This document shows positions 1-64,000 of a DNA stretch of 64,000 nucleotides, piece by piece. The position numbers were made by a program, and so were the translations under genes. Position 1 is the stretch's first letter, and every line of letters begins with the position of its first letter. The notes beneath the pieces are model-generated. The model was given only the letters and a program-made list of their open reading frames with translations. It searched no databases and had not been told where the DNA came from. The stretch lies in the sequence record PV740454.1, one strand, 5' to 3'.

Positions 1-204
1 GTAATCTGGTAATGTGTCATAATCGAACATTTTTGCACGATGTTCGTTGATGATATCACTGTGCCACCAATCTTCGACGTTCGGGAATGCTTCGCTTAAT
101 TGCGAACAACAGATATGATAGCCGTCTGGTTTAGCGTCTCGTGTGTTGAAGGGAGAGCCACAAAGTGGCTTCTTCCCGTCTTTAAATCCAAATTTTTCAA
201 ACAT
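1..204 (-). CDS. Partial ORF running off the window; Cys-rich SPASM/twitch-like N-terminus, possibly a radical SAM protein
   Basis: Manual translation from ATG at 204: MFEKFGFKDGKKPLCGSPFNTRDAKPDGYHICCSQ...EDWWHSDIINEHRAKM; C-x2-PF-x6-PDG-x3-CC...W-x-S pattern. Confidence 0.4.
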   Translation of the reverse strand, partial: MFEKFGFKDGKKPLCGSPFNTRDAKPDGYHICCSQLSEAFPNVEDWWHSDIINEHRAKMFDYDTLPDY

Positions 205-473
205 TAATCTAACTCATCAAGTAGGGATTGAAATTCTTCGTCGCGTTCAGCGTCGATTTCATAGGTCATCATTGCTTTTAGTGTAGCAAGAGACTTGATC
301 TCAGGTGGTCTAGGTCGTAGATCTTCTAAAATACAAATAATCGACTCTGCTGGTAAGTCATGTTCAATTATTTCTGGTGGTAGCGTGTGTTTGTAAACGC
401 AGTTATCACCCCAGTCGATGACAACTGCGTGTTCCCATTTGTCAATCTCGACAATTTTAAAATCAGCTTTCAT
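204..473 (-). CDS. Hypothetical protein
   Basis: 89 aa ORF coupled to neighbours by overlapping start/stop codons. Confidence 0.7.
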   Translation of the reverse strand: MKADFKIVEIDKWEHAVVIDWGDNCVYKHTLPPEIIEHDLPAESIICILEDLRPRPPEIKSLATLKAMMTYEIDAERDEEFQSLLDELD

Positions 474-1479
474 GTTTCAATCCCCATAGTGTTTCCCAAT
501 GTGTTTTCGTATCTTGTCGATACTTCTCAATATCAAATTTTTCGTACTGTTCGCGTGTCGCTTTCTCGATCACGTCAACGATTGTATCATTGTTTATATC
601 TGCTCGAACAACAGGAAATATGAAATCGCGTGTATATGGTGCATCATATTGAACAATGCATGGTATATGTTGACTTGCTTCAACTACTGCATATGGCATG
701 ATTTCGATATGAGACATGTGAAGAAGAACTTTGCTCTTCATCATGTGTGCAATCACTTCTTCGCGTGGCTTCTTAATGTGTACTTTGCAGTTAACACCTT
801 GCGGCACGCTAACGAAATCAGTTGTGAATAGGTGGACACTCAAGTCACTGCCAACGAGAGATTTCAGCATTTCTGGTATTTGCTTTCTCTTATACGCGCC
901 TGATACGATGATCACATCTGATTCTTTCGCGTTGTTCAACTCAGTATGCGACACTTCTGGTAGCTCAAACGGTTCGTACGCTGTGACATGATTACCACCC
1001 ATTATCTGTTCGCCCCAATAACGAATCCCATCAGATTGCGCTACGTTTGTAACAATAGCTGACTTGCCCATCATTGCTCGCCACTGATTTAAATTGTACA
1101 TTCGATTGATATCCATGTACTTCTTGTAAGAGTCTGGAACTATCAAGTCGCCGAAGTGATGCTGGTTGTAACATGCTCTATTTGCTTCTATACATGCGCG
1201 TAACGCTTCGTAAGAGTGTGTATATATGATTGTGTCGGCGCTTAGTGATTTGATTACAAGAGCGTTTGCTTTGTAGTCGTTAAATGCTCTATTCGTCAAC
1301 ACGAAATCGCAACCAAAATCCCAACTGTTCATATGCGGGCATCTGTCATCACCGAAGATGATAACCTTGACATCACAGTTGTAACTTTTCATAAGTCGAA
1401 TGTGATCTTGCAAGAATGTATAGATACCGCCACCGATGCCAAGCATGAAATCAGTGACCACGTATCGAATTTTTTTCAT
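463..1479 (-). CDS. GT-B fold glycosyltransferase (GT4-like)
   Basis: N-terminal GIGGGI loop; C-terminal E-x7-E motif (HIEIMPYAVVEA). Confidence 0.75.
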   Translation of the reverse strand: MKKIRYVVTDFMLGIGGGIYTFLQDHIRLMKSYNCDVKVIIFGDDRCPHMNSWDFGCDFVLTNRAFNDYKANALVIKSLSADTIIYTHSYEALRACIEANRACYNQHHFGDLIVPDSYKKYMDINRMYNLNQWRAMMGKSAIVTNVAQSDGIRYWGEQIMGGNHVTAYEPFELPEVSHTELNNAKESDVIIVSGAYKRKQIPEMLKSLVGSDLSVHLFTTDFVSVPQGVNCKVHIKKPREEVIAHMMKSKVLLHMSHIEIMPYAVVEASQHIPCIVQYDAPYTRDFIFPVVRADINNDTIVDVIEKATREQYEKFDIEKYRQDTKTHWETLWGLKHES

Positions 1480-1486
1480 AAAAGTG

Positions 1487-1515
1487 TTGACTCCACGTGT
1501 CTTAATATGTAGACT
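1487..1515 (+). promoter_or_regulatory. sigma70-type promoter
   Basis: TTGACT-N17-TAGACT with extended -10 TG. Confidence 0.6.
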
Positions 1516-1548
1516 ATATTTTATCGCAACAAGTACGAGATTTAAACA

Positions 1549-1752
1549 ATGCGCAAAGCATCAGAAGACTTAATTCGAATGAGAGTAGAATCCCTCCCTT
1601 TCGTGAGAATTAATGTTGATAATCAAATCAAGATATGCGAATATCTGTACTCGCTTGACGATGACGTTATCTATGCACTTGAGAAGCATACTGAAACTTC
1701 AGACGGTGCGCGTAAAATATTAAACTTTCTATTGAAGAAAATTGGAGACTAA
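1549..1752 (+). CDS. Hypothetical protein
   Basis: 67 aa ORF downstream of promoter. Confidence 0.65.
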   Translation: MRKASEDLIRMRVESLPFVRINVDNQIKICEYLYSLDDDVIYALEKHTETSDGARKILNFLLKKIGD

Positions 1753-2233
1753 AATTATGGCATATGAATCAGTATTCAACGGTACAAATCGTTATAAAGT
1801 CCTGCGTGAAGGCAGAGAATACATCAACAAAGTTGCTGAGCGTCATGGCGCAGTAGCAAACGGCATTTATGTGACAATGGATCATCACATCGTTGATCGC
1901 ATTATGGATCACTCGTTCCCTGCTCGTGTGTTTGAAATCATCGTAGGTCGATTGATCAAAAATCACCAAGATGAAATTCTAAAACTAGCAAACATGCCAG
2001 CAGAAAAACGTCCGAAGCATATCAATGTCTACGGCAACAAACCAGATTCGCCGTACATGGTAGGCATAACAGTAAACAAAGCACAGACAGGTAAAGTTTA
2101 TGTAAACTTACGTACGTGTTATAAAGAACGTAACAGCAAATATCGTCAACGCATCATCGAAGCATACAAGATTCGCGTGAAATCATCATCTGAACTTGAG
2201 AACGCAGAAAGTGAGGTTGATTCAGATCAATAA
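1742..2233 (+). CDS. Hypothetical protein
   Basis: 163 aa ORF in operon upstream of nrdA. Confidence 0.7.
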   Translation: METKIMAYESVFNGTNRYKVLREGREYINKVAERHGAVANGIYVTMDHHIVDRIMDHSFPARVFEIIVGRLIKNHQDEILKLANMPAEKRPKHINVYGNKPDSPYMVGITVNKAQTGKVYVNLRTCYKERNSKYRQRIIEAYKIRVKSSSELENAESEVDSDQ

Positions 2234-2263
2234 ATAGAAAACAATTAAACAAATGAGGGAATT

Positions 2264-4492
2264 TTGATGCTTGTAGTGAAGTCTTCTGGCATTACAGAAG
2301 AATTTGAAAAAAGTAAATTGGCGCGTGTTTTAGTAGATGCTTGTAGAAACACAACAATAGACCCGTACCAATTACTTGACCGCGTTATAGCTCAACTTAG
2401 CGACGGTATGACGAGCAAAGACATTCAAAAGGCAGCGATCAAAATCGCTGCCGATAGCATTTCAGTAGACGAGCCAGACTATCAATATGTCGCGGCTCGT
2501 CTTGCTATGTATGGTCTTCGCAAAGATGTATATGGGCAATTTGACCCAATTCCATTCAAACAACTAATCGAGAAAAACATCGAACTCGGTGTTTATGATC
2601 CTGAAATTCTTCAGAAATGGTCAGATTCAGAGATTGAATTCATTGAAACACAAGTTATGCACGAGCGTGACTTTGATTTCGCCTACGCTGGTGTAATGCA
2701 GTTCAAAGAAAAATACTTGTGTAAAAATCGTGGTACTGGTGCAATCTACGAAACACCGCAATACGCTTACATGCTAATTGCAATGTGTCTGCACCAAGAA
2801 GAGAAGTTCGACAGAATCAAGCACGTAATCAACTTTTACAACGCTGTATCAAATCAGAAACTTTCTTTACCAACCCCGATCATGGCAGGTGTGCGAACAC
2901 CAACTAGACAGTTTAGCTCATGTGTTAAAATCGAATCTGGGGACTCACTGCATTCAGTCAACAAAGTAGCAGAAGCAATCATCAACTATATCAGTAAACG
3001 TGCTGGTATCGGTGTTAATGGCGGCGCTATTCGTGCTGAAGGTTCGGTTGTCCGTGCTGGTGAAATTCGACACACTGGTGTAATCCCATTCTGGAAACAC
3101 TTTCAGACTGCTGTGAAGTCATGTTCACAAGGTGGTGTTCGTGGTGGTGCTGCAACACTGACTTACCCGATTTGGCATTTAGAAGTTGAAAAACTTCTTG
3201 TACTGAAGAACAACAAAGGCGTTGAGGAAAACCGCATTCGTCATCTTGACTACAGTGTGTCTATTAGTCGCTTGATGATGCAACGCCTAGCAACGAATGA
3301 TTACATCACGTTGTTTAGCCCAGATGAACGTAATGGTGCACTTTACGGCGAATATCACACGAACCCTGAGAAGTTTGAAGAGCTTTATCTAGAACTCGAA
3401 GCTGACCCGACAGTTCGTAAGAAGCGTATCAAAGCTACTGAGTTATTCAGCATGTTTTGTCAAGAGCGTACAAGTACAGGTCGAATCTACCCGATCTTTG
3501 TTGACAACTTGAACTCTCAATCACCATACATCGAAGCTATCAAGCAATCGAACTTGTGTATGGAAATCGCGTTACCGACGTACCCACTTGGTAGTGCTGA
3601 TGAAGAGATCGCACTTTGTACACTTGCTGCGTACAACTTAGGAGCAATGGAATCTGCAAGTGAATTTGCACATCTAGCACCTATTGTTATGCGTGCGTTA
3701 GATAACTTGCTTGATTATCAAGATTATCCTGTTGCTGCTGCTGAGACTGCGAAATATCGTCGTGCTCTAGGTGTTGGTATTACCAACTTTGCTTACTTCT
3801 TGGCTAAGAACTTTGTTGGGTATGATGCGTCTGCTAAATATCTTGTGCATGAGTGGATGGAAGCAATGTCGTACTACAACATTAAAGCATCCAATCAGCT
3901 TGCGAAAGAACGTGGCGCTAATAAATGGCATCGTAAGACCCGTTGGGCTCAAGGTAAACTACCAATCGATTGGTACAATAAAAATGTTGATAAGCTTGTA
4001 AAACCGCATTACAATTTAGACTGGGAATCACTACGAGAAGACGTGATTCGCTATGGTATGCGCAACGATACAACATCTGCATTCATGCCGTGTGAAAGTA
4101 GTTCACAAATCAGTAACAGCACAAATGGCATCGAGCCGCCACGCGATCTAGTATCGACTAAGCAGTCAAAAGATGGTGTATTCAATCAAGTAGTTCCTGA
4201 AGTTGATTTGCTAAAAGATGAATACGGTCTAGCGTGGAAAGTTTGTGCGAAAGACAACTATGGGTATCTGACTCTAGTTGCAATTATGCAGAAATTCGTT
4301 GATCAGAGCATCTCCGCTAATGAATACCACGATCCTTCGCAGATCGAAGATGGTAAAATTCAAATGGAAAGTCTTTTCAAGACTCTTGCTTTCTGTAGTC
4401 ATTACGGTATTAAAACGCTGTACTACTCAAATACAAGAGACGGTGCTGACGGCACAGAAGATGGTGAAGATTGCGACGGTTGCAAGGTTTAA
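2264..4492 (+). CDS. nrdA: Class Ia ribonucleotide reductase alpha subunit
   Basis: ATP cone; PTPIMAGVRT, QFSSC, QGGVRGG, SNLCMEI motifs; C-terminal CxxC. Confidence 0.98.
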   Translation: MMLVVKSSGITEEFEKSKLARVLVDACRNTTIDPYQLLDRVIAQLSDGMTSKDIQKAAIKIAADSISVDEPDYQYVAARLAMYGLRKDVYGQFDPIPFKQLIEKNIELGVYDPEILQKWSDSEIEFIETQVMHERDFDFAYAGVMQFKEKYLCKNRGTGAIYETPQYAYMLIAMCLHQEEKFDRIKHVINFYNAVSNQKLSLPTPIMAGVRTPTRQFSSCVKIESGDSLHSVNKVAEAIINYISKRAGIGVNGGAIRAEGSVVRAGEIRHTGVIPFWKHFQTAVKSCSQGGVRGGAATLTYPIWHLEVEKLLVLKNNKGVEENRIRHLDYSVSISRLMMQRLATNDYITLFSPDERNGALYGEYHTNPEKFEELYLELEADPTVRKKRIKATELFSMFCQERTSTGRIYPIFVDNLNSQSPYIEAIKQSNLCMEIALPTYPLGSADEEIALCTLAAYNLGAMESASEFAHLAPIVMRALDNLLDYQDYPVAAAETAKYRRALGVGITNFAYFLAKNFVGYDASAKYLVHEWMEAMSYYNIKASNQLAKERGANKWHRKTRWAQGKLPIDWYNKNVDKLVKPHYNLDWESLREDVIRYGMRNDTTSAFMPCESSSQISNSTNGIEPPRDLVSTKQSKDGVFNQVVPEVDLLKDEYGLAWKVCAKDNYGYLTLVAIMQKFVDQSISANEYHDPSQIEDGKIQMESLFKTLAFCSHYGIKTLYYSNTRDGADGTEDGEDCDGCKV

Positions 4493-4501
4493 GGTAGATA
4501 A

Positions 4502-5626
4502 ATGTCTAAAACAATTTTTAATAAAAATAAGGTTGACCATCTTGGTCAACCTCTTTTCTTGGGTGAAGACCCGAATATTTCACGTTTTGAAACAGTAAAG
4601 CACGCTGTATTTGATCAGCTCACTGAAAAGCAGCTTTCATTCTTCTGGCGACCAGAAGAAGTCGATTTGACTCGTGACGCACAAGACTTCGACCGTATGC
4701 CAGAACATTGGCAATACGTGTTCACGCAGAATCTTAAATATCAATCACTATTAGACTCGGTTCAAGGTCGCGCTCCTAATATCGCGTTCTTGCCAATCTG
4801 TAGCGACAACGCATTCGAAAACTGGGTAACAACTTGGGACTTCAGTGAGACGATTCACAGTCGTTCATACACTCACATCATGCGTAACTTGTACTCAAAC
4901 CCGAGTGCTGTGTTTGATGAAATCGTTCTTGATAAGTCAATCATGGCGCGTGCTGAAGCGGTTACAGAGCATTATGACCGTCTAATCGCAGAAACGCAGA
5001 AGCTACAGCAGCTTAAAGGCATGAATTGCGCACATGGTATTCTACGCATTCAAGAAACTGCTGTCAAAGAAGCACTTTACTTGTGTATGCACGCAGTAAA
5101 CGCGCTTGAAGCAATTCGTTTCTATGTTTCATTTGCATGTACTTTCAACTTTGCTGAGCAAGGTATCATGGAAGGCAACGCGAAAGTAATGAAACTGATC
5201 GCACGTGATGAGCAGCTTCACTTGAAAGGCACACAAGCGTTAATCAATATCTGGCACTCTGGTAAAGATGATCCAGAAATGGTAGAAATTGCTCGTCGTC
5301 TGAAACCAGAAGCTGAGAAGATTTTCATTGATGTAGCTGAGCAAGAAAAAGGGTGGGCACATTCTCTATTTGCTAAAGGCACAGTTCCTGGCTTGAACGC
5401 AAACATGCTATGCGAATACGTTGAGTATCTTTCTGACAGTCGTATGCGTTCAGTGGGATTGGATAGCCCGTTTGTTCGTCGTAAGCACCCTTTCCCATGG
5501 ATTCGAAAGTGGCTAAATAGTGATTCAGTACAAGTTGCAGCGCAAGAAGCTGAGCTAAGTTCGTATCTTGTTGGTCAAATCAACTCGACGGTACGAGCTG
5601 AATTCCTAGAAACGTTAGAGGTGTAA
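4502..5626 (+). CDS. nrdB: Class Ia ribonucleotide reductase beta subunit
   Basis: FFWRPEEV, ETIHSRSY, EAIRFYVSF, RDEQLH, QVAAQE motifs. Confidence 0.98.
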   Translation: MSKTIFNKNKVDHLGQPLFLGEDPNISRFETVKHAVFDQLTEKQLSFFWRPEEVDLTRDAQDFDRMPEHWQYVFTQNLKYQSLLDSVQGRAPNIAFLPICSDNAFENWVTTWDFSETIHSRSYTHIMRNLYSNPSAVFDEIVLDKSIMARAEAVTEHYDRLIAETQKLQQLKGMNCAHGILRIQETAVKEALYLCMHAVNALEAIRFYVSFACTFNFAEQGIMEGNAKVMKLIARDEQLHLKGTQALINIWHSGKDDPEMVEIARRLKPEAEKIFIDVAEQEKGWAHSLFAKGTVPGLNANMLCEYVEYLSDSRMRSVGLDSPFVRRKHPFPWIRKWLNSDSVQVAAQEAELSSYLVGQINSTVRAEFLETLEV

Positions 5627-5627
5627 A

Positions 5628-5927
5628 TTGTTAGAAATATTTGGTTGGGACGAAGACGATTTTCGTTGTGTTCCATGCTTAAAAGCAAAACGACTAGCTG
5701 AGACTCGTGGATTGATTTTTGATTTCATTCCACTTGCAAAAGAAAAAATCACAGAATCACATGCACACAATCGTGAAGAACTTGAAAGGCGTATGCATGA
5801 AATGGGTAAAGAGCTGAAGACTCTACCACAAGTATTCTTTGATGGTATTCACGTCGGTGGATTCGACGACTTCAAAATCAAGATTCATGAGCTTGAAGAA
5901 GCTCGTTGGGAATCAAGACTGAAATAA
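5628..5927 (+). CDS. nrdC: Glutaredoxin (T4 NrdC-like)
   Basis: CVPC active site; TLPQVF and VGGFDD motifs. Confidence 0.9.
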   Translation: MLEIFGWDEDDFRCVPCLKAKRLAETRGLIFDFIPLAKEKITESHAHNREELERRMHEMGKELKTLPQVFFDGIHVGGFDDFKIKIHELEEARWESRLK

Positions 5928-5934
5928 ATTAAGA

Positions 5935-5970
5935 AAAGGGTTGACAGATGTCAGCCCTTTTTTGTATTCT
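5935..5970 (+). terminator. Intrinsic terminator overlapping a sigma70 promoter
   Basis: Hairpin AAGGGTTGAC/GTCAGCCCTT + T tract; TTGACA(5941)-N18-TATTCT(5965). Confidence 0.65.
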
Positions 5971-5998
5971 GTGTTTGTTAAAACTAGATGAGTGAGAT

Positions 5999-6562
5999 AT
6001 GAAGAAGTTAATTGCGCTATTATTAGCTACGTGTGCGTTCAGCGCATCAGCGAGTCAATGTAAAGTAAATGGTCAAACGCTATCAGAGAAGCAATGGCAC
6101 AACGTGCGTGCAGTGTTTGTGAACGGGTGGTATTATGATCTGAGCTGGTCGCTTGCTGCAATTGCAATAGTTGAGTCTAGTGCAGGCGAGAACATGATCA
6201 ATCATCGAACGAAAGATTACGGCTTGATGCAGAATAACATAAAAACTGCAACAACACGTTTGAAGCGTTGGCGACAAGCAGGTAGAGATTTTGCACCGTA
6301 TAACATCGACAACAAAGAAGATGTCAAGACGATATTGCTTACAGATCGAACAGTTTCTGTTCAGCTTGCAATTGAAGAACTCGAATTCTGGAAAGGTGTT
6401 CGCGGTGACAACAACTGGCGTGAAATCTACTCAAGCTACAACGGTGGATATTACAAAGGTCAAAAATGGGAAAAGCGTGCTGAGAAGTATGCAGACAAAA
6501 TTGTGAATACGATGCGAGATCTAAAATCTTGCAGAAACGAACTAATGAGAGGGTTATATTAA
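5999..6562 (+). CDS. Secreted lytic transglycosylase (T4 vs.1-like)
   Basis: Signal peptide; AIAIVESS, GLMQ, SYNGG motifs. Confidence 0.85.
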   Translation: MKKLIALLLATCAFSASASQCKVNGQTLSEKQWHNVRAVFVNGWYYDLSWSLAAIAIVESSAGENMINHRTKDYGLMQNNIKTATTRLKRWRQAGRDFAPYNIDNKEDVKTILLTDRTVSVQLAIEELEFWKGVRGDNNWREIYSSYNGGYYKGQKWEKRAEKYADKIVNTMRDLKSCRNELMRGLY

Positions 6563-6747
6563 TGAGTAGTGTAATGATCTGGGCAGCCGCGTGGGCTATT
6601 CTGATGAACAATCAGTGGCTATTGAGAGTCTTTTGCTTATTCGGTTGGCACACATGGGAATATACGAAAGGTAGTAAGCGTGTATGTAAGCATTGTCAAA
6701 AGCGTCAAAGTCTAGTTCGCGTTGGTAAAGATAGCGATTGGCAATAA
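6562..6747 (+). CDS. Small membrane protein with Cys/His motif
   Basis: ATG overlaps upstream stop; hydrophobic N-terminus, CLFGWH...CKHC. Confidence 0.55.
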   Translation: MSSVMIWAAAWAILMNNQWLLRVFCLFGWHTWEYTKGSKRVCKHCQKRQSLVRVGKDSDWQ

Positions 6748-6772
6748 ATTACCAAAAGGTGGTAAAAAGTGC

Positions 6773-6801
6773 TTGCAATGGTTAACCGATATCTGTAATA
6801 T
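6773..6801 (+). promoter_or_regulatory. sigma70-type early promoter
   Basis: TTGCAA-N17-TAATAT with TG. Confidence 0.6.
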
Positions 6802-6870
6802 TGTCTACATCGAAACGAGAGACGAAAACAAAACGTCAATCACAAGACATAAACGAAGAGAGAATATTAC

Positions 6871-7902
6871 ATGTACGCAATCATCAAAAACGCACTAAAC
6901 AAAGACGAAATCGTAAACGGCACTTTTGAAGTAGTTACAAAGCATCGTTGCGATAAAGCTAAAGCTCCAAAAGATGGTCGTATTCGTGTGATTATTAATG
7001 GTGAAGCAACTACGCTACGCGCTGATCGTCAAGATGTTTCTTACACTGATACAATCGACGGTGCACCGATGCAAGTTCACAGAACTCCAGTTGCAGAATC
7101 GGTAGCAGCATCGTTCGAACCTGAAGTTAAAGAAACAGAAGACGAAATCGCACAGCGCATCGATCAAGCATTTGAAGCAATGGATATCTTTTCTGAAGGC
7201 GCTATTGAAGGTCACGTAACATCACTAATCATTTCTGGTGCTGCTGGTGTTGGTAAAACGTTTACTCTAGAGCGTGACTTGAAAGCTGCTGAAGCAAAAG
7301 GTAAGATTGAATTCAAGAAAGTCGCTGGTAAATGTACAGGTCTTGGTCTGTTCACTAAACTTTGGGAGTGTCGTCATCCAGGTTCTGTTCTTCTTCTAGA
7401 TGACGTAGACGTATTCAAAGACGAAGATCAGCTAAACTTGCTTAAAGCAGCACTAGACACTGGTGAAGAGCGTTGGGTTTCTTGGGCATCATCATCGTCT
7501 TACTTCGAAGAGCAAGGCATCGAACAAGAATTCTTATTCGAAGGCACTGTAATCTTTATCTCTAACAAAGACTTTGATCGTGAACTTCAAGCTGGTACTA
7601 AACTAGCTCCACACTTTCAAGCACTGATTTCTCGTAGCGTTTACCTTGATTTAGGCGTTCACTCAAAAGAAGAAATCATGGTTCGCATCAAACAAGTTGT
7701 TCGCTCAACTACAATGCTTCAAGATCTTGGTCTGCAAGAACCACTAATCTCTGAAATGCTAGTTTGGATTGAAGATAACATTGCTGGTCTACGTGAATTG
7801 TCTCTACGTACTTGTTTAAAGATTGCAAACATGATGCTAACATCACCTACTAAATGGGAAATGCTTGCTAAGATGACAATGCTATCTAAGAAGCGTAAAT
7901 AA
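6871..7902 (+). CDS. P-loop AAA-type ATPase
   Basis: Walker A GAAGVGKT; Walker B LLLDDVD. Confidence 0.8.
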   Translation: MYAIIKNALNKDEIVNGTFEVVTKHRCDKAKAPKDGRIRVIINGEATTLRADRQDVSYTDTIDGAPMQVHRTPVAESVAASFEPEVKETEDEIAQRIDQAFEAMDIFSEGAIEGHVTSLIISGAAGVGKTFTLERDLKAAEAKGKIEFKKVAGKCTGLGLFTKLWECRHPGSVLLLDDVDVFKDEDQLNLLKAALDTGEERWVSWASSSSYFEEQGIEQEFLFEGTVIFISNKDFDRELQAGTKLAPHFQALISRSVYLDLGVHSKEEIMVRIKQVVRSTTMLQDLGLQEPLISEMLVWIEDNIAGLRELSLRTCLKIANMMLTSPTKWEMLAKMTMLSKKRK

Positions 7903-7948
7903 ACTCTTTAACGGGGCTGAAAAGCCCCGATAATCATTTGAGGGGAAT

Positions 7949-9235
7949 ATGCAACGAACATTATCAAGTATCGTTAATTGCGAAGCGTTAGAATACGCTA
8001 TGTACACAATCGAAAATCGAGCAATCGCAAACGGAATCGATGGGCTTAAACCAGTTCATCGATTTGTTTTGTATAACGTCATAAAAGACGCTGCAACGAG
8101 TTTTGACAAGGTTGCTGCGTTAGGTAGCTCAGTATCAAAGATTGGTTACAATCACGGCGAGACGGCAGCACAAGACGCTCTAGCACTAATGGCAGCAGAG
8201 TGGACAAACAACGTCCCGATTATACAAGGTCGCGGTAACTTCGGTTCGCGAATGGTTAAAGAATCTGCATCAGCTCGTTATGTTTACGCGAAGTTGCATG
8301 AAAATTTCGACAAGTACTTTAAAGACATTCATTTGTCTCCAGTGCATAGAGACGTTGAGCACATACCACCACAGTTTTATGTTCCAGTATTGCCGATGAT
8401 TCTAATGAATGGTATATTCGGCGTTGCGACGGGTTTCGCATGTAACATATTACCACATGACCCTGAATGGGTGAAAAAAGCAGTGTTAGAATGCATTGCA
8501 GGCAAAGAAATCAGTGAACCTGTTATTAAGTTTCCTGAGTTTCGCGGTAAAATTGAAAAGCTAGAACACAACAAGTATGCGCAAATCGGCACTGTTGAAA
8601 TCAGCGGGTTGACTGCGGTTGTTACTGAAATCCCAACAGGGTTTGATCACTCAAAATACATCACTGAGCTTGACAAACTAGTTGAAAAGGGTAAAATAAG
8701 CAGCTATGTTGATGAGACTAGCGACACGTTTCAGTTTCGAGTTCGATTCAAGCGCGGTGCGAAGATGTCTGAAGAATCGGTCATCAAAACACTGAAGCTA
8801 CAAAGCAACTTCACTCAGAACATCAACGTTACTGATGAGAACTATCAGATTCGTCATTTTGACGACGTGAGAGAACTTGTGAAGTGGTTTGTTGACTTTC
8901 GCATGTCGTTCTTACCGAAACGTATTGACGACGCTCAGAAGCGCACAGAGAAGCGTTCTTCACTTGCGTGTGCAAAAGTCGAGTTCATCAAAAAAGTAAT
9001 ATCAGGTGACATAGTTCTATTCGGTAAAAAGCGTGCTGAAGTGTCAGCAGAGCTTAAAGAAAACGAGCTATTTAAAGAACATGTAAATGAGCTTCTAAAC
9101 ATGTCAGTTGATAAAATGACTGACGACGAAATCGCTAGACTTGAGAAAGACGCTGAAGCAGCGCAAAAAGAACTTACGTACTGGCAGAACACAACTGTAC
9201 AGAAAGAGTTTATCAAAGACATTAAGGCGTTATAA
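7949..9235 (+). CDS. 52: DNA topoisomerase II medium subunit (T4 gp52)
   Basis: IDGLKPVHR, YNHGE, GNFGS, ASARY (catalytic Tyr). Confidence 0.96.
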   Translation: MQRTLSSIVNCEALEYAMYTIENRAIANGIDGLKPVHRFVLYNVIKDAATSFDKVAALGSSVSKIGYNHGETAAQDALALMAAEWTNNVPIIQGRGNFGSRMVKESASARYVYAKLHENFDKYFKDIHLSPVHRDVEHIPPQFYVPVLPMILMNGIFGVATGFACNILPHDPEWVKKAVLECIAGKEISEPVIKFPEFRGKIEKLEHNKYAQIGTVEISGLTAVVTEIPTGFDHSKYITELDKLVEKGKISSYVDETSDTFQFRVRFKRGAKMSEESVIKTLKLQSNFTQNINVTDENYQIRHFDDVRELVKWFVDFRMSFLPKRIDDAQKRTEKRSSLACAKVEFIKKVISGDIVLFGKKRAEVSAELKENELFKEHVNELLNMSVDKMTDDEIARLEKDAEAAQKELTYWQNTTVQKEFIKDIKAL

Positions 9236-9477
9236 TGAACATTATCGTTGAGAATGGAAACATTCAACCGAACGATCAGAAGACGCTATTTGGTGATGAA
9301 GAAGTCGTGAGAGTGCCTAGCACTTTCACGCTCACTGATTTAGTGTGTCATCTAGATCTTTACAAATCTAAAACGCAAGCTCGACAAGCAAATCGAGTAG
9401 GTGCAATCCCAGACGGGTGGTCTGTATTCAAAGGCAATAAGAAAACACCACTATACGTCTGGAACCCAACAGAGTAG
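9235..9477 (+). CDS. Small protein resembling the S4-like C-terminal domain of tyrosyl-tRNA synthetase
   Basis: LTDLVCHLDLYKSKTQARQ resembles the L-x-D/E-LL...SK-x-EARR S4 helix motif. Confidence 0.45.
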   Translation: MNIIVENGNIQPNDQKTLFGDEEVVRVPSTFTLTDLVCHLDLYKSKTQARQANRVGAIPDGWSVFKGNKKTPLYVWNPTE

Positions 9478-9484
9478 GTAAATT

Positions 9485-10366
9485 ATGCAGGTAAAATGGA
9501 CAGAAATGTTCTATTCAGTTCAAGGCGAAGGCAAATACACTGGTCAAGCTAGTTTATTCTTTCGCTTCTGGGGCTGTAATTTAGAATGTCATGGCTTCGG
9601 TCAAGAAGATCCGACGAATAAAGATACGTGGGTATTAGACTTCAAAGACTACGACCCTAAAGCGAATAACGTAACTTCAGTCGAAGAACTGCCTGTATGG
9701 ACTCGTGGTTGTGATTCTTCATACACGTGGGCTAAAAAGTATGCTCATCTTGCTTCTAAGTCTGAAGTGTCAGACGTATGCGAAGCAATGCTTGACAAAC
9801 TGCCTAATCGAGTCTGGGGAGATATTCATTGGGTTATTACTGGCGGCGAGCCATTGATGAATCAACAGCAAATCGTAGACATGATGAAATATTTCGTCAA
9901 GATTGGTAATTACCCGACAAACATCACGATTGAAACAAACGGTACTAAAGAGCTTCATCCTCGTTTCAAAGAACATTGGGCGCTGATTCAATGGGATACC
10001 AATCGTTCAGTAACATTGAATTTCAGCGTATCTGCGAAGCTGTTTAATGTAACAGGCGAAGTGCATGAAAAGGCTATCAACCCAGATGCTGTAGTATCAT
10101 ACGCGAGACAAGGTACAGTATGGTTAAAGCCAGTTGTCGTTGATACAGATGCGTGTTGGAAAGAGCTTGACGAAGTAATAGCAAAGTTTAGAGCTAAACG
10201 CTGGTTACATGATGTTCCAGTTTATATTATGCCATGTGGTGCTACTCAGGAAGAGCAAGAGCAGCAAGGTTATATGGCGTCAATTGCTGAGAAAGCATTG
10301 GCTCGCGGTTATAACGTTTCTGTACGTGTACACGTGTGGATTTGGGGTAACGCTGTGGGTACGTAA
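9485..10366 (+). CDS. queE: 7-carboxy-7-deazaguanine synthase (radical SAM)
   Basis: EMFYSVQGEG, FFRFWGCNLECHGF...GCDS, ITGGEP, IETNGT, RVHVWIWG. Confidence 0.9.
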   Translation: MQVKWTEMFYSVQGEGKYTGQASLFFRFWGCNLECHGFGQEDPTNKDTWVLDFKDYDPKANNVTSVEELPVWTRGCDSSYTWAKKYAHLASKSEVSDVCEAMLDKLPNRVWGDIHWVITGGEPLMNQQQIVDMMKYFVKIGNYPTNITIETNGTKELHPRFKEHWALIQWDTNRSVTLNFSVSAKLFNVTGEVHEKAINPDAVVSYARQGTVWLKPVVVDTDACWKELDEVIAKFRAKRWLHDVPVYIMPCGATQEEQEQQGYMASIAEKALARGYNVSVRVHVWIWGNAVGT

Positions 10367-10394
10367 GTACCCTTCTTTAAAGTGGGAAATTAAT

Positions 10395-10649
10395 ATGATT
10401 CTATTTGGTCACGTAGTTGGTACTATCGGTATGATTCTAATCTGTCTAGCATTCTGGATGGTAACGAGTGAGAAATACAAGCCTACAGACGATACGTACT
10501 TGTGGACTAATATGTCTGGTGCAATTCTGCTGACGATTAGCTTGCTAATCAACTTCAACTTGGGTAGTTTTATGATTGAGCTATTCTGGATGTACATCAG
10601 TGGCACATCACTATACAAAAACTACAAAGAGCGTAAAAACTCTAAATAA
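10395..10649 (+). CDS. Small three-TM membrane protein (CBU_0592/PQ-loop-like)
   Basis: Start re-assigned to ATG at 10395; three hydrophobic helices; N-x2-GA-x-LL and IE-x-FW motifs. Confidence 0.6.
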   Translation: MILFGHVVGTIGMILICLAFWMVTSEKYKPTDDTYLWTNMSGAILLTISLLINFNLGSFMIELFWMYISGTSLYKNYKERKNSK

Positions 10650-10652
10650 ATG

Positions 10653-10680
10653 TTGAATAGATTGCTGATTCGTGTATAAT
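10653..10680 (+). promoter_or_regulatory. sigma70-type promoter
   Basis: TTGAAT-N16-TATAAT with TG; the -10 sits inside the inverted repeat GCTGATTCGT/ACGAATCAGC. Confidence 0.55.
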
Positions 10681-10714
10681 CAACTACGAATCAGCACATT
10701 AACGGAGAATTGAC

Positions 10715-10870
10715 ATGTCAAAAAATAAGCAAAGCAACAAACCTCAAAACTTCGTTGCGAAGCACATGAATACTTTCAATCACGCTTCAGTTGAAGAAGA
10801 TCGAAAGAAGAAATCGAAGCGTTTGACAAAGCGTAAAATGAAACACAAAGGGAAAGCCTATGACGATTGA
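10715..10870 (+). CDS. Small basic phage protein (not in ORF track)
   Basis: GGAG RBS; MSKNKQSNKPQNFVAKHMNTFNHASVEEDRKKKSKR...KHKGKAYDD. Confidence 0.7.
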   Translation: MSKNKQSNKPQNFVAKHMNTFNHASVEEDRKKKSKRLTKRKMKHKGKAYDD

Positions 10871-11159
10871 GGTATCACCAAGTTTACCGTTCCCACCATC
10901 AAAGCCTAAATTTATCCCTGAATCTGACGATCATGAATTCTTTCATGACTGTGCGAGTTTTGACTGGTACTACAAATTCAGTGATAGCTACGACGTTGAA
11001 CTACGCGGGGAACGTGCGTTATCGAAGCTAAAAAGCCGAATAACAAGCGAACGTCGAAATCTAATCTATGAAGCATGGTGTCAGTACATGTTCAGCGGCC
11101 CGAACTACGGTCTAGAACAGCTACCAGAGCCGAAATGGGAAGATTTCAAAGATGCATAA
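10860..11159 (+). CDS. Hypothetical protein
   Basis: 99 aa ORF in operon. Confidence 0.7.
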   Translation: MTIEVSPSLPFPPSKPKFIPESDDHEFFHDCASFDWYYKFSDSYDVELRGERALSKLKSRITSERRNLIYEAWCQYMFSGPNYGLEQLPEPKWEDFKDA

Positions 11160-11421
11160 AGATGTTCTAGGCAATACAATCGAAATGAAAGATATTGTGT
11201 TTCGTCTTTCAAAAGAGCGTTTGTGCGTTGAACCATGCATAGTAACTGGATTTACAGAACACAAAGTTTTATTAAATGACGGTAGACAGTGCGACCCAAA
11301 TCGCGTTGTCGTCGTGACAGAGCAAATTCAAAACAATGGTATTGATCTGTGGTCAAACACACTCGAATTTAAATACCGGGATTACATCATCAAAGGCTAC
11401 GAACGCCTAAAACATAAGTGA
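11152..11421 (+). CDS. Hypothetical protein
   Basis: 89 aa ORF in operon. Confidence 0.7.
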   Translation: MHKDVLGNTIEMKDIVFRLSKERLCVEPCIVTGFTEHKVLLNDGRQCDPNRVVVVTEQIQNNGIDLWSNTLEFKYRDYIIKGYERLKHK

Positions 11422-11428
11422 GAAAAAC

Positions 11429-11701
11429 ATGACATTCTTCCAAAAAATCTTAGCAATTTTCAGCAACACGCCTCGCGAAACAGATGACATCTTAGATGAC
11501 ATGAACAAGCGAGCCAACGAACTTCGAGCGCGTGCGCAGTATGATCAAGATCAGATCTCTGCTAACGAAGCAGAGACAGTTCGAGTGCGTGAAGAAGCAG
11601 AGCGACGTGCGCAAGAGCTTGAAGCTCAAAGCAACGTACGAGCACAATCAAAAGAGCGTGCAGAGCGTGTTGCGAAGCGAGTTGAAGAATTCACAGCGTA
11701 A
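11429..11701 (+). CDS. Coiled-coil protein
   Basis: 90 aa, E/R/A-rich helical pattern. Confidence 0.7.
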   Translation: MTFFQKILAIFSNTPRETDDILDDMNKRANELRARAQYDQDQISANEAETVRVREEAERRAQELEAQSNVRAQSKERAERVAKRVEEFTA

Positions 11702-11714
11702 ACGCAAGCATTCC

Positions 11715-11741
11715 AAAAGCCCCTTAATTGGGGCTTTTTTG
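11715..11741 (+). terminator. Intrinsic terminator
   Basis: AAAAGCCCC-TTAATT-GGGGCTTTTTT. Confidence 0.85.
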
Positions 11742-11748
11742 TGTTCAA

Positions 11749-11756
11749 CATAAATA
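11749..11756 (+). promoter_or_regulatory. T4-type late promoter
   Basis: CATAAATA (1 mismatch to TATAAATA), 21 nt before ATG. Confidence 0.6.
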
Positions 11757-11776
11757 CACTAAAATAGGGGAACACG

Positions 11777-12883
11777 ATGAAAAATTTAAAATCATTTATG
11801 GAAGAGCTTCAGCTAGTAACTGAAGTCTTCGTTCGTGGTGGTCGACCACGAAACGGGTCAAAGGTTCTTGCAAATGGCAAGAATATTTGGGTGTGGAACA
11901 ACGATAGAGAGTTCGAACGACTTGCGCCATTCATCAACCGTGAGTTAGGCACAGACTTTGACGAAGAATACGACGTTGATCAATGGTACGAAGAAGGCGC
12001 ACAAGCGGTATACGCGACGATTGAGAACGGAAGACTAGACATGTCTGGTATTTCTTCTTATCGCCCTGCTGTAACGTCTGACACGCTTCGCAAGACTGTT
12101 AAAGCTCTTAACCTTAACGGTGTTACACGTCGCACGCAATCATTCAACCCAGATTACGATGAAGTCGAACACGATTTCGAGACCAGTCGTTATGAATTTA
12201 ACAAGAAACTGGCGCAGAAAACGTTCTATCACGGTACATCAACTACATTTATTGAGTCTATGCTGAAGTTCGGCTTGAAACCAAACCCAGGCGAAACTCA
12301 ATTTGACAACATTGAACACCAAGACAAAGTTTTCATCACGACTGAGCTTGATAAAGCAATGTTCCATGCGACTCACTCAGCGAACAAAAACAACTCGTTC
12401 CCTGTTATCATCGAGCTACGCATACCAGATGAAGCAAAACTTGTGTCTGACTATGATGTTGTAATTGACACAATGGGTGCTGATTCAGACGAAGCATTAG
12501 AACTTGGGTATTCAGACATATTCTATCAGTTGCCAAATTATCGTGGTGACGGTAGCAAATATGATGATATGCACCAAAGATTCGGCAAGAGACTAGACAA
12601 GTTGAGTACTCGTGTTGGTATCTTCGGGTACAAAGGTCGTATTCCTGCAAGTCATTTCAATTTCATCTTCGCTGACGGTGATGTTATCGAAGAATCTATA
12701 CCTGAAATGTATTGGGAAATGGATGGAGAATTCGATATGTCAGAAATGCGTACAGAATCGACAAACCATCGTTCATTCGATTACTGGGATCAGTACAAAC
12801 CAGATAAATTCATCGCACACTTCGAAGATCTTTGGGATGATCTCAGAGACGAAGAAGATGAAGATGAAGACGATTGGGACTAA
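11777..12883 (+). CDS. ADP-ribosyltransferase-fold protein with capsid-targeting-like N-terminus
   Basis: FYHGTS...GLKP, VFITT, PVIIEL ART-like strands; N-terminus MKNLKSFMEELQLVTE; acidic tail. Confidence 0.6.
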   Translation: MKNLKSFMEELQLVTEVFVRGGRPRNGSKVLANGKNIWVWNNDREFERLAPFINRELGTDFDEEYDVDQWYEEGAQAVYATIENGRLDMSGISSYRPAVTSDTLRKTVKALNLNGVTRRTQSFNPDYDEVEHDFETSRYEFNKKLAQKTFYHGTSTTFIESMLKFGLKPNPGETQFDNIEHQDKVFITTELDKAMFHATHSANKNNSFPVIIELRIPDEAKLVSDYDVVIDTMGADSDEALELGYSDIFYQLPNYRGDGSKYDDMHQRFGKRLDKLSTRVGIFGYKGRIPASHFNFIFADGDVIEESIPEMYWEMDGEFDMSEMRTESTNHRSFDYWDQYKPDKFIAHFEDLWDDLRDEEDEDEDDWD

Positions 12884-12889
12884 ATACTA

Positions 12890-12912
12890 GGGAGCAATGA
12901 AGCTCCCTTTTT
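12890..12912 (+). terminator. Intrinsic terminator
   Basis: GGGAGC-AATGAA-GCTCCC + T tract. Confidence 0.75.
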
Positions 12913-12924
12913 AAGGATTGAATC

Positions 12925-13410
12925 ATGTATAAATGCAAACATTTTACAATTAAAGAGATAGTCACGCCAGATATGTATTATGAATGGGGTGATGCTTGTT
13001 GGTCTCTTTTCGACGACCGTCTATTACGCACTCTAGACGCTCTTAGAGAACGTTTCGGTCCCTGCACCATAAACGATTGGAGTTGGGGCGGATCGTTCAA
13101 ATACAGCGGTTTCAGAGACGAGAATTACTACGGAACGACTACTAAGTACCTTGCAAGTCGTTCTCAGCACAAATATGGTCGTGCTGCTGACTGTAAATTC
13201 CGAGATTTCACGTCTGAAGAAGTACGTAAATACATTTTAGAGAACCCAGACGAATTCCCATACGTGAAATTCATCGAATGTGGTCCGTTAGCTAATGGTT
13301 CTCGTATGTCGTGGGTTCACATTGACGTTCGCAACAGTGAAGACGTTCAGTGCTGGTCTCCACTTGAAGGATTTATTAGCTCAAGTGAAGTAATTCGTCG
13401 CAAACTTTAG
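12925..13410 (+). CDS. Endolysin, peptidase M15 family
   Basis: HFTIKE, SGFR, SQH-x2-GRAAD, WVHIDVR zinc-peptidase motifs; CTAAATA at 12880. Confidence 0.88.
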   Translation: MYKCKHFTIKEIVTPDMYYEWGDACWSLFDDRLLRTLDALRERFGPCTINDWSWGGSFKYSGFRDENYYGTTTKYLASRSQHKYGRAADCKFRDFTSEEVRKYILENPDEFPYVKFIECGPLANGSRMSWVHIDVRNSEDVQCWSPLEGFISSSEVIRRKL

Positions 13411-13474
13411 TTTAACAGCTATCACTTTGACGCTACTATGAATTTGTCAAACAACACAACAAAAGGTCTACTAC

Positions 13475-14182
13475 ATGGGCAAAAAGAAGAAAGAAGAACG
13501 CACAATTGAACGTGTCGAATTGCTGACTTTCAATCAAGAGCAATACGCTGAAGCATTATGGGAAGATGTTGCAGATGACGGCTCAGGCGCGTTCGTATTC
13601 GCGATTGGGTCTGCTGGTACAGGTAAGACGTGGCTGGCAACAACACTCGGTGCTGACATGTATTCAACGATGGAATATACTCAATTCATCATCTTGAAGC
13701 CAACACTTTCTTGCGGTGAAGAATTAGGCTACTTGCCTGGTACTCTTGAAGAGAAAATGGAACCGTGGATTCAAACTGTAACACAGCCATTGAAAGACCG
13801 ACTAGGCGCAGACAAATTCAAATGCGACTGGAACAAGCGCATTCACGCTGAACCTATTCAGTTCGTTCGCGGTAAGACTTTCGACAACTGCTTTATTGTC
13901 GTTGACGAAGCTCAGAACTTAACTAAGACTGAAATTCAGACTATTATGACTCGTATCGGTGAGAATACGAAAATGGTCTTCTGTGGGGACTTGAAACAAG
14001 ACGATCATAAGATGATCTATCGTACTGGTCAGAAAGAAGTTAGTGGTCTAGCGTGGATGGTTAACGAAATTCGTACGCAACAGCGTGCAGGTATCGAGAT
14101 CATTGAATTCACGAACAAAGACGTTGTACGTTCTGGTGCGTGTAAGCTTGCTCTTGACATCATCGACAAGGCAGATTATTAA
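13475..14182 (+). CDS. phoH: PhoH-family ATPase
   Basis: GSAGTGKT, GYLPGTLEEK, RGKTF, DEAQN, TRIG, GDLKQ. Confidence 0.95.
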   Translation: MGKKKKEERTIERVELLTFNQEQYAEALWEDVADDGSGAFVFAIGSAGTGKTWLATTLGADMYSTMEYTQFIILKPTLSCGEELGYLPGTLEEKMEPWIQTVTQPLKDRLGADKFKCDWNKRIHAEPIQFVRGKTFDNCFIVVDEAQNLTKTEIQTIMTRIGENTKMVFCGDLKQDDHKMIYRTGQKEVSGLAWMVNEIRTQQRAGIEIIEFTNKDVVRSGACKLALDIIDKADY

Positions 14183-14487
14183 TGAAACTTATTGACAACA
14201 AGACAGTCAAAATAATCGACATCGGCAATTTCAACAAGCTAGTCAAGCACTGGTATCCAACTGAAGACAAATATCAATCAGTCGAGTTGCTTCTTGAAGT
14301 TGATGAGATTGTAAACATCAAAGTGTATGATGATGCAACTGTACCGGGTGGTACGTATTCTGTGATAACAAAGACATCGAAGCATTACACAACAGTGCTT
14401 GGGTCTCTATTGCAAGATAGAACATCCCCTGACTACAACATCAAAAAAGATCGACACCGTATTCAGGTAACGACAAAACTCAAATAA
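14182..14487 (+). CDS. Hypothetical protein
   Basis: 101 aa ORF coupled to phoH. Confidence 0.65.
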   Translation: MKLIDNKTVKIIDIGNFNKLVKHWYPTEDKYQSVELLLEVDEIVNIKVYDDATVPGGTYSVITKTSKHYTTVLGSLLQDRTSPDYNIKKDRHRIQVTTKLK

Positions 14488-14488
14488 C

Positions 14489-14512
14489 AAAAGCTCCTTC
14501 GGGAGCTTTTTT
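14489..14512 (+). terminator. Intrinsic terminator (UUCG loop)
   Basis: AAAAGCTCC-TTCG-GGAGCTTTTTT. Confidence 0.9.
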
Positions 14513-14555
14513 GTTTAGACTGTCACAAAATTGATATAAAATACTCTGACGGGAG

Positions 14556-14777
14556 GTGTCAATGAAAGACAAACAACAATTGAAAGTTAGATGCTCTATT
14601 CATATCGCAGAACAACTACAGCAGTTACCCGAATTTCGTAATATGTCAGTTACGAAAATCTTCCACACAATATCTACAAATTATCTCAACAATAGTGCGA
14701 TTCAGCACATCGGGGCGATTAATGGACAGAACAGAAATCATCATTCCAACGAAACACGTTCGGAATGCGGGTTATGA
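14556..14777 (+). CDS. Small putative ribbon-helix-helix DNA-binding protein
   Basis: QQLKVRC strand followed by two helices; TTTAGA-N17-TAAAAT promoter at 14514-14542. Confidence 0.4.
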   Translation: MSMKDKQQLKVRCSIHIAEQLQQLPEFRNMSVTKIFHTISTNYLNNSAIQHIGAINGQNRNHHSNETRSECGL

Positions 14778-15453
14778 ATTTGAAGTAATAGACACTAGCA
14801 AGCTAGATCATTACCACGTACGATGTGTTACTAACACACTGTATGACAATAGAATTCAAGGGTCTAAGTTAGACGGGTTTCGAGCTGAAATAACATTAAT
14901 GGATGCAGAATCGCTAATCTTCTTAAACTCGATGAATCTATATGCAAACTTCACTGAATCAAATCGGGCAAACAACGGCATGAAACGTATTAAGTCAGCT
15001 CGATACGACTTTCATCATTACTATCAAGAACAAGAAAACTGGTTCAAATCTATTCTACGACAAAATAAAATCACAGTTACATATTCTAACGGCGAAACAA
15101 GAGAAAAGCTACCTACCTTTTACACTTGTGGTCTACGATTATCAAATGTGAGACGTTCAGCGGACAAAGCGTGCGCAATGCTCGTGCTAGATGAGAATCA
15201 AAAACCAAAGCTATATGCTTTTGCAATCGGTAAGTTGAGGTATGTTGTAGATGCGTATGACAAGACGCAAAACATTAACTGCCCTGCTCAAATCGGGAAG
15301 AAAACGATTGACGTTATTGAGTGTTTAGATTATAATGATGAAGACGATTGGAATGACGAAAATGAACTCGAAGAAGCTCATAAGAAAATAGTCATTCCCG
15401 ATGTATCAGACTTAGACAAAATATTAATGTCGCTAGACGAAGAAGAGTTTTAA
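14695..15453 (+). CDS. Hypothetical protein (start probably ATG 14722)
   Basis: About 243-252 aa ORF, acidic C-terminus. Confidence 0.7.
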   Translation: MRFSTSGRLMDRTEIIIPTKHVRNAGYEFEVIDTSKLDHYHVRCVTNTLYDNRIQGSKLDGFRAEITLMDAESLIFLNSMNLYANFTESNRANNGMKRIKSARYDFHHYYQEQENWFKSILRQNKITVTYSNGETREKLPTFYTCGLRLSNVRRSADKACAMLVLDENQKPKLYAFAIGKLRYVVDAYDKTQNINCPAQIGKKTIDVIECLDYNDEDDWNDENELEEAHKKIVIPDVSDLDKILMSLDEEEF

Positions 15454-15456
15454 TTT

Positions 15457-15756
15457 ATGAATGAAGTATCAACACAAACTTACAAAAGCACCCCAGAACT
15501 AGCTCTTGATATTGCAGCATATGCATCACTGTTAGTCAAGCTCGGTTATGAGGAGTGTGTCACAAATCAGAAACTCTTTGTAGAAATGTGCAACGAAGCA
15601 GGGTTTAGAACAACAACGGGCAAAGAATTCACTCAAATGTCATTCAGACAAATGTTTGCTCGACTTCCACAAGGTACAAAACGCGAAGTTCGCGAATCAT
15701 TCTCTTGGGGTAACGTGCCACAAGGTGAATCAATTCTTGAAAGCATTTATGTATAA
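15457..15756 (+). CDS. asiA: Anti-sigma70 factor AsiA homolog
   Basis: ASLLVKLGYEECVTNQKLFVEMCNEAG...TQMSFRQMFARL aligns by eye with T4 AsiA (ASILIKFSREDIVENRANFIAFLNEIG...NQNSFRKIVSEL); convergent with holin position as in T4. Confidence 0.85.
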   Translation: MNEVSTQTYKSTPELALDIAAYASLLVKLGYEECVTNQKLFVEMCNEAGFRTTTGKEFTQMSFRQMFARLPQGTKREVRESFSWGNVPQGESILESIYV

Positions 15757-15764
15757 GGTAAAAT

Positions 15765-16064
15765 ATGAATTTTGAAATAGCACTACCAGCACTAAAACGA
15801 GGTAAGAAAATATCTCGTGAGGGATGGAATGGAAAAGGCATGTTCATTGTAGCAATGCCAGCTTTATATCTCCCGCCATTTAACACGCAAGACACAATGC
15901 GCAAAGTAAATGATCGAACTGCAAAACACATCGGGGAAGATACGCCATTAGACAGTCAACCATATATCGCAATGTTCACAGCAGATGAAAAATGGCAACC
16001 GGGATGGGTCGCGTCACAAGCTGATATATTCGCTGATGACTGGTTCATCGTACTCGAAGAATAA
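15765..16064 (+). CDS. DUF2829 / Thoeris anti-defence Tad2-like protein
   Basis: MNFEIAL-x-ALKRGKKISREGWNGKGMF...QPYIAM...W-x-ASQAD-x2-ADDW family signature. Confidence 0.85.
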   Translation: MNFEIALPALKRGKKISREGWNGKGMFIVAMPALYLPPFNTQDTMRKVNDRTAKHIGEDTPLDSQPYIAMFTADEKWQPGWVASQADIFADDWFIVLEE

Positions 16065-16065
16065 T

Positions 16066-16094
16066 AAAAAGGAGAGCAAATGCTCTCCTTTTTT
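16066..16094. terminator. Bidirectional intrinsic terminator
   Basis: AAAAAGGAGAGC-AAAT-GCTCTCCTTTTTT between convergent genes. Confidence 0.9.
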
Positions 16095-16097
16095 CGG

Positions 16098-16670
16098 TCA
16101 CTGTTTCTTAGTTCGTTTGTCAAGTTCTTGAACTTTACTGTCAAGATTGTCAATACGATTATTAAGTATCTCACCATCTTTCGCTGTGAAGCGGTCGGAT
16201 GAATCGACATTGATTAATGTCTCTACCCTGGCTAAATCAGTCTCAATTTTAGAGTAACGAGAATGGGTACCGTCTATCTTGTTCATAATGGTGCTTTGAG
16301 TAATTTTCATACTCTCCACTGTATTAACTAGATTTTTGTCACCCAGCTCTGATGAACTCCTCAATGCTCTTACTTCGCTTTCAAGACTACCATAGTTAAC
16401 AAGCACTTGATCTTGCTTTTTGACCATAAGAGCTTGCGCTCCTTCTAAGCCGATAAGCTGTTGTGCTTGCGTTGCGTTTGTTAGTTTGATGTCAGTTATT
16501 TCTTGCATGATTTTAGCGTTTTGAGCAACCGCGGTTCTGCCTTGTTCTTGAACAATTTGTAATGCTTCCTGCATACCACCGTAGTTAGTCGCCACGCTCA
16601 GTGAGCTGATAGCCAGAGGGATAAGAATCGTACCTATAACAGCTAACAATATTTGCGCCATTTTGCTCAT
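16098..16670 (-). CDS. Membrane-anchored coiled-coil protein, probable holin (T4 t position)
   Basis: Single N-terminal TM helix; TATAAATA at 16712-16719; lies between tail fibres and asiA. Confidence 0.45.
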   Translation of the reverse strand: MSKMAQILLAVIGTILIPLAISSLSVATNYGGMQEALQIVQEQGRTAVAQNAKIMQEITDIKLTNATQAQQLIGLEGAQALMVKKQDQVLVNYGSLESEVRALRSSSELGDKNLVNTVESMKITQSTIMNKIDGTHSRYSKIETDLARVETLINVDSSDRFTAKDGEILNNRIDNLDSKVQELDKRTKKQ

Positions 16671-16714
16671 AGTTTTGGTCCTACGTTATCTTAATCTCTG
16701 ACTGTCAATCGTAT

Positions 16715-19700
16715 TTATAATCTTAACAATTTCTTCCACCAAGGGCGTTTAAGCTCTTGTACCTCGCTCTGAAGCGTTTCAATCTTTTCATTAAGCTCTT
16801 TAGTAGCTTCAATCAAAAGACCCACTAGATTCCCGTACGCTACCGAATAATGCCCCTCTGGGTCATCATCTGTAGGGCCACCCATTACAGCTTCAGGTAA
16901 AACTTCAAGAATCTCTTGAGCAATCACACCAGTTTGACGTGGACATTCTTGATCAGTACGGTCATAAGTGTAACCACTTATTTTCGAAACTTTCTCAAGT
17001 GGGTTATCAATTCGCTCGATATTTGTCTTGACTCGAATATCAGAGTACGCAGTTACGTTACCCGCAGTCCAGATGTTTTCACCTATCGAAGATTTTCCAA
17101 CGCCATTGATACACCAAACAGCTTGGTGTCCGCCAGCCATATTACCGCCAGTCGCGTTGTTTGTATGCTTATAAGCAAACCCATACATATTGCCGAAAGT
17201 CGAACCGTCATCTGCGATCATGAACCCCGAACCCATCGACCAGATATGTCCGATCTTTGTTGAATCATAGATTCCGTACATCCCAGAACGTCTTTGACCC
17301 GTCGTACGTGGGTAAATTCGACCAGTTGTATCAAATTGCAGACGTTCATTACACAGATACCCGTGTTTGATCTTAGTAAATCCGTCGCTAGGACGCACTG
17401 TAAGACCTTGGTTCTCAGATGCATACAATGTATCACCAGAGTGCCAAACAAGTCCGAAGAAGGCAGTTGATGTACTTGTGTTAACATCTACCGTATCAGC
17501 CCATGATGCAGTCGATGCATTACCGCTTAGTGACCCAACGAAACTACCATTTAGAGTACCACCAACAACACTTAGACTTCCGCTTGAATTACAATCCAGA
17601 CGAATATCGTAATCTGCTGTGCTATCAGTAGTATGGAAGTCAATGTATCTACCCATTTCAAGCACGCCTGAAGTCGTTACTTTAGGCAAATACTTACCTG
17701 CAATAGTAGCAAATGTTGCACCTGTTGAAAATTCACTATTCTGGGCGAATCTAGAGTTTGATTCAGATTCAGTATAGTAACGACCATCATGCGTGTGAGA
17801 GTCGTTAGCAACAGCAACTGTTAAAGTAACGTTAGATCCGCCGTTTATTGATACAGACCCAGTTGCATCACCAGCTAATGTCAGAGTACGAGCAGTTGTC
17901 CACGTGTCTGCGTTTGGATGATAGTTATCCATGAAGATACGTTGTTTTGTTGCTGCCGATGTCGTATCAGACGTGTTGTTCTTGTACGCATACCACAATT
18001 GCGCCATAGCTGCGTTATCAGCAAATGAATACAGTGTATGTCTGTACTTCGAACCACCGTTATGACCCCATTGAATCCAGTTCAAGAAACTCGACACTCC
18101 CGAGCCAGCAGGTGCGCTAGTTGTACCAGTACGGAACTCTTGCGTTTGCGAGTTCCAGTTGGCGTTCATTGGATTCAATCTATTATGAGTGTGCGAATCG
18201 TTAGTAACCTCAGCCGATAATGTAACATTTGCACTACCGTCGATTGACACTGAACCAGTCAAGTCACCAGCTAATGTAATAGTTCTAGCAGTTGTCCATT
18301 TATCAGCATTTGGGTGGTAGTTGTCTGCGAACAATCGAGACCACGATCCAGTACCGCTACGATGATGCACCTGACCTGATGAGTTGAACGATAGCTGATG
18401 ATTATACGCACCAGTATGTGTATTAATCGTGATTACACCATTCGCGTTGTTTGTCACGCCACTAGGTCTGTTTGCAGTCGATGATTCATACGTCGTATAT
18501 GACAACCCACCTTCATTTGTAAATAGACGTGAATTCAAATCAATCGAAGAGCGAATACCTAGTATATTAGGCAATGTGACATCACCACCAGACTTGAAGT
18601 TGACTAAGTTTGAACCCATAGTCAAGTTTCCAGTCATCGTGTCGCCACCAATATTCACGTAACGAGCATCAGATTCTGATTCAGTGTAGTAACGACCATC
18701 GTGCGTGTGAGAGTCATTAGCAACTGTAGCAGTCAGCGTTACGTTAGACCCGCCATTGATTGATACAGAGCCAGATAGATCCCCTGCAAGTGTTATCGTA
18801 CGAGCAGTTGTCCACGTGTCTGCATTTGGATGATACGCATCATGGAATACTCTCTGATTGACTTTTGCAAATATCTCACCTTCAACTTCCAAGCCAGCCT
18901 GAGCAACAGTACCACCATTAGAACGAATCTGAAGTGCTTGTCCATTACCGCCAGTTGTGTTAAGCTCACCGTCAGTTATTTCATGAACAAGTTCAAGATT
19001 TTGTCCCGCGGATGTAATCCAGTTAATACCAGAATTAGTGTTAACGTAGTCAGTTTCATTAAAGCTAAGACGCCCGCCTGCCTTACTAATAGCAACATTA
19101 CCAGTGAACGTATCACCTGTCACATTAGCAAAGCGTGAGTCTGCTTCTGTTTCAGTGTAGTAACGCCCATCGTGCGTATGAGAATCGTTTACAACTGCAA
19201 CTGTCAGTGTCGCATTTGATGACCCATCAATTGACACAGACCCTGTTGCATCACCAGCTAATGTCAGTGTACGAGCAGTTGTCCATTTATCAGCATTTGG
19301 GTGATATGCGTCATGGAAAACGTTGCCTCCCTTGTATGTGAACACAGAAGCATTTACATTGAACGTATCTCCATTTGAAATCTGAAATGTCCCGTCAGTG
19401 CGAACAAGAGAAGACCCGAAATACACCCCCGTAACGTACGCAGCTTGGTCATTAATTCTCAACCAAGAATCGAAACTTCTAATCGTTGTCTTGTCGTTCA
19501 TATCAAGATTCGACAAGTTCAAATTCAAATTGTCAGTTGCAATGCGCATTCTAGTCGTAGCAGTTGTATCCTCACGAATACTCAACGTGCTATTATCAGC
19601 AATCACAAACCATTGTTTGTTCGTTGCATCAGTTTCTTTCAATAACAGACGCGGTGATGTGCCATTAATCTCGATTTCATTAGCTGAGTTTGTCAGCTTG

Positions 19701-19954
19701 CCTGTCATCGTATCGCCGTCTTTCTTGACATACCCGCCAGCATGAATCGGAGCGAATAAAGCATTAGATTCAGTTTTCGTATACGCAGAAGTAGTCCCAC
19801 CATTGCCTAGTTCGCCTGGCAGCGGTGTATCGAATTCTGTGTATATCTTGTAGCCTTGGTACAGAATCGTGTCGCCCTGAGGGTCAAAGCGAAGATTTCC
19901 TCCGTGCCAGACTATATTACCGCCAATTGCAGTAGTAGATCTTAGTTCTGCCAT
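16715..19954 (-). CDS. Distal long tail fibre A (gp36/37-like) with C-terminal intramolecular chaperone (peptidase S74)
   Basis: gp36-like N-terminus MAELRSTTAIGGNIVWHGGN; C-terminal YSDIRVKTNI...GVIAQE...VAYGNLVGLLIEA; CATAAATA at 19984-19991. Confidence 0.9.
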   Translation of the reverse strand: MAELRSTTAIGGNIVWHGGNLRFDPQGDTILYQGYKIYTEFDTPLPGELGNGGTTSAYTKTESNALFAPIHAGGYVKKDGDTMTGKLTNSANEIEINGTSPRLLLKETDATNKQWFVIADNSTLSIREDTTATTRMRIATDNLNLNLSNLDMNDKTTIRSFDSWLRINDQAAYVTGVYFGSSLVRTDGTFQISNGDTFNVNASVFTYKGGNVFHDAYHPNADKWTTARTLTLAGDATGSVSIDGSSNATLTVAVVNDSHTHDGRYYTETEADSRFANVTGDTFTGNVAISKAGGRLSFNETDYVNTNSGINWITSAGQNLELVHEITDGELNTTGGNGQALQIRSNGGTVAQAGLEVEGEIFAKVNQRVFHDAYHPNADTWTTARTITLAGDLSGSVSINGGSNVTLTATVANDSHTHDGRYYTESESDARYVNIGGDTMTGNLTMGSNLVNFKSGGDVTLPNILGIRSSIDLNSRLFTNEGGLSYTTYESSTANRPSGVTNNANGVITINTHTGAYNHQLSFNSSGQVHHRSGTGSWSRLFADNYHPNADKWTTARTITLAGDLTGSVSIDGSANVTLSAEVTNDSHTHNRLNPMNANWNSQTQEFRTGTTSAPAGSGVSSFLNWIQWGHNGGSKYRHTLYSFADNAAMAQLWYAYKNNTSDTTSAATKQRIFMDNYHPNADTWTTARTLTLAGDATGSVSINGGSNVTLTVAVANDSHTHDGRYYTESESNSRFAQNSEFSTGATFATIAGKYLPKVTTSGVLEMGRYIDFHTTDSTADYDIRLDCNSSGSLSVVGGTLNGSFVGSLSGNASTASWADTVDVNTSTSTAFFGLVWHSGDTLYASENQGLTVRPSDGFTKIKHGYLCNERLQFDTTGRIYPRTTGQRRSGMYGIYDSTKIGHIWSMGSGFMIADDGSTFGNMYGFAYKHTNNATGGNMAGGHQAVWCINGVGKSSIGENIWTAGNVTAYSDIRVKTNIERIDNPLEKVSKISGYTYDRTDQECPRQTGVIAQEILEVLPEAVMGGPTDDDPEGHYSVAYGNLVGLLIEATKELNEKIETLQSEVQELKRPWWKKLLRL

Positions 19955-22900
19955 GTTATGTTCTCATTTGTTCATTTATCATGTATTTATGCAGATATAA
20001 AAAAAGCTCCCGAAGGAGCTTAATTAACTTAGTAATGATTCGAGTCTTGCAAGTCGCTCTTCTAGTGCTTCACGCTTGCGTTTCTCTTCTTTGATGCCTT
20101 CAATCAACAGACCAACCATGTTTCCGTATGCTACTGAATACATACCATCATCATCTTCGATTACTGCTTCAGGTAGTACTTTTAGAACTTCTTGAGCAAT
20201 AACACCCGTTTGACGTTCTTCGATGTCTGTACGGTCATATGTGTAACCGTTTAGTTCATCAATCTTATCGAGCGGGTTAACGATTTTCTCAACATTTGTC
20301 TTCAAACGTGAATCTGAGTATGCAGTTACGTTACCGGATGCAGTCAATGCGCCAGTAACAGTCACACCAGCAGATGTTGTTTCTATCCTATTGGCACTGT
20401 TGTAATACAGACGAACGCCAGCATTTTCAGTCATCTGAACAACCCAGTCGCCATTCTGATCATCGTAAATGCCACACGTCGCGCCGTCTGTCATGAACGA
20501 CCAGATACCCTCGTTTGCAGAGTTTGATATCTGCAAACCACCCCATGAAGAAGTAGAACTCTTAATCATCAACAAGTCAGCACGGTCAGTTGATTCATTT
20601 AGAACAACTTCACCACCAAGTTTCAATTCATTTAGAATCGCACCAGACCCGTAGTACCACCCACCAGTTGAGATTCGCGCAACGGGTGTATCGAAGCTTG
20701 AGAATAACCAACCACTCACACCACTACCACTAGAACGAAAACGATGCCAATATCCACTGATGCCTGTTATGTCATTGCGAATCTGTGACAAACTCTGGCG
20801 ACCGTCTTTCGATACAGAAAATGCCGCACCATCTGCGTTTAATGTTCCGTTTGTAATCGTACTGCTTCCGCTTGTCTTCACATACTGAGTATCGTGAGTG
20901 TGCGAATCGTTTGCAACAGCAGCAGTCAAAGTTACATTAGACCCACCATTGATTGATACAGAACCGGATAGATCACCAGCCAATGTCAGAGTACGAGCAG
21001 TTGTCCACGTGTCTGCATTCGGGTGATAGTGATTGCTATAACCAGTACGCCAGCCAGGTGAATAAGTCGAGCCGTTGTCAATGTATATAAACTCGCGACG
21101 TGTATTACCACCGCCTGAGCTAGTGGTCGCCGTTGTAACTCTAATCGTACACCCAGTTTGCGATTTGCCGATTACTTCAATGACTGAACCAGCAGTTCCG
21201 AATTTGCCAACACCTGTGTCAACAACAACTTGAGCAGCATACGACCAAGAACCACGACAAACCCAATATTGGGTTGAAAATGCCCCTTTAGTATTCAACA
21301 GAGATAAAAATTCAGCAGTAGTTACAGATTGGCCACTACCAAACGATATGTTTGCATCACCTTCAGCCCCAGTCAGTTCTTCAGGAGACCATGACACGTT
21401 AGCAGTACCGTTAAATGACTTTGCAGTATTGCCGATAGTTAACGTTCTTGATGTTAGCAATTTAGTTGCAGATGATGCATTGCCACTAAGAGCCCCGCTA
21501 AATGTCGGTGCAGTGACAGTATGACCGAACACAGCAGTACCGTTTTCATTCAATGCGAAATCAGCATCTAACCCGTTGTATCTAAATGAAAGAACACCAT
21601 TCTGATGATCAAGCTGCCAATAGTTATCACTGTAAGTTGAATCCATCAAGTTCAACTGAACGTTAGTATGGCGAACTGTCAACGGGCCGTTGATTGTACT
21701 AGCGGCATCAGAACGCAAGAATTGACTCGCTTGCAGACCATCAAGTTTATCTGCATCAAGACCGCTACCTGCACCATCATTACCTAAGTGCCATACCGTG
21801 TTTCCTTTAAATGTGATATCATTTGTCGAAACACGTAACCCGACTGTATCTGAGCCTGCGTGGATCTGAACGTATTCAGTCGTTCCGTTATTATCGTTAT
21901 TAGCATGAATAAGAACGTTGCCTGACCCTGATAGAGTTGGAGTATGTTGAGTACCCCCATCAGACAGGTATGAAGTGTTACCGCCGCCGATATATAACTT
22001 GGTGCCTAACGCAAGTGTTGTATCGCCGCTCAATACTCCACCAGTTAGAGCCAGAGCGCCTATGTCAGCAAGAGACCATGAAACATCAGAACTACCGTCC
22101 ACTAGTTTGCCGGTGTTACCGATTGATAATGTACGTGCAGTAGTCCACTTGTCTGCATTTGGATGATACTCATCATCAAATACAGCAACCCAATCACCGG
22201 CAGTTGTTGCTATTGTACTTTGCCACCATAGACGTTGCGTGTTTTGACCGACTGCAAGGTTCATTGAGTAACCATTTGCATTATTGTGCTCGGCGTGAAC
22301 CCCCCACAGCCATCCAGTCTCACCTGCTGGTCTGCCTGTCACAGATGTGCCAACGTCAATGAACCCACTTCGCGTTATATCAGACACATCACCAGACGTA
22401 TATTGCATTGATCCACGAAGACCGTTACTTGTACCACCAAACCCATAGATGATATTCGTTGCGTTTGCGTTTGTGTTTGGCAGTGTCAAGAACCCAGTCA
22501 TTGCGTCGCCAGTAACATTCACAAACCTAGCATCTGATTCTGTTTCAGTATAGTAACGACCATCATGCGTGTGTGAGTCATTGCCAACAACTGTAGTTAG
22601 CGTCACATTAGAGCTACCATCAATCGAAACTGAACCAGTAACGTCACCTGAAAGCGTCAACGTACGAGCTGTTGTCCATTTATCAGCTTCTGGGTGAAAC
22701 TCTGTGTGATATAGAGTTGACCAATCATCCCAAACACCACTGTATCGTGTTCTGAACGATATTGTACCGTTTCCCGCAGATGTTCCGTATGGTATTGCTA
22801 GTTGAGTAAGATTGCCAGATGTTCCATATGTGTAATTCTGTAGATACCAATACCCAGTTCCGTTTGGAGGCAAGTTAATGGCAGTGCTACCAACGAGTTT

Positions 22901-23150
22901 ATAATACGTACCCGCCTGATTTAGCGCATCAAGATCTGACGTTGTATCGCTACCGTTATCAGTTTTACCCGTTGCTCGATAATTTGAATTAGACGCACTT
23001 ATACCAACTTCTTCAAATGTAGTATGGTTCGGTAGAACAGCATTTATCGTAACGTTTGATGTGCCGTCGATTGACACTGATCCAGTCACTTCACCTGCTA
23101 ATGTCAGCGTACGTGCAGTTGTCCATTTATCTGCATTCGGGTGATAGTTG
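17800..23150 (-). repeat. Eight dispersed coding repeats of the HPNAD(K/T)WTTART-x-TL...NDSHTHD fibre module
   Basis: Four copies in each fibre translation, plus one partial copy in fibre B; high DNA identity (GAGCAGTTGTCCA core). Confidence 0.9.
19999..20021 (-). terminator. Intrinsic terminator between the two fibre genes
   Basis: AGCTCC-TTCG-GGAGC + T tract on minus strand. Confidence 0.85.
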
Positions 23151-23596
23151 TCTGCAAAAATTCTCTGAGTTGTGTTTAAGTACCCAATACCATTAACAAC
23201 GATATTGTTGTTTGAACGAGAACCGTACATTACAACATTTTCAACGCCACTTTCACGCCTGATTAATTGCCACTGATTTACAGTACCGTCATAGTGATAA
23301 CGAACACCGTGATTTCCATTATCTTCAGTCAAATACAAACTAGCATCTGTGTTCGCAAAGCTGCTTAAATGCAATTGTGCTGATGATTTATAAATCGTCA
23401 AATCACCGCTCATCGTATCACCAGCAAGTTTTACAACTGCTTCTGTCAAGTCTGTGTGGGGATCTGGCTTGTCGTTTTCTGTGTATAGCTTGTACCCGTT
23501 GTAAAGTACAGTTTCGCCTTGTGGATCGAAACGTAAATTACCTCCGTGCCATACTATATTACCGCCAATTGCGGTTGTTGAGCGTAATTCTGCCAT
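20024..23596 (-). CDS. Distal long tail fibre B (gp36/37-like) with C-terminal S74 chaperone
   Basis: Same first 27 aa as fibre A; YSDSRLKTNV...GVIAQE; CATAAATA at 23633-23640. Confidence 0.9.
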   Translation of the reverse strand: MAELRSTTAIGGNIVWHGGNLRFDPQGETVLYNGYKLYTENDKPDPHTDLTEAVVKLAGDTMSGDLTIYKSSAQLHLSSFANTDASLYLTEDNGNHGVRYHYDGTVNQWQLIRRESGVENVVMYGSRSNNNIVVNGIGYLNTTQRIFADNYHPNADKWTTARTLTLAGEVTGSVSIDGTSNVTINAVLPNHTTFEEVGISASNSNYRATGKTDNGSDTTSDLDALNQAGTYYKLVGSTAINLPPNGTGYWYLQNYTYGTSGNLTQLAIPYGTSAGNGTISFRTRYSGVWDDWSTLYHTEFHPEADKWTTARTLTLSGDVTGSVSIDGSSNVTLTTVVGNDSHTHDGRYYTETESDARFVNVTGDAMTGFLTLPNTNANATNIIYGFGGTSNGLRGSMQYTSGDVSDITRSGFIDVGTSVTGRPAGETGWLWGVHAEHNNANGYSMNLAVGQNTQRLWWQSTIATTAGDWVAVFDDEYHPNADKWTTARTLSIGNTGKLVDGSSDVSWSLADIGALALTGGVLSGDTTLALGTKLYIGGGNTSYLSDGGTQHTPTLSGSGNVLIHANNDNNGTTEYVQIHAGSDTVGLRVSTNDITFKGNTVWHLGNDGAGSGLDADKLDGLQASQFLRSDAASTINGPLTVRHTNVQLNLMDSTYSDNYWQLDHQNGVLSFRYNGLDADFALNENGTAVFGHTVTAPTFSGALSGNASSATKLLTSRTLTIGNTAKSFNGTANVSWSPEELTGAEGDANISFGSGQSVTTAEFLSLLNTKGAFSTQYWVCRGSWSYAAQVVVDTGVGKFGTAGSVIEVIGKSQTGCTIRVTTATTSSGGGNTRREFIYIDNGSTYSPGWRTGYSNHYHPNADTWTTARTLTLAGDLSGSVSINGGSNVTLTAAVANDSHTHDTQYVKTSGSSTITNGTLNADGAAFSVSKDGRQSLSQIRNDITGISGYWHRFRSSGSGVSGWLFSSFDTPVARISTGGWYYGSGAILNELKLGGEVVLNESTDRADLLMIKSSTSSWGGLQISNSANEGIWSFMTDGATCGIYDDQNGDWVVQMTENAGVRLYYNSANRIETTSAGVTVTGALTASGNVTAYSDSRLKTNVEKIVNPLDKIDELNGYTYDRTDIEERQTGVIAQEVLKVLPEAVIEDDDGMYSVAYGNMVGLLIEGIKEEKRKREALEERLARLESLLS

Positions 23597-23645
23597 TATT
23601 ATTCATTCCATCATTGAAATAGTATATGACAGTATTTATGCAAAT

Positions 23646-23668
23646 AAAAAAGGCGCCACTAGGGCGCC
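23646..23668 (-). terminator. Intrinsic terminator
   Basis: GGCGCC-CTAGT-GGCGCC + T tract. Confidence 0.8.
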
Positions 23669-23680
23669 AAAATCATTCAA

Positions 23681-24205
23681 CTATTTTCTTCGACTTGCTT
23701 TATTTGCTTTTCGCTTCGCTCTTCTAAGCTCTTTACGTTTAGCAATCTTATCAGCACGTCGAACAGCATCATAATCCGCTGCACAAGACGCTGCAAACGC
23801 ATCTGGCTTGAATACCGGCTCTTGACCCACATAGCCAAGAATCGTACCTTTAGCTTCGTTATACGCGATATGAGAACGATGTGCTGGGTCTGGGTTGATA
23901 TCGACGTGAACTTCGAAGCCTCGCGGACCGCACATCGGTTTAACTCTCAGTGCAGTTTCACCGGCTTTATAAACTTCAGTCATCAAACGACTTCGAATAC
24001 CATCTTTACTAGACATATAAGCTGGTTCAGTTTCGACAGATTTGAAAACTTGAGCACCTTTACTACCTTCAAGATGTATGATTATCACAGTAGCGTAACT
24101 GATCATGTCACTTTTACGCTTGCTATCACACCCGACGTATATAGTACTATTCGGATGACTGTTGTTGATAGCTGTTTCTATTGCTTCCCAATCGAACATT
24201 TTCAC
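23681..24205 (-). CDS. RNase H-like YkuK/DUF458 family protein
   Basis: IYVGCDS, RL-x2-EV, EVHVDIN, KPDAFAASCAAD acidic-residue motifs. Confidence 0.85.
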   Translation of the reverse strand: MKMFDWEAIETAINNSHPNSTIYVGCDSKRKSDMISYATVIIIHLEGSKGAQVFKSVETEPAYMSSKDGIRSRLMTEVYKAGETALRVKPMCGPRGFEVHVDINPDPAHRSHIAYNEAKGTILGYVGQEPVFKPDAFAASCAADYDAVRRADKIAKRKELRRAKRKANKASRRK

Positions 24206-24218
24206 CTCTATTCAAAAC

Positions 24219-24244
24219 AAAAAAGGGCAGCATAATGCCACCCT
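24219..24244 (-). terminator. Probable terminator after the TROVE-like gene
   Basis: AGGGTGGC-ATTAT-GCTGCCCT + T tract. Confidence 0.6.
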
Positions 24245-24251
24245 TAGTCAA

Positions 24252-25691
24252 TTAAAAACTGTATCGGTCAACGCCGACAGTTTTCAGCATGATCTTGACT
24301 GGCTCAAGTTCACCACCTAACAGTGAAGTTAGAATTGATGGGCTACAACCCGAAACCAGTGCAGTACCTGCTTCACCTGATTTAACAGGAACGTTGTCTA
24401 GACGACCACGAATGTTCCAGAAAACTAGCTGAGGCATATCATAACCAGCACGTGCGTACTTAGCTTTGATTGCATCGAAGTTAGCAACTTCTGCTCGACC
24501 ATACCAACCACCACCGCGATTTGCTTGGTCGAATTCCATGTCACTCATGATAAGCAACTTGGTTGGCATATCTTCTTGTGAAAGATTTGCACGACTAGCA
24601 CGTTCTAAAAGAACGTCGAAACATTTCCCGATGTTAGTGCTCATGTCTTCGCCTGAGCGATTCATGTTCGAAAGACGCTCTTTCAGCGTGTTACCGCTCA
24701 ACTTGTGGAAGTGCGGATTACTTGAGAACGAAATGAATTGATCTTTGAAGATACCTTCATTGCGCTCAGCAACGTAAATGCCGAGAGACATTGCTACTTG
24801 CTTACAAGTAACTGCGTTAGCAGCGTGTACACCGTTGATCGGTGTGCTCATAGATCCAGACACGTCTACAACAGGGATGATACGCTCATCAGAGCCTTCC
24901 ATGTAGTTCGGTAGAGCTTTCCATTGCTCGTTCGCTACAGATGCGTTACCGCGTTCAACGCTTTTAACAACATCGTATGGGAACAATGCACCAGCGTTGA
25001 TCTTCGCTTCACCTTTTTGTAGTGATTCGATGTAGTTTGTGTAACGAGTTTCAGCGTTACGACCGAATGCTTTTTGATAACGAGCAGACGCTACAGAAGG
25101 CAACTTACCGAAGTCGATTGCATCCCAATCTTTCGCACACATCTTTTGTTCAACAGTGTCAGACAAAAGAGCAAGAATCTTACGCCACTGCTTAGCAGTT
25201 ACACCAAGAGATTTGATCGTGCGCTTGAACACGTGACCGTTCTTGCTGTTTTCACGAGGGAACCACTTAGCAGCAAGCCCGTTTTTGTCATTGACAATCG
25301 CATTTGACCACATAGTGATCGCGTCTTTTTCGAGTTTAGTACCGAAAGCAACGATTAAGTCATCGAAACGACCTAATTCTGGTACTTTTGACATTACAGC
25401 GCGTGCCACTTCTGGCTGTTCATTACAAAGTTTAGCGAACAGAGTACGGAAAGTACCACGTTCACCTGCGCCACCTCGAACGTCACGAGACCATAGCAAG
25501 ATGCGTGTCGCCAGTTCTGGGTTTTCTGCAAACGCACGACCGAACAGTGTTTTAGACTGATCGTTGCCACGCATAGCAGCAATACCGAAGAACAAGTTTA
25601 GACACTCGTTACCTGAAGTGCTGTGCGTAACTGCACCGTTTGCTGTACGTGAATCGTTTGATTGCATAGCGTTCATAAATAGACTTGTCAT
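24252..25691 (-). CDS. TROVE/Ro60-like RNA-binding protein (DUF2828-type helical domain + vWA)
   Basis: RD-x-RGG-x-GER, GRFDDL, LAAKWFPRE; vWA MIDAS VVDVSGSM...T...SDMEFD; start re-assigned to ATG 25691 (GGAG + 9 nt). Confidence 0.8.
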   Translation of the reverse strand: MTSLFMNAMQSNDSRTANGAVTHSTSGNECLNLFFGIAAMRGNDQSKTLFGRAFAENPELATRILLWSRDVRGGAGERGTFRTLFAKLCNEQPEVARAVMSKVPELGRFDDLIVAFGTKLEKDAITMWSNAIVNDKNGLAAKWFPRENSKNGHVFKRTIKSLGVTAKQWRKILALLSDTVEQKMCAKDWDAIDFGKLPSVASARYQKAFGRNAETRYTNYIESLQKGEAKINAGALFPYDVVKSVERGNASVANEQWKALPNYMEGSDERIIPVVDVSGSMSTPINGVHAANAVTCKQVAMSLGIYVAERNEGIFKDQFISFSSNPHFHKLSGNTLKERLSNMNRSGEDMSTNIGKCFDVLLERASRANLSQEDMPTKLLIMSDMEFDQANRGGGWYGRAEVANFDAIKAKYARAGYDMPQLVFWNIRGRLDNVPVKSGEAGTALVSGCSPSILTSLLGGELEPVKIMLKTVGVDRYSF

Positions 25692-25724
25692 TGCTGTAAG
25701 CTCCATTATCAAGGATCAAAAATT

Positions 25725-26318
25725 ATGTTTCATATTGTATATCAAATCACAAATATAATAAACAATAAAATTTATGTCGGTAAACACTCAACTGAGAATA
25801 TACACGACGATTATATGGGTTCTGGTAAATTATTACTCAGAGCCATTTCAAAGTATGGCAAAGAAAATTTCACAAAAGAGATATTATTCGTATCTCACGA
25901 TGAGAATGAAGCATATCATAAAGAATCTGAAATTGTCAATGAAAATTTTGTGTTGCGCGAAGACACATACAATTTAAAAATTGGAGGTCTAGGTGGCTCA
26001 TCAGGTATAGAATCGCCATGCAAAGGTCGCGCTTTGAGTGAAGATACTAAACGAAAAATGAGAAAGAGTAAACACTTTTCTCAAAAACATTTAGATTTTC
26101 TTTCAGAAAAGCTATCAGCGTACAACAAATCTAGAAAGGGTAAATCTAGAACTGATCTTAACGGCTCATCTAACCCTATGCATAAAGGTACATGGGTAAC
26201 GCCAAAAGGTAAATTTGAGACATCAGAACTAGCTGCAACGGTAAATCAATGCAGCCAGTCTACTGTTGTAAGACGATGCAATAACCCAAATTTCACAGAT
26301 TGGTTCATCGAAAATTAG
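25725..26318 (+). mobile_element. Free-standing GIY-YIG homing endonuclease (Seg-like) with NUMOD3-like repeat
   Basis: IVYQITNIINNKIYVGKH...YMGSG...AISKYGKENFTKEIL; antisense to all neighbours. Confidence 0.9.
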
Positions 26319-26619
26319 CACGAATCATCGTTGCTGTATTTTCAAATACCTCAACAACGATGTAACCAGATGTTTCATACTGAGTTCGAACATTACGATA
26401 CCCGTGTGCGTCTAGCAATGATCTTACAATCGAAGCACCGCGCTTGTCTTTGTCAGATGCATGAATCGGCACAGATATTGTGAACGGGAATGTGATATCT
26501 TCTTTCAACGCTTCAGTGAATGACAATTCACATGCGTCGCGATAGTGCTTATTCAACACAATATTGAGATCACGTTCACGTTCGTTTATTTTCTGACTTA
26601 ACTGATCGTGTGTAATCAT
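26305..26619 (-). CDS. Hypothetical protein
   Basis: 104 aa; resembles the next ORF. Confidence 0.7.
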   Translation of the reverse strand: MITHDQLSQKINERERDLNIVLNKHYRDACELSFTEALKEDITFPFTISVPIHASDKDKRGASIVRSLLDAHGYRNVRTQYETSGYIVVEVFENTATMIRANFR

Positions 26620-26948
26620 TGTTCAACTCTCTTGTGATTCTTATTGATGGTGATCTGAACATACGAATAAGACACGTCTCGAACGTCTCTCACATCACCG
26701 TTGTACTTACCGAATTGAGCTTTGAAATTTTCAAACCCTTCTCGACGCAACACGTCTTGAACAAGAGTCATCATTTCATCACAGCATTCGTTGTATTGCA
26801 ATCGAACTTGAATAGTTACAGGGAATGAAAACCCACCAACACTACTGATTCTACGTTCAATCGCAGCTCGAACATCAGTTATGAACTTATCTTCTCGCGC
26901 TCGTCGATTGCTATCTACTTTCTGAATTAATGCGTCATACAAATTCAT
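26616..26948 (-). CDS. Hypothetical protein
   Basis: 110 aa; overlapping start/stop. Confidence 0.7.
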   Translation of the reverse strand: MNLYDALIQKVDSNRRAREDKFITDVRAAIERRISSVGGFSFPVTIQVRLQYNECCDEMMTLVQDVLRREGFENFKAQFGKYNGDVRDVRDVSYSYVQITINKNHKRVEQ

Positions 26949-27316
26949 AGATAATCCTTAATTGTCCCCGTGAAGTGACGAATACATGAGCTGTCAAGAC
27001 GTTTTCGACCATCACCTTCTACATCTGGCAGCGTATATTCATCGTTAAATGGTTGACCGCTTTCTTTTGCGATCTCGTAAGCATCAGCTCGATTGAAGTA
27101 CTCACCACAATAGTTGATGAATCCCTGCCCACGATCACCTAGTTCACTTCGATGTTCAATTGTGCAACCAAGCTCTTTGATTAGCTTGAACACGCTTTGC
27201 ATGTTTCTACCGAAATGACAGCTATCGGCGACTACGACTTCACGTTGTTCACCGTTTGGTAATGTAACGCGAATTGCGTTTGCAGCAGCAGAGATCACAT
27301 TGACGTGTTCTGACAT
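26945..27316 (-). CDS. Conserved phage hypothetical protein
   Basis: I-x-AAA...H...QGF-x4-GE-x2-NR-x2-A-x-EIA-x3-GQ pattern. Confidence 0.7.
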   Translation of the reverse strand: MSEHVNVISAAANAIRVTLPNGEQREVVVADSCHFGRNMQSVFKLIKELGCTIEHRSELGDRGQGFINYCGEYFNRADAYEIAKESGQPFNDEYTLPDVEGDGRKRLDSSCIRHFTGTIKDYL

Positions 27317-27654
27317 GAATCATACCTCATAAAAATAGAACCAACACGCTTGTATTGATCAGTGTTCATTAATAGACGTGCCATTTTAGTGTGAGCAACT
27401 GGATTACTTGTCACTAGAATTACAGTCTTCGGATAATTGCCATGATCAATTGCATGAGATAAAATGTGATATCCCTCATGACCTAGTGCATCGCCTAAGT
27501 CATTGTCCATGAATAATGTGATATCAGTTAGATTCGTGTGCTTGATGAATTTCATGCCTTCTTTATATGTGCGAAGAACTAGCTTTTCATCTTCACGAAC
27601 TGTATCTGCGGTTAACTTATTAATGTCACGCAGATCATCGATCAATACATACAT
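27295..27654 (-). CDS. Cyclic-phosphate-processing receiver (REC)-like domain protein
   Basis: LIDDLR...RTY-x-EG...LFMDNDLG...EGY-x-IL...TSNPV; start re-assigned to ATG 27654. Confidence 0.7.
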   Translation of the reverse strand: MYVLIDDLRDINKLTADTVREDEKLVLRTYKEGMKFIKHTNLTDITLFMDNDLGDALGHEGYHILSHAIDHGNYPKTVILVTSNPVAHTKMARLLMNTDQYKRVGSIFMRYDSCQNTSM

Positions 27655-27715
27655 AATATTTCTCTTGCTTATTGAATAAATACTATCATACAGTTCAAAC
27701 AAAGAGAAGTCAACA

Positions 27716-28087
27716 ATGAATGATGAAAAAATCGTATCTTTTGAAGAATACCTAAATGAGGGATGGTTTGAAAGACAATGGTCGCGTTATAAAGCAGGAG
27801 CCGACTCTAGAAGCATCAAGAAGCTCGCTAAGATGCATACAAAGCTTCTGCATATAGAACAGAAGGCAAAGCAAAACAAATACCGCTACGACGTTGTGCG
27901 CTACAATTACGAGCATATTAAAATGAATGTGCTTGACGCAAAGCGACTTATCAACAAACTTCGATACAAGAAAGGAATTAGTCAAGAGCTAGTTCAAGCA
28001 ATGGATAAACTAGATCTTGAATTGGATAGATTGAATGACTTTGCAGTCGAGGGATTGCATATGCTCATGATTAATCACAAGCTATAA
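27716..28087 (+). CDS. Hypothetical protein with capsid-targeting-like N-terminus
   Basis: IVSFEEYLNE; AATAAATA at 27675; own terminator at 28089-28112. Confidence 0.7.
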   Translation: MNDEKIVSFEEYLNEGWFERQWSRYKAGADSRSIKKLAKMHTKLLHIEQKAKQNKYRYDVVRYNYEHIKMNVLDAKRLINKLRYKKGISQELVQAMDKLDLELDRLNDFAVEGLHMLMINHKL

Positions 28088-28088
28088 G

Positions 28089-28112
28089 AAAGCCCCATAT
28101 TGGGGCTTTTTT
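28089..28112 (+). terminator. Intrinsic terminator
   Basis: AAAGCCCCA-TAT-TGGGGCTTTTTT. Confidence 0.85.
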
Positions 28113-28116
28113 GTTT

Positions 28117-28329
28117 TCAGTGTGAGTGGCGTAACTTTTTCTCGATCATACGATCTACAATCGTGGAGTACAGTAAATGTTCTTTGTAATATTTCTCATC
28201 AACTCGGTTGCATTGGAATTGTCGAAAATCTTTGCGCAGACGTGCAATAAATTTATTAAGTGCTTTGCGTACTTTGCAAACTTCAGATAGTTCCATGCTC
28301 TTTAGTGTTTCTTCAGAAAGTATTTCCAT
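28117..28329 (-). CDS. Hypothetical protein
   Basis: 70 aa; GAGGTG RBS. Confidence 0.7.
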   Translation of the reverse strand: MEILSEETLKSMELSEVCKVRKALNKFIARLRKDFRQFQCNRVDEKYYKEHLLYSTIVDRMIEKKLRHSH

Positions 28330-28357
28330 GATTGTTCACCTCTTAGTTAATAGAATA

Positions 28358-28403
28358 CGGGAGACACGGGAATCGAACCCATTGCCTTGACCACATATCT
28401 CCC
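28358..28403 (-). ncRNA. tRNA minihelix-like element (acceptor stem + T arm only)
   Basis: GGGAGAT/GTCTCCC stem; ATGGG-TTCGATT-CCCGT T arm; 14 nt replace the D and anticodon arms. Confidence 0.6.
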
Positions 28404-28425
28404 ACTGAGAAGTTACGCCAATCTG

Positions 28426-28650
28426 TTAATGTGCTAATCTCATCAAACGGCGCATACGTTCTCTTTCTGATAGCTCATCTAGATTTTCTGTTTTCACCTC
28501 TTTGACTTCTTCTGACTGCTCATCGTCTGATGCTTTTTTCTTAGCATCTGGGCCGATGTTGTCCCATAATGAGCTGTTACGCCAGTTTTCGTTATATCCG
28601 TTACCCAACCCGCGACCTTCGCGTGCGTGTGATTTTCTGTATTGACTCAT
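28426..28650 (-). CDS. Hypothetical protein
   Basis: 74 aa charged ORF. Confidence 0.65.
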   Translation of the reverse strand: MSQYRKSHAREGRGLGNGYNENWRNSSLWDNIGPDAKKKASDDEQSEEVKEVKTENLDELSERERMRRLMRLAH

Positions 28651-28847
28651 TCGTCTGAATTCTTTGTTACTTGTTTTACCGCACCAGCTACAGCAACAGC
28701 ACCTGCCACTTTAGCACCCGTTTTAGCTTTTTTAGCTACAGACTTTGCTTTTGATTTCACCTTGTCACGCAGCTTACGTTTTTTGTTATCGACTGGCTTC
28801 TTGTCTTCAATTTCCGACATGAATACGTCGAATGTTTTATCACTCAT
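28647..28847 (-). CDS. Small basic protein with capsid-targeting-like N-terminus
   Basis: MSDKTFDVFMSE; GGAG RBS; ACTAAATA at 28880-28887. Confidence 0.65.
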   Translation of the reverse strand: MSDKTFDVFMSEIEDKKPVDNKKRKLRDKVKSKAKSVAKKAKTGAKVAGAVAVAGAVKQVTKNSDE

Positions 28848-28921
28848 GGCAATTCTCCATCTGTGTTTGAGTATAACTGTATTTAGTATCAAAATAACTT
28901 AAATTGCAAACTCCATAAACA

Positions 28922-28946
28922 AAAAAACCCGCTCAATGGCGGGTTC
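28922..28946 (-). terminator. Terminator ending the tRNA island transcript
   Basis: AACCCGCC-ATT-GAGCGGGTT + T tract. Confidence 0.8.
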
Positions 28947-28961
28947 TAATGTGCAATCAAC

Positions 28962-29235
28962 AGACATTCGAGAAGTGTTTTTTCGTCTTTCCTTAAATCT
29001 CATTTGACTAGCTTGTTTCTTATACAAGCAAGCATTTACGTATTCAGCGCAACGCCCATTCCGTTTAACGATACGAAAATCGTCGAAGTCATTTCCTACT
29101 TCACGAGAACACAGTTCCCTTAGCTGTCAGGCTTACGTCATCACTGAGAATGCAGCTAGTACGCCCCGGTCGTCACCTTGAAGATGACTATTCCAATTTT
29201 AGCTTCTTTGATTAGAATATTGCTGTACAATGTCT
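28962..29235 (-). ncRNA. Long structured RNA 1 (274 nt), Y-RNA-like closing stem + TACAGCAA
   Basis: AGACATT/AATGTCT closing helix; paralog of 33372-33581. Confidence 0.7.
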
Positions 29236-29246
29236 TATTGCGAATT

Positions 29247-29335
29247 TGGCGGAGATACTGGGAGTCGAACCCAGAGAACGCTATTAACGTCCGACACCTT
29301 AGCAGGGTGCTGTCATACCTTTAGACCATATCTCC
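29247..29335 (-). tRNA. trnS: tRNA-Ser(GCT)
   Basis: Cloverleaf, loop CTGCTAA, long variable arm, CCA. Confidence 0.95.
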
Positions 29336-29337
29336 AG

Positions 29338-29517
29338 TTATTTCTCACCGCGTTCTGCTTTGCTAATTTCAACAGCCGCTATTTGTGCGTTTGCTTCTTC
29401 CTCAGTATCATGTGTACCAAGTACGCGACCTTTAGACGAAAGAGCAACCCACTTGTTACCACGCTTCTGCACTTTCTCAGTCAGTTCGTGATATTCATCA
29501 AACGTTTTCAATTTCAT
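29338..29517 (-). CDS. Small protein with capsid-targeting-like N-terminus
   Basis: MKLKTFDEYHELTE; TATAAATA at 29543-29550. Confidence 0.75.
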   Translation of the reverse strand: MKLKTFDEYHELTEKVQKRGNKWVALSSKGRVLGTHDTEEEANAQIAAVEISKAERGEK

Positions 29518-29569
29518 GTCTAATCCCTCAGTTAGTTTATAATATTTATAACTGAGCAACTTTTAATCA

Positions 29570-29750
29570 GTGGCATGCTGCTATCATGCTCAGACATATA
29601 TTTGCTCTTAATGCAGGCGTATGCCACGCGCAGCGCAGATCCCATTTGATAATTTAACGACTTACGGGACTCGTAGCAAGTCTACACATAGCCTTTCAGC
29701 TATATCTTCTTTTAAGACCATAGTGTCGTACGGTCTACTCACCTAAGTGA
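29570..29750 (-). ncRNA. Multi-hairpin structured RNA candidate
   Basis: Hairpins AGACC/GGTCT, TAGC-TGAAAG-GCTA, GACTT/GAGTC, GTGGCAT/ATGCCAC; no ORF. Confidence 0.5.
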
Positions 29751-29753
29751 ATT

Positions 29754-29820
29754 TGGTAGTCACGAGGGAATCAAACCCTCACTCAACGAGTTTTAGAGGC
29801 TCAGAGCAATCATTGTGACC
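29754..29820 (-). tRNA. Degenerate tRNA with CUA (amber-suppressor) anticodon and truncated D arm
   Basis: GGTCAC/GTGACT + ACCA; loop CTCTAAA; T arm GAGGG-TTTGATT-CCCTC; 67 nt. Confidence 0.6.
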
Positions 29821-29821
29821 A

Positions 29822-30163
29822 TTATAATTTGAATCCGATGCTCAACACCCAACGAGATTCATTAGCTTTAGTCGTGCGGTGATAGAACTTATCAGCACGA
29901 AACCCAAACAACCTATCTTTGATGATATGAAATGCACCATTACAGATGAATTCACCGCCAGATTTCGGTTTCTTTACAACCCAATTTATTCTATAATGGA
30001 ATTTACCAGGGTCTTTATGTTTAGGAATATACGAGTCTTTAGGATAATGAAACAAGTAGAAATCAAAGTGTTTGCTGTAAAACAGCGTGAATACTCGATA
30101 TCCAGTTGCCCATTTATCTAAGCCCCATTTAAATCTTCTTAACGTTGGTTTTTGAGTCTACAT
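29822..30163 (-). CDS. 2OG-Fe(II) oxygenase with in-frame TAG at codon 2 (read-through or pseudogene)
   Basis: AAAGG RBS-ATG-TAG-ACT...; same frame continues KWGLDKWATGYRVF...HYPKDSYIPKHKDP...GGEF...FYH...RWVLSIG. Confidence 0.7.
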
Positions 30164-30179
30164 ACAAATTACCTTTAAT

Positions 30180-30256
30180 TGGTGCCCAACCCGAGATTCG
30201 AACTCGGATCATCTAGTGTTTGAAACTAGCGCCTCTGCCAATTGGACTAGTTGGGC
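30180..30256 (-). tRNA. trnL: tRNA-Leu(CAA), short variable loop
   Basis: Loop TTCAAAC, 5-nt variable loop, ACCA. Confidence 0.9.
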
Positions 30257-30262
30257 GAAATA

Positions 30263-30339
30263 TGGTACGCATGGGCGGATTCGAACCGCCATCCCTGAGA
30301 ATTTAAACCTCATGCCTCTGCCAATTGGACCACATGCGC
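30263..30339 (-). tRNA. trnL: tRNA-Leu(TAA), short variable loop
   Basis: Loop TTTAAAT, 5-nt variable loop, ACCA. Confidence 0.9.
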
Positions 30340-30345
30340 GTTATT

Positions 30346-30536
30346 GTGTCGTTATGTCGATGTTCACGACACTGCTAGGCTGCCGAGTTATCAACTCATT
30401 ATACTAGCCAAGGGCTTCTTACACACTAATCACTACTCGCAAGTAGCAACTCAAACATGCTCAGTTCCGAGCGATTAACCTCTTAGACCGTAGTCTCGAA
30501 CCATAACCGACCCCTATGCACATCCAACTTGTGCAT
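30346..30536 (-). ncRNA. Multi-hairpin structured RNA candidate
   Basis: At least six hairpins (ATGCAC/GTGCAT, AGAC/GTCT, GCTC/GAGC, GCTACT/AGTAGT, GAGTT/AACTC, GTGTCGT/ACGACAC). Confidence 0.55.
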
Positions 30537-30541
30537 CGTCT

Positions 30542-30763
30542 TTAATACTGATCTTGCAACCCGCACTTCGTGCATGTCGCAGTAATTATTTCCATACAAC
30601 CATCAGCTATCATTTCATGTTCACAATCGACTTGCTTGTTATATTGATGCAAGTTTATACGTTCTTGATGAAGCTCAACTTGAAGCTTTCGAATTCGTTG
30701 CTTAGAATAAGCGACATTCGCTTCAGCTTGTCGAGTAAGTATTTCTTTAACTTCCGGTTTCAT
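30542..30763 (-). CDS. Hypothetical coiled-coil protein with C-terminal Cys cluster
   Basis: Start re-assigned to MKPEV (the track start overlaps tRNA-Cys). Confidence 0.65.
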   Translation of the reverse strand: MKPEVKEILTRQAEANVAYSKQRIRKLQVELHQERINLHQYNKQVDCEHEMIADGCMEIITATCTKCGLQDQY

Positions 30764-30780
30764 GATATAGTTCTCAAATT

Positions 30781-30854
30781 TGGAGCTCGAACAGGGAGTC
30801 GAACCCTGACCTGCGGATTTGCAATCCGTCATACTGCCATTATACGATTCGAGC
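30781..30854 (-). tRNA. trnC: tRNA-Cys(GCA)
   Basis: Loop TTGCAAA, TCCA end. Confidence 0.93.
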
Positions 30855-30859
30855 GTTGT

Positions 30860-31162
30860 TTAGTATGTTGCAAAACGAATTTTAATGTTTTGCTCATCTA
30901 CTGGCAATACTGCAAACAGATAAAAATGCGCAAAGTCAGGCATTTCATTTTTATGTCGTTTTATCTGCTCATTTTCTATTGCTCGTTCAATCAACCAATA
31001 GAAGTCAATTCGATGCATATCATCAGTAAATGGTATAATCAATGAGCGAGATTCAACGTGCGCTGCGTTTAATGAACTACCATGTATAACTTCACCAGTT
31101 CTGCTATCAACCGCATTACACGGACAACAGATTAAGTGGATTTTCTTGCCATGAATATACAT
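30860..31162 (-). CDS. Hypothetical protein
   Basis: 100 aa ORF between tRNAs. Confidence 0.6.
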   Translation of the reverse strand: MYIHGKKIHLICCPCNAVDSRTGEVIHGSSLNAAHVESRSLIIPFTDDMHRIDFYWLIERAIENEQIKRHKNEMPDFAHFYLFAVLPVDEQNIKIRFATY

Positions 31163-31169
31163 AATTTAC

Positions 31170-31310
31170 CTACGGAAAATAAACTAGTGCTTCGTGATTA
31201 ACTAGACCTTCGATTTCTTCTTCAGTCAGTTCTTCAAGTCGCTTGATTACTTCATCTGGTAAAACACCATCGGGAACTTTAACAGATATCGTCATTAACA
31301 CTTCAGTCAT
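31170..31310 (-). CDS. Small hypothetical protein
   Basis: Start re-assigned to MTEVL (the track start overlaps tRNA-His). Confidence 0.5.
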   Translation of the reverse strand: MTEVLMTISVKVPDGVLPDEVIKRLEELTEEEIEGLVNHEALVYFP

Positions 31311-31336
31311 AATATATTTCTCATTCAAATGTACTT

Positions 31337-31411
31337 TGGGGTGACCGACGGGAATCGAACCCGCGAGTTCCTGAATCACAATCAGGGGCATTACCACTCT
31401 GCCACAGCCAC
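31337..31411 (-). tRNA. trnH: tRNA-His(GTG)
   Basis: Loop TTGTGAT, C73, CCA; genomic -1 base is T. Confidence 0.93.
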
Positions 31412-31486
31412 ACCAAAGTACACTTAATGAACTTTGGGATACATTTACGTGGATCATTCGAGCGTAGCACTACTACGCTAGTAAGT

Positions 31487-31798
31487 TTATTTGATTTTCG
31501 ATAGCATTTTATGCATATCTTTCGTGTTGTTTAGAAAGTCAACATAATGAGCAAAATCAACGTCTCTGTCGTATTGACGAACTAGAGAACTAGTCTTTGC
31601 TAGCCACTCATCGGTGATGATATCATTCAACCCGAAGTTTTTCTTCAGAGCCATTAAGCGTCGCTCGTAATCATCACCGTCGATGTTCATTGGGTCAGGA
31701 GCGATATAGTCAGAAAGAATCTCAGCATTTTTGTCGATACGTTTCATATCGAACTTTTCATCAAGTTGAGATTCAGTGTATTCTTTAAATGATTGCAT
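31487..31798 (-). CDS. Protein with capsid-targeting-like N-terminus
   Basis: MQSFKEYTESQLDE; ACTAAATA at 31824-31831. Confidence 0.75.
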   Translation of the reverse strand: MQSFKEYTESQLDEKFDMKRIDKNAEILSDYIAPDPMNIDGDDYERRLMALKKNFGLNDIITDEWLAKTSSLVRQYDRDVDFAHYVDFLNNTKDMHKMLSKIK

Positions 31799-31822
31799 AG
31801 TCTTATCTCTTGTATTAAAAAC

Positions 31823-32065
31823 TTATTTAGTGTTCTTGAGATAGATACTATCACTCGAAAGCTCTCTTGTAAACATATTTTTGAAATAAATTTCAATATC
31901 GTCTGAAGTAGTAGAAGATTCAATGCTCAATGCAAGTTCTAGAATCTTACCACGTTTATAACCTGCACGCCAACAGTCAAACATAAGTCTGTCCATTTGT
32001 TTCAGTTTTTCAACTTGATTTGGGTGTACGTATTCGTGAGATTCTAGCAAAGCTGGTGTGTTCAT
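31823..32065 (-). CDS. Hypothetical protein
   Basis: 80 aa ORF. Confidence 0.65.
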   Translation of the reverse strand: MNTPALLESHEYVHPNQVEKLKQMDRLMFDCWRAGYKRGKILELALSIESSTTSDDIEIYFKNMFTRELSSDSIYLKNTK

Positions 32066-32087
32066 AATATAGTTCTCATCATAAGAA

Positions 32088-32161
32088 TGGTAGCCCCTGT
32101 CGGATTCGAGCCGACTCTACTTCTGTGTAAGAGAAGCGTACTCCCATTATACTAAGGGGCT
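32088..32161 (-). tRNA. trnV: tRNA-Val(TAC)
   Basis: Loop CTTACAC, AGCCCCT/AGGGGCT, ACCA. Confidence 0.92.
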
Positions 32162-32162
32162 A

Positions 32163-32306
32163 TTAGACTGGGTAATTGTATTTCCATTGATCTGGGTCTG
32201 GTCTACCACAACGAATACACGATGTGCCTAACCAATTTCTCTGACCACAAACACAAGTGTAACCTTGTTGTTCGAAGTTTTCACCACCGATACTAAGAAT
32301 TTTCAT
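32163..32306 (-). CDS. Small zinc-ribbon-like protein
   Basis: MKILSIGG...CVCG-x7-CIRCG. Confidence 0.55.
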   Translation of the reverse strand: MKILSIGGENFEQQGYTCVCGQRNWLGTSCIRCGRPDPDQWKYNYPV

Positions 32307-32321
32307 ACAATCACCAAAAAT

Positions 32322-32395
32322 TGGAGCGGGTACACGGACTCGAACCGACTCTACTTCTGTGTAAGAGAAGCGTACTCCCATTATACTAAGGGACT
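32322..32395 (-). pseudogene. Chimeric tRNA: Val 5' portion fused to Gly 3' end; acceptor stem unpaired
   Basis: 5' part near-identical to 32088-32161; 3' GTGTACCCGCTCCA identical to tRNA-Gly 32763-32837. Confidence 0.85.
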
Positions 32396-32402
32396 ATTAA
32401 CC

Positions 32403-32747
32403 TTATTTGACTTGAACTACAAACGAATTAGGTATAGCTGTTATTACAGGTAATATAAATTCAATCGTTCGTTGAGATAATGCATGAGTCGAAATCAACC
32501 CATTGATCGCCATCGATCTCATTCTACCCAAGTCTTCGTTCAGAACAAAACGAAATCGAACGCGAATATCTTGAATATCAAGATCATTTTTATTACCACT
32601 GATACGATACACCGACTTTAACTTCAAGTATTCAGTAATTAAATCACGCTCAGCTTTGTTACGAACACAAATTATATATGTTCGTTCATTACTCATGTGA
32701 ATCAACATCGCATTTAGAGCATCGATTATATTAGAAGTTTCGTTCAT
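32403..32747 (-). CDS. Hypothetical protein
   Basis: 114 aa ORF. Confidence 0.65.
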   Translation of the reverse strand: MNETSNIIDALNAMLIHMSNERTYIICVRNKAERDLITEYLKLKSVYRISGNKNDLDIQDIRVRFRFVLNEDLGRMRSMAINGLISTHALSQRTIEFILPVITAIPNSFVVQVK

Positions 32748-32762
32748 AGTATTGCCAGAATA

Positions 32763-32837
32763 TGGAGCGGGTACACGGACTCGAACCGAGACGAACGACT
32801 TGGAAGGACATCATGCTACCAATTACATCATACCCGC
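32763..32837 (-). tRNA. trnG: tRNA-Gly(TCC)
   Basis: Loop CTTCCAA, TCCA end. Confidence 0.9.
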
Positions 32838-32842
32838 ATTGT

Positions 32843-33049
32843 TTAATCTGAAGCGTCGAACAAATCACGTATTGCACGTAGATTCGTAAGCTCTACTGTA
32901 AGTGTTCTAATAAAGAACGGGTTAGTCTCTTTAGCGAGACGATTTTCAACATAACGAATTTTATCGCGTATGTTGCCCTTGCTTAGTGTAAAGTAGTCAT
33001 GCTTCTTAACCTTTTTGAATGAATTTAAGCTTGTGTTTAAGCTTGCCAC
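32843..33049 (-). CDS. Hypothetical protein
   Basis: 68 aa basic ORF. Confidence 0.5.
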   Translation of the reverse strand: MASLNTSLNSFKKVKKHDYFTLSKGNIRDKIRYVENRLAKETNPFFIRTLTVELTNLRAIRDLFDASD

Positions 33050-33155
33050 GAGATTTATGTCGCTTACACAGTTTTGTACCGTGATAGCTATGATATTGAT
33101 AAAAGCTAGTTAGCTTCTTATACAACGATTTCATGCATACCCTCATGATTGAAAT

Positions 33156-33231
33156 TGGTGGAGACACCGATACTCGAAATCGGATCTAACGCCGTATGAA
33201 AGCGCCGCTCTACCACTTGAGCTACATCTCC
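33156..33231 (-). tRNA. trnM: tRNA-CAT, probably elongator Met
   Basis: Loop TTCATAC, ACCA. Confidence 0.85.
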
Positions 33232-33244
33232 GTATCTTGGTTTT

Positions 33245-33360
33245 GTATGTTTTACATGACGATAACCAGAAACGTGCATAATAATGCCACGTGATACATC
33301 CTATATCACGGCTAACTGAGTTAGCATATCGTGCCTTGCGGCTGTAGTGTCGTTTCCGAC
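33245..33360 (-). ncRNA. Multi-hairpin structured RNA candidate
   Basis: GTCG-GAAA-CGAC, GCC-GCAA-GGC, GCTAAC/GTTAGC, GTGATA/TATCAC hairpins. Confidence 0.5.
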
Positions 33361-33371
33361 GAATTAAGTAC

Positions 33372-33581
33372 AGACAATACCGAAGTGTTTTTTCGTCTTT
33401 GACATGAATCGGAGTTGACTATCTTATTGGTTCTCAACAAGCAAATATCGTCTGTTTCAGCGACGCGCCTATCTGACTATTTCTAGACAGAGAGAATCTT
33501 TCCTTTCAAGCTGCACCGAAGCACTGCCCAGGTTAAGATCATCACCTTTTTAAGTAAGTAATTTGTTGCTGTATATTGTCT
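33372..33581 (-). ncRNA. Long structured RNA 2 (210 nt), Y-RNA-like closing stem + TACAGCAA
   Basis: AGACAATA/TATTGTCT closing helix; 19-nt identity with RNA 1. Confidence 0.7.
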
Positions 33582-33646
33582 AACTATCTGCACTCGTACG
33601 AATCTCGAAAGGTATCGTAGTTGTCGTGCAGAAGTTCTTAAATCTT

Positions 33647-33883
33647 TTACTCGTCCATCAATCCGTCGTAGAAATCATCCAATGCTGAATGCACACGACG
33701 TAAACGATCAACGTTCCCACGACCGTAGTTCATGTCAGTTTCACGCGCCCAATCCATCATTGCACTAGATTGCATGATTGAATAAGCCTTGTGAAAGAAG
33801 TCTTCAAACTGTTCTGACGATTCAAACTCACGTGGTAATGTTCTTGCTTCGTTTAATTTCTTAAACTCGTTATATGTTTTCAT
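33647..33883 (-). CDS. Internal-head-protein-like small protein
   Basis: MKTYNEFKKLNE; TATAAATA at 33905-33912. Confidence 0.8.
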   Translation of the reverse strand: MKTYNEFKKLNEARTLPREFESSEQFEDFFHKAYSIMQSSAMMDWARETDMNYGRGNVDRLRRVHSALDDFYDGLMDE

Positions 33884-33920
33884 GAGATTCTCCTATTAAA
33901 AACATATTTATACAAGAACT

Positions 33921-33996
33921 TGGCATCCCCACTAGGATTCGAACCTAGAACCACATCCTTAGAAGGGACGTGCTCTTCCAATTGAGCTATGAGGAC
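33921..33996 (-). tRNA. trnR: tRNA-Arg(TCT)
   Basis: Loop CTTCTAA, GCCA. Confidence 0.95.
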
Positions 33997-34070
33997 ATTA
34001 AAAAGATTCGATCCATAAGCTCGTGCAGATGATGGTAGTAAAGAGAATCCGCGCTCATGTGATCGAAATT

Positions 34071-34145
34071 TGGTGGACCGTAAGGGATTCGAACCCTTGA
34101 CTCTGCCTTGCAAGGGCAGTGTATTCCCAATTATACTAACAGCCC
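34071..34145 (-). tRNA. trnA: tRNA-Ala(TGC)
   Basis: Loop CTTGCAA, G3:U70. Confidence 0.95.
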
Positions 34146-34154
34146 ATATTTTAT

Positions 34155-34364
34155 TTACAACTGCGTGATTGAGATATGATCCCAGCCATATAGACCATCA
34201 AGCTCTTCAATCGGCTCACACACAATGTCAGAAATATACTCAGCAACTTTTGCTTCAATTTCTTCATCAGATAGTTTTTCATCAACGGAAAAAGCATCTT
34301 CGTTATTGTTGCCACCGAAATAACCGCCAATGTCATATTCACACCATATTGAAATATATTTCAT
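34155..34364 (-). CDS. Acidic hypothetical protein
   Basis: Start re-assigned to MKYISIW. Confidence 0.6.
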   Translation of the reverse strand: MKYISIWCEYDIGGYFGGNNNEDAFSVDEKLSDEEIEAKVAEYISDIVCEPIEELDGLYGWDHISITQL

Positions 34365-34389
34365 GTTATTCTCACAGTTGTTTTGAAAA

Positions 34390-34465
34390 TGGTGCCCTGA
34401 CACGGATTTGAACCGCGAACCTGCTCATTACAAGTGAGCTGCACTGCCAGTTGTGCTATCAGGGC
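34390..34465 (-). tRNA. trnT: tRNA-Thr(TGT)
   Basis: Loop CTTGTAA, ACCA. Confidence 0.95.
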
Positions 34466-34468
34466 GAT

Positions 34469-34585
34469 ACTGAGTGTCATTACTTGCGCCATCCGAGACT
34501 AGAGATACCAACTCTAAACGGGATTCGAACCCGAAACATTTCTTTTATCGGAAGAATTTGTAATTGTTTGCTGAAAACACTCAAT
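34469..34585 (-). ncRNA. Y-RNA-like tRNA mimic (117 nt)
   Basis: 10-bp closing helix ATTGAGTGTT/GACACTCAGT; TTCAGCAA; anticodon-like hairpin TTCTT-CCGATAA-AAGAA; T arm CGGG-TTCGAAT-CCCG; no D arm or CCA. Confidence 0.75.
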
Positions 34586-34591
34586 GGTATT

Positions 34592-34665
34592 TGGCTGGGA
34601 TATAGAGATTCGAACTCTAACTGACGGAATCAAAATCCGTAGTGCTACCATTACACCATATCCCA
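34592..34665 (-). tRNA. trnQ: tRNA-Gln(TTG)
   Basis: Loop TTTTGAT, GCCA. Confidence 0.95.
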
Positions 34666-34672
34666 ATTGTTC

Positions 34673-34921
34673 TTATCGCTGAAAATAGCCGTGACTCATT
34701 TTGATCTTATCGGCAAATTCGCGAAGCATACGGTCTGCAAGTTCAAACGATAACTCTTTATCAGCGTCACCTTGTTGCTGCAAATCGTGTGCAATTTTAC
34801 TTCGAAGCTCTTCTGGCTTGTACCCGAACACTTGTTTACCCCAGTGTTCTTTAACTCTATGGTACGATTCCATCGAAATGCTATCTCGTCTAGCTTCTTG
34901 AAATTCTGAAAATGTTTTCAT
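34673..34921 (-). CDS. Internal-head-protein-like small protein
   Basis: MKTFSEFQE; TATAAATA at 34945-34952. Confidence 0.75.
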   Translation of the reverse strand: MKTFSEFQEARRDSISMESYHRVKEHWGKQVFGYKPEELRSKIAHDLQQQGDADKELSFELADRMLREFADKIKMSHGYFQR

Positions 34922-34961
34922 GATTATTACCTTTCGTAAAATCATATTTATAAATTATCTT

Positions 34962-35037
34962 TGGCGGAACCGACGGGGCTCGAACCCGCTTCCTTTCCCG
35001 TGACAGGGGAATATGCACCCAGTTACACCTCGGCTCC
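34962..35037 (-). tRNA. trnD: tRNA-Asp(GTC)
   Basis: Loop CTGTCAC, GCCA. Confidence 0.95.
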
Positions 35038-35256
35038 CCAAAGACAACTTACGTTGCTTTGTGCTCGTGCAAACCAAACACTAGCTAAACGACTTCTTGA
35101 TTTCTTAGTTGTACTATACATTCCCTGCTAAGGGCATCATCGTTCTTGTTTTTAACAAATGTCATGAAAGTGAGATCTTGTTATGCAAGAGGTTTCAAAT
35201 CCCTGCATACAAGCAGACATAACAACCAATGCTCTCATACATTGTCATGGTCAAAC

Positions 35257-35332
35257 TGGCGCTCCATGTTGGACTCGAACCAACGACTCTCTGATTAACA
35301 GTCAGACACTCTACCGACTGAGTTAATGAAGC
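35257..35332 (-). tRNA. trnN: tRNA-Asn(GTT)
   Basis: Loop CTGTTAA, GCCA. Confidence 0.95.
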
Positions 35333-35338
35333 ATAATA

Positions 35339-35413
35339 TGGCGACGAAGGAGAATTTCGAAATCTCGACCTGTCGGTTAACAGCCGACTGCTCTGCCTCT
35401 GAGCTACTCCGTC
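35339..35413 (-). tRNA. trnN: tRNA-Asn(GTT), second divergent copy
   Basis: Loop CTGTTAA, GCCA. Confidence 0.9.
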
Positions 35414-35425
35414 ATTAAATTAAAC

Positions 35426-35484
35426 AGTAATCATTCTTTGCTTTTTCAAAATAAAAGTTTAGTATTGTTTGCTGCAAGATTACT
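35426..35484 (-). ncRNA. Minimal Y-RNA-like element (59 nt)
   Basis: AGTAATC/GATTACT closing helix, TGCAGCAA, hairpin CTTTT/AAAAG, AAAGAAT before the 3' strand. Confidence 0.65.
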
Positions 35485-35489
35485 TAAAC

Positions 35490-35563
35490 TGGCAGGGACA
35501 TAGAGATTCGAACTCTAACGAACGGGTTTGGAATCCGTCATGCTGCCGTTACATCATGTCCCT
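35490..35563 (-). tRNA. trnW: tRNA-Trp(CCA)
   Basis: Loop TTCCAAA, GCCA. Confidence 0.93.
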
Positions 35564-35569
35564 AAAATT

Positions 35570-35643
35570 TGGTAGCCCCAGACAGACTCGAACTGTCAAC
35601 GTGCGATTATCGGTCGCGTGTTTTACCGTTAAACTATGGAGCT
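35570..35643 (-). tRNA. trnI: tRNA-Ile(GAT)
   Basis: Loop CCGATAA (C33), ACCA. Confidence 0.92.
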
Positions 35644-35705
35644 AAAGTGAGCACCGAAGTGCTCTTGTTAATCGGTTAAGTGACTAAACTCCCCGGTTAA
35701 CAAAT

Positions 35706-35802
35706 TGGCGGAAGACTAGGGATTCGAACCCTAACAAGCATTTCTGCTCCGACGGTTTTCAAGACCGTTGCCGCTACCCCGAATCTTTCGGCTAAGCCTT
35801 CC
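35706..35802 (-). tRNA. trnS: tRNA-Ser(TGA) with enlarged D loop
   Basis: Loop CTTGAAA, long variable arm, about 17-nt D loop. Confidence 0.88.
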
Positions 35803-35808
35803 TTAATT

Positions 35809-35885
35809 TGGATGCGTGAGGTTGGATTCGAACCAACGACCTTCGGCTTATGAGACCGATGAGCTGACCACTGCTCTACTCCGCA
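35809..35885 (-). tRNA. trnfM: Initiator-like tRNA-Met(CAT), atypical
   Basis: fMet-like D arm (GAGCAGTGGTCAGCTC) and CTCATAA loop; bulged acceptor, U73. Confidence 0.8.
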
Positions 35886-35895
35886 TTTATTCAAC

Positions 35896-35981
35896 AGCTT
35901 GCGTTCTTTGGTCTGTTTATCTCTGTCTGAACTAAGTTCGTCTAGTGATCAATAGATTAAGTAATTTGCAGTATGCAAGCT
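35896..35981 (-). ncRNA. Y-RNA-like element (86 nt)
   Basis: AGCTTGC/GCAAGCT closing helix, TACTGCAA, AAAGAAC before the 3' strand. Confidence 0.65.
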
Positions 35982-35986
35982 AAATC

Positions 35987-36073
35987 TGGTGGTTCGCCTA
36001 GGACTCGAACCTAGAAGCCCGATTAAGGGCGAGGGATTTACAATCCCCTGACTTACCATTAGTCTAACGAACC
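35987..36073 (-). tRNA. trnY: tRNA-Tyr(GTA)
   Basis: Loop TTGTAAA, long variable arm. Confidence 0.95.
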
Positions 36074-36079
36074 AGAATT

Positions 36080-36154
36080 TGGTTCACCCGACGAGATTCG
36101 AACTCGCGCATACTTCCTTGAAAGGGAAGTGACCTACCGTTAGTCTACGGGTGA
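36080..36154 (-). tRNA. trnE: tRNA-Glu(TTC)
   Basis: Loop CTTTCAA, ACCA. Confidence 0.92.
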
Positions 36155-36218
36155 ATTATATTGTATATTGATTTGCAAGCTAATCAACTTGCAAAGCGAT
36201 ACACAATGTATCTGAATT

Positions 36219-36292
36219 TGGTGGGTCCACAGAGATTCGAACTCTGACTGAAGGATTAAAAGTCCCATATGCTACCATTACATCATAGACCC
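36219..36292 (-). tRNA. trnK: tRNA-Lys(TTT)
   Basis: Loop CTTTTAA, ACCA. Confidence 0.93.
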
Positions 36293-36380
36293 AATTTGAT
36301 TTTCACGTTAAGAGCGTTTGCAAAATAACCCAAAACTAAAATCTCTTGCTTGATTTAACTCTTACAAACAAGCTATAATT

Positions 36381-36456
36381 TGGTGCACCCTACGGCTATC
36401 GAGACCGTGACCTGCGGGACTTCAATCCGCCGCTCTACCAACTGAGCTAAGGGTGC
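36381..36456 (-). tRNA. trnF: tRNA-Phe(GAA)
   Basis: Loop TTGAAGT, ACCA; T loop CTCGATA. Confidence 0.9.
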
Positions 36457-36508
36457 AATGTGCGAAGATTTATGTTTTAAGTCAGCTATCGCAAACAGAC
36501 TACATGTT

Positions 36509-36586
36509 TGGTACGCATGAAGAGATTCGAACTCTTAACTTCTGGTTTCTAAGACCAGTGCCTCTGCCAGATTGGGCTACATGCGC
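36509..36586 (-). tRNA. trnL: tRNA-Leu(TAG), short variable loop
   Basis: Loop CTTAGAA, 5-nt variable loop. Confidence 0.9.
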
Positions 36587-36611
36587 ATTAAATTGTAAAC
36601 TTCTTTTCTTC

Positions 36612-36660
36612 ATTATACATGATGTTTTTATCTTTGTAAACATCTTTTTTAATTTATTTT
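36612..36660 (-). promoter_or_regulatory. Strong sigma70/T4-early-type promoter driving the tRNA array
   Basis: GTTTACA-N17-TATAAT with TG and an A-rich UP element. Confidence 0.8.
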
Positions 36661-36791
36661 GAAGAACTTCGTTTTCTATGTGTTAATATTAACACTCACT
36701 CAAGACATCTTAAACACTAATTTGTGAAAAAGTTCGTTAAATTCTATCGTCTCGACAGTACTTAACGAGATACGGTCCTAAGCGTATCAAA

Positions 36792-36867
36792 TGGCACCCA
36801 ATACAAGATTCGAACTCGTAACCTTCGCCTTCGTAGGGCGCTGCTCTTCCAATTGAGCTAATCGGGC
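36792..36867 (-). tRNA. trnR: tRNA-Arg(ACG)
   Basis: Loop CTACGAA, GCCA. Confidence 0.95.
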
Positions 36868-36874
36868 ATTAAAT

Positions 36875-36951
36875 TGGTCCGCGACAAGCGATTCGAACGC
36901 TTAACTTCTCCGCCCCAAACGGAGTACTCTACCAGATTGAGCTAGTCGCGG
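36875..36951 (-). tRNA. trnP: tRNA-Pro(TGG)
   Basis: Loop TTTGGGG, ACCA. Confidence 0.95.
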
Positions 36952-37265
36952 TTTGTTCTTTAACTTTGTTTATGATACTCTGTAATCAAAATACGATAAA
37001 CAAAATTTTCAAATTATTTTCATTTTCTTCAGATAATAAAAAAGGACGCTATTTGCGTCCTCAAGTATACTTCTATGTTATACTATCGGACTACAAGAGG
37101 GAATCCCAGTTTTGTTTCGCACACGGATTCGCAAGATACACGAATTCTGAGCGCAGAAAATCGCTGCGTAAAATCTCAGTTGAATGTGTAATCGAATGTG
37201 TCATTGAATGCTCTCTTGCAAAAATTAAAATTGTTTTTCTTCTTTATTTTATTTATATTCGTGTT

Positions 37266-37493
37266 TCAATCGTATAGACAAATTTTACCATGTTTTTCAA
37301 AATATTTTAAAATTTCTTCATATTCAACGTCAGAAAGTGTGCGAAATTCACGAAATCCGTCACCAGTAGAAGCGTCGTAAGGAAGTCTTGTGTATTTTTT
37401 ATGCAAGTACGATTCATGCATACGAGCATCATTAACAGTTATAGACAATAAATTGTGTATATCAGTCCCACGTTTTCTCGCACATTCATACAC
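37266..37493 (-). CDS. Hypothetical protein
   Basis: 75 aa ORF. Confidence 0.55.
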   Translation of the reverse strand: MYECARKRGTDIHNLLSITVNDARMHESYLHKKYTRLPYDASTGDGFREFRTLSDVEYEEILKYFEKHGKICLYD

Positions 37494-37526
37494 TCTCTGT
37501 TTGACACGATAACTATTGCAAATTAA

Positions 37527-37760
37527 TTAACCTAGATGCTTACGCTTATTCATTTCAACTAGAATTTCATCGTTGTAATGCTTGTTAAGCTGTACAAACT
37601 TCTTGTGTTGATCTTCTGTCAACTCATTCGTGTCATTTAGGTGCTTCAAGAACCCAAGAGGCTTACGAAACGACTTACGATACTCGTTTAGACGTTCATC
37701 TGTTAGATTATGCAACTGTTTCGGAGTAAGCAGTACTTTATTAATATCAAAATTACTCAT
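37527..37760 (-). CDS. Hypothetical protein
   Basis: 77 aa; GAGG RBS. Confidence 0.7.
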   Translation of the reverse strand: MSNFDINKVLLTPKQLHNLTDERLNEYRKSFRKPLGFLKHLNDTNELTEDQHKKFVQLNKHYNDEILVEMNKRKHLG

Positions 37761-37785
37761 GTGTAACCTCTCTTTGTTTGTAAAA

Positions 37786-37901
37786 TGGTAGTCGGGGCTG
37801 GATTCGAACCAGCGACCACGTGCTTAACAGGCAATTGAAAGAGTGCTGGAGCGATACTTGACAGTATCATTCTTCGTGCTCTACCACTGAGCTACCCGAC
37901 T
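37786..37901 (-). ncRNA. tRNA-like RNA with about 40-nt insertion in the anticodon arm
   Basis: Normal acceptor, D and T arms + ACCA; insert AAGAAT-[GATACT-GTCA-AGTATC]-GC-TCCAGCAC...TGC-CTGTTAA-GCA. Confidence 0.8.
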
Positions 37902-37906
37902 GTAAA

Positions 37907-38200
37907 TTATTTAATGTTAAAGTCACCGCGTTCAAACGCTGCTAAAAATTCAGCAGTCGAATCAAATGCAATGTATTCTTTACCAGTATGTTCTTTTGTT
38001 CTTACTCTAACCTTACCACCACGAACTGCTACTTCGAACTGCCCAGATTTAACATGAGCGTCTTTTCGAATCGAACCTGACATCATTTTCTCAAGCTTTT
38101 TCGCAAAGTTTACGTCGTTGACAGTCGTAGGGTTCTGTGGCATCAGAGTATCCCAACGAGAATCGCGCATTTCGGTAACAAACTCATCAAAAGTTTTCAT
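37907..38200 (-). CDS. Internal-head-protein-like small protein
   Basis: MKTFDEFVTE; CATAAATA at 38223-38230. Confidence 0.8.
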   Translation of the reverse strand: MKTFDEFVTEMRDSRWDTLMPQNPTTVNDVNFAKKLEKMMSGSIRKDAHVKSGQFEVAVRGGKVRVRTKEHTGKEYIAFDSTAEFLAAFERGDFNIK

Positions 38201-38225
38201 TGTACTCTCCTTTTAAAGAAAGTAT

Positions 38226-38753
38226 TTATGTTCGAAGTTTGAACTTCAGATTTCGCCATTCAAAGTTACGTTTGTTCTTTTCTTTGTAGAACGAATCCCA
38301 GTCAATTGAAATAGGACAATTCTTACTTCCAACACGTGCAATGAACACATCGTGAGTCTTGCTGTATCGCGTTCTAAGCTCGTTTACGCGCTTATCGTAG
38401 TTAGCGATATAATCAGAGCAAGCTTTGTTGTACGCTGCTTTAGAGAAGCGTTCGTTGCTTGCAAACACGTGACCTAGATATGGGCGAATTACACGAACAC
38501 GTTCTCGCGACCATCCCATATCGAAACTGTTCTCGATCTCACCGGTAATCCTTCCCGTCTTTTTACAACGAGCTAGAATAACCCAACAACGCTCACGTCG
38601 AAAATCTTTTCGCGTGTACACGTTAACATGTTCTTCAACATATTCAGCGTGTTTGTTGTTGTAAATCGCTCGAAGACGCTTTCTCTCTTCAGGATCCATT
38701 GCAGCACGTTCTTCTTTAGAGAACGCTTGAGCAAATGTCATTGGCACATTCAT
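38226..38753 (-). CDS. Basic hypothetical protein
   Basis: 175 aa ORF. Confidence 0.7.
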   Translation of the reverse strand: MNVPMTFAQAFSKEERAAMDPEERKRLRAIYNNKHAEYVEEHVNVYTRKDFRRERCWVILARCKKTGRITGEIENSFDMGWSRERVRVIRPYLGHVFASNERFSKAAYNKACSDYIANYDKRVNELRTRYSKTHDVFIARVGSKNCPISIDWDSFYKEKNKRNFEWRNLKFKLRT

Positions 38754-38959
38754 AACATACCTCGCTTACGCTTCAACTGACTTCGCTCAATCTGAGTAGT
38801 AATTTGCTTGTCTTTAGCTTTACTGCGACGAGAGTTACCCCATCGAAACCCAGCACACAGCCCATGTTGATCACGCTTTAACTTTTTTGCAAGCCAATGC
38901 GGAATTTCTTCACCTTTGCGCTGATAGTGTTTAGCAGTATCAGTGTAAGTTTTACCCAT
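38750..38959 (-). CDS. Small basic hypothetical protein
   Basis: 69 aa; GGAG RBS. Confidence 0.65.
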   Translation of the reverse strand: MGKTYTDTAKHYQRKGEEIPHWLAKKLKRDQHGLCAGFRWGNSRRSKAKDKQITTQIERSQLKRKRGML

Positions 38960-38970
38960 AATATTCTCCG

Positions 38971-39208
38971 TGGCGGGTGAGAGAATCGAACTCTCTACTG
39001 GCGCAACACATCGTCAACCCGATAAGAGTTTCGAAGTAAGAGCCTATCAGCATATCAAATTCATTGTCTTTATTTCAACACACAACAGTTCGACCTATCG
39101 ATGTGTTTTTTCTCAACAAGCCCGAGTGATTCAGCACCACCACAGATAGCGAATCTGCAACTGTACTAATGTTCGGTATACACTGCACACAGAGCACCAA
39201 GCCCCGCC
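38971..39208 (-). ncRNA. Large tRNA-like RNA (238 nt): acceptor + T arm enclosing an insert of about 200 nt
   Basis: GGCGGG/CCCGCC stem; GAGAG-TTCGATT-CTCTC T arm; insert shares GCTGAA, GCTTGTTGAGAA and GAAAAAACAC with long RNAs 1 and 2. Confidence 0.7.
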
Positions 39209-39219
39209 ATAATAAATTG

Positions 39220-39297
39220 TGGTGACCCCAACAGGACTCGAACCTGTAACCTACCGATTATGAGTCGGTTGCTCTAACCGAGTTGAGCTATAGGGCC
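39220..39297 (-). tRNA. trnI: tRNA-CAT, probably Ile2 (lysidine type)
   Basis: GGCCC start and GGTTAGAGCAACCGACTCATAATCGG resemble enterobacterial ileX. Confidence 0.85.
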
Positions 39298-39300
39298 ATA

Positions 39301-39669
39301 TTAATTCTCAAGAAATCGACCAATCTTCGCTGCAAAAATGTTCTCTTCTTCTGCAATCAGAGCAACAGATTTTACCTGATGAAATACATCTTGATCATGT
39401 AAGTTATCTAGTTTGCCTGCACATTTTGTCAGTTCTTTGATTGTACGTCTAATCTCTATACCGTCATGCTGACTTACTTCAGGATGCGTGTTGAGATTAT
39501 CCATAACGGGAATTATTTTACCATAACATCCCATTCCGATGAAGTTTATCACAAGTCTATACTGCATTTCAACAGCAAATGAGCAATATTTTCTAAGATT
39601 GCGCTTTACAATCTCACAACGATGCAAGATGCAATCTAGCTCGTCGTTAATGTCATCAAACTTATTCAT
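39301..39669 (-). CDS. Hypothetical protein
   Basis: 122 aa; GAGG RBS. Confidence 0.7.
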   Translation of the reverse strand: MNKFDDINDELDCILHRCEIVKRNLRKYCSFAVEMQYRLVINFIGMGCYGKIIPVMDNLNTHPEVSQHDGIEIRRTIKELTKCAGKLDNLHDQDVFHQVKSVALIAEEENIFAAKIGRFLEN

Positions 39670-39682
39670 AAAACCTCGAAAG

Positions 39683-39803
39683 TGGTGGAGAGTACGGGAT
39701 TTGAACCACGTGACAAAAAGATTTACCTAGTTAAGGTTGCAGCATGAATGCTTGTCAGAATTCTTTAACATTCTTTCGCTCTACCAGACTGAGCTAACTC
39801 TCC
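39683..39803 (-). ncRNA. tRNA-like RNA with about 45-nt anticodon-arm insertion
   Basis: GGAGAGT/ACTCTCC-ACCA; normal D arm; AAAGA/TCTTT stem around an insert containing TGCTGCAA. Confidence 0.75.
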
Positions 39804-39817
39804 GTTGTAAAAACATA

Positions 39818-39941
39818 TTGATGCGGGTGCAGGAGTCGAACCTGCGTCACGATCTTATGAATGATATGCGAATTGATTGCCGTACAGATTCTTATCAGAA
39901 TCAGTTTTTGCTACGTGTGCTAACCACTACACCAACCCGCA
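39818..39941 (-). ncRNA. tRNA-like RNA with anticodon-arm insertion (paralog of 40192-40338)
   Basis: TGCGGGT/ACCCGCA; hairpin GATTCT-GATA-AGAATC then TACGGCAA; T arm GCAGG/CCTGC. Confidence 0.78.
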
Positions 39942-40191
39942 TCAATATGTTTTCGGGAGTGCTTGCATAGACATTTCTCTACACAAGCACAAAATCCTAT
40001 TATATGCCTTATCTAATCATAACACAATCTGGAATCGTGCGCTTTAAGTACGGGATTGATGACCCGTTCGCATATGATTAGCGTAAAAGTATGATTACGC
40101 ACCTTTTCTTCTTCAATGTCCAAGGCAAATAGGACGATGAATACTAGTGCGAGAAGATATACAATCAAATTGTTCACCTCGCTTTGTTAGT

Positions 40192-40338
40192 GAGAGTACA
40201 TTGGTCGAGTGTAACAGAATCGAACTGTTCCCACGATCTCCCTATGATATGCGTAAATTGGTTGCTGAATATAATCATGTCTGATTACAGTATGCTACGT
40301 GTGCTGCCACTACACCAACACTCGACCAATGTACTCTC
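40192..40338 (-). ncRNA. tRNA-like RNA with anticodon-arm insertion and 21-bp extended acceptor helix
   Basis: GAGAGTACATTGGTCGAGTGT perfect inverted repeat; hairpin TGTAATC/GATTATA then TTCAGCAA. Confidence 0.78.
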
Positions 40339-40340
40339 TA

Positions 40341-40489
40341 TATTTTAAATGTGCGCTACTTGCACGCCGACTGAGCGAATTTTAACTCAGCTAGTTTTTG
40401 TTCGTGAGTTAGTCCGCTAAGACTTCTCGCTGCTCGGCAGAACTTAACTGCCCCTATGTATTCATTGCGGCTAGCGCACATTTAAAATA
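40341..40489 (-). ncRNA. Structured RNA with 18-bp closing helix and multiway junction
   Basis: TATTTTAAATGTGCGCTA/TAGCGCACATTTAAAATA; internal GGCAG/CTGCC, TTAG/CTAA, CTGAG/CTCAG hairpins. Confidence 0.65.
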
Positions 40490-40602
40490 TAACTCATCTT
40501 CAGAAAAGAGACAGAAACGATGAGTCTAGTCTGTTTATCAAAGTGTTCATCTTCAAGAAGAGGCGAAAACGATGAACTTAGTTCGCTTAATCAACTGTGT
40601 TA

Positions 40603-40723
40603 ATCTTAACATCTTTTCAGTGTAAGTCAACAACTTTTTTCATTTATTTCATCGAGTTGAAAGTTTGTGTTTCTGTCTCTCGACTCGATGAAATACATTC
40701 TACAGATTTATTTTCGAAAGTCA
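40603..40723 (-). promoter_or_regulatory. Two tandem sigma70-type promoters at the head of the RNA island
   Basis: GTTGTTGACT-N16-TAAGAT and GTTGTTGACT-N16-TAGAAT, each with an A-rich UP region. Confidence 0.7.
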
Positions 40724-40742
40724 ACAACTTTTTCAAAATAAT

Positions 40743-41006
40743 TTAAACAGAAAGAATAATACCGCTTTCCGTCTCACCGCGCTCAAGCGCAGCATGTTTG
40801 ATCTGTAGTTGTGATACCGCTTGTTGAAGCTCAAGAATAGCTTTGTCATAAAGCTTGTTGTTCTCTTTAAGCAAAGTAATCTGATCAGTCTGCAAGCCGA
40901 CAATATACGTCAATAGAACGACGCTCTCATCTGAATTAAGTGATTCAGGGTCTTCTTGATACTTCTTCAATACTGCTTCGGTAGATAGATCAGTCATTGT
41001 TAGCAA
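40743..41006 (-). CDS. Coiled-coil hypothetical protein
   Basis: 87 aa; heptad pattern. Confidence 0.7.
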   Translation of the reverse strand: MLTMTDLSTEAVLKKYQEDPESLNSDESVVLLTYIVGLQTDQITLLKENNKLYDKAILELQQAVSQLQIKHAALERGETESGIILSV

Positions 41007-41445
41007 CCCAATTTAAGTCTAGTGGTTCGATGTATTCATCAACAAGACGAACTTCAGCGTTAACAAACATCGGTGTGATAACGTCATCATAAGATAACGT
41101 AACGTGAGGTTGATAGTCAGGGTAGTCGTGAGTACCACCGATAGAGATAAGATCTTCGTGACGTTCAACTAGTTCATCACATTTCATTTTAGCGACGACT
41201 GCGTGTTTACCGTCTTGTGTTTTCCAGCAGTCAATCTGCTCTATAGTAGCAACGAAGGTTGTATCTACTGTAGGCACGTCAATTTGCTTACGACTATAAA
41301 GCACAGTCACATGAAAATCATCTGGTTCTAGCGGATTTTGCAGACGAAGCGTTTTCTGCAATCGAATAAGTTCTTGTTTGCTTGCTTCGTCTAGCTTGAT
41401 ACCAACGTAAGTTCCCTGACTCTCAAGGAACTTAGATAGTTTCAT
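40990..41445 (-). CDS. 57B: 2H phosphoesterase, T4 gp57B / Acb1-like
   Basis: Two HxT motifs (FHVTVLYS, PHVTLSY); synteny with 57A and gene 1. Confidence 0.88.
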   Translation of the reverse strand: MKLSKFLESQGTYVGIKLDEASKQELIRLQKTLRLQNPLEPDDFHVTVLYSRKQIDVPTVDTTFVATIEQIDCWKTQDGKHAVVAKMKCDELVERHEDLISIGGTHDYPDYQPHVTLSYDDVITPMFVNAEVRLVDEYIEPLDLNWVANND

Positions 41446-41720
41446 TATTCAGCTTCTTCTTCTGTTGGCTCAGTAGGTGTTTCACCGGCAACTGGGCGCT
41501 CAGCCTTACCAGTGATGAAAGCGATTTCGTCAACATAGTTCTGTAGTGAACTTGCTTTTTCCTGATCGAAATCAAGTAGTTGCGCTAGTACGTTAACGAA
41601 TTGACCGAAAGAGCTACGTTCTGCTTGAAGTGCTTCTTGTAGGTCAAAGGTACGAACTTTAAGATCTTTGATTACTTCGCCTTGCTGTTCGATTACTTGT
41701 TCTGGAGTTTGTTGTGACAT
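41445..41720 (-). CDS. 57A: Tail fibre assembly chaperone gp57A-like
   Basis: Acidic coiled coil with LK-x-R-x-FD; position between gene 1 and 57B. Confidence 0.65.
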   Translation of the reverse strand: MSQQTPEQVIEQQGEVIKDLKVRTFDLQEALQAERSSFGQFVNVLAQLLDFDQEKASSLQNYVDEIAFITGKAERPVAGETPTEPTEEEAE

Positions 41721-41729
41721 TTCTTCACC

Positions 41730-42368
41730 TTAAAATAAATTGTTAATTTGTTCATGTAGCTCTTCAAGAGAGCCATTATTGTCTATTTGAATTGCGCCAT
41801 CGATATGACCCAACTCAGTATCGCTAATGTGATTTGATGCAAGAGAACCGTCTCTGGTTACCTGAAGCATCGTGCCACCAAGCTCTTGTACTAATTGCAA
41901 TTCGTTTTCAAAACGAACATCAGTAATTATAAAGACTAAATTAGGATTGTTAAACACTAGCTCATTGTATTTATTGCGTGCGTAATTTATCCAATGCTGA
42001 TCGTCAAGTGAACGAGCGACATCAGTACCAGTCATTTGCAATAAATCTCGAATACTGAACAATTCAGTATGTCGTAAAAGCGAGTAATACACATAATTAT
42101 AATCAGCATCAACCTTTGCGTATTCACAGCAAGTCAATACGATTTCTACCGCTTCGTCGAAAGTGAATGTAGGGACTTCTCTATCAAAATTGTTTTGCCC
42201 GTCGATGTCTGCGTACTCATAGCCATATTCTTTCAGTTTAATAAACAAACCCTCTTTAATCGGGTCTGCAAATTTGTAAATGTAAGCATTGTCACTATGA
42301 GATTCTTTTAGGATTTCAGCGACTGTATCTTTTCCAGAACGCTTCTGCCCATTGATTCCTATTATCAT
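41730..42368 (-). CDS. 1: Deoxynucleoside monophosphate kinase (gp1)
   Basis: GQKRSGKDT, FADPIK, R-x-LLQ-x2-GTD, ITDVRFENE. Confidence 0.92.
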   Translation of the reverse strand: MIIGINGQKRSGKDTVAEILKESHSDNAYIYKFADPIKEGLFIKLKEYGYEYADIDGQNNFDREVPTFTFDEAVEIVLTCCEYAKVDADYNYVYYSLLRHTELFSIRDLLQMTGTDVARSLDDQHWINYARNKYNELVFNNPNLVFIITDVRFENELQLVQELGGTMLQVTRDGSLASNHISDTELGHIDGAIQIDNNGSLEELHEQINNLF

Positions 42369-42452
42369 AATGAGTTACCAGTCAATTATTGTTTCGTGTC
42401 TTGATTATACGACGAAAGTGGAGTTATCTAAACAGAACTCTATTCTCATTCC

Positions 42453-42506
42453 CTAATATCTCTAATTCCTCTAAGTTCACTAAAACCCCTAATACTACTA
42501 AGATGA
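42453..42506. repeat. Six CTAA units at an exact 9-bp period
   Basis: CTAA starts at 42453, 42462, 42471, 42480, 42489, 42498. Confidence 0.7.
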
Positions 42507-42562
42507 TGCGGAATTTTTCCGCCTCACCAACTTCAATCTCCGCTTCGCTCAGTTTCAAATAC

Positions 42563-42585
42563 AAAAAAAGCCCCGAAGGGGCTTT
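42563..42585 (-). terminator. Terminator after gene 3
   Basis: AAAGCCCC-TTCG-GGGCTTTTTTT. Confidence 0.85.
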
Positions 42586-43123
42586 AAAGACTGTCAGTAT
42601 AAGGTGAGATAGTAATCTCTTTCCCATCGACTTTATGAATCATTTCGAAGTAAGCATATTCGAACTCAACATCACAAGTTACAGTTTCAACATCACCAGA
42701 TTCAGTATAGTTCCATTCTATTGCACTTAGTGACTTTGGGAATGGGTTGATGAATCGATATGTTGCTATGACTTTATCTTTGTTGTTGTCTAATACATGC
42801 AATAGCATCGTTACTGGAACTTTACCATCACTGTTACTAGGTCCTGTTGGGTTATTCATGGTGATCATCCACTTGTATAACTCAGCATAGGTACGCATTT
42901 CTTCATCGACTAGAAATTGAATTGATAAGTCATCATAAGAAGTACCAGACCCTGCTATATTGTTGTTAGCTAGTTTTGAATACTTCGGTCCGCGACTAAC
43001 ACTTGCAACTTCCATGTTAACACCAGGAATAGTGGCAGTTTGTATCTGCCACTGAAATGTTTCTGTTGCACCATTATCTGGAATGTCGATTCGGAAATTA
43101 TTCTTCATCGTCAAGTTTTTCAT
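42584..43123 (-). CDS. 3: Tail tube terminator / tail completion protein gp3
   Basis: NFRIDIP, IPG, FLVDEEMRTY-x-ELYKWM, FP-x-SLS. Confidence 0.85.
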   Translation of the reverse strand: MKNLTMKNNFRIDIPDNGATETFQWQIQTATIPGVNMEVASVSRGPKYSKLANNNIAGSGTSYDDLSIQFLVDEEMRTYAELYKWMITMNNPTGPSNSDGKVPVTMLLHVLDNNKDKVIATYRFINPFPKSLSAIEWNYTESGDVETVTCDVEFEYAYFEMIHKVDGKEITISPYTDSL

Positions 43124-45084
43124 TAGTTAACATTCCCTCTTGTTGGGTTAGAGATCTTAGCTTGACCACCACTTGTAATAGGGTGAGAAAGATTCGTCGT
43201 GTTCTGAACGCTGTTAACAGCTTGATTAACGAAGTTTGTTCCCACTTCTCTAGTTTGCTGTGCTGCTCTAGCTGCTGCTTCACGAGCTGCAACTGCTTCT
43301 AGAATGACCGAACGCTTAATCTCTTGATACGGCTTGATAACACCTTCATCAAGCATACGCTTCATTTCAGCAGCGACGATTGCATCTTCTTGCATTTGCT
43401 TCTTCTCAACTTCTGCTGCTAAGAATGCGTCAAGAGATTCCGCAGATGATGCAAGTTGCTTAGCTGGATCTTTGATGCTTTCCATTACGCCTTTAGCACC
43501 GTCTACAACCGCTTGTGCGCTGTTCTTAGCGCCGTTGATGATAGCATCTTTAGCGTTGTTCAAATAATCCGTTTGGTAGCGTGCAGTGAGTCTAGCGTTA
43601 ACTTCTGCTTTGTCTGCTTCCAACTTATTGCGATCAGCAGATAGCTTATCTTTTCCAAGCATTTCAGGTCTATCAATTCCCGGTATCCAGTCGATGATAC
43701 TACCAGCAACTTCTTTGATGTTTAACATCATGTTTTCTATTGCTATCATAAGCAATCTAAACGAGTCGGGTATTGACAAGAAACTTGCGATTATTTGGTT
43801 GACAGCAGTTACATACATGTTGAACGCTTTCTCGACGAAAGAAGTCAGCTTCTGGAACCCAGAAACAACACCTTCGACTGCACCTTCTGGTACTGCATCG
43901 ACGATATTGTCACCTACTAATCCAAACCAGTCAGCAATTCCCTGAACCATATCGTTGAACCAGTTCGATACTATGCTGAATAGCATTTCTCGTTTATCTG
44001 AATCACTGAATATGCTTTTTAGTGACACGAATATTCTGTCAATCTCGTCTTCGAATACTTTGTAAATTGAGTAACCAGCTAGGATTGCAATTAATCCCGG
44101 GCCTGACAACATCATGCCTACCATTCGACCTAGACCTAAAAATGCTTGTCTAACAACAACCATCATCCATTTCTTGATCGTTCCGCTCATATCATCAGCT
44201 AATGATTGAATGACATTACCAGTACCTTTAGTAAATTTTCCGAATCCGAGTAGTATCATTGATGCGATACGACCTAGTTTCCCGAATTTACTAGCAGCAG
44301 CGGCAGCGGTTGCTAAGTTCCCAGCTAAACCGATAACTTGAGTACCTAAGAACGCAACTCCTACACCGAGAATTTGAAATAGTCTAGCAATCCATCCAAG
44401 TTTTTTGCCTGTAAGATGTATTGCGATTTTCTTCAAATCACTTGCTTGGTTTCGCTGAACTTTCATGTTCTCTTTGTAACGATGGAGTTCAGTTTTGCGA
44501 TTTCTCGACTCGGTCATTACTTGATACGCGAATATCTTCTTGTATAACGCACTGATAAAGCCCACAGTCAACGGAGCGTTGTTACCCGCACCATTCTGTA
44601 GAAAACTATTCAAATCGTCAGCAGCCGTCTTCTGAAGCCCGATGACGCGCTTCATGTCATTGACTCTGAAGATCAATCTTTCAAACCAACGAGTAAACCC
44701 CTCCTGTAAACGAGCAAATTGCATTTTAGCTGTAAGTTGAAGTTGTTGAATTCCGTTATTGATTCGAGAAAGATGACCCTTGAAGTCCAGAGTTGATTTG
44801 ATGATATCGGTTAACGATAAGATCGCAGCGCGAACTTTATTGGATGATTGCTCGAAGTTTTCAACGACACGTTGAAACAACCCTTTTTGCTGTGTAACTG
44901 CTTTTTCATTTGTTTTGAAAACCGATTCCATTGTCTTCATCATGGACGTCGTAGTCACATCAATATTACTAATATGACGTGCTACACGTTGCATGGTATA
45001 GACTTCTGGTCGGTCTTCTTGTTGTAAAATGATGAGATCTAATCTTCCGATTATCTCATTCATCTTTTTTTCGTCAGCCGCCAT
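43123..45084 (-). CDS. 29: Baseplate hub / tape-measure protein (gp29-like)
   Basis: 653 aa helical protein with central G/A-rich hydrophobic stretches; next to gp51/gp26. Confidence 0.65.
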   Translation of the reverse strand: MAADEKKMNEIIGRLDLIILQQEDRPEVYTMQRVARHISNIDVTTTSMMKTMESVFKTNEKAVTQQKGLFQRVVENFEQSSNKVRAAILSLTDIIKSTLDFKGHLSRINNGIQQLQLTAKMQFARLQEGFTRWFERLIFRVNDMKRVIGLQKTAADDLNSFLQNGAGNNAPLTVGFISALYKKIFAYQVMTESRNRKTELHRYKENMKVQRNQASDLKKIAIHLTGKKLGWIARLFQILGVGVAFLGTQVIGLAGNLATAAAAASKFGKLGRIASMILLGFGKFTKGTGNVIQSLADDMSGTIKKWMMVVVRQAFLGLGRMVGMMLSGPGLIAILAGYSIYKVFEDEIDRIFVSLKSIFSDSDKREMLFSIVSNWFNDMVQGIADWFGLVGDNIVDAVPEGAVEGVVSGFQKLTSFVEKAFNMYVTAVNQIIASFLSIPDSFRLLMIAIENMMLNIKEVAGSIIDWIPGIDRPEMLGKDKLSADRNKLEADKAEVNARLTARYQTDYLNNAKDAIINGAKNSAQAVVDGAKGVMESIKDPAKQLASSAESLDAFLAAEVEKKQMQEDAIVAAEMKRMLDEGVIKPYQEIKRSVILEAVAAREAAARAAQQTREVGTNFVNQAVNSVQNTTNLSHPITSGGQAKISNPTRGNVN

Positions 45085-45305
45085 TATTGCTGTTCCTTAC
45101 TCTTTTCTTGAATGTGGTGAATAAGCTGTGCGGCATAGATTTCACGCTCGAATAGAACCATAGTTTCTAGATCGTGAAGAGAAAAATTGCCATGAGTGAT
45201 CATGGCAAAGTTTTCTTTGTAATACTCTTCAAGTGAGTATCTACCGAGCATTATACGAAAAAATCTTCTATGCCTTGTAGTGTTACTTTTTCGTGATTCC
45301 CGCAC
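45084..45305 (-). CDS. 51: Baseplate hub assembly protein gp51-like
   Basis: YYKENF-x-M...FSL-x-DLE-x-M-x2-FEREIY. Confidence 0.8.
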   Translation of the reverse strand: MRESRKSNTTRHRRFFRIMLGRYSLEEYYKENFAMITHGNFSLHDLETMVLFEREIYAAQLIHHIQEKSKEQQ

Positions 45306-46099
45306 TTAGGACATGTTACGTCAATGTGAGTTGTCACACGCGGCACTGAGTCTACAAATGACTGAACTTTCTTGAACGCTGCTGTATCAAGTTCGCCCAT
45401 GATGTCAACAAGTTTTTCTTGTGCTGCTAATTCTTCTTTCGTGTATACAGTATCACCGACATGAACTTCGTGGATCGATTCAACTGCGATATTAAACAAC
45501 CCTTGTGGTGTATTTGGATCGTTGTTCTCGTACACTCGAATACCTGGGTGTTTTAAAATAATTGCGACGTTTTTGTTTACTTTGACGAGATTTTCGCCAT
45601 TAAACTCTGGGACGAATGCTGCATTCAAGTCAATAAATGCAGTGATTTTCTCACCGCACAGATGTTTATCTGGTGCAAGGACTTTTTCAATCGCCTCTTC
45701 ATCTGATTGTTGCATAATCTCAGCAAACAAATCATCAGCAGTTTTTTCTAGTTCAGCTTCTTCCTCTTCAGAAAGTGCTTGCAACTCTTCTTCTGGTTTG
45801 TCAGCACAGCAGTTGTACTCTGCTTTGATTTCTGACACGCCATTACTATTCATATACATGTGGATGAACAGATATTCAGCGTCCCCAACTGACAAATCTT
45901 CCATTTTAATGTCTGAAACGATACAGTTTTCTAGGCATTGCTCAATCGCATCAACTTTAGCGTCGGATTCGTTTGCTATGAGTAGTGCTTTATGCTCTTT
46001 CGCAAGCATTGCACGCAGCTTCACTTCTTCGCCTGTTGATGGTAGTGTTACAGTATATTGTGGCGCAGCGAGTACGCTAATATCAAATGCTTTAGTCAT
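45251..46099 (-). CDS. 26: Baseplate hub subunit gp26
   Basis: LPSTGE-x-V-x-LR...KE-x-K-x-LL, D-x-EYLF, C-terminal CPKCG...LQGIEDFF. Confidence 0.88.
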   Translation of the reverse strand: MTKAFDISVLAAPQYTVTLPSTGEEVKLRAMLAKEHKALLIANESDAKVDAIEQCLENCIVSDIKMEDLSVGDAEYLFIHMYMNSNGVSEIKAEYNCCADKPEEELQALSEEEEAELEKTADDLFAEIMQQSDEEAIEKVLAPDKHLCGEKITAFIDLNAAFVPEFNGENLVKVNKNVAIILKHPGIRVYENNDPNTPQGLFNIAVESIHEVHVGDTVYTKEELAAQEKLVDIMGELDTAAFKKVQSFVDSVPRVTTHIDVTCPKCGNHEKVTLQGIEDFFV

Positions 46100-46108
46100 G
46101 ATGTTACC

Positions 46109-46855
46109 TTAAAATAAATTTGAGAATGTTTCAGATGCAGTATTGTAAATGCTGTTGTAAGTCTTCTCGAAATTCTGAGTTATGTTAAGTGAATCTGCGA
46201 TTGTGTTTGACAAATCTTCACTCATATATGTTGCACTTTCGTAAACGAATTCAACTTCAAATTCAGCTACCGCGTTGTTATTTTCATAACCAAGTTGGAC
46301 ACCACCTACACGAATAGGGAAAGCGTTTTTCAAACTGGTCATGGTTGCCATATTTGAGTTGCGGTCGTACGTGTAGATCTCGATTGTTCTTGCATAGTTT
46401 GCAAAGAATCCGACTTGTGCAGAGTCATTCGAATAGATCTGTTTAAACCACCCCATAAGCATCTTTCTTTCTGGGTGTGACGGCGACAAGTACAGCGACA
46501 TCGTAACCGTCTCGTCTGTTTTTGCCTTTACTACGTGATGTGGGCGACGGCGCGTTTTGTCAACGTCAGTTTCGTATGATGAACCTGGTAAATTGACTGA
46601 CTTAACCATCATTCCAATGTTTCGTTCAAGCTCAAACCCAGTACCAAATAATGCCGCTGTTGATGCGAGTGCATCTTTAACTCCGATACCTTTTATCACG
46701 TCGATATCAGAGTTTAAAAACGATTCACCCGTGTTCATTATCTGTTTTGCTGTATCTTGCAGCGATGCAAATCGCACCGCATACAAGTTCTGTCTTGCTA
46801 AGTCGTTCTTAGACACATGAGATAAGAACTTCTTAACATCTATACCGATTGCCAT
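46109..46855 (-). CDS. 54: Tail tube initiator gp54-like
   Basis: DLARQNLYAV, SVNLPG, AFPIRVGGVQLGY. Confidence 0.75.
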   Translation of the reverse strand: MAIGIDVKKFLSHVSKNDLARQNLYAVRFASLQDTAKQIMNTGESFLNSDIDVIKGIGVKDALASTAALFGTGFELERNIGMMVKSVNLPGSSYETDVDKTRRRPHHVVKAKTDETVTMSLYLSPSHPERKMLMGWFKQIYSNDSAQVGFFANYARTIEIYTYDRNSNMATMTSLKNAFPIRVGGVQLGYENNNAVAEFEVEFVYESATYMSEDLSNTIADSLNITQNFEKTYNSIYNTASETFSNLF

Positions 46856-46858
46856 TCG

Positions 46859-47455
46859 TTATCTCCTTCTATAACGATCATCGTAAGCACGAACAGCAGA
46901 AATGTTACGACCATTTTTAGCAACGAATTGTTGCAACGGCATGTGAATAACATTGTACCAGTCATGTGGCTTCACTTCTTCAAGAGACCCTTTGATCCTC
47001 TTCATGATGTAAAGCTTCACCATGTGCTTACTAAACTTAATGTTCTTAACTCGACCCCAATCTATAACCAATCGAGTAGAGTTTGAAACTGTTTTTGTGT
47101 TTGCATAACGAAGTAGTGTAGTCAAGAACTTTTCACGTTCTTTTGGTGGGATATAATGCAAGTTAAGACCTAGCATATAACCTTTCTGTTGACCAAGACA
47201 AAGAATACATGGGAATTTATCCCAGTATGGTAGTTTATCTTTAGTTTTTGCGTCGTATGCAAATACGTACATGTTTCCCTTGTACGGCACTTGCACTTTT
47301 CTGCTTCGTATAGCGTCGTGTACTTTCTTTTTGAACCAAGCAAACGATTTGCGTTGATTTTTTGCTATCGGTTGACGACCAAGCTCGTGAGTTTGAGCTT
47401 TGAAGCTGTCAAGAAGACTCTCTTTCTTCTTCTTTGCGCGTTCTGTTCTAGCCAT
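46859..47455 (-). CDS. 2: DNA end protector protein gp2
   Basis: Y-x-YDAKTKD-x-LPYWDKFP, GLNLHY-x-PP. Confidence 0.92.
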   Translation of the reverse strand: MARTERAKKKKESLLDSFKAQTHELGRQPIAKNQRKSFAWFKKKVHDAIRSRKVQVPYKGNMYVFAYDAKTKDKLPYWDKFPCILCLGQQKGYMLGLNLHYIPPKEREKFLTTLLRYANTKTVSNSTRLVIDWGRVKNIKFSKHMVKLYIMKRIKGSLEEVKPHDWYNVIHMPLQQFVAKNGRNISAVRAYDDRYRRR

Positions 47456-47910
47456 TACACTCTCAGTCCTATTAGTTTTCTCAACCCATGCTCAGTAAGC
47501 ACGCGAAAAATCCAACCCTTTTGTTTAGCGAATTTAATCGCTGCTTCCCACTTGTCTTGATTTACTTGGAATGTGTAAACTTCTTTGAGTAGACGTTTCT
47601 TAGCCTTCTCAGTGAGACGTTGTGGTTTTTCGGGTGGCATTGTTTCTTTATGAGGTTTTATCTCGAATATGAACTTTCTACCGTCATCAAACTCGACGTA
47701 AAAGTCCATAAAATATCTACGTTTTTTACCGCCATCCGCAGAGCTAACATACGGTATGACTATTTCTTCTGAGTTCCAACGAACAACGTGCGTGTTGTTA
47801 TCACACCAGCGCATAAAAGACAATTCCCACGAGCTTCGATACTCGATTTTCTGATAATTGCCTTTGTACTTTGACTTGTTCGACGGTACAAATTTTCCAG
47901 AGTATGCCAT
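47455..47910 (-). CDS. 4: Head completion nuclease gp4
   Basis: MAYSGKF-x-P-x-N-x2-KY-x-G, YRSSWE, RRYFMDF, EIKP. Confidence 0.95.
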   Translation of the reverse strand: MAYSGKFVPSNKSKYKGNYQKIEYRSSWELSFMRWCDNNTHVVRWNSEEIVIPYVSSADGGKKRRYFMDFYVEFDDGRKFIFEIKPHKETMPPEKPQRLTEKAKKRLLKEVYTFQVNQDKWEAAIKFAKQKGWIFRVLTEHGLRKLIGLRV

Positions 47911-47979
47911 ATTTACGCCTCCTTTCTATTATTTAGTTCTTCTCTAAATACAGATATAGATTTATACGGAGACGATAAA

Positions 47980-49137
47980 ATGGGATTACTAGATGGGCTA
48001 TTTAGCCCAATTAGCGCAAAGACTAGAGAGGGACTAAACCGAATTGAGACTGTTGGTGGTGTTGATAGCACAACAACTGAGGAAGTGACTTCTGAGACAG
48101 ACCAAGGTCGAGTAAGTCAATCTGGATCCGTTGCGCACACTTACCCGTCTAACTTAGGCGCTAGATCGGGACACCCGAACTTTTTCATATTCCGCGCTTA
48201 TGATATGGCTAGTATTACAAAACAGCACTACACGACTATGAGACAGTCATTCAGCTCACGCACACAAGACGATGAGCAAGGTGCTGCTATTAGCGGTACA
48301 TTAATGGCTACTCTTGCGCTGTATGCTCCTAACTTGGTCGAAGAGGTTTCACATGAGTTTGACAAGACGACGACATCAGTTCTGAAAGACTTCTTGGCAG
48401 ATGCCGCAGACATTCGCGGTGCTGATTCAGCAGGAGAAGCATATGATGCGGGTAAACGAGCCGCAACGACTGCTGCTGGTGCAGCTATTGCTCAGATTCA
48501 GCGTTCATTCATTCAGTCAAATGCCGCTGCTGCGCTTGAGCGTGGTGGTCAAGTAGTAACTGATAACGTTTCAGTGACTGCATACAAGGGAACCTCTCAA
48601 AGAACGCAAACAATGATGTATCAGTTCCATCCAAAATCACTTGAAGAGTTGAAAGAAGTTGCTGGTGTGATCAAGACGTTTTATCGTCTATCTCTACCGG
48701 TAAAAGGCAAATTTGATTCAGAACTGATTAAAGCGGGTACGGAAGTTTTCGGTAGCGGCTTTGCAGCAGGCGCTAGTAAATTTGCGACTGTATTAAAAGC
48801 ACCTCCAGTATGGATGATTGAAGAAGTATCAGACACTGATGCTGATAGATACACACCAAGATTTGTATTCGGTCCTGCTGGTATCACATCAGTTAAATTA
48901 AACAGAACACCAGATCAATACTGGAGAACATTCAGAGGTACAGCGGGTGACCCTGCTGGTATTGAACTTGAAGTTACATTCACTGAATTGATCTCACTAG
49001 ACCGCGCTCTATACGATAACGACATTGCTTCGTCATCACGTGGGTATGATAAGGGATATGAGACTCAGAATGGAACAAATACAAACTCTGGTTCGTTCTT
49101 TGGTGATATTACTGGTACAATTAGCGGGTTATTCTAA
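47980..49137 (+). CDS. 48: Baseplate tail tube cap gp48-like
   Basis: C-terminal R-x-Q...F-x-PKS-x2-E...FGPAGITSV...LEVTFTEL; divergent late promoters at about 47929 and 47944. Confidence 0.7.
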   Translation: MGLLDGLFSPISAKTREGLNRIETVGGVDSTTTEEVTSETDQGRVSQSGSVAHTYPSNLGARSGHPNFFIFRAYDMASITKQHYTTMRQSFSSRTQDDEQGAAISGTLMATLALYAPNLVEEVSHEFDKTTTSVLKDFLADAADIRGADSAGEAYDAGKRAATTAAGAAIAQIQRSFIQSNAAAALERGGQVVTDNVSVTAYKGTSQRTQTMMYQFHPKSLEELKEVAGVIKTFYRLSLPVKGKFDSELIKAGTEVFGSGFAAGASKFATVLKAPPVWMIEEVSDTDADRYTPRFVFGPAGITSVKLNRTPDQYWRTFRGTAGDPAGIELEVTFTELISLDRALYDNDIASSSRGYDKGYETQNGTNTNSGSFFGDITGTISGLF

Positions 49138-49715
49138 TGATTTTTTCAATATTTGACAAGACTGAGTATCTTGGGTTGAATACTGCTGATATTTTCAAGA
49201 ACTTGAATTACTATCATAAGCAAATCATACCAGGATACACGACAATACAATATAAAATTAGGGGCGATTATCGCCCTGAACAAATTGCATACGAGTTATA
49301 CGGCGACACGTCTCTTTACTGGCTGATTATGCTTCTTAATAGAAGAGTTGACCCGTATTACGATTGGATTCAACCAAACGAAACTGTATCTGAAAATTCA
49401 ATATATCGCTATCAATATGTTGGTGGTAATGAGCAAGTTCATCATTACGTCGATGAGGGCGGTCGTTGGTGGTTCGATATGATAGAAGATCCAGAAAACC
49501 CACGAAATTGGTATAATAAATTCGACTGGGAAAATAATGCGCCTGAAGAAGGGCAGGAAGATTATAGGGAAATTCTATATCACGGTGTTATGATACCAGT
49601 TTCGATTGATGAACATGAGTTTAATAAAAATGAAGAACTGCGAGTTATTGACGTACTTTCGAGTGATGATGTCAGCACATATATAAACTCGTTTTTGAGA
49701 TTAGCAGGGGTATAA
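49137..49715 (+). CDS. 53: Baseplate wedge subunit gp53
   Basis: RPEQIAYELYGD-x2-LYWLI...DPYYDW...VHHYVD. Confidence 0.92.
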   Translation: MIFSIFDKTEYLGLNTADIFKNLNYYHKQIIPGYTTIQYKIRGDYRPEQIAYELYGDTSLYWLIMLLNRRVDPYYDWIQPNETVSENSIYRYQYVGGNEQVHHYVDEGGRWWFDMIEDPENPRNWYNKFDWENNAPEEGQEDYREILYHGVMIPVSIDEHEFNKNEELRVIDVLSSDDVSTYINSFLRLAGV

Positions 49716-49716
49716 A

Positions 49717-50988
49717 ATGTTTGAAATGCGCTCAGCTAACCCAGTTGAAAACTTTGTGGTTAGCAAAATTCGTGTGAGAGGATTGAATTTCTCAGCATCT
49801 GTTGAGAATGAAATAACGCATCTTGAAGTGTATGAATCGCTTGATGGATTAATATCAGGCGTATTTATGTTCAAGGACTCTATTGGTGTTGTTGATACTC
49901 TTAGAATTTCTGGCTTTGAGGCAGTCGATCTTGAATTTGCGTCATACGTCGGTGCGAGGGCGCATAAAGTATACCAGAGATCATTTCGTGTAACTGGTAT
50001 ATCACGAATGCCGTCGAGAACTGGTGGGTTCGAATCTACCATTATTCGTTTCACCAATAACTTGATTACTCTGAACGATTATGTTAAACGCCCTTATGTA
50101 TTCAAGAAGACAAGTATTTCTAATATTATAAAGACGATATTGGATGGTCTTGGTGATGAAGCACCGCAATACGAACTCGAATCGTCGCTTTATCAGAGAG
50201 ATTTTGTGACTGGAATTGCTAGACCTTATAACGTGATCAGAAGTGTTGTTGATTACGCAAGTACTGACGTGAACAACAGTTGCAAATTCTTCTTTTATGA
50301 AGATCGCGATTCTATCAAGTTTGCATCACTTGGTACTATACGCAATAAAGATTACGAATTTATTATTCGTAAAGGTGCTGATACTGGTGATGTCAAATGG
50401 ACATCAGGAGACACGAATGTAATAACTGCATTGCGAGTTGTTGTGAAAGAACAGTCTAACATGCATGAGATTTCTAGTGGATTATTCGGCTCAAGAACAT
50501 ATTCGCATAGTTTAGTTCGTAAAAAATTGACGACGAAGGATGTGCGTCGAAACGACTATATTCAGCAAGTTGGCATATTGAACGACGTTGCTCATATGTA
50601 CACGACTGACGATGAATTTCCTAGTGAAGTTGAAGAGACATTGCAGCCTCTAAACAGCATTCAGCTTGTGTCTAACGATGGGTTTTATTCAAACGATAAT
50701 AAGCACACGCTTGGGTCTATTCATGGTGTGTCGCTTATGGAAGAGACGTATCTAAACGCGAAACAAATACTTGTTGAGATACCCGGGAATACGAACATTA
50801 CTGTTGGTGATGTCGTGTTCTTAGATTATCACTCAGTGACTGGTGACAATCACTCTAGTTTAGATGCATCAGGTCGTTGGATTGTACACGAATTGAAGCA
50901 CAGAGTCGAGCCAAATTCATTCATCACGACACTTGAGTTGTCATCTGATTCATCAGTAAATACGGCAGTATCTGGGAGCGAAAAATAA
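49717..50988 (+). CDS. 27: Baseplate hub subunit gp27
   Basis: 423 aa; FFFYEDR, PGNTNITVGDV; position before gp5. Confidence 0.75.
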   Translation: MFEMRSANPVENFVVSKIRVRGLNFSASVENEITHLEVYESLDGLISGVFMFKDSIGVVDTLRISGFEAVDLEFASYVGARAHKVYQRSFRVTGISRMPSRTGGFESTIIRFTNNLITLNDYVKRPYVFKKTSISNIIKTILDGLGDEAPQYELESSLYQRDFVTGIARPYNVIRSVVDYASTDVNNSCKFFFYEDRDSIKFASLGTIRNKDYEFIIRKGADTGDVKWTSGDTNVITALRVVVKEQSNMHEISSGLFGSRTYSHSLVRKKLTTKDVRRNDYIQQVGILNDVAHMYTTDDEFPSEVEETLQPLNSIQLVSNDGFYSNDNKHTLGSIHGVSLMEETYLNAKQILVEIPGNTNITVGDVVFLDYHSVTGDNHSSLDASGRWIVHELKHRVEPNSFITTLELSSDSSVNTAVSGSEK

Positions 50989-52133
50989 TGTTTATGGGAT
51001 TAGAAGGGTTTGAATGGTGGACTGGTGTTGTCGAAGATCGCACATCGGACCCTCTCAAGCTCGGTAGAATTAAAGTTAGGATGATTGGATTGCACCCTGA
51101 GAAGAAAAGCTCAGAGCAAGGTATTAGAACTGAAGAGTTGCTATGGGTTCACCCTATGCAATCGATTGATAACGCTGCAATGAATGGTATCGGCAAGACA
51201 TCACTCGGCGTTGTTGAAGGGACATGGGTTTTTGGTTTTTTCAGAGATAAATTACGTCAAGATGCAGTCGCAATGGGAGTGTTCCCTGGCATACCAGAAG
51301 ACATCCCAAATGGAAGCAACGGGTTTAATGACCCAAATGAGAAATACCCGCTTGCAGACAAATTGAATGAGCCCGATACAAACCGCCTAGCTCGTAACGA
51401 TGTCGATCCAGATGCGTATGACGAATCGCAATCGCAATCGAATTTCGACAGTGGTGAAGCAGAATACGTCTACAGACCACATCCTGTTATCGCTAGTAAG
51501 CGTTCGATGGAAGAAAAAGGCATTACAACTGCGGGGTATAACGCTTCTGGTCAGACGTACGATGAACCCGCAACACCGTACGCAGCTCAATATCCATTTA
51601 ATCACGTTCATGAATCTGAGTCTGGTCACATCCATGAAATTGATGACACTGAAGGCGCAGAGCGTCTACACACGTATCATAGAACAGGTACATTTGAAGA
51701 GATACATCCAGATGGTAGTCGTGTTACTAAAATCGTAGGTGATGACTTTGAGATAATCCACAGCAATAAGAATGTGCTAATAAAAGGGAATCTTAACATT
51801 ACTGTTGATGGTGACGCGACATTTTACTGCAAACAGAATGTAACTCAGCAGATTGATGGTGACTTGAAGCAACACATTAAGGGTAACGTAGATCAGCACG
51901 TTGAAATGAATGTAACTCAAACAGTTGGTGGTAATGTCCAGAGCAATGTATCAGGTGATTACACTCAACATGTTAGTGGGAATTACACTATTACAGTTGG
52001 TGGTTCTATGTCTGAGAGTGTCAGTTCGTCATATACTCGCTCGGCATCATCAATTAGTGATAACGGTGGTGGCGCGACGTTAGACTTAGCTGGATCTGCG
52101 TCATTAGACGGTACGACAGTGAATCTAGGGTGA
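50988..52133 (+). CDS. 5: Baseplate central spike gp5 without lysozyme domain
   Basis: OB fold (WWTGVVEDR-x-SDPLKLGRIKVR); ESGHIHEIDDT-x-GAER; V-x-G-N beta-helix repeats. Confidence 0.93.
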   Translation: MFMGLEGFEWWTGVVEDRTSDPLKLGRIKVRMIGLHPEKKSSEQGIRTEELLWVHPMQSIDNAAMNGIGKTSLGVVEGTWVFGFFRDKLRQDAVAMGVFPGIPEDIPNGSNGFNDPNEKYPLADKLNEPDTNRLARNDVDPDAYDESQSQSNFDSGEAEYVYRPHPVIASKRSMEEKGITTAGYNASGQTYDEPATPYAAQYPFNHVHESESGHIHEIDDTEGAERLHTYHRTGTFEEIHPDGSRVTKIVGDDFEIIHSNKNVLIKGNLNITVDGDATFYCKQNVTQQIDGDLKQHIKGNVDQHVEMNVTQTVGGNVQSNVSGDYTQHVSGNYTITVGGSMSESVSSSYTRSASSISDNGGGATLDLAGSASLDGTTVNLG

Positions 52134-52137
52134 TTAA

Positions 52138-52623
52138 ATGGCTAGCATATTACCATTAACACTAGCAACAATCGCAGAAGGAGAGAACGTCGATGTGACG
52201 TTCTCTGCTGTCTTAGAGGTAGGCGAAACGCTAGTTGACATCAACATAACAGATCATCGAGCTAATACGGGTATAACCGTTACTGGCGCTAGATATCACG
52301 GGCAATATCAAGACTCATTTGATCTAGGACCGAGTGGGTTGAAATATCGAGATACGCGAGATAATACGTATCACACTGTTAGTAAGTTCAGTGATCTACC
52401 TTCAAATCCAGCTCACGGTCACGTATACAGATTTGAAGCACCAAGCCCGTTATCTACTGATTATTTTTATGAAGTGACTGTGAATTACACATACGAAGAC
52501 CCACTTTTGCCAGGAATTGTCGATGAACTTCAGATAGTTCAAACGTTCACGCAGACTGTGAAAGGTAAGTGGGATAATTGGGCTACACAACTTAGAAATT
52601 ATATTGCAGCAGGGAGTACATAA
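52138..52623 (+). CDS. gp5.1-like protein
   Basis: Between gp5 and PAAR; C-terminal W-x-NWA-x-QLR-x-YI. Confidence 0.7.
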   Translation: MASILPLTLATIAEGENVDVTFSAVLEVGETLVDINITDHRANTGITVTGARYHGQYQDSFDLGPSGLKYRDTRDNTYHTVSKFSDLPSNPAHGHVYRFEAPSPLSTDYFYEVTVNYTYEDPLLPGIVDELQIVQTFTQTVKGKWDNWATQLRNYIAAGST

Positions 52624-52919
52624 TGCCAGCATTAGCAGGAGCAAACGAGCCAACAACAGGGCATGAAACATATCCACCAACTGAAGTCACTGGTGGTAGT
52701 TCTAAAGTGTTTGTACAAGGTAAGCAAGCGTTATCGAAAGATAATCTAGTGCATATCACACACTGTAACACGGTAGAACCACATGATTGTCATGCAGGTA
52801 GCGCAGCGACGTATAGTCCGAAAGTGTTCATAGAAGGGAGCAATGCAATCCGCATCGGCGACACATTAACGTGCGGCGACACGGTTGCAGGTGGTTCAGG
52901 GAAGGTATCTAGTTCGTAG
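52623..52919 (+). CDS. 5.4: PAAR spike tip (gp5.4)
   Basis: TGH-x2-YPP, S-x-KVF-x-EG, RIGD-x-L-x-CGD. Confidence 0.92.
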   Translation: MPALAGANEPTTGHETYPPTEVTGGSSKVFVQGKQALSKDNLVHITHCNTVEPHDCHAGSAATYSPKVFIEGSNAIRIGDTLTCGDTVAGGSGKVSSS

Positions 52920-53301
52920 CTGAGTGATTTTTGATTAGCTCTTCACTTTTGAGTGTAGTGACATCAACTTCTTCTGGAGTGAATGCGTTGTTTTTTATCA
53001 CTGGTGCTTCGATCTTTTTGAATTCATCTACTTTGTGCTTGTGTACATCGGTAACGACTTCAGTCGCAGTAGGTCGAGTGATTGGTGACGTTGCAATTTT
53101 GTAACCACTGAACACTAGAGTCAGAAGAACAGATGCAGCAATGATTTTACCGTATGGTAATACAACTTTAATTTTAAAGATTGATGAGATTATGTATACG
53201 ATCAGAAGTGCTAGTAATACCACTGAAAGTAGTCCAACAACCGGTGCAACGACAAGTAAGAATTCCATTATATTTTCCTTTTGAAGAGAGGGCAGCGACA
53301 T
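52909..53301 (-). CDS. Two-TM membrane protein
   Basis: Hydrophobic N-terminal half; co-transcribed with the SPFH gene. Confidence 0.7.
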   Translation of the reverse strand: MSLPSLQKENIMEFLLVVAPVVGLLSVVLLALLIVYIISSIFKIKVVLPYGKIIAASVLLTLVFSGYKIATSPITRPTATEVVTDVHKHKVDEFKKIEAPVIKNNAFTPEEVDVTTLKSEELIKNHSATN

Positions 53302-53320
53302 GCTGCCCTTTTTGTTTTGA

Positions 53321-54196
53321 TTATTTAATCGGAGTTTGTACTGCGATATTGTCTAGCATTTCAGTCGGGACGAACACTTTGTTCGTAGATTTAGCAAGCT
53401 CACGTAGAGTTTTTTGCTCTTCTAGGAAACGTACGTTTTCGTTCATCAGCTTGTCAGCAACCAGTTTCTTGGTTTCAGCTTCGTACAGTTCGATCTCACG
53501 CTCACGTTTCGACACTTCTTCGCGAGTTGCGATTGTTAGTAAGTCTAGCTTACGCTGTGCTTTAAGCGTATCTTCTGCTTGACGACGTTCAGCAGACTTA
53601 ACTTGTGCGTCGGTGATCGTTGGTGGATACACGACATCAGTAACGCCTACGACTTTAAGTACGAACGGTGTATCTGATAGCTCTTTATTCAATCGATCTT
53701 TAACGAACTGATTCAGTGCTTCACGACTCGATGCCACCTCTGCAATGCTGTATTCAGCGATGATCGATGGGATGATTGTATTCAGCTTAGCTCGTGCATA
53801 GCGAACGAACACGTCTTTCTGTGAAATCACACCGAGTTGATCTGTTTTCGCAGCAAACGGAACTTTCGCAAACACGAAGTTGTACTTCGCAGGATCTACA
53901 GTCATCGTCATTTCAACGTCGTAGTCAAGCATCAGTTCGTCTTTCGGCATGAACGTTTTGAACTTCATTTCGTAGAAGCTATCTGACACATCTAGAAGAA
54001 CTAGACGATCAGGGTAGCGCCATGCGTAGTCAAGACGGAATTTTGATGGTTGACGCGGTTCAGCACTCAAGTCGAAGCCATCTTTCGTTTGAATCTTACC
54101 GACAAAGCCGGTTGGGATTTCAGCAGGCGTACCACAGCCAACAAGTGCTAGACCTAGACCAGCGACTGCAAGTAGTTTTGAAAATTTCTTAATCAT
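53321..54196 (-). CDS. SPFH/band-7 family lipoprotein
   Basis: Lipobox LALVGC; SPFH-like core (IPTGFVGK, T-x-D-x-LML, SREAL) and C-terminal coiled coil. Confidence 0.75.
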   Translation of the reverse strand: MIKKFSKLLAVAGLGLALVGCGTPAEIPTGFVGKIQTKDGFDLSAEPRQPSKFRLDYAWRYPDRLVLLDVSDSFYEMKFKTFMPKDELMLDYDVEMTMTVDPAKYNFVFAKVPFAAKTDQLGVISQKDVFVRYARAKLNTIIPSIIAEYSIAEVASSREALNQFVKDRLNKELSDTPFVLKVVGVTDVVYPPTITDAQVKSAERRQAEDTLKAQRKLDLLTIATREEVSKREREIELYEAETKKLVADKLMNENVRFLEEQKTLRELAKSTNKVFVPTEMLDNIAVQTPIK

Positions 54197-54271
54197 GTAT
54201 TGCTCTCTTAGTTAATGAAGTTTAAATCACAATCTCGTTTGTTTGTGCGCTTCGTTGCGCTGACGAGATAC

Positions 54272-54316
54272 ATATTATTCAAAACGTATCGCAGTGTCAA
54301 CACTTTTTTATAAATA
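54272..54316. promoter_or_regulatory. Divergent promoters: sigma70 (minus strand) and T4 late (plus strand)
   Basis: TTGACA-N17-TAATAT on minus (54300-54272); TATAAATA at 54309-54316. Confidence 0.8.
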
Positions 54317-54337
54317 ATTTTAAATTAGGAGAAAACT

Positions 54338-54757
54338 ATGGCTATAGCAGAGCTAAACACACTGAAGCCGGGACACTACTACTATAGTGATATCCCTGCT
54401 AACTTTAGCAAAAGCGTTGTTAATAATGACATCAGTGCATCGTATGACTTAAAAGCAATACAAGAATCAATTGTCGGCATCGTAGGGACGAAGAAAGGCG
54501 ATAGACCGTTCAATCCCGAATTCGGATGTGATATCAGCAATCAACTTTTTGAAAACATTTCAGCAGCAAGCGCGTTTGCAATCAAATACAGCATCGAGAA
54601 CGCGATCTCTAAATGGGAGCCGCGTGTAATCATCAAAAAGATTGAAGTTCTACCGTTATATGAACAAAACACGTACGAAGTTGTTGTTCAGTATCACTTA
54701 CGAACGAACTTCGACCGATTGTTCGCACTGAAAACAAGTCTCAACAATAGACTTTAA
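54338..54757 (+). CDS. 25: Baseplate wedge subunit gp25
   Basis: YSDI, T-x-KGDRPF-x-PEFG, I-x2-WEPRV. Confidence 0.95.
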   Translation: MAIAELNTLKPGHYYYSDIPANFSKSVVNNDISASYDLKAIQESIVGIVGTKKGDRPFNPEFGCDISNQLFENISAASAFAIKYSIENAISKWEPRVIIKKIEVLPLYEQNTYEVVVQYHLRTNFDRLFALKTSLNNRL

Positions 54758-54761
54758 CAAT

Positions 54762-54785
54762 AGCCCGCAATAGCGGGCTTTTTTG
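54762..54785 (+). terminator. Intrinsic terminator
   Basis: AGCCCGC-AATA-GCGGGCTTTTTT. Confidence 0.85.
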
Positions 54786-54835
54786 TGCATTAAATATAAG
54801 AAACGAAAATACAAATTTACCAACAGGGGAATAAC

Positions 54836-56794
54836 ATGGCAACTAACTCGAATTTACCTGTTAGTTCTGGCTCATTTGAGACAATCAAACAAGACTTGAT
54901 TCAATTCCTAAAAGGACAGGATGAGTTTAAAGATTACGATTTCACGGGAAGTCGTCTTAATGTACTGACAGATTTGCTTGCATACAACACAATGTATATT
55001 CAGCACTACTCGAATGCAGCGTTGTTCGAGGGTTTCATGCGAACAGCACAGAAACACAGCAGTGTTGTTCAACACGCACAAGACATGGGATATGCACCAA
55101 GCTCGTTGTCAGCAGCAACACACACAATTGGCATCAAAGCATATCACGCAGCTAACCCAGTTGAGATCACACTAGGCACTGGTACTCGTTTCAGTGCAGA
55201 CGTTGATGGTATTGATTACTACAGCTACATCGTATGGGAACCGCATATTCTAATCGGTGCTAAGCAAGACCCGCTAAATCCTGCTAGTCCGTTGATCTAT
55301 CAAGATCAGATTGATTTGGTTCAAGGTACGCTAGGTCGATATGAAACGTTGTTTAGCGAAACCGAAGCAATTACAATCAAAGATCCAGATTTAGATCGCA
55401 ACTATGTTCGTGTATTCGTTGACAATGCAGAGTGGACAAACTGGACAGACAAATCGATTGTAAACGTTACAGGCGGTTCTAGCGTGTTTTATCTTCGCGA
55501 AACAGTAGATGGATACACAGAAGTGTACTTCGGTGAAGGCGAATTGACTGATTTTACAGAGAATGCGGGAGCGTATAACCCTGGCTATATTGGTGGTCTA
55601 CGACCAGTTGAAGGTCAGCGTATTCGTGTTCAATATGTTAAAACATCTGGCCCGCTTGCTAACGGCTCTAAGAACTTCACGTGGGCTGATGACATTCCGA
55701 ATTTCCAATTAGATGATAAGAACATCGACGACAACCCAAATGACGATGAGAACTTCGTAGGGTCAATTGGTGGTGGTTTCGCAGAAGGCACAGAACGTAT
55801 TCGTGAACTTGCGCCTATATTCCGCGAGTCTCAACGTCGTTGTGTTACAAAACTTGACTATGAAACGTTCGTTTCGCAGAAGTTTGGTAATATAGTTCAA
55901 GCAGTACAGGCGTTCGGTAGCTCAGATAAACCGGGATATGTTTTCATTTCGATCAAACCTAAGAGCGGATTGACATTGCCGCAAGTAGCTCGTAATGACA
56001 TCGAAGATTATCTTAAAGAGTTCAACATCGTTACCGTTACACCAAAAGTTGTAGACCCTGACTATCTGTACATTAAGCATAATCTACGCATTAACTACAG
56101 AACTGGATCATTAACTGAAGGTGCTGACTATCTTAAAGCTCAGATAATCAATGCTATTTCTGACTATTACTACAACGAAGTAGAGATTTTCAACGCATCG
56201 TTTCACGTATCTAAGATGCTTAGCTATGTTGATGAAGCGCACACATCGATTCTAGGTTCTCGCTGTGACATCAGTCTTGTTCGAGAACTGAGAAACTTCG
56301 CCCAAACGCCGATGAGTGGATATAGCTTCTTGAACCCAGTAGAAGAACGTTCTGTTCGTTCTGAAGATATTAGATTCTTACCTGAAGGGTATGACGTACA
56401 GATCAGAACTACTGATGCAAGAACTGCACCAACACAAGAAAACATCGGTACTGTGTTGTTAGGTCCATTCGCAGCAGGCGATATTACGTCACCAATAGAC
56501 CCAGAAACTGGTCTTGCTACTGGCGCATATACAGCAAACGATTTTGATCGTACGGTTGTTGGTGGTCGTAGTCTGTACTACAGAGTCGGGACAATAAACT
56601 ATGAATCTGGGTTGATGGATTATGATTTCATAAACTTGGGAATTAACTCATCGGATTGGGATGTTACAGGTAATCTAATCGTTACTGCATCACCAGATCG
56701 CGTGAATATATACACAGAAGATGGTAGCTTGATTGTATATGAGAACGAGCTACGTCCTCAATACACTGACATCGTTCTAGAAGGTATTTCATAA
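54836..56794 (+). CDS. 6: Baseplate wedge subunit gp6
   Basis: FKDYDFTGSRLNVLTDLLAYNT, QRRCVT-x2-DY. Confidence 0.97.
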   Translation: MATNSNLPVSSGSFETIKQDLIQFLKGQDEFKDYDFTGSRLNVLTDLLAYNTMYIQHYSNAALFEGFMRTAQKHSSVVQHAQDMGYAPSSLSAATHTIGIKAYHAANPVEITLGTGTRFSADVDGIDYYSYIVWEPHILIGAKQDPLNPASPLIYQDQIDLVQGTLGRYETLFSETEAITIKDPDLDRNYVRVFVDNAEWTNWTDKSIVNVTGGSSVFYLRETVDGYTEVYFGEGELTDFTENAGAYNPGYIGGLRPVEGQRIRVQYVKTSGPLANGSKNFTWADDIPNFQLDDKNIDDNPNDDENFVGSIGGGFAEGTERIRELAPIFRESQRRCVTKLDYETFVSQKFGNIVQAVQAFGSSDKPGYVFISIKPKSGLTLPQVARNDIEDYLKEFNIVTVTPKVVDPDYLYIKHNLRINYRTGSLTEGADYLKAQIINAISDYYYNEVEIFNASFHVSKMLSYVDEAHTSILGSRCDISLVRELRNFAQTPMSGYSFLNPVEERSVRSEDIRFLPEGYDVQIRTTDARTAPTQENIGTVLLGPFAAGDITSPIDPETGLATGAYTANDFDRTVVGGRSLYYRVGTINYESGLMDYDFINLGINSSDWDVTGNLIVTASPDRVNIYTEDGSLIVYENELRPQYTDIVLEGIS

Positions 56795-59700
56795 TGGCGA
56801 ATCTATTACAGGCACCTCCAATTATGGAGGTGTCAATCGACAAATTGACGCGAAATTACGCTGAATTGTCGTGGACAACTGTCGGCATGAATTTCAGATA
56901 CGAAATTCATGTTCGTTCAGCGAGTAGCGCGGAAAGTGTATCGTCGCAACTGTACACGCCACTATACCCAAACCCATTCACTAGCGAAACTCGACTTTTC
57001 ACTGACATCAACCCGTCAGTTCGTTACTACCAGTGGCGTATTCGTTCTGTATATAAAGGCTTTGAGCCTAGCGAATGGATTGAATCTGATATTGGGTATG
57101 CGTCTAGTACAAACGACTATGATGTTAATAGTCAAGTCGAGTTTACTCCAGCTACATCGTTTATCGAGGCTAGACTGAACAACGACAACGACCAATATCT
57201 GAACAGTCGAAATCAAATACAAGCGACACTAGTACGTCCTGGGTTTGAATTCGACCCAAACATGATTAATGCTGATTCTGCATCTTACTGGTTCGTAACA
57301 AACCCTGGGTTTAGTGCAAACTACGGTAAAGTGCCTTCAGTTTGTCAGTCAAACACTCGCGTAATTCCGTCTGTGATTGATGACGTTGTATATGCATTCG
57401 AGCGTTGGCAAGAAGTTTGTAAAATATCGAATGATGGGGGTCAAACTTGGCAAACATATCGAGCAACTAACACTCGACTTGGAAATCCAGTATACGATTG
57501 TATTTGTCAGCAGTCAAACACGTTTAGTTACTTGCTTGGGTATGATTACTTGATTCAAGGCGTATCGTCAACCGATATCGACTATTCACATGATAATGGT
57601 CTTGAGTATTCACATGCTTCGGTTGATCTAACATTCGACCGTCTTGACTTTGACCTTGGATTTGGTTATGAAGTAGAACGATTCAAAGATCTAGCTATTC
57701 TTCCGCCACAAGTTCGCCAAAAAGCAGATGCGTTTGGTGTTGACGATGTGATGACAGTCGTTACGTATGGAAACACATACGTATGGCATAATAACAGAAT
57801 TCCAAGAATCTTTGATAACGTTCTATCTGAGTTATATGGTGAGCGTATTTTCGAAACGACTGGTGAATTGAATAATGAACCTGTTTATTTCGAAGCTAAA
57901 GTTGTTCTAAACGACATCAGTCGTCCAGATTTCGACGAAGACACAGCAGACGTTTGTGTAAAGAAAATTCAGTACTATGATGACCCGTCGCAAGGTCTAG
58001 ATTATCAAGACGGAAACATGTATGCGCTTGTTATCGGTGAATGGGAACATGACTCTAATGGAAAACGTATCGGAACATCCGATCCGAATAACATTCGAGG
58101 CGTGTATCGTCTAAATCGAACAGCAATACTGGATTCTGCGATTGTAATAGGGTACGAAAATCTTGCGTGGGAGCGCGTATACGGTAATATACAAGAAGAG
58201 CGTGACTTGTTAAATGAACGTTCTGTTATCTCTCGTGATACCACACACTTGATTGTGGGGCATGATCTGACTAAGAACTATGGCGAAGAGGGAAATCCTG
58301 CATACGACAATCGCCAAGAATCAAGTGGTGCGCCTGGAAATTATCACTCACTACCGGGAAGTCACTACGGTACTATCGATGACCCAGATTTAGTTCTTGA
58401 AAATCCAGATGTCAGCGAAGCAGTTCGTATGTTCTCGAAGCCATTCTTCACAACGTACGTTAAGCCGATGTCTCAGATTATCGCGACTACAGATGGTGAT
58501 ACGTGGGATTATAAACCTCAAGATTACTACGGTGCTGCTCATTTTAACTGGATGCAACGTTCTCAGACTCGTGATTGGAAATCATGGATAAATGAGATCA
58601 TGTACTACAAACAAGAGTCTATTTTCAGACGTGATTTCGCAGATGGGCAAGATGTTCGTTGGAAAGAAACGTACAACGAAGGCGAATATTTGTTTGAAGC
58701 ACCAAACTTGACAATCTTCGGATTCAACGGATATGCAGCAGGCGCGATTATTCATTCTAAGAATGATAACAAAGTGATTGGGTACTACAAGTTCACTTAT
58801 CGCGTAGACATTACTGCTCCGATACGTTGGTCTCCAGAGCGTAGAGTAATGGATGCTAGTTTGTCGAATTATACGCCAGTTATAATTGAACAACCAGCTC
58901 CAGACCCAACATCTATCATAGACCCAACGCTAACACCGTTAGTCTACAAGATGATGCCTGAAAACTACTTGGATTCAGATGGATTCTACAAGCAATTTGC
59001 GAAGTATTATCTTGATTTCATCAGTAAAGGTGATGGTACAGCATACAACAATGTGTACAACTTGTTGAATAGCAAAAACCCACTTGATGATCATTACACT
59101 GAGTATCTACACAAGCTAGTATACGAGCGTAACCGAATTCTAGAACCCGAAAAACGTGATGCAGTTGTTAAGTTCTTCTTAGCAAGACGCGCAGACTTCT
59201 ACAGCACGAAGGGTATTCTCGATTCGTACAAGTTCTTGTTTAAATTGCTATACAATGAACAAGTTGATGTTGAGATCGAGTCTCTTAATACGTTCGAATA
59301 TTCAATCGTTGTAAACTCTAATGATGTAACAGATGACATTGTTGGTCTTCGAATATTCACAGACACGGGTAATGCTGATGTGACATACGTTGATCGTCAT
59401 TACATCGATGGTAAACGCTATTGGAAATTGACTATTAACAACTTGATTGGTGAGTTGAATATCGGCGATTCTCTGCAAATTGATGGGCTTGATTTCACTG
59501 CAACTGCAATTACGGGCGTGCAAGGCGACAGGATCGACTATGATTCGAATGAATTCTTGGACAGAAGTAAATCGTATTATGTTATGAAATTGCGTTCTGA
59601 ACTTCAATTGAGTCAGTACAAAGACGACGTAATTCGTTTCGTGCATCCAATTGGGTTTGGGTTCTTGGGAATCACGCTGTTAACAGTACTGATAAATCAT

Positions 59701-60291
59701 GGTATTTCAGTTGAGCATCATGAAACGGTAGTTGACTCATATCGATTAGTTCGTTATGACAACGGCATTGGATTGAACTTCACAGAAGAAACATCATTGC
59801 TTGATTTCAACGATGAGCGAGTATACAACTCGTTCGGTGAACTTCAATTGAAGCCAAACCCACTTGCGCTAGAAGATCCATTAGATCATGCTATTCAAGA
59901 TAGACTTACAAACACACAAGGTGTGACTGTAACGCAGTACAACGACTACTGGAGCAATGAACGTATAATTGCACTTGACGAGTATACGGCGATTGATGAG
60001 CAGAGATATATAGAAACAGACACCGGTGACATCAATGACATCTGGGGTGGCAAGCAGAGAGTTCTAAATCCAGATTACAACCCAACTGCGAAAGTTCATC
60101 CAGCAGATGCTAACGGTTCTATCCAGTGGGGAATGACACCGTATGAGCGTGCACCTGCATTTATGTTTGACTGGTCGACTGGCGCAATGAGTATTTCAGA
60201 CATGTACGAAGATAGCGACAATCGCCTGAAAGACAATGTTGGAAACCCATATGATCCAGAAACACCGACTCAAAAACAAATAGGTGAATAA
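56794..60291 (+). CDS. 7: Baseplate wedge initiator gp7
   Basis: FYSTKG-x2-DSYKFLFKLLYNE; FVHPIGFGF. Confidence 0.93.
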   Translation: MANLLQAPPIMEVSIDKLTRNYAELSWTTVGMNFRYEIHVRSASSAESVSSQLYTPLYPNPFTSETRLFTDINPSVRYYQWRIRSVYKGFEPSEWIESDIGYASSTNDYDVNSQVEFTPATSFIEARLNNDNDQYLNSRNQIQATLVRPGFEFDPNMINADSASYWFVTNPGFSANYGKVPSVCQSNTRVIPSVIDDVVYAFERWQEVCKISNDGGQTWQTYRATNTRLGNPVYDCICQQSNTFSYLLGYDYLIQGVSSTDIDYSHDNGLEYSHASVDLTFDRLDFDLGFGYEVERFKDLAILPPQVRQKADAFGVDDVMTVVTYGNTYVWHNNRIPRIFDNVLSELYGERIFETTGELNNEPVYFEAKVVLNDISRPDFDEDTADVCVKKIQYYDDPSQGLDYQDGNMYALVIGEWEHDSNGKRIGTSDPNNIRGVYRLNRTAILDSAIVIGYENLAWERVYGNIQEERDLLNERSVISRDTTHLIVGHDLTKNYGEEGNPAYDNRQESSGAPGNYHSLPGSHYGTIDDPDLVLENPDVSEAVRMFSKPFFTTYVKPMSQIIATTDGDTWDYKPQDYYGAAHFNWMQRSQTRDWKSWINEIMYYKQESIFRRDFADGQDVRWKETYNEGEYLFEAPNLTIFGFNGYAAGAIIHSKNDNKVIGYYKFTYRVDITAPIRWSPERRVMDASLSNYTPVIIEQPAPDPTSIIDPTLTPLVYKMMPENYLDSDGFYKQFAKYYLDFISKGDGTAYNNVYNLLNSKNPLDDHYTEYLHKLVYERNRILEPEKRDAVVKFFLARRADFYSTKGILDSYKFLFKLLYNEQVDVEIESLNTFEYSIVVNSNDVTDDIVGLRIFTDTGNADVTYVDRHYIDGKRYWKLTINNLIGELNIGDSLQIDGLDFTATAITGVQGDRIDYDSNEFLDRSKSYYVMKLRSELQLSQYKDDVIRFVHPIGFGFLGITLLTVLINHGISVEHHETVVDSYRLVRYDNGIGLNFTEETSLLDFNDERVYNSFGELQLKPNPLALEDPLDHAIQDRLTNTQGVTVTQYNDYWSNERIIALDEYTAIDEQRYIETDTGDINDIWGGKQRVLNPDYNPTAKVHPADANGSIQWGMTPYERAPAFMFDWSTGAMSISDMYEDSDNRLKDNVGNPYDPETPTQKQIGE

Positions 60292-61315
60292 AGTGGCAAA
60301 AATTTACAGATCTACAATCACAACAGAGTATCGAGTTAACAACTTGATGAACTTCTACAACAACGTAGGTGATGGAGACGACCAGAACACAATTTACCTC
60401 ATGTTCGGTCGTGATGAACCATGGTCAGATCGCGAAGATGAAATAAACTTCGCGCCACCATATCCGAACGATAGCCCAGATGGAAAAGCTGATGTTTGGG
60501 CTCGTTCTCTTGGTATGATCAAAATACCTAAATCTCAGCTTCGCCCTGTACTTCCTCGTAAGGATTGGGGCGACCCTGATTTGACAGATCCGCTACGTTT
60601 CACTTTTGGTGATATTGTAACAGTTAACACACTGAACATCAATAGCCACCCAAGTGCTCTTAGCGGTTATATGGTATATCGATGCGTTGATATACCTGAA
60701 ACTGATCCTAATAACACGAATATTAGAGGGACGTGTTCAATCGTTACTGTGACAGACAAAAACGACTGTGTTGCAGTCGGTGGTACGTGGAATGCTCCGT
60801 CATCGCCGGGTAACCAAGAGAACATCCCTCATGGTACAGGGAATGCAATAGAAACTGGCGACGGGTATGTATGGGAATATCTGTACACGATACCGCCAAG
60901 TGAAGTGTTGACTAGTGTGACACGAGAATACATTGTTTGTCCATTCCCAGAAGATGTTATTTCAAATCGTGAGGCGTGGGGATTAGATCAGAACATCGTA
61001 TTCAATGAGAATTACGATGAAACGATCTTCAGTGTTGGCGCAGTTCAGCTACGTTTTAGAGCAAAACTTGCGGGATCTGATTTCATCCACTTGTTTGGAC
61101 CTGGGAATCAGGGATATCGTCAACTTTCGCTTGTTCAAAACCCTCTTCTAATTCGAGAAGAAGGTGAAACAACAGATACAAAAGCGACTGCGACACGATA
61201 CAACCCTCACGAGATTCAAGAAGGTACGGGTCAGATAATTTACATGGAAAATCGTCAACCGATAAGAAAGACGCTCGACCAAGTAGAAGAGTTCAACTTG
61301 ATCTACAACTTCTAA
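60284..61315 (+). CDS. 8: Baseplate wedge subunit gp8
   Basis: IYL-x-FGR-x-EPW, PPYP-x-DS, RKDWGD, GDGYVWEYLY-x-IPP, YMENRQPI. Confidence 0.96.
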   Translation: MNKVAKIYRSTITTEYRVNNLMNFYNNVGDGDDQNTIYLMFGRDEPWSDREDEINFAPPYPNDSPDGKADVWARSLGMIKIPKSQLRPVLPRKDWGDPDLTDPLRFTFGDIVTVNTLNINSHPSALSGYMVYRCVDIPETDPNNTNIRGTCSIVTVTDKNDCVAVGGTWNAPSSPGNQENIPHGTGNAIETGDGYVWEYLYTIPPSEVLTSVTREYIVCPFPEDVISNREAWGLDQNIVFNENYDETIFSVGAVQLRFRAKLAGSDFIHLFGPGNQGYRQLSLVQNPLLIREEGETTDTKATATRYNPHEIQEGTGQIIYMENRQPIRKTLDQVEEFNLIYNF

Positions 61316-61337
61316 TAAATATAGTAAATAACTCATT

Positions 61338-61360
61338 AGGCGCGAGTTCGCGCCTTTCTT
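61338..61360 (+). terminator. Probable terminator
   Basis: AGGCGCG-AGTT-CGCGCCT + TTCTT. Confidence 0.55.
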
Positions 61361-62327
61361 GGAGATTAAGATGGGACGACAAAGATTAGAAACTGGTACT
61401 GCTGGTTCAGTAGGTACTGGTGACACTATTCACAACGGTGGTAACAAGCTTCGCGATAATTCAGATGAATTTTATCACATCAATGCGGATTTTGAACTAA
61501 CCGATGCTGGCGAAAACTACATTCCAGCATATAACGACAACGCGCCTAGACCTCATGCAGGTGGTTACTGGAATAGAATACCACCAAGTTCAACAGCAGG
61601 TGGTTCGGGTGGTCCGAACAATACTAACTTGCTAACATCTATTGTCACTGGTGGTAAGTATGATATCGACACATCAGCGTTAGGTGGTGGTGCTTCAATG
61701 ACTCTGAATTTGCCTAAGATTGGCACATCAGCAGGTCAAGCTAAGCGCGGTGAGCGTATCGAGTTTCAGAATACAACAGCGACACTTGACACAAACCCAA
61801 TTACAATTCAAGCGTCAGCGGGTGATGCGATTGTATCTGCATCTGAATTAAACGGCACTCACATCGTCAGAACAAATTACTGTCATATTGTATGTACGGT
61901 AATCGATGACGGTACTGGATTAGCAGGTACACCTCAGTGGGGTATTAAGATAAATCCACTTGTTGGTGATTTTAGCGCGCCTGTTAATGACACGATATTT
62001 TCTATTCCAGATACTGTAACAGCAACCATGCCATTGTTCGATATACTTTCATTTGCATCATGTAAATTGATGGTTTATGCAGAGAACAGCGACCCGCTAC
62101 AAGGTGGTGCTGTAACTCGAAGAATGACATCGGAAATATTGCTGCTAAATAATATAACAGATGTCTATATTGATGAATATTCAGTAGTCAATACAGATAA
62201 AGAATTCGGCAACTTGATTCTGATTGAACCACGTGTTGATAATGGCGTAATCGTTCTTGATATCACATCAAACGACGACAACGTTTCAATTGCTATTAAA
62301 TCAATCGAAACAATCAGACTATCATAA
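61359..62327 (+). CDS. 9: Baseplate wedge tail fibre connector gp9
   Basis: G-x-GD-x-I-x2-GG-x-KL-x2-N, PHAGGYW, IAIKSIETI. Confidence 0.9.
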   Translation: MEIKMGRQRLETGTAGSVGTGDTIHNGGNKLRDNSDEFYHINADFELTDAGENYIPAYNDNAPRPHAGGYWNRIPPSSTAGGSGGPNNTNLLTSIVTGGKYDIDTSALGGGASMTLNLPKIGTSAGQAKRGERIEFQNTTATLDTNPITIQASAGDAIVSASELNGTHIVRTNYCHIVCTVIDDGTGLAGTPQWGIKINPLVGDFSAPVNDTIFSIPDTVTATMPLFDILSFASCKLMVYAENSDPLQGGAVTRRMTSEILLLNNITDVYIDEYSVVNTDKEFGNLILIEPRVDNGVIVLDITSNDDNVSIAIKSIETIRLS

Positions 62328-62336
62328 GGGACAGCA

Positions 62337-64000
62337 ATGAAACAGACTATCAACGTCGGACAAATTGTCGATGACGGTACTGGTGACTACCTTCGTCAAG
62401 GTGGTATCAAGACCCGTGACAATTTCGACGAAATATACAGTCATTTAGGCGACGGTAGCAGACTTTATGCTGCCGGTGCTTGGCGAACTTGGAAATATGC
62501 TTCCACATATCTTAACGGCGATACATCATACAACTCTGCTAATGCTGACCTATATTTCGACGAGTACGGTGATGGTCAAGGTCCAGAGCTTCACGCGAAT
62601 TTCGGTGAATCATGGACAATCGATACGACATTAGGCGATGTTGATGTTTATCTACCAGCAGGCGTAGAAGAAGCAGACTACGGTAAAGCGATTCGTATAC
62701 GCGACGTTAAGGGCGTTTGGGACAAGAACATAGTAACAGTATACCCAGACTCTAAAGACTCTATAAAGCGCGTTGCAGCGTCTACACAGACGGATCTAGG
62801 TACGGGAGCTGAGTTTACTAACGCTTATCAAGATCTAGAGCTTGTTTTCACTCCGCCACGTCACTGGGAATATGTTGCTCAGAAATACGTTAACGGATTG
62901 ACGTTCGGTGATGTTCCTAGTGTTCTACGTCGAGCGATTATTTCTAGACAAGGTCAGCGTGATTTTAACATGTCACTAGAGCTTAATGGTGGTCTATACA
63001 ACCAAGCAGCAGTTGAAGTTTATCGTCGAGGGAACTTGATGTACTTCGGCGACGATCTTAGCGATTTCAGCGACTACGGCTCAATCCCACTACACACAGT
63101 CGAAGATTGGGTTGAAAATAACCCAGAGACGTATTACGTAGGTGACTTAGTTCGTGGTGATGACATCACAGGTCGTGACGACCGTATTTGGCAATGTATC
63201 GTAGAGCATAACAGCATAGGTGCATGGGAAGAAACAAAATGGGCTGAATTTGCAGATTTCCCAGACTATGCGTATCACGCTGGGTCTACTGCATATAGTG
63301 TAGGCGATATTGTTATTCAAGATCATGATGGGTATGTTCAATCATTTGAATGTTTGATTTCACACACATCAGCATCTGGATATACAGATTTAACAGCAGA
63401 TAGTCGATGGAAACAGTTGACTAATGACGATCTAGCTCCACTGGATGGACGCACAATTAGATTGCGTTTGGCAGCGAATGCAGGCGACCCACTAGCTATG
63501 GTAACATATCTAAGTGATGTGTCAAGTTTCCGCAGCAGCTATATGCTGAAATCGATTAAGTTAATCGACGAGAATAACTACGGTGTGGAAGAACAGCCGG
63601 GTGCAGTTGTTAAGAAAGAATTTGTACCGGGTATGTCGTTGAATCTAGTTGATTTCGGTCTTCCAGATTATACACAGTACAACACTGAAACTCTAGAAGT
63701 TCTAGTGAACGGTAGCCAACTTACTCGTGCTAACACAGCCGGTAACGGTGATAGTGAGAATGGCGGCGAATATGACTTCGACCATGTTCAAGACGCTGAA
63801 GGGCGTTGGAACACAATCGTGTTCGCTGAATCATTGTCTGACAGTGATATCGTAACAGTTCGTTGGTATGACAACGTAATCGGTACATTGCTTTCATGGG
63901 ATGATGGCGATGACAACCTACAAGAACGTACACGTGAAATATTCGTGTCTCGTGATGACTGGGCTGATGTGCGTAGATTCAATAAGATTCTATACACGGA
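62337..64000 (+). CDS. 10: Baseplate wedge subunit / tail pin gp10 (partial, runs off window; not in ORF track)
   Basis: MKQTINVGQIVDDGTGDYLRQGGIK...NFDEIY-x2-LGDG matches the T4 gp10 N-terminus. Confidence 0.93.
   Translation, partial: MKQTINVGQIVDDGTGDYLRQGGIKTRDNFDEIYSHLGDGSRLYAAGAWRTWKYASTYLNGDTSYNSANADLYFDEYGDGQGPELHANFGESWTIDTTLGDVDVYLPAGVEEADYGKAIRIRDVKGVWDKNIVTVYPDSKDSIKRVAASTQTDLGTGAEFTNAYQDLELVFTPPRHWEYVAQKYVNGLTFGDVPSVLRRAIISRQGQRDFNMSLELNGGLYNQAAVEVYRRGNLMYFGDDLSDFSDYGSIPLHTVEDWVENNPETYYVGDLVRGDDITGRDDRIWQCIVEHNSIGAWEETKWAEFADFPDYAYHAGSTAYSVGDIVIQDHDGYVQSFECLISHTSASGYTDLTADSRWKQLTNDDLAPLDGRTIRLRLAANAGDPLAMVTYLSDVSSFRSSYMLKSIKLIDENNYGVEEQPGAVVKKEFVPGMSLNLVDFGLPDYTQYNTETLEVLVNGSQLTRANTAGNGDSENGGEYDFDHVQDAEGRWNTIVFAESLSDSDIVTVRWYDNVIGTLLSWDDGDDNLQERTREIFVSRDDWADVRRFNKILYT

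What the first reader, a model, noticed from the sequence alone, without database searches (positions are those of the whole stretch)
23681..40338. Candidate new system: a phage TROVE/Ro60-like protein with about nine motif-sharing Y-RNA-like tRNA mimics
Seen: a TROVE-like vWA gene (24252-25691) lies downstream of the RNA island on the same strand. Nine non-canonical RNAs carry a TNCDGCAA motif directly 3' of a helix: TACAGCAA (28962-29235, 33372-33581), TTCAGCAA (34469-34585, 40192-40338), TGCAGCAA (35426-35484), TACTGCAA (35896-35981), TACGGCAA (39818-39941), TGCTGCAA (39683-39803), TCCAGCAC (37786-37901). Several also have AAGAAT/AAGAAC/AAGTAAT just 5' of the partner strand. Beyond this module they carry different cargo: anticodon-like hairpins, T arms, whole tRNA bodies or 200-nt domains. 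Known: bacterial Ro60 binds Y RNAs, some of which mimic tRNA, and is linked to RNA repair and decay genes. Inference: one protein docks many RNA adaptors or decoys, for example baits for host anticodon nucleases or tethers for repair/decay enzymes. The number and diversity of RNAs and the divergent DUF2828-type protein are the unusual parts.
Basis: partly seen in the sequence, partly recalled or inferred. Interest (0 to 1): 0.92.

Follow-up and report, generated by a model that had tools for sequence, protein, structure and literature searches.

The report
Phage Ro60-like protein with partner RNAs
This KVP40-like Vibrio phage carries a Ro60-shaped protein gene (DUF2828 family) and at least nine small RNAs sharing one docking module (7-bp helix plus xUx-CAGCAA), a gene-RNA pairing that recurs next to each other in very distant phages and closely resembles the orphan 'Class I' RNAs of Dictyostelium, pointing to a widespread, undescribed ribonucleoprotein.

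Summary
All nine RNAs exist on the minus strand, sit in tRNA-like slots of a 26-tRNA island, and are conserved in KVP40-like phages with compensatory changes in the helix. The motif is better stated as a 7-bp helix + N-U-N + C-N-G-C-A-A, with an A-rich tract on the other side. Five RNAs close the helix with their own ends (start AG, end CUGU). Four carry it as a G-N-N-A hairpin inside a tRNA body.

The 486-aa protein (DUF2828+DUF7788) models as a Ro60 fold: the top PDB matches are Ro60 structures, and the MIDAS residues are invariant.

The key result is linkage. In 80 environmental DUF2828 loci a strict scanner finds 84 modules on the gene strand and 2 on the other, half of them within 500 nt of the gene. 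Modules also abut the gene in Felixounavirus, Aeromonas, Mycobacterium, Listeria, Campylobacter and Staphylococcus phages.

Cargo is often tRNA parts, such as anticodon-stem-loop mimics, T arms and permuted tRNA bodies.

The RNAs share the start, stem, motif, length and end of Dictyostelium Class I RNAs but score below Rfam's threshold.

Protein-RNA binding and function are inferred, not shown.

The parts
24252..25712 (-). DUF2828+DUF7788 protein (486 aa from a TTG start; ATG alternatives at 25706 and 25691). It is predicted to be a Ro60-like helical-repeat domain plus a vWA domain with an intact MIDAS motif.
   Evidence: Pfam hits. PHROG 850 'RNA-binding protein'. AF2 model with pLDDT 78.7. 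Foldseek top hits are Ro60 structures. D283/S285/S287/T359/D391 are invariant in 41 homologues.
35426..35484 (-). E5, a minimal 59-nt module RNA. Layout: AGUAAUC-UUG-CAGCAA, then an anticodon-stem-loop mimic (CUUUU-AUUUUGA-AAAAG), an A-rich tract, GAUUACU, then GU.
   Evidence: CM R1 gives 45.5 bits, E = 5e-9. Rfam Dicty_Class_I_RNA gives 27 bits over the full model. It lies 5 nt and 12 nt from the flanking tRNAs.
35896..35981 (-). E6, an 86-nt module RNA: AGCUUGC-AUA-CUGCAA ... AAAGAAC-GCAAGCU, then GU.
   Evidence: It lies 5 nt after tRNA-Tyr and 10 nt before tRNA-Met.
34469..34585 (-). E3, a module RNA with a 9-bp terminal stem (7-bp core UGAGUGU/ACACUCA, then GU) and UUU-CAGCAA. Its cargo is a T-arm-like hairpin plus an anticodon-like hairpin with loop UUGGUAU.
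   Evidence: The stem of the cargo hairpin covaries among five phages.
33372..33581 (-). E2, a 210-nt module RNA: AGACAAU-AUA-CAGCAA ... AUUGUCU, then GU. Its cargo is a ~190-nt domain.
28962..29235 (-). E1, a 274-nt module RNA, paralogue of E2: AGACAUU-GUA-CAGCAA ... AAUGUCU, then GU.
   Evidence: It lies 11 nt downstream of tRNA-Ser.
40192..40338 (-). E4, a tRNA-like body with a 20-21-bp extended acceptor stem. The module hairpin GUAAUCA-GACA-UGAUUAU + AUU-CAGCAA (about 40262-40288) replaces a normal anticodon arm.
   Evidence: (z = -6.65).
39818..39941 (-). E7, a tRNA-like paralogue of E4. Module hairpin UGAUUCU-GAUA-AGAAUCU + GUA-CGGCAA (about 39877-39903).
   Evidence: Its KVP40 homologue is annotated as a pseudo-tRNA.
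39683..39803 (-). E8, a tRNA body ending in CCA. Module hairpin GAAUUCU-GACA-AGCAUUC + AUG-CUGCAA (about 39737-39763) sits within an expanded anticodon arm.
   Evidence: Rfam tRNA 50.2 bits with a large insert..
37786..37901 (-). E9, a tRNA-Asn(GUU)-like body ending in CCA. A 41-nt insert in the 5' strand of the anticodon stem carries the hairpin UGAUACU-GUCA-AGUAUCG + CUC-CAGCAC (about 37843-37869). This is the weakest motif match.
   Evidence: Rfam tRNA 49.8 bits.. An equivalent element exists in Aeromonas phage PX29.
29247..39297 (-). The tRNA island (26 ARAGORN tRNAs) in which the module RNAs occupy tRNA-like slots.
23681..24205 (-). PF04308 (YkuK/RNase H-like) gene directly downstream of the DUF2828 gene. 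This neighbour is kept in KVP40-like phages only.
   Evidence: It is not a conserved neighbour in 79 other loci.
27295..27702 (-). cREC_REC (cyclic-phosphate-processing receiver) domain protein, 1.6 kb upstream of the DUF2828 gene. This is RNA-repair context.
   Evidence: Family description in PMC7824862.

Best explanation
The DUF2828/DUF7788 protein is a divergent Ro60-type protein: a helical-repeat domain plus a vWA domain with a MIDAS site. The nine RNAs are its Y-RNA equivalents.

Each RNA carries one docking module. It consists of a 7-bp helix, which is either the paired RNA ends or a GNNA-capped hairpin. The single-stranded N-U-N-CAGCAA follows on one side, and an A-rich tract lies on the other side.

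The RNAs are transcribed with the phage tRNAs and released by the tRNA-processing machinery.

The protein binds the module. The variable remainder of each RNA is displayed as cargo: an anticodon-stem-loop mimic, a T arm, a permuted or whole tRNA body, or a ~200-nt domain.

The most likely job of these particles is in the phage-host conflict over tRNAs. They would present tRNA look-alikes that soak up or recruit tRNA-acting enzymes. These enzymes could be host anticodon nucleases (decoy role) or repair and turnover enzymes (tether role, as Y RNA tethers PNPase to Ro60).

Shown here:
- the RNA family and its structure;
- the Ro60-like predicted fold;
- the tight, strand-specific gene-RNA linkage across distant phages;
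- the tRNA-like cargo.

Inferred:
- direct binding (about 0.75);
- processing from tRNA transcripts;
- the tRNA-conflict role (about 0.4), with decoy versus tether unresolved.
For: Fold:
- The Foldseek top four PDB hits are all Ro60, with E from 2e-7 to 1.5e-5 over the full length.
- The MIDAS motif DxSxS..T..D is invariant.

RNA family:
- Helix pairs covary among orthologues while CNGCAA stays fixed.
- There are 210 unique elements with 102 different stems.
- In a pattern search that left four stem positions free, 39 of 118 matches pair at all four, against 2% expected.
- Positions the scanner did not constrain are conserved: U 91%, A 88%.

Linkage:
- 84 versus 2 modules by strand in 80 DUF2828 loci, with 49 loci positive.
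- Half the modules lie within 500 nt of the gene, and DUF2828 is the only conserved protein neighbour.
- 11 of 52 loci found through the RNA pattern hold DUF2828 in the few kb available, always on the same strand. None of the 64 chance-pattern loci does.
- Modules abut the gene in wV8, PX29, Gabriela, AG20, F356 and Staphylococcus Ph6.

Cargo:
- Anticodon-stem-loop mimics occur in 26 of 95 short RNAs, against 1.3 in shuffles. UUU and UUG are the commonest anticodon-like triplets.
- YrlA-like permuted tRNA domains occur in wV8 and Gabriela.

Slots: the RNAs lie 3-12 nt from neighbouring tRNAs, like tRNA-tRNA spacers.

Precedent: Ro60 genes lie next to their Y RNAs in more than 250 bacteria and 22 phages (PMC4201824). 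Phage phiLo Ro60 binds two adjacent Y-like RNAs and host PNPase (PMC12135203).
Against: - No binding, expression or end-mapping data exist for these RNAs.
- Sequence searches do not connect DUF2828 to TROVE. The model is of medium confidence (pLDDT 78.7, TM about 0.5).
- The module differs from the known Ro60 site (GNCGAA / GGUCCGA), and Rfam YrlA is not matched (28 bits against 69).
- 41 of 52 RNA-first loci show no DUF2828 in the short stretch held, and 33 of 80 gene loci have no strict module. Several of those have variants or cut flanks. One-to-one co-occurrence per genome is therefore untested.
- In this window the gene is 3.2-14.6 kb from the RNAs, not adjacent.
- In Dictyostelium the look-alike RNAs bind an RRM protein (Rnp1A), so another reader of the motif is possible.
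- The most abundant ncRNAs near the Listeria phage homologue lack the module.
Confidence: 0.6

Rival explanations
1. The particle is the same, but its job is different. As with bacterial Ro60-Y RNA-PNPase (RYPER) and phage phiLo Ro60, the RNAs would tether the protein to a host exonuclease. They would redirect or damp general RNA decay or rRNA/tRNA quality control, not counter anticodon nucleases.
For: This is the only experimentally supported role of Ro60-Y RNA particles in bacteria and phages (PMC4201824; PMC12135203). The fold match to Ro60 and the long non-tRNA cargos E1 and E2 fit it.
Against: The cargo is strongly biased towards tRNA parts, including canonical CU-NNN-AA anticodon loops. 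The RNAs sit in tRNA islands. No PNPase-binding feature was identified.
Confidence: 0.25
2. The module is a cis-acting processing or stability element of phage tRNA operons. It would be an acceptor-stem mimic read by RNase P, a 3' trimming enzyme or another host factor, unrelated to DUF2828. On this view the gene and RNAs lie together only because both live in the accessory 'tRNA region'.
For: The helix is 7 bp like an acceptor stem, and the elements occupy tRNA slots. 34 of 52 RNA-first loci contain tRNAs, and 41 of 52 show no DUF2828 in the stretch held.
Against: 15 of 79 DUF2828 loci have modules but no tRNA within 10 kb, and only 4 have tRNAs without modules. Gabriela has modules abutting the gene with no tRNA annotated within 5 kb, and in Staphylococcus Ph6 the only tRNA nearby is 2 kb from the modules. 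DUF2828 is the only conserved protein neighbour. The T4 tRNA cluster has no module.
Confidence: 0.1
3. The elements are decayed or intron-bearing tRNA genes, as KVP40's annotation ('tRNA-Pseudo-3/4/5') implies. The shared motif would be a relic of common descent or a small mobile insert.
For: E8 and E9 pass the Rfam tRNA threshold with 40-50-nt inserts. KVP40 RefSeq calls the homologues pseudo-tRNAs. PX29 annotators called two of them intron-containing tRNAs.
Against: The insert's helix covaries and its motif is fixed across phages sharing only 46-53% protein identity. Most family members have no tRNA body at all. No splicing signal or group I intron was found.
Confidence: 0.04

Closest known systems
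Ro60 (Rsr/TROVE)-Y RNA ribonucleoproteins, including bacterial YrlA and phage examples (mycobacteriophages; Thermus phage phiLo Ro60 with Yrl1/Yrl2)
   Same: - The predicted protein architecture matches: a helical-repeat domain plus a vWA/MIDAS domain.
- The ncRNA genes lie beside the protein gene on the same strand, often several per locus.
- The RNA design matches: a stem formed by the 5' and 3' ends, a conserved motif just after the 5' strand, and a variable effector part.
- At least one RNA per phage carries a tRNA-like domain, permuted as in YrlA (T arm, closed acceptor hairpin, D arm) in wV8 and Gabriela.
   Different: - The protein family differs (Pfam DUF2828/DUF7788, not TROVE), with no significant sequence match.
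- The RNA signature differs: xUx-CAGCAA after a plain 7-bp helix, not GNCGAA/GGUCCGA in a bulged helix. Rfam YrlA is not matched.
- There are many more RNAs per genome (nine here). Some use a closed-hairpin version inserted into complete tRNA bodies, and some are minimal ~58-nt RNAs whose only cargo is an anticodon-stem-loop mimic.
- The distribution among phages is far wider: 711 of 50,697 phage records.
Dictyostelid Class I RNAs (Rfam RF01414; Aspegren 2004, Avesson 2011, Kjellin 2021)
   Same: - Genomic start AAG.
- A short terminal stem made of the two ends, with free covariation.
- An unpaired conserved motif directly after the 5' strand (CCUUACAGCAA, against xUUACAGCAA in phages).
- A variable A/U-rich interior.
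- A length mode of about 60 nt.
- The end CUGU.

Sources: PMC7919456, compared. The Rfam model aligns end to end with E5.
   Different: - Scores are 27-32 bits, below the gathering score of 41.5.
- The spacer is one nucleotide shorter in phages.
- The phage RNAs lie in tRNA operons rather than behind DUSE promoters.
- The known Dictyostelium partner is an RRM protein (Rnp1A).
- Class I RNAs were reported as unique to Dictyostelia.
- I could not establish whether Dictyostelium has a DUF2828 protein.
T4 stable RNAs C and D (species 1 and 2) and other non-tRNA RNAs of phage tRNA clusters
   Same: They are small stable RNAs of unknown function encoded inside a T4-type tRNA cluster and processed with the tRNAs. 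rnaC has a T-arm-like hairpin.
   Different: T4 rnaC and rnaD lack the helix + CAGCAA module, and the T4 tRNA region has no module at all.

Membership tests
Ro60/TROVE-Y RNA system | Protein with a TROVE helical-repeat domain followed by a vWA domain with a MIDAS site | tested here: met
   Met at the level of predicted fold only. AF2 pLDDT is 78.7. The Foldseek top hits are 9l5y, 1yvr and 2i91 (all Ro60), full length, TM 0.43-0.57. MIDAS residues are invariant.
Ro60/TROVE-Y RNA system | Sequence membership in Pfam TROVE (PF05731), or a significant sequence match to a solved Ro60 | tested here: not met
   Pfam reports only DUF2828 and DUF7788. phmmer against PDB finds no Ro60. A profile against PDB hits the phiLo TROVE protein at E = 0.74.
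Ro60/TROVE-Y RNA system | Partner ncRNA genes encoded next to the protein gene on the same strand | tested here: met
   Strand bias is 84:2, and 40 of 80 modules lie within 500 nt of the gene. Six named phage groups show the same arrangement. In this window the distance is 3.2-14.6 kb.
Ro60/TROVE-Y RNA system | Y RNA signature: terminal stem with the conserved Ro-binding motif (GNCGAA / GGUCCGA); match to Rfam YrlA | tested here: not met
   The architecture is analogous, but the motif is CAGCAA. The best YrlA hit is 28.2 bits against a gathering score of 69, and it falls on tRNA parts.
Ro60/TROVE-Y RNA system | Direct, motif-dependent binding of the RNA by the protein | not testable with these tools
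   Needs EMSA, RIP/CLIP or a structure.
Dictyostelid Class I RNA (RF01414) | Short stem joining the 5' and 3' ends, conserved in structure but not in sequence | tested here: met
   102 distinct stems. Orthologous covariation. 39 of 118 matches pair at the unconstrained positions, against 2% expected.
Dictyostelid Class I RNA (RF01414) | 11-nt motif CCUUACAGCAA adjacent to the 5' strand; conserved start AAG and end CUGU; length about 60 nt | tested here: inconclusive
   UUACAGCAA is the commonest phage form. The base before AG is A in 65%. After CUG, U follows in 59%. The length mode is 50-69 nt. However, the spacer is one nucleotide shorter than in Dictyostelium.
Dictyostelid Class I RNA (RF01414) | Score at or above Rfam's gathering threshold (41.5 bits) | tested here: not met
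   27.0 and 15.3 bits in the window, and 32.0 bits in L171.
tRNA / pseudo-tRNA | Cloverleaf with a 7-nt anticodon loop on a 5-bp stem | tested here: inconclusive
   E8 and E9 reach the Rfam tRNA threshold only by skipping a 40-50-nt insert, and ARAGORN does not call them. E9 keeps a CUGUUAA loop. E4 and E7 have no anticodon arm. The type B RNAs are not tRNAs.

The most novel reading that the evidence does not exclude
The phage RNAs and the Dictyostelium Class I RNAs would be one RNA family, and DUF2828 proteins would be its conserved reader. DUF2828 proteins also occur in land plants, Mortierella-type fungi, Naegleria and mites. That would make this a second, Ro60-like ribonucleoprotein lineage shared, probably by horizontal transfer, between phages and eukaryotes. 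It would give the 20-year-old orphan Class I RNAs a candidate partner and mechanism. One candidate is the uncharacterised pull-down protein DDB_G0281243.
Probability: 0.25. Interest if true: 0.95.

Novelty: new variant of a known kind. Interest (0 to 1): 0.88.

Why it matters
DUF2828 proteins are among the commoner unexplained phage proteins. They occur in 711 of about 50,700 phage genomes and in more than 7,800 metagenomic proteins. Databases label them only 'RNA-binding protein'.

This work gives them a concrete, testable RNA partner family with hundreds of members and a simple recognition module.

It explains the long-standing 'pseudo-tRNAs' and unannotated gaps in the tRNA islands of KVP40-, Felix O1-, A511/P100- and cluster-L-type phages.

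It suggests that phages deploy protein-held tRNA look-alikes alongside their tRNA genes. That bears on the current question of how phages survive tRNA-cleaving defences.

The resemblance to Dictyostelium Class I RNAs, previously thought unique to social amoebae, offers a new entry point to their unknown mechanism and to the plant DUF2828 proteins.

Tried and rejected
- Rfam at gathering and permissive thresholds found no described family for the nine RNAs. There were only tRNA hits, a spurious YrlA hit, and the sub-threshold Class I hit.
- Sequence searches of the protein against PDB gave no Ro60.
- The first literature searches on 'TROVE' and 'von Willebrand' were swamped by unrelated papers.
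- I tried to learn whether Dictyostelium has a DUF2828 protein, or whether DDB_G0281243 is one:
  - Length-gated homologue searches returned plants and fungi only.
  - A representative search from a fungal homologue, with cluster look-ups, gave Naegleria, Willaertia, mites and a chrysophyte.
  - The Avesson 2011 paper is not held.
  - The Kjellin 2021 supplements do not mention it.
- No modules lie next to the eukaryotic DUF2828 genes of Podila or Naegleria.
- The ~200-nt cargo of E1 and E2 has no detectable relatives outside KVP40-like phages.
- The idea that CAGCAA pairs with an upstream GUAGC in E4/E7 rests on invariant columns only and has no counterpart in type B RNAs.
- The very abundant ncRNA region of Listeria phage CKA15, proposed by its authors as Y RNA, has no module.
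- Two extra strict hits in the window (44620-44902 on the minus strand, 3643-3736 on the plus strand) lie inside long ORFs and are chance.
- No protein neighbour other than DUF2828 is conserved around the modules. This argues against the adjacent PF04308 protein as the general partner.

Full report
**What the window is**

The protein gene is 100% identical to Vibrio phage CZ01 and 88-96% identical to nt-1, KVP40 and relatives, which are T4-like Straboviridae. Everything relevant lies on the minus strand. ARAGORN finds 26 tRNAs between 29247 and 39297. Rfam's tRNA model adds two unusually long hits, 37789-37901 and 39686-39803. The CZ01 record annotates none of them.

**Checking the RNAs**

On the minus strand all nine elements contain the stated octamers. 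Reading them together gives a sharper definition: a 7-bp helix, three nucleotides (N-U-N), then C-N-G-C-A-A.

- In five RNAs (E1, E2, E3, E5, E6) the helix is formed by the RNA's own ends. Four of them begin AG (E3 begins UG), and all are followed by GU.
- In four RNAs (E4, E7, E8, E9) the same helix is closed by a G-N-N-A tetraloop and sits inside a tRNA-like body, in or beside the anticodon arm.

Counts in a single window are not decisive, because loose criteria give 2-3 chance hits per strand. Conservation settles it.

- Every element is found by BLAST in KVP40, VH7D, D484 and/or F86.
- The helices change by compensatory substitutions while CNGCAA stays fixed.
- In the E4/E7 alignment six of the seven hairpin pairs show changes on both sides, as do the acceptor and T stems.
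- The type B RNAs lie 3-12 nt from neighbouring tRNAs, the same spacing as between tRNAs. They therefore occupy tRNA slots in the operons.

**The protein**

ORF 24252-25712 matches Pfam DUF2828 and DUF7788 and PHROG 850 'RNA-binding protein'. Sequence-only comparisons with solved structures do not find Ro60.

An AlphaFold model built on 41 homologues has pLDDT 78.7 and pTM 0.75. Its four best PDB matches are all Ro60: the Thermus phage phiLo Ro60 dimer, Xenopus Ro, and Ro bound to misfolded RNA. These align over the full length, followed by isolated vWA domains. The MIDAS residues (D283, S285, S287, T359, D391) are invariant. So 'Ro60-like' is supported at fold level, not at sequence-family level.

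The family is large. It is found in 711 phage records, including Felixounavirus, Aeromonas T4-like, Campylobacter, Listeria, Staphylococcus, Enterococcus, Bacillus and cluster L Mycobacterium phages. There are also more than 7,800 metagenomic homologues. SEA-PHAGES already labels the Mycobacterium phage homologues 'Ro-like RNA binding protein'.

**Linkage of the RNAs to the gene**

This is the decisive result.

In Felixounavirus wV8 the gene is immediately followed by the tRNA island. Four RNAs there read AGACC..-UUA-CAGCAA ... GGUCU-GG. In Aeromonas phage PX29 both topologies occur, including an E9-like tRNA-Asn body carrying the hairpin.

I then fetched 80 DUF2828 loci from IMG/VR (46-53% protein identity to the query, apart from one that is phage VH7D itself at 91%; 1.29 Mb in total). 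I scanned them with a strict definition: AG + 5 nt, 3-4 nt, CNGCAA, then within 300 nt the complementary 5 nt followed by CUG.

- 84 hits fell on the gene strand and 2 on the opposite strand. 49 loci were positive.
- Of 80 modules, 34 start within 500 nt after the stop codon and 6 lie within 500 nt upstream.
- 15 loci have modules but no tRNA within 10 kb. Only 4 have tRNAs without modules.
- No other protein family is a conserved neighbour.
- Several 'negative' loci have variants (UG or GG starts) right after the gene, or have truncated flanks.

For the reverse test, a DNA pattern that leaves four stem positions free returned 116 loci.

- 39 of 118 matches pair at all four free positions, against 2% expected.
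- 52 loci hold properly paired modules, often in arrays of up to nine.
- 11 of those 52 contain a DUF2828 gene within the few kb held, always on the same strand and mostly abutting. None of the 64 unpaired (chance) loci does.
- 34 of the 52 contain tRNAs, up to 28.

Finally, four very distant phages each have two or three tandem modules directly beside the gene:

- Mycobacterium phage Gabriela: stems UGG..CCA, and the middle RNA carries a T arm;
- Listeria phage AG20;
- Campylobacter phage F356;
- Staphylococcus phage Ph6.

The T4 tRNA cluster, including rnaC and rnaD, has no module. Per-genome exclusivity was not tested.

**The RNA family**

Across all loci there are 210 unique elements with 102 different stems and a length mode of 50-69 nt. 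Positions the scanner did not constrain are conserved:

- spacer position 2 is U in 91%;
- motif position 2 is A in 88%;
- the base before AG is A in 65%;
- U follows CUG in 59%.

A covariance model built from 41 short members finds E5 at 45.5 bits, E = 5e-9. One of those 41 is the KVP40 orthologue of E5. The longer members are missed because of their large inserts.

Cargo:

- 26 of 95 short RNAs contain a 5-bp stem with a 7-nt loop having U at loop position 2 and a purine at position 6, mostly CU-NNN-AA. Shuffled interiors give 1.3.
- The 'anticodons' vary. UUU and UUG are the most frequent. E5 carries UUU.
- 31 of 72 long elements have a T-loop-like motif.
- wV8 and Gabriela each have an RNA with a T arm, a closed acceptor-like hairpin and a D arm. 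That is the permuted layout described for YrlA (PMC4201824).

**Comparison with known systems**

*(a) Ro60-Y RNA.* The predicted fold, the adjacency of the RNA genes and the modular RNA plan with tRNA mimicry are the same. The protein sequence family and the RNA signature are different, and Rfam YrlA is not matched. Canonical Ro60 with Y RNAs is already known in 22 phages (PMC4201824) and has been characterised for phage phiLo (PMC12135203). Jumbo-phage surveys mention ROT/TROVE proteins (PMC7824862). A 2025 study of Listeria phage CKA15 noted an Rsr-like HHpred match for the homologue and speculated that nearby, extremely abundant ncRNAs are Y RNAs (PMC12282133). That region contains no module, whereas three modules lie unannotated directly upstream of the gene.

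*(b) Dictyostelid Class I RNAs.* Rfam RF01414 aligns end to end with E5 at 27 bits and with another phage RNA at 32 bits. Both are below the gathering score of 41.5. The published defining features coincide with the phage consensus apart from a one-nucleotide shorter spacer (PMC7919456). These features are:

- genomic start AAG;
- a 6-bp terminal stem with covariation;
- an unpaired CCUUACAGCAA next to the 5' strand;
- length about 60 nt;
- end CUGU.

Class I RNAs were reported as unique to Dictyostelia. DUF2828 proteins exist in plants, Mortierellomycota, Naegleria/Willaertia, mites and a chrysophyte. I could not determine whether Dictyostelium has one, or whether the unnamed DdR-21 pull-down protein DDB_G0281243 is one.

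**Mechanism**

The best-supported model is a Ro60-like particle. The protein binds the helix + CAGCAA module, and the RNAs serve as exchangeable adaptors that display tRNA parts.

- The genomic setting is tRNA islands.
- A cyclic-phosphate-processing cREC protein lies 1.6 kb away.
- Polynucleotide kinase and RNA ligase genes occur in other DUF2828 phages.
- Together with the anticodon-loop cargo, these point to the tRNA cleavage-and-repair conflict with the host.

Whether the particles act as decoys for anticodon nucleases, as tethers for repair or decay enzymes, or as Ro60-style PNPase modulators cannot be decided from sequence.

**Verdict**

The system is a new variant of the Ro60-Y RNA kind. 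It has a previously undescribed, widespread phage RNA family and an unexpected likeness to Class I RNAs.

Noticed in passing
window 35710-35802 (-): A tRNA-like gene with a long variable arm and anticodon loop CUUGAAA. It scores 40.5 bits on Rfam tRNA-Sec (threshold 47) and is not called by ARAGORN. It is probably a 27th, class II tRNA (Ser-UGA-like).
   Followed up: partly
window 25725-26318 (+): A GIY-YIG (SegE-like) homing endonuclease gene sits on the opposite strand directly upstream of the DUF2828 gene. It is present in CZ01 and D484 but absent at this site in KVP40 and F86, so it is a mobile insertion.
   Followed up: partly
window 40192-40338 (-): E4's acceptor stem is extended to a perfect 20-21-bp duplex (fold z-score -6.65). 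It is conserved with compensatory changes in D484 and F86. This is an unusually long helix for a tRNA-like RNA, and its purpose is unknown.
   Followed up: partly
L208 3419-4080 (Listeria phage AG20; equals CKA15 26,236-26,727): This non-coding region follows a sigma-70-like promoter. In phage CKA15 it accounts for up to about 67% of phage transcripts (PMC12282133). It has no CAGCAA module and no Rfam assignment was sought, so it is a separate, very abundant phage ncRNA of unknown kind.
   Followed up: partly
L171 11626-11985 (-): An environmental phage contig carries a full tmRNA (72 bits), with eight module RNAs about 0.6-1.5 kb away on the same strand.
   Followed up: no
protein P0241 (785 aa): A DUF2828+DUF7788 protein fused to a phage integrase domain (PF00589), seen on 12 contigs of up to 193 kb.
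   Followed up: no
Kjellin 2021 supplement, file 56: The authors' own search outside Dictyostelia lists an Arabidopsis candidate (ath_can_1: GUUUUC-AUUA-CAGCAA ... GAAAAC-UG, Infernal score 40), which they dismissed. Land plants encode DUF2828 proteins.
   Followed up: no
Mycobacterium phage LeBron gp53 (PMC13148394): The cluster L 'Ro-like RNA-binding protein' is moderately toxic when overexpressed alone in M. smegmatis. The same phage's RNA ligase and polynucleotide kinase are toxic too.
   Followed up: no
window 32331-32389 (-): A partial tRNA-like match (27 bits, model positions 7-64), just below threshold, lies inside a region of small ORFs. It could be a further degenerate or tRNA-derived element.
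   Followed up: no

What the first reader, a model, noticed from the sequence alone, without database searches (positions are those of the whole stretch)
25689..25704. The RNA motif fills the Shine-Dalgarno-to-ATG spacer of the TROVE-like gene (autoregulation?)
Seen on the minus strand: GGAG-CTTACAGCA-ATG, so TACAGCAA overlaps the start codon. A weak mimic of the module follows (AGC...motif...GAAC-GCT within the first codons). Inference: free protein binds its own ribosome-binding site and represses translation until titrated by the ncRNAs. Caveat: ACAGCAATG also occurs at the gp10 start, so chance is possible.
Basis: partly seen in the sequence, partly recalled or inferred. Interest (0 to 1): 0.72.

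Follow-up and report, generated by a model that had tools for sequence, protein, structure and literature searches.

The report
Ro-like gene's RBS carries partner-RNA motif
The ribosome-binding site of a phage Ro60-like RNA-binding protein gene carries the 10-base signature of small RNAs that sit next to such genes in many phages, which fits self-regulation by RNA mimicry, but in this phage a homing-endonuclease insertion has left only part of the site.

Summary
On the minus strand, GGAG (25704-25701), CTTACAGCA and ATG (25691-25689) are present, and ATG 25691 is the likely start.

The window is Vibrio phage CZ01, a KVP40-like phage. The gene (DUF2828+DUF7788) has a predicted Ro60 fold.

CUUACAGCAA is the signature box of a small-RNA family: terminal helix, box, A-rich stretch, helix, UG. 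CZ01 has at least four copies in its tRNA cluster. The same design lies beside DUF2828 genes in many unrelated viral contigs, often 8-49 nt after the stop codon. It matches the design of Dictyostelium Class I RNAs, below Rfam's threshold.

In relatives without the homing endonuclease, the gene's leader is a complete 42-44 nt mini-module. It encloses the Shine-Dalgarno sequence and places the AUG in the 3' helix strand. An independent covariance model scores these leaders 10-20 bits.

In CZ01 a GIY-YIG endonuclease cassette replaced the promoter and the 5' helix strand. Only the box remains, and the model gives 3.7 bits.

Autoregulation is plausible but inferred. It is better supported in the relatives than in CZ01. 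Protein-RNA binding is untested.

The parts
25689..25704 (-). The finding: SD GGAG (25704-25701), box CUUACAGCAA (25700-25691), start ATG (25691-25689).
   Evidence: Sequence read. Conserved letter for letter in the other endonuclease-bearing phages VH1_2019 and D482. The box matches the Class I / module consensus.
24252..25691 (-). Ro60-like RNA-binding protein gene (479 aa; Pfam DUF2828 + DUF7788; vWA MIDAS DxSxS at D276/S278/S280).
   Evidence: Pfam hits; PHROG 850 'RNA-binding protein'. AlphaFold model pLDDT 80, pTM 0.82. Foldseek: Ro60 1yvr E 5.6e-8, TM 0.63; phage phiLo Ro60 9l5y. Invariant residues.
25725..26318 (+). GIY-YIG (SegE-like) homing endonuclease cassette, divergent from the Ro-like gene. 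It replaced the ancestral promoter and the 5' part of the leader.
   Evidence: Pfam hit; annotation. Absent in nt-1, KVP40, ValKK3, 1.081.O and F86, which carry TTTACA-N16/17-TATAAT plus a full leader module at this place.
35423..35486 (-). Small RNA 'D': helix AGTAATC/GATTACT, box U-UGCAGCAA, 3' CUGU. A typical 60-nt module RNA.
   Evidence: Model R1, built only from unrelated viral contigs, scores 42.5 bits, E 9e-11. Rfam Dicty_Class_I_RNA scores 27 bits against a gathering score of 41.5. Conserved in nt-1, KVP40 and ValKK3.
35893..35983 (-). Small RNA 'E': helix AGCTTGC/GCAAGCT, box A-UACUGCAA, AAAGAAC before the 3' strand.
   Evidence: Sequences. R1 scores 18 bits, E 0.007. Conserved in five phages.
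33372..33581 (-). Structured RNA 'B' (about 210 nt) closed by the same module: AGACAAT / ATTGTCT, box A-UACAGCAA.
   Evidence: Compensatory changes in the closing helix occur in 1.081.O (GATAAT/ATTATC) and F86 (GGCAAT/ATTGCC). RNAalifold finds 18 pairs with double changes. No Rfam hit.
28962..29235 (-). Structured RNA 'A' (about 274 nt), a paralogue of B, just 3' of tRNA-Ser: helix AGACATT / AATGTCT, box G-UACAGCAA. An intrinsic terminator follows at about 28921-28944.
   Evidence: Its helix has the same sequence as the leader helix of the endonuclease-free relatives.
34529..34585 (-). Weak candidate module 'C-like' (GAGTGT-U-UUCAGCAA) beside a T-arm-like hairpin.
   Evidence: R1 scores 12 bits, E 0.54. 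Clear orthologues of about 110 nt, with T-arm then D-arm-like hairpins, occur in D482, F86 and 1.081.O.
25640..25647 (-). Second TACAGCAA, inside codons 15-17 (T-A-N). Explained by coding.
   Evidence: T16, N18 and G19 are invariant in the protein family. The octamer is absent at this place in 1.081.O.
23681..24205 (-). RNaseH-like (PF04308 / DUF458, YkuK) gene immediately downstream, syntenic in the clade. A candidate alternative factor.

Best explanation
The box at the RBS (CUUACAGCAA) is the sequence signature of a family of small RNAs. Their design is a 6-7 bp helix joining the 5' and 3' ends, the box directly after the 5' strand, an A-rich stretch before the 3' strand, and a 3' CUG(U).

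These RNAs are genetically linked to DUF2828 Ro60-fold genes in many phages. They are therefore most likely the protein's partner RNAs, analogous to Y RNAs for Ro60.

In the KVP40-like clade the gene's own leader is a miniature copy of this module, with the SD in its loop and the AUG in its 3' helix strand. Free protein would bind it and block initiation. The abundant module RNAs from the tRNA cluster would compete for the protein and relieve the block. This would be autogenous control by mimicry.

In CZ01 and the other endonuclease-bearing phages, a GIY-YIG cassette arrived with its own flank and removed the promoter and the 5' helix strand. Only the box survives, now filling the SD-AUG spacer. 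Binding there would still occlude the 30S subunit, but probably with lower affinity.

Shown here: the sequence, the family, the linkage, the fold, the leader modules and the truncation. Inferred: protein-RNA binding, repression and titration.

My sub-estimates:
- Box is related to the module rather than chance: about 0.9.
- Module RNAs are ligands of the protein: about 0.7.
- Leader module regulates translation in endonuclease-free relatives: about 0.5.
- The site is still functional in CZ01: about 0.3.
For: Fold: the model hits Ro60 1yvr and phage phiLo Ro60.

Module family in CZ01 and relatives: 25 of 140 box-like octamers on the gene strand have a perfect 7-bp helix at offset 1 within 300 nt, against 1 of 74 on the other strand and about 2% expected. 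The helix covaries.

Linkage in 78 viral contigs with 42-54% identical proteins:
- 60 of 185 boxes on the gene strand have the helix, against 7 of 61 antisense and 26 of 638 in control contigs.
- 40 of 75 loci have a module starting 8-49 nt after the stop codon.
- 72 of 78 loci have at least one module.
- Several loci have the module between the promoter and the SD of the gene.

The same modules occur in E. coli phage SUSP1 and Aeromonas phage phiWae14 beside their DUF2828 genes.

Leader modules: GACATT and ACAGCA are invariant at a constant 42-44 nt span in five lineages. They are the only mRNA leaders with the module in about 280 kb examined.

Independent model R1 scores:
- ValKK3 leader 20.2 bits (E 0.0016).
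- KVP40 14.8 bits.
- nt-1 13.7 bits.
- F86 10.3 bits.

Precedent: phage Ro60 binds phage-encoded Y-like RNAs encoded next to its gene (PMC12135203). Ro60 contacts mainly the 5' strand of the terminal stem (PMC4201824).
Against: - There are no binding, expression or end-mapping data.
- The CZ01 site scores only 3.7 bits with R1 and has no credible helix.
- The leader helix in relatives is weak on its own (about -5 kcal/mol, z > 0). It never varies, so it gives no covariation evidence.
- Its 3' strand (A-ATG-TC) is fixed by the Met-Ser start, also in phiWae14, which has no box.
- The box in leaders does not track box variants in the RNAs of the same phage: F86 RNAs have UACUGCAA while its leader has UACAGCAU.
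- SUSP1, phiWae14 and most metagenomic homologues have no box at the RBS.
- Conservation of 13 nt among three endonuclease-bearing lineages is weak evidence. They share the cassette by descent.
- The module sets were partly selected by requiring a perfect helix, so pairing percentages are circular. Only the enrichment figures are not.
Confidence: 0.5

Rival explanations
1. Non-functional relic. The box at the CZ01 RBS descends from the ancestral leader module, but the endonuclease insertion destroyed the operator. The box persists only through recent common descent of the cassette and ordinary constraint on the SD-AUG spacer.
For: The promoter and 5' helix strand are gone, and the cassette flank differs from nt-1, which is otherwise 97% identical. 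R1 scores 3.7 bits. The three endonuclease-bearing lineages share the cassette. Microhomology (CAAT) between the box and the ancestral start region could have produced TACAGCAATG by deletion (my inference).
Against: The 10-nt box is a perfect match to the family consensus. It is unchanged in D482 although the surrounding region is only about 79% identical. Its position in the spacer is where a bound protein would be most effective.
Confidence: 0.3
2. The module is a processing or stability element recognised by another factor: a host RNase, the adjacent RNaseH-like DUF458 protein, or an RRM-type protein as reported for Dictyostelium Class I RNA. The leader copy then controls mRNA processing or decay rather than binding the Ro-like protein.
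For: Modules lie directly after tRNA 3' ends in polycistronic tRNA clusters. The DUF458 gene is syntenic with the Ro-like gene. In Dictyostelium the only directly shown binder of a Class I RNA is the RRM protein Rnp1A (PMC7919456).
Against: The tightest linkage is to the DUF2828 gene itself: 8-49 nt after its stop codon in contigs without a nearby tRNA cluster. Ro-Y RNA pairs show exactly this kind of adjacency.
Confidence: 0.12
3. Pure chance: an 8-10 nt match that happens to lie at this RBS.
For: ACAGCAATG also occurs at another gene start, and two copies are within expectation. Short A/C-rich words are common.
Against: The octamer is four-fold enriched and strand-biased. Orthologous leaders in all eight phages examined carry the box within 35 nt of the AUG. 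This is the one gene whose product is linked to box RNAs.
Confidence: 0.05

Closest known systems
Ro60 (TROVE) - Y RNA ribonucleoproteins: bacterial Rsr-YrlA/YrlB and Thermus phage phiLo Ro60-Yrl1/Yrl2
   Same: Ring-shaped HEAT-repeat plus vWA protein (fold match). Several small partner-RNA genes are encoded beside the protein gene on the same strand. The RNAs are closed by a helix between their 5' and 3' ends, with a conserved motif on the 5' side. One RNA type (C, in relatives and SUSP1) carries T-arm and D-arm-like hairpins, as YrlA does. The locus is associated with tRNA and RNA-repair genes.
   Different: The protein is Pfam DUF2828/DUF7788, not TROVE, at sequence level. The RNA motif is (C)UUACAGCAA, not GNCGAA or GGUCCGA. 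No Rfam YrlA or Y_RNA match was found. No autoregulatory leader is described for Ro60 in the papers searched.
Dictyostelium Class I RNAs (Rfam RF01414)
   Same: Nearly identical design: about 60 nt, 5' (A)AG, a 6-7 bp terminal stem whose sequence varies but whose pairing is kept, the motif CUUACAGCAA directly after the 5' strand, an A/U-rich variable body, and a 3' CUGU (PMC7919456).
   Different: The phage RNAs score 27 bits against a gathering score of 41.5, and none of 19 loci reaches it. There is no DUSE promoter. The genes are bacterial-virus genes in tRNA clusters or beside DUF2828 genes. Class I RNAs were reported as unique to Dictyostelia, with an RRM protein as binder. Whether this is homology or convergence is open.
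Autogenous translational control by mimicry of the primary RNA ligand (ribosomal protein operators, thrS operator, T4 gp32/RegA type; from my own knowledge)
   Same: The operator overlaps the SD and AUG. It resembles the protein's main RNA ligand. Abundant ligand RNA would titrate the protein and de-repress translation.
   Different: Nothing is shown experimentally. In CZ01 only the single-stranded box remains. The regulator would be a Ro60-fold protein, for which no such loop is known.

Membership tests
Ro60/TROVE - Y RNA RNP | HEAT-repeat ring plus vWA/MIDAS fold | tested here: met
   AlphaFold model pTM 0.82. Foldseek hits 1yvr at E 5.6e-8, TM 0.63/0.59 over the full length, plus 9l5y and 2i91. 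DxSxS is invariant.
Ro60/TROVE - Y RNA RNP | Sequence signature of the TROVE domain (Pfam) or sequence similarity to solved Ro60 | tested here: not met
   Pfam gives only DUF2828 and DUF7788. phmmer against PDB finds no Ro60. NCBIfam finds nothing.
Ro60/TROVE - Y RNA RNP | Small RNA genes adjacent to the protein gene | tested here: met
   40 of 75 viral loci have a module 8-49 nt after the stop codon, and 72 of 78 have at least one module on the gene strand. In CZ01 the modules lie 3.5-10 kb upstream on the same strand.
Ro60/TROVE - Y RNA RNP | Canonical Y RNA motif (GGUCCGA / GNCGAA) or an Rfam Y_RNA/YrlA match | tested here: not met
   No match at gathering score. The single 28-bit YrlA hit spans the T-arm and D-arm of two neighbouring tRNA-like genes. 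RNA C of D482 gives no hit.
Ro60/TROVE - Y RNA RNP | Protein physically binds the RNA | not testable with these tools
   Needs gel-shift, RIP or CLIP experiments.
Dictyostelium Class I RNA (RF01414) | Short terminal stem plus CCUUACAGCAA motif next to the 5' strand, 5' AAG and 3' CUGU, about 60 nt | tested here: met
   RNA D aligns end to end with the Rfam consensus. Module table; 24 distinct 57-71 nt examples. The motif is given in PMC5054030 and PMC7919456. RNA ends are not mapped.
Dictyostelium Class I RNA (RF01414) | Rfam gathering score (41.5 bits) | tested here: not met
   27.0 bits in CZ01 and 26.9 bits in SUSP1. No hit at gathering score in 19 viral loci.
Autogenous translational operator (mimicry) | Operator overlaps SD/AUG and resembles the ligand RNA | tested here: inconclusive
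   Relatives: a full module over SD and AUG, with R1 at 20.2, 14.8, 13.7 and 10.3 bits. CZ01: box only, 3.7 bits.
Autogenous translational operator (mimicry) | Protein represses its own translation; ligand RNA relieves the repression | not testable with these tools
   Needs reporter fusions and toeprinting.

The most novel reading that the evidence does not exclude
DUF2828 Ro60-fold proteins and 'Class I-type' small RNAs (terminal helix plus CUUACAGCAA) form a second, widespread Ro/Y-like ribonucleoprotein. It runs from tRNA-rich phages, possibly through giant viruses, to dictyostelid amoebae. Under this reading the enigmatic Dictyostelium Class I RNAs have a conserved Ro-like partner, and in KVP40-like phages the protein controls its own translation through a Class I module built into its mRNA leader.
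Probability: 0.3. Interest if true: 0.9.

Novelty: new variant of a known kind. Interest (0 to 1): 0.75.

Why it matters
If the inference holds, it has four consequences.
- It defines the RNA partners of a very common but uncharacterised phage protein family: 710 phage records carry a homologue.
- It gives the first case of a Ro60-fold protein regulating itself through an mRNA copy of its partner RNA.
- It shows how a selfish homing endonuclease can cut through such a regulatory site.
- It links phage RNAs to Dictyostelium Class I RNAs. Those RNAs have been thought unique to social amoebae, and their function has been open since 2004. This suggests a concrete protein partner to test.

Tried and rejected
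- **Promoter reading of the box** (sigma-70 -35 or -10, or a T4 MotA-box on the other strand). Rejected because the flanking helix covaries as RNA and includes G-U pairs only on the minus-strand sense. Hexamer spacings also do not fit (and my reading).
- **Scan of viral contigs with AGACAWTNTACAGCAA**. I reused them only as control loci.
- **Rfam searches.** No family reaches the gathering score for any module RNA. The YrlA sub-threshold hit is an artefact of two adjacent tRNA-like genes.
- **Pattern search for the 3' conserved loop of RNAs A/B in all loci**. I replaced it with scripts.
- **Thermodynamic test of the leader hairpin**. The hairpin is not stable on its own, so it is not evidence by itself.
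- **Near-match GACATTTTACTGCAA at 51818 (+).** It lies inside a coding gene and was dismissed.
- **CZ01 site 30072-30079.** It has the box but no helix and no orthologue.
- **Genome-wide scan.** Only 114 of 247 kb of CZ01 were scanned (window plus 1-50 kb).
- **Literature.** Nothing was found on DUF2828 function, KVP40 small RNAs or Ro60 autoregulation. Avesson et al. 2011, which lists the four Class I RNA-binding proteins, is not held.
- **Dictyostelid DUF2828 genes.** I could not test with these tools whether dictyostelids encode DUF2828.

Full report
**Identity of the window and the gene.** The window is Vibrio phage CZ01 (PV740454.1, 100% identical), a KVP40-like member of the Straboviridae. 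The gene at 24252-25691 (minus strand) matches Pfam DUF2828 and DUF7788 and PHROG 850 'RNA-binding protein'. It shows no sequence-level match to TROVE or to solved Ro60. An AlphaFold model built on 32 homologues (pLDDT 80, pTM 0.82) superposes over its full length on Ro60: 1yvr at E 5.6e-8 and TM 0.63, plus Thermus phage phiLo Ro60 9l5y. The vWA MIDAS residues DxSxS are invariant. 'TROVE-like' is therefore right at the level of fold.

**The observation.** TACAGCAA is four-fold enriched in the window and biased to the gene strand. The true start is most likely ATG 25691:
- It has the SD at a 9-nt spacing.
- It gives an N-terminus that aligns with all homologues.
- It is the annotated start in nt-1, KVP40, VH1_2019 and D482.

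The upstream ATG 25706 used in the CZ01 record has no SD and is TTG in D482.

**What the motif belongs to.** The box is the 5' junction of a terminal module shared by several small RNAs in the tRNA cluster. The module is a 7-bp helix that starts AG and ends CU, one free base, U(A/G)C(N)GCAA, a variable body, an A-rich stretch (AAAGAAC, AUAAAC and similar), the 3' helix strand, then GU. CZ01 has four clear copies:
- RNA D (35423-35486).
- RNA E (35893-35983).
- RNA B (33372-33581).
- RNA A (28962-29235, followed by a terminator).

A weak fifth candidate lies at 34529-34585. In eight related phage stretches, 25 of 140 box-like octamers on the gene strand have a perfect 7-bp helix at the right offset, against 1 of 74 on the other strand and about 2% by chance. 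The helix covaries, for example GACAAT/ATTGTC, GACATT/AATGTC, GATAAT/ATTATC and GGCAAT/ATTGCC in A/B. RNA B has 18 pairs with double changes. A promoter reading is therefore excluded: the box is transcribed and functions as RNA.

**Link to the protein.** The decisive comparative result came from 78 viral contigs (IMG/VR) that encode 42-54% identical DUF2828 proteins and share no nucleotide similarity with CZ01.
- 60 of 185 boxes on the gene strand have the helix, against 7 of 61 on the antisense strand and 26 of 638 in unrelated control contigs.
- In 40 of 75 contigs a 57-66 nt module RNA starts 8-49 nt after the gene's stop codon.
- 72 of 78 contigs have at least one module.
- In several contigs (L068, L071, L072, L075, L081) the module lies between a promoter and the gene's SD.

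E. coli phage SUSP1 and Aeromonas phage phiWae14 show the same modules in the tRNA cluster beside their DUF2828 genes. The helix sequence differs widely among these RNAs while the second pair, G-C, never changes. Pairing in that set is 100% by construction, so only the diversity is informative. This adjacency is the hallmark of Ro60-Y RNA pairs, including the phage phiLo pair that has been shown to bind (PMC12135203, PMC4201824).

**The gene's own leader.** In the five lineages without the homing endonuclease (nt-1, KVP40, ValKK3, 1.081.O, F86), the gene is preceded by TTTACA-N16/17-TATAAT. The leader then has invariant GACATT, one or two bases, ACAGCA, the SD, (R)AAC, and AATGTC, which contains the ATG. 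This is a complete 42-44 nt module with the SD in its loop. It is the only mRNA leader with a module in about 280 kb examined.

I built covariance model R1 only from the 22 metagenomic DUF2828-adjacent RNAs. Its scores are:
- CZ01 RNA D: 42.5 bits (E 9e-11).
- ValKK3 leader: 20.2 bits (E 0.0016).
- KVP40 leader: 14.8 bits.
- nt-1 leader: 13.7 bits.
- F86 leader: 10.3 bits.
- 1.081.O leader: below the reporting limit.

Caveats apply. The 6-bp leader helix is weak on its own. It never varies. Its 3' strand is dictated by the Met-Ser start, which is also present in phiWae14, a phage without any box.

**What happened in CZ01.** CZ01, VH1_2019 and the D48x phages carry a GIY-YIG (SegE-like) endonuclease gene (25725-26318, plus strand) only 33 nt from the ATG. 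nt-1, which is 97% identical elsewhere, lacks it. The cassette, with its flank, replaced the promoter, the GACATT strand, the old SD and the first codons. What remains is GGAGC-UUACAGCAA-UG.

The box is a perfect match to the family consensus, but there is no helix. R1 gives 3.7 bits. The finding in CZ01 is therefore best described as a truncated operator. Whether it still binds the protein cannot be told from sequence.

**Mechanism.** My preferred model is as follows:
1. The Ro-like protein binds module RNAs through the single-stranded box next to the terminal helix.
2. It also binds the module in its own leader, which hides the SD and AUG.
3. The module RNAs made from the tRNA cluster compete for the protein, so synthesis continues until the protein exceeds its RNA partners.

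In CZ01 a bound protein would sit directly on the SD-AUG spacer. The rivals are a dead relic, a processing or stability signal used by another factor (for example the syntenic RNaseH-like DUF458 protein), and chance.

**Comparison with known systems.** No Rfam family reaches its threshold. The best sub-threshold match is Dictyostelium Class I RNA (27 bits against 41.5). The resemblance is specific: a 6-bp terminal stem of free sequence, CCUUACAGCAA after the 5' strand, 5' AAG and 3' CUGU, at about 60 nt (PMC7919456, PMC5054030). Those RNAs were reported as unique to Dictyostelia. DUF2828 also occurs in eukaryotes and mimivirus-like sequences. I could not test whether dictyostelids have it.

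I file the system as working like a Ro60-Y RNA particle with an autogenous operator. I do not file it as a member of the YrlA or Class I Rfam families.

**Limits.** All functional steps are inferred. Module sets were partly chosen by perfect helices. The metagenomic contigs include near-duplicates: 24 distinct short RNAs among the 60 modules. Only 114 of the 247 kb of CZ01 were scanned.

Noticed in passing
window 37789-37901 (-), 39686-39803 (-), 39821-39942 (-), 35710-35802 (-): These are tRNA-like genes of 113-122 nt that ARAGORN does not call. They match the tRNA model end to end but carry 45-54 nt inserted in the anticodon arm. Two others are tRNA-Sec-like, below threshold. KVP40 annotates the equivalents as tRNA-Pseudo-3/4/5. 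They could be intron-bearing tRNAs or another class of tRNA mimic, and are alternative ligands for the Ro-like protein.
   Followed up: partly
window 25706 vs 25691 (-): The GenBank record of CZ01 starts CZ01_174 at ATG 25706, five codons upstream of the start supported by the SD, by homologues and by the other records.
   Followed up: yes
window 25725-26318 (+) and 26305-26619 (-): The homing endonuclease gene overlaps the 3' end of the upstream minus-strand ORF by 14 nt and leaves no intergenic promoter for the Ro-like gene. Transcription must come from read-through or from sigma-70-like sites inside the endonuclease gene, for example TTGACA-18-TATGCT at 25939-25910 (-).
   Followed up: partly
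L209 (E. coli phage SUSP1) 9001-16309; L207 (Aeromonas phage phiWae14) 5734-21431; L064, L069, L074, L078: DUF2828 Ro-like genes sit directly beside large tRNA clusters in several unrelated phage groups. L065 has a tmRNA 2.3 kb downstream. This suggests a role tied to tRNA or RNA quality control or repair.
   Followed up: partly
L085 (D482) about 24590-24700 (-); L206 (F86) 13167-13288; L205 (1.081.O) 13276-13397; L209 11455-11580: These are module RNAs of about 110 nt whose body holds a T-arm followed by a D-arm-like hairpin, the same order as in bacterial YrlA. Rfam YrlA does not match them.
   Followed up: partly
window 32084-32165 and 32318-32399: A 65-nt segment of tRNA-Val is duplicated at 95% identity 234 nt away, giving a partial pseudo-tRNA (27 bits, just under the tRNA threshold).
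   Followed up: no
window 33582-33640 and orthologues: A small CUUCGG-capped hairpin precedes RNA B in KVP40, VH1_2019, 1.081.O and F86. It may mark the 3' end of another processed element.
   Followed up: no
window 28962-29235 and 33372-33581: RNAs A and B share a 4-bp helix (covarying CCGA/UCGG, GAGA/UCUC, GUGA/UCAC) that closes a conserved 25-nt loop (GAUU..AAAGACGAAAAAACA), preceded by UAGUCAA. This large conserved core has no known family.
   Followed up: partly

Follow-up and report, generated by a model that had tools for sequence, protein, structure and literature searches.

The internal proteins of phage T4 have an N-terminal leader, in which positions 4 and 7 serve targeting and positions 8 and 10 serve processing (PMC9026906), and Ip1-3 act against GmrSD enzymes (PMC12373910). 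In phiKZ-like giant phages, propeptide-cleaved ejection proteins are processed behind a Glu residue by a protease related to gp21 (PMC9026906), and P1 has Dar proteins that protect against restriction (PMC12810830). Head-packaged proteins that are delivered into the cell are a known type of phage weapon, one not yet annotated in the phage group considered here. The window we analysed, a stretch of 64,000 nucleotides from record PV740454.1, belongs to Vibrio phage CZ01, a T4 relative of the KVP40/nt-1 type. We judge, at a probability of roughly 0.7, that seven small ORFs in this window encode T4 Ip-type internal head proteins.

These ORFs had been singled out, with their N-termini, in a first-pass annotation made from the sequence, and reading the frames found all seven in place, in and around an island of tRNA genes:

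27716-28087, plus strand: candidate 1, 123 aa; leader core displaced by 5 residues; predicted mature part 108 aa, pI 9.9; phrog_14513
28647-28847, minus strand: candidate 2, 66 aa; leader core after a 2-residue extension; predicted mature part 54 aa, pI 10.3; phrog_24717
29338-29517, minus strand: candidate 3, 59 aa; predicted mature part 45 aa; phrog_3684
31487-31798, minus strand: candidate 4, 103 aa; predicted mature part 89 aa, pI 5.6
33647-33883, minus strand: candidate 5, 78 aa; predicted mature part 66 aa, pI 4.7
34673-34921, minus strand: candidate 6, 82 aa; predicted mature part 73 aa
37907-38200, minus strand: candidate 7, 97 aa; predicted mature part 87 aa, pI 9.6; phrog_27387
29247..36951, minus strand: tRNA island, 25 tRNA genes
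39220-39297: additional single tRNA gene outside the island

Candidates 3-6 sit in spacers of the tRNA island. The stop codon of candidate 3 lies 2 nt ahead of tRNA-Ser, candidate 6 fills the tRNA-Asp/tRNA-Gln spacer, and the promoter motif of candidate 5 (see below) comes immediately past tRNA-Arg. Three starts (28847, 29517 and 34921) are ATGs that are likely on biological grounds and internal to a longer mechanical ORF; GenBank starts the first two at the ATG chosen here (CZ01_183, 184) and annotates the third as a longer ORF beginning 24 nt upstream (CZ01_200). That some of the seven are chance reading frames among tRNA genes, and not genes, deserves consideration here, since the CZ01 GenBank entry has many short ORFs called over tRNA genes and its annotation of this region is therefore unreliable. 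Every candidate, however, combines a leader with a promoter and a ribosome-binding site, all seven are conserved at least in nt-1, and two of the families have peptide evidence, all of which makes chance frames scarcely credible.

Three candidates begin almost exactly as the T4 proteins do. The seven leading residues of candidates 5, 6 and 7 (starts 33883, 34921 and 38200) share six with T4 ipI/ipII/ipIII (T4 taken from NC_000866.4): candidate 5 agrees with ipII/ipIII, candidate 6 with ipI, and the ten-residue leader of candidate 7 has exactly the T4 layout. The seven-residue pattern of the three T4 ip genes was observed three times in the 128,000 six-frame residues of the window against 0.0009 expected, and all three matches are candidate start codons; none of 200 shuffles produced any match. 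Candidates 1-4 have the same leader core at an offset of 0-5 residues. Counting from Met1, aromatic residues occupy positions 4 and 7 in candidates 4-7; an identically spaced pair follows a 2-residue extension in candidates 2 and 3 and one of 5 residues in candidate 1.

We counted residues by column in 22 aligned leaders from T4, the window and relatives. T4 position 2 is Lys in 19, position 3 is Thr or Ser in 18, position 6 is Glu in 17, position 7 is Phe or Tyr in all 22, and position 10 is Glu in 14; position 4 is Phe, Tyr or Leu in 22/22 by construction, because this column served for the alignment. The conserved columns coincide with the positions defined by T4 genetics (PMC9026906). In divergent orthologues the leader is more conserved than the remainder (for candidate 7, 7/10 residues versus 27%), and the earlier statement that the seven sequences are unrelated beyond the leader holds at the sequence level, with all-against-all BLASTP aligning only the first ~14 residues. 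At their N-termini, candidates also weakly resemble the beginnings of PHROG families labelled 'internal head/virion protein'. The N-terminus of candidate 7 weakly matches phrog_2667, 'internal head protein', and that of candidate 3 shows weak similarity to the start of phrog_14713, to which the virion protein VP6E351A_0188 of the related phage 6E35.1a belongs.

A late promoter had also been proposed before each ORF. A late-promoter motif does precede all seven, 21-33 nt upstream, whereas the exact TATAAATA is found at only three:

27675..27682, plus strand: late-promoter-like AATAAATA, 33 nt before the ATG of candidate 1
28880..28887, minus strand: late-promoter-like ACTAAATA, 32 nt before the ATG of candidate 2
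29543..29550, minus strand: exact TATAAATA, 25 nt before the ATG of candidate 3
31824..31831, minus strand: late-promoter-like ACTAAATA, 25 nt before the ATG of candidate 4
33905..33912, minus strand: exact TATAAATA, 21 nt before the ATG of candidate 5
34945..34952, minus strand: exact TATAAATA, 23 nt before the ATG of candidate 6
38223..38230, minus strand: late-promoter-like CATAAATA, 22 nt before the ATG of candidate 7

The motif of candidate 4 reads AATAAATA in nt-1, and for candidate 1 each of the seven upstream regions read from orthologues keeps an ATAAATA core at equal distance. Late promoters of KVP40 are documented to vary in their first base, as is the form CTAAATA for phage Aeh1 (PMC1524935). 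Late promoter and leader are strictly coupled in the island: the motif is absent before all 14 other plausible ORFs there, as against its presence at 7/7 leader ORFs, and across nine syntenic islands the leader is found on 30 of 31 promoter-preceded ORFs. The window holds one further gene of this kind, outside the set of seven:

11777..12883, plus strand: eighth leader-bearing late gene, 368 aa; CATAAATA at 11749-11756; phrog_11974

The shared N-terminus could instead be a signal for strong late translation through A/U-rich early codons, unrelated to packaging. The leader codons are A/T-rich and lie immediately 3' of strong ribosome-binding sites, and all the genes concerned are predicted late genes. 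Yet the promoter also precedes other late genes in the window that lack the leader, namely tail fibres and the ORFs at 16670, 54338 and 61371; conservation is at the amino-acid level and falls at exactly the T4-defined positions; and leader-bearing proteins are enriched in a relative's virion proteome (see below). We consider a purely translational role very improbable.

CZ01 encodes gp20, gp67, gp68, gp21 (Peptidase_S77), gp22 and gp23, with gp20, a prohead protein, gp68, gp21, gp22 and gp23 at 140.8-146.2 kb of its record. The protease of 6E35.1a shares 50% identity with T4 gp21. A hydrophobic-x-Glu motif, which is short and common by itself, ends at residues 9-15 in all seven candidates, with the Glu of candidate 6 one residue closer to the N-terminus than its T4 counterpart. 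In 6E35.1a, a site of the same kind occurs in the major capsid protein and in Alt. Taking the first hydrophobic-x-Glu past the aromatic pair as the cleavage site gives 76 residues for T4 IPI*, equal to the published value (PMC3012670), and predicts mature proteins of 4.9-13 kDa for the candidates.

Published mass spectrometry of 6E35.1a virions, in two replicates (PMC12028318), bears on packaging. The 6E35.1a ORFs that show a clear leader at the annotated start number seven, and all seven were detected, among them the orthologues of candidates 2 and 6, compared with about 94 of 444 genes overall (21%; hypergeometric about 1.6e-5). The wider leader rule was shaped post hoc, with the data already seen, and under its loose version three further ORFs match, none of which was detected. 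Mean counts in virion preparations were 14.5 for VP6E351A_0380 (candidate 2 orthologue, same PHROG), 12.5 for VP6E351A_0391 (candidate 6 homologue, 51% identity) and 11 for VP6E351A_0357 (orthologue of the eighth leader gene). Candidate 1 is the weakest member of the set, given its five-residue leader displacement and an orthologue, VP6E351A_0377, seen in one of the two replicates (3 and 0 spectral counts). Orthologues of candidates 3, 4, 5 and 7 were not found in 6E35.1a, the one proteome used. The particles were PEG-precipitated, not gradient-purified, and replication enzymes are listed at similar counts, so detection alone cannot place a protein inside the head.

Gene order is also shared with T4. 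The T4 order is denV-ipII-ipIII-e-...-tRNAs-...-ipI-57B-57A-1-3, and in the vibriophages 57B-like, 57A, 1 and 3 come after the island; the candidate region is syntenic with the T4 ip-tRNA region, where both ip loci flank the tRNA cluster. Near-identity of the leaders to those of ipI/II/III, the assembly machinery, this synteny and the relative's virion proteome together strongly support the first-pass proposal that these predicted late genes carry T4-type capsid-targeting leaders, for head packaging and gp21-type cleavage. The address tag is shared with proteins that T4 loads into its head, and the seven are therefore very probably head-packaged proteins. We hold it highly likely that candidates 2-7 are leader-targeted head proteins; candidate 1 is probably one too, with less assurance. 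Packaging and cleavage of the candidates are well supported, and the cuts would fall at the sites predicted from sequence.

The seven differ in distribution. Among the nine islands, candidates 1 and 2 occur in nine each and are core genes, candidate 3 in seven, candidates 4 and 5 in two each, and candidates 6 and 7 in three each, so that only candidates 4-7 show the patchiness expected of arms-race genes. Candidates 4 and 5 were found only in CZ01 and nt-1, both V. natriegens phages, and candidate 7 in CZ01, nt-1 and, at 31% identity, ValKK3-type phages. Beyond the leader, the mature parts have no match to internal proteins in Pfam, NCBIfam, PHROG or PDB sequences, and no resemblance in sequence or fold to T4 IPI*, IPII, IPIII or known anti-defence proteins; a structure search with the candidate 7 model (pLDDT 68) found only its own orthologues.

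Leader-targeted head proteins need not counter host defences. They could be scaffold-like core parts that are cleaved and lost, or small basic proteins that neutralise and organise the DNA in the head. The presence of candidates 1 and 2 in 9/9 islands fits this explanation, as does composition: candidate 2 (5.7 kDa) is Lys/Ala-rich with a pI of 10.3, and candidates 1, 3 and 7 are basic, like T4 internal proteins (PMC9026906). The scaffold proteins gp22, gp67 and gp68 are, moreover, cut by the same protease. Candidates 4 and 5, however, are acidic and confined to the two V. natriegens phages, and candidates 6 and 7 evolve fast and have a patchy distribution, which suits accessory arms-race genes and would be surprising if the need were structural. 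The orthologues of candidates 2 and 6 persist in finished particles and so are not lost as scaffold fragments are, and all three T4 Ips are restriction inhibitors (PMC12373910). For the set as a whole, we regard the absence of any counter-defence role as unlikely.

The core candidates (1, 2 and perhaps 3) are more likely to have a role with the packaged DNA itself, in neutralising its charge, condensing it or ejecting it; candidates 1 and 2 look more structural, and candidate 2 looks more like a DNA-associated internal protein. For the strain-specific candidates 4, 5, 6 and 7 the most likely function would be counter-defence before phage gene expression, in the manner of T4 Ip1-3 against GmrSD enzymes, and we advance only tentatively that the accessory candidates are defence inhibitors. 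The first-pass suggestion that each of the seven is injected and inhibits a different early-acting defence draws on analogy with T4 Ip1-3 (PMC12373910) and is unlikely to hold for all seven.

As internal head proteins, the candidates would each be transcribed late from their own short late promoter and made as precursors whose first 9-15 residues would form the capsid-targeting sequence. The leader would bind the gp22-based scaffolding core of the prohead, and a gp21-type prohead protease would cut after the Glu of hydrophobic-x-Glu, leaving a mature protein of 4.9-13 kDa that would be kept in the head and exit with the DNA at infection. By analogy with T4 (PMC12373910), they may be delivered into the cell with the DNA. 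A further and rather doubtful extension is that the tRNA spacers are slots for self-contained cassettes swapped among Schizotequatrovirus/Mylasvirus phages, with the accessory ones countering defences against incoming 7-deazaguanine-modified DNA. The unit gained, lost and swapped would comprise a late promoter, ribosome site, targeting leader and variable domain, and the conserved tRNA genes and resident homing endonucleases would be the recombination anchors. If so, candidates 4-7 would counter Vibrio defences, a target class that differs from the GmrSD enzymes of the T4 proteins.

Set beside known systems, the candidates resemble the ejection proteins of phiKZ-like giant phages (phiKZ, 201phi2-1, SPN3US) and P1 Dar in being probably head-packaged and in their presumed entry into the cell with the DNA; those proteins differ in having other targeting signals, a much larger size and no link to a tRNA region. 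The comparison extends to T4 IPI/IPII/IPIII and the hypervariable T-even ip loci. The N-terminal leader (six of seven leading residues in three candidates) and the hydrophobic-x-Glu cleavage layout are alike, the proteins are small with mutually unrelated mature parts, the content of the loci varies between close relatives, and the genes adjoin a tRNA cluster upstream of 57B-57A-1-3. Unlike their T4 counterparts, the vibriophage genes are interspersed singly among tRNA genes, and each has a late promoter of its own; several leaders have a 2-5 residue N-terminal extension; of the mature parts, three of seven are acidic or close to neutral; and the mature domains are unrelated to the T4 proteins in sequence and fold. 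The DNA of the CZ01 phage group contains 7-deazaguanine, not glucosyl-hmC, so T4 targets are not simply transferable and GmrSD-type targets are not implied. T4 Alt, a packaged ADP-ribosyltransferase that gp21 cleaves, is a large conserved enzyme of known activity, whereas the candidates are ORFans of 59-123 aa. The 6E35.1a Alt homologue nonetheless has the same leader layout, with an aromatic residue at 4 and Leu-x-Glu at 7-9, and is abundant in virions, which indicates that the leader system also serves larger enzymes, as in T4 (PMC9026906).

Over 27000-39500 the window has 100% identity to Vibrio phage CZ01 (PV740454.1; subtracting 62000 from a record position gives the window position), whose host is Vibrio natriegens; identity to phage nt-1 is 96.7%, and to KVP40-type phages about 86% in the conserved parts. 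CZ01, nt-1 and the KVP40 type are large T4-related myoviruses (Straboviridae), and the genes of this region are all labelled 'hypothetical protein' in the CZ01, nt-1 and KVP40 records. ARAGORN placed 26 tRNA genes in the window, every one on the minus strand and between 29247 and 39297. PV740454.1 annotates no tRNA genes across 29247-36951; a dozen short 'hypothetical proteins' in that record (CZ01_188, 194, 195 and 198-206) overlap ARAGORN tRNA genes and are almost certainly annotation artefacts. In and around this tRNA island the first-pass annotation had reported at least seven small late genes that begin with a T4-type capsid-targeting leader. That observation is confirmed: all seven ORFs with the quoted N-termini are present where it had placed them, with a purine-rich ribosome site a few bases 5' of every ATG.

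Likely coding ranges of the seven leader-bearing ORFs (c1 to c7)
c1: 27716-28087, plus strand
c2: 28647-28847, minus strand
c3: 29338-29517, minus strand
c4: 31487-31798, minus strand
c5: 33647-33883, minus strand
c6: 34673-34921, minus strand
c7: 37907-38200, minus strand

The N-termini of the T4 internal head proteins were read directly from genes ipI, ipII and ipIII in the 60-80 kb interval of NC_000866.4 (accession from PMC9697503). Six of the first seven residues of c5, c6 and c7 are the same as in these genes. The seven-residue pattern common to ipI, ipII and ipIII matched 3 times in 128,000 six-frame residues of the window (0.0009 expected; no match in 200 of 200 shuffles), and the three matches coincide precisely with the c5, c6 and c7 starts. 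A slightly relaxed six-residue core matched four times, always at a candidate N-terminus. The spacing from Met1 in c4 is that of the T4 leaders, and the same spacing is kept after a two-residue extension in c2 and c3 and a five-residue extension in c1.

We aligned 22 leaders (three from T4, eight from the window, eleven from relatives) on the first aromatic residue. In T4, genetics assigned targeting to positions 4 and 7 of the leader and processing to 8 and 10 (PMC9026906).

Residues at T4 leader positions among the 22 aligned leaders
Position 2: Lys, 19/22
Position 3: Thr or Ser, 18/22
Position 4: Phe, Tyr or Leu, 22/22 (by construction, as the alignment column)
Position 6: Glu, 17/22
Position 7: Phe or Tyr, 22/22
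Position 10: Glu, 14/22

Beyond the leader the seven proteins part company, as the first-pass annotation had proposed: in an all-against-all BLASTP comparison their similarity is confined to the first ~14 residues, and the remainders are mutually unrelated (seven-sequence database; best E 0.06). Between divergent orthologues the leader is better kept than the remainder (7/10 vs 27% for c7, 10/12 vs 48-52% for c2). An ORF at 20493 (plus strand) with a c1-like start was considered as an extra leader gene and dropped, having neither promoter nor family.

A hydrophobic-x-Glu tripeptide, the kind of site after which a gp21-type prohead protease is predicted to cut, ends at residue 9-15 in 7/7 candidates. 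Taking the first such tripeptide after the aromatic pair yields a mature T4 IPI of 76 residues, which equals the published length (PMC3012670). Under the same rule the T4 internal proteins come to 76, 90 and 183 residues, against 45-108 residues (4.9-13 kDa) for the predicted mature c1-c7; four of these (c1, c2, c3 and c7) are basic and two (c4 and c5) acidic, with c6 close to neutral. CZ01 encodes the corresponding head machinery, namely portal gp20, a gp67-like prohead protein, gp68, gp21 protease (Peptidase_S77), scaffold gp22 and capsid gp23, its gp20-gp23 head genes lying at 140.8-146.2 kb of the record, about 15 kb past the window. In 6E35.1a, a related Schizotequatrovirus, the protease shares 50% identity with T4 gp21 along its whole length, and the major capsid protein, scaffold proteins and Alt (the packaged ADP-ribosyltransferase of T4) carry a hydrophobic-x-Glu-type site near the N-terminus.

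The first-pass annotation had also placed a late promoter before each ORF. A late-promoter-like motif does precede all seven, its end 21-33 nt from the ATG; the exact form, TATAAATA, stands directly 5' of c3, c5 and c6 only, accounting for three of its six occurrences in the window (3.1 expected). The other four have variants in which one or two bases of the motif's 5' end differ: CATAAATA for c7, AATAAATA for c1, and ACTAAATA for c2 and c4. Such variants have support in the literature: KVP40 late promoters show little conservation of the first T, and the form used by phage Aeh1 is CTAAATA (PMC1524935). Within the island the motif precedes 7/7 leader ORFs vs 0/14 other plausible CZ01-annotated ORFs (Fisher's exact test, 1 in 116,280).

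A promoter-first search that ignored the protein, taking ORFs of 40 or more codons preceded by the motif at 10-50 nt, was applied to nine syntenic islands (this window, nt-1, KVP40, phi-pp2, QD01, VS2, phi-Grn1, 6E35.1a and F86), and 30 of the 31 motif-preceded ORFs carried the leader. Elsewhere in the same window the motif precedes late genes without a leader, among them the ORFs at 16670, 54338 and 61371 and the tail fibre genes at 19954 and 23596; the leader is thus no general feature of late genes. Scans for sigma-70 promoters and terminators gave signals no higher than the shuffled expectation. A further exact TATAAATA lies at 37250-37257 (minus strand) with no leader ORF downstream; on that strand it is followed only by a 37-codon ORF (37091-37204) and, at 37042-37062, a strong hairpin resembling a terminator, and 37042-37257 may be a small late transcript.

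Evidence from virions comes from a 2025 Schizotequatrovirus study reporting tandem mass spectrometry of 6E35.1a particles (PMC12028318, Tables S4 and S8), whose detected proteins we mapped on genome MW824377.1. Three small proteins of the 6E35.1a tRNA island were detected, and all three bear the leader: VP6E351A_0380 (mean 14.5 counts), which has a PHROG in common with c2; VP6E351A_0391 (mean 12.5 counts), 51% identical to c6; and VP6E351A_0394 (mean 8 counts), whose family is absent from CZ01. Four larger leader proteins encoded outside the island were also detected (VP6E351A_0188, 0174, 0154 and 0103; 14 to 55 counts), and the orthologue of c1 was faint (3 and 0 counts); these counts come from particles that were PEG-precipitated, not gradient-purified, with replication enzymes listed at similar counts. 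Proteins with a clear leader at the annotated start were detected in 7/7 cases vs about 94/444 genes overall (hypergeometric, about 1.6e-5). The tables give counts without peptide positions, so that cleavage is a prediction.

A wider leader rule, tuned on the data, had three loose matches that went undetected by mass spectrometry. Leader-like starts were also found on Alt (MYOV011v1_p0113) and several other 'hypothetical' virion proteins of 6E35.1a. The virion-detected 'hypothetical' proteins with this layout outside the island are MYOV011v1_p0027, p0039, p0057, p0106, p0024, p0181, p0184 and p0114; in p0027 the leader is followed by long Gly/Ala-zipper segments. Leader-targeted cargo in these phages thus extends well past the island, to about a dozen proteins or more. 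In our window, a 368-aa ORF in 11749-12883 (plus strand; phrog_11974) begins in a leader-like way (Lys 2, Leu 4, Phe 7, hydrophobic 8, Glu 10) and is preceded by CATAAATA at 20 nt; its orthologue VP6E351A_0357 was detected in 6E35.1a virions (mean 11 counts), and it is a probable eighth packaged protein, outside the island. Just downstream of the 6E35.1a island, a 57B-like gene (segment 27092-27547) is annotated 'RNA ligase' and has been called anti-CBASS Acb1 (PMC12028318); its product, VP6E351A_0408, was detected in virions (5 and 9 counts) and seems to have no leader.

The families differ in distribution. Both c1 (36-100% identity) and c2 occur in 9/9 islands and c3 in 7/9; c6 is found in CZ01, nt-1 and V. 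crassostreae phages, c7 in CZ01, nt-1 and ValKK3-type phages (31% identity), and c4 and c5 in CZ01 and nt-1 only, among 50,697 phage records. Leader families beyond these seven occur in other islands: phi-Grn1 has two, and 6E35.1a and F86 have one in common. The nt-1 copy of c2 (about 2450-2650 of the nt-1 segment) differs from CZ01 by one frameshifting indel and is annotated as two short ORFs; a 454 homopolymer or sequencing error is possible in this A-rich gene of a 454-sequenced genome.

Family and sequence searches, with a fold search for c7, returned no named relatives for the mature parts of c1-c7, and nothing rose above noise in Pfam, NCBIfam and PDB sequence searches. The nt-1 orthologue was the only match to c7 among 5.8 billion proteins, and c4 had no relative beyond itself among 1.84 billion representative proteins; a weak repeated match of c4 in the solute-binding domains of a 2101-residue protein was judged spurious. 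In the c7 model (pLDDT 68, moderate) the leader forms a helix, followed by a long helix, a sheet of four strands and a helix at the C-terminus, with no significant neighbour in PDB and BFVD except its own orthologues; the c4 model (pLDDT 57) was unreliable and too poor for a fold search. The mature part of c3 (29338-29517, minus strand) matches the AP2 DNA-binding domain (Pfam PF00847) below threshold (E 0.17) and, solidly (E 4e-17), the middle of the 262-position phrog_3684, a PHROG without assigned function; c3 may be a mini DNA-binding domain. A weak match links c1 to a 'transcriptional regulator' PHROG.

The packaging part of the original interpretation is well supported. Its functional part, one inhibitor per host defence, is a reasonable analogy that probably does not apply to all seven candidates. 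T4 Ip1, Ip2 and Ip3 have only the leader in common, and the GmrSD-type restriction enzyme inhibited differs from one to the next (PMC12373910). The vibriophages replace guanine with 7-deazaguanine derivatives, not cytosine with glucosyl-hmC (PMC12028318), and the targets therefore likely differ from those of the T4 proteins. By analogy with T4, the patchy, fast-evolving c4-c7 would be the best counter-defence candidates; a DNA-associated role fits the core members c1 and c2 better, c1 being basic and c2 Lys/Ala-rich.

T-even phages are already known to carry elements of this kind. For the vibriophages, neither the annotations nor the nt-1 and 2025 papers appear to describe them, how many there are or how they are arranged, though older KVP40 literature could mention them: the 2025 virion-proteome paper does not mention internal proteins for these phages (PMC12028318), and the nt-1 genome paper discusses them for the T4/PST pair and treats nt-1/KVP40 differences as ORFans (PMC4122927). 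Recent work showed T4 Ip1-3 all to be injected proteins that inhibit distinct restriction enzymes, which makes 'leader-bearing small late gene' a practical search key for counter-defence genes, and the key works in distant, ecologically important, broad-host-range marine vibriophages. It yielded seven genes in the tRNA island, a probable eighth elsewhere in the window and more in a relative's genome, all annotated 'hypothetical'. These are concrete candidate packaged effectors for phages of Vibrio natriegens work and aquaculture, and they raise the question of what Ip-type proteins target in phages without glucosyl-hmC DNA.

The genomic setting also matches T4. There (NC_000866.4) the order is denV, ipII, ipIII, e, nudE, e.2-e.8, rnaC, rnaD, eight tRNA genes with segB, trna.2-4, ipI, 57B, 57A, 1, 3, 2 and 4, all on one strand, with the tRNA cluster flanked by both ip loci. 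After the vibriophage island come a 57B-like gene, 57A (tail fibre chaperone), gene 1 (dNMP kinase) and gene 3, as in T4, and the island is therefore the vibriophage version of the same ip-tRNA hyperplastic region. HNH-type endonuclease genes lie within the tRNA islands of nt-1 (segment 7443-7886), phi-pp2 (8281-8730) and F86 (19107-19493), and none within that of CZ01; they recall segB of the T4 tRNA cluster, and such endonucleases might drive exchange of neighbouring cassettes. The fit of the leader genes among the tRNAs is close: the c6 promoter starts 10 nt past tRNA-Asp and the c6 stop codon is 8 nt short of tRNA-Gln, in a spacer that is only about 20 nt in KVP40; c3 stops 2 nt before tRNA-Ser, and the c5 promoter immediately follows tRNA-Arg. 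Relative to T4, the vibriophage tRNA cluster has expanded to 26 genes, with the ip-type genes fitted into its spacers.
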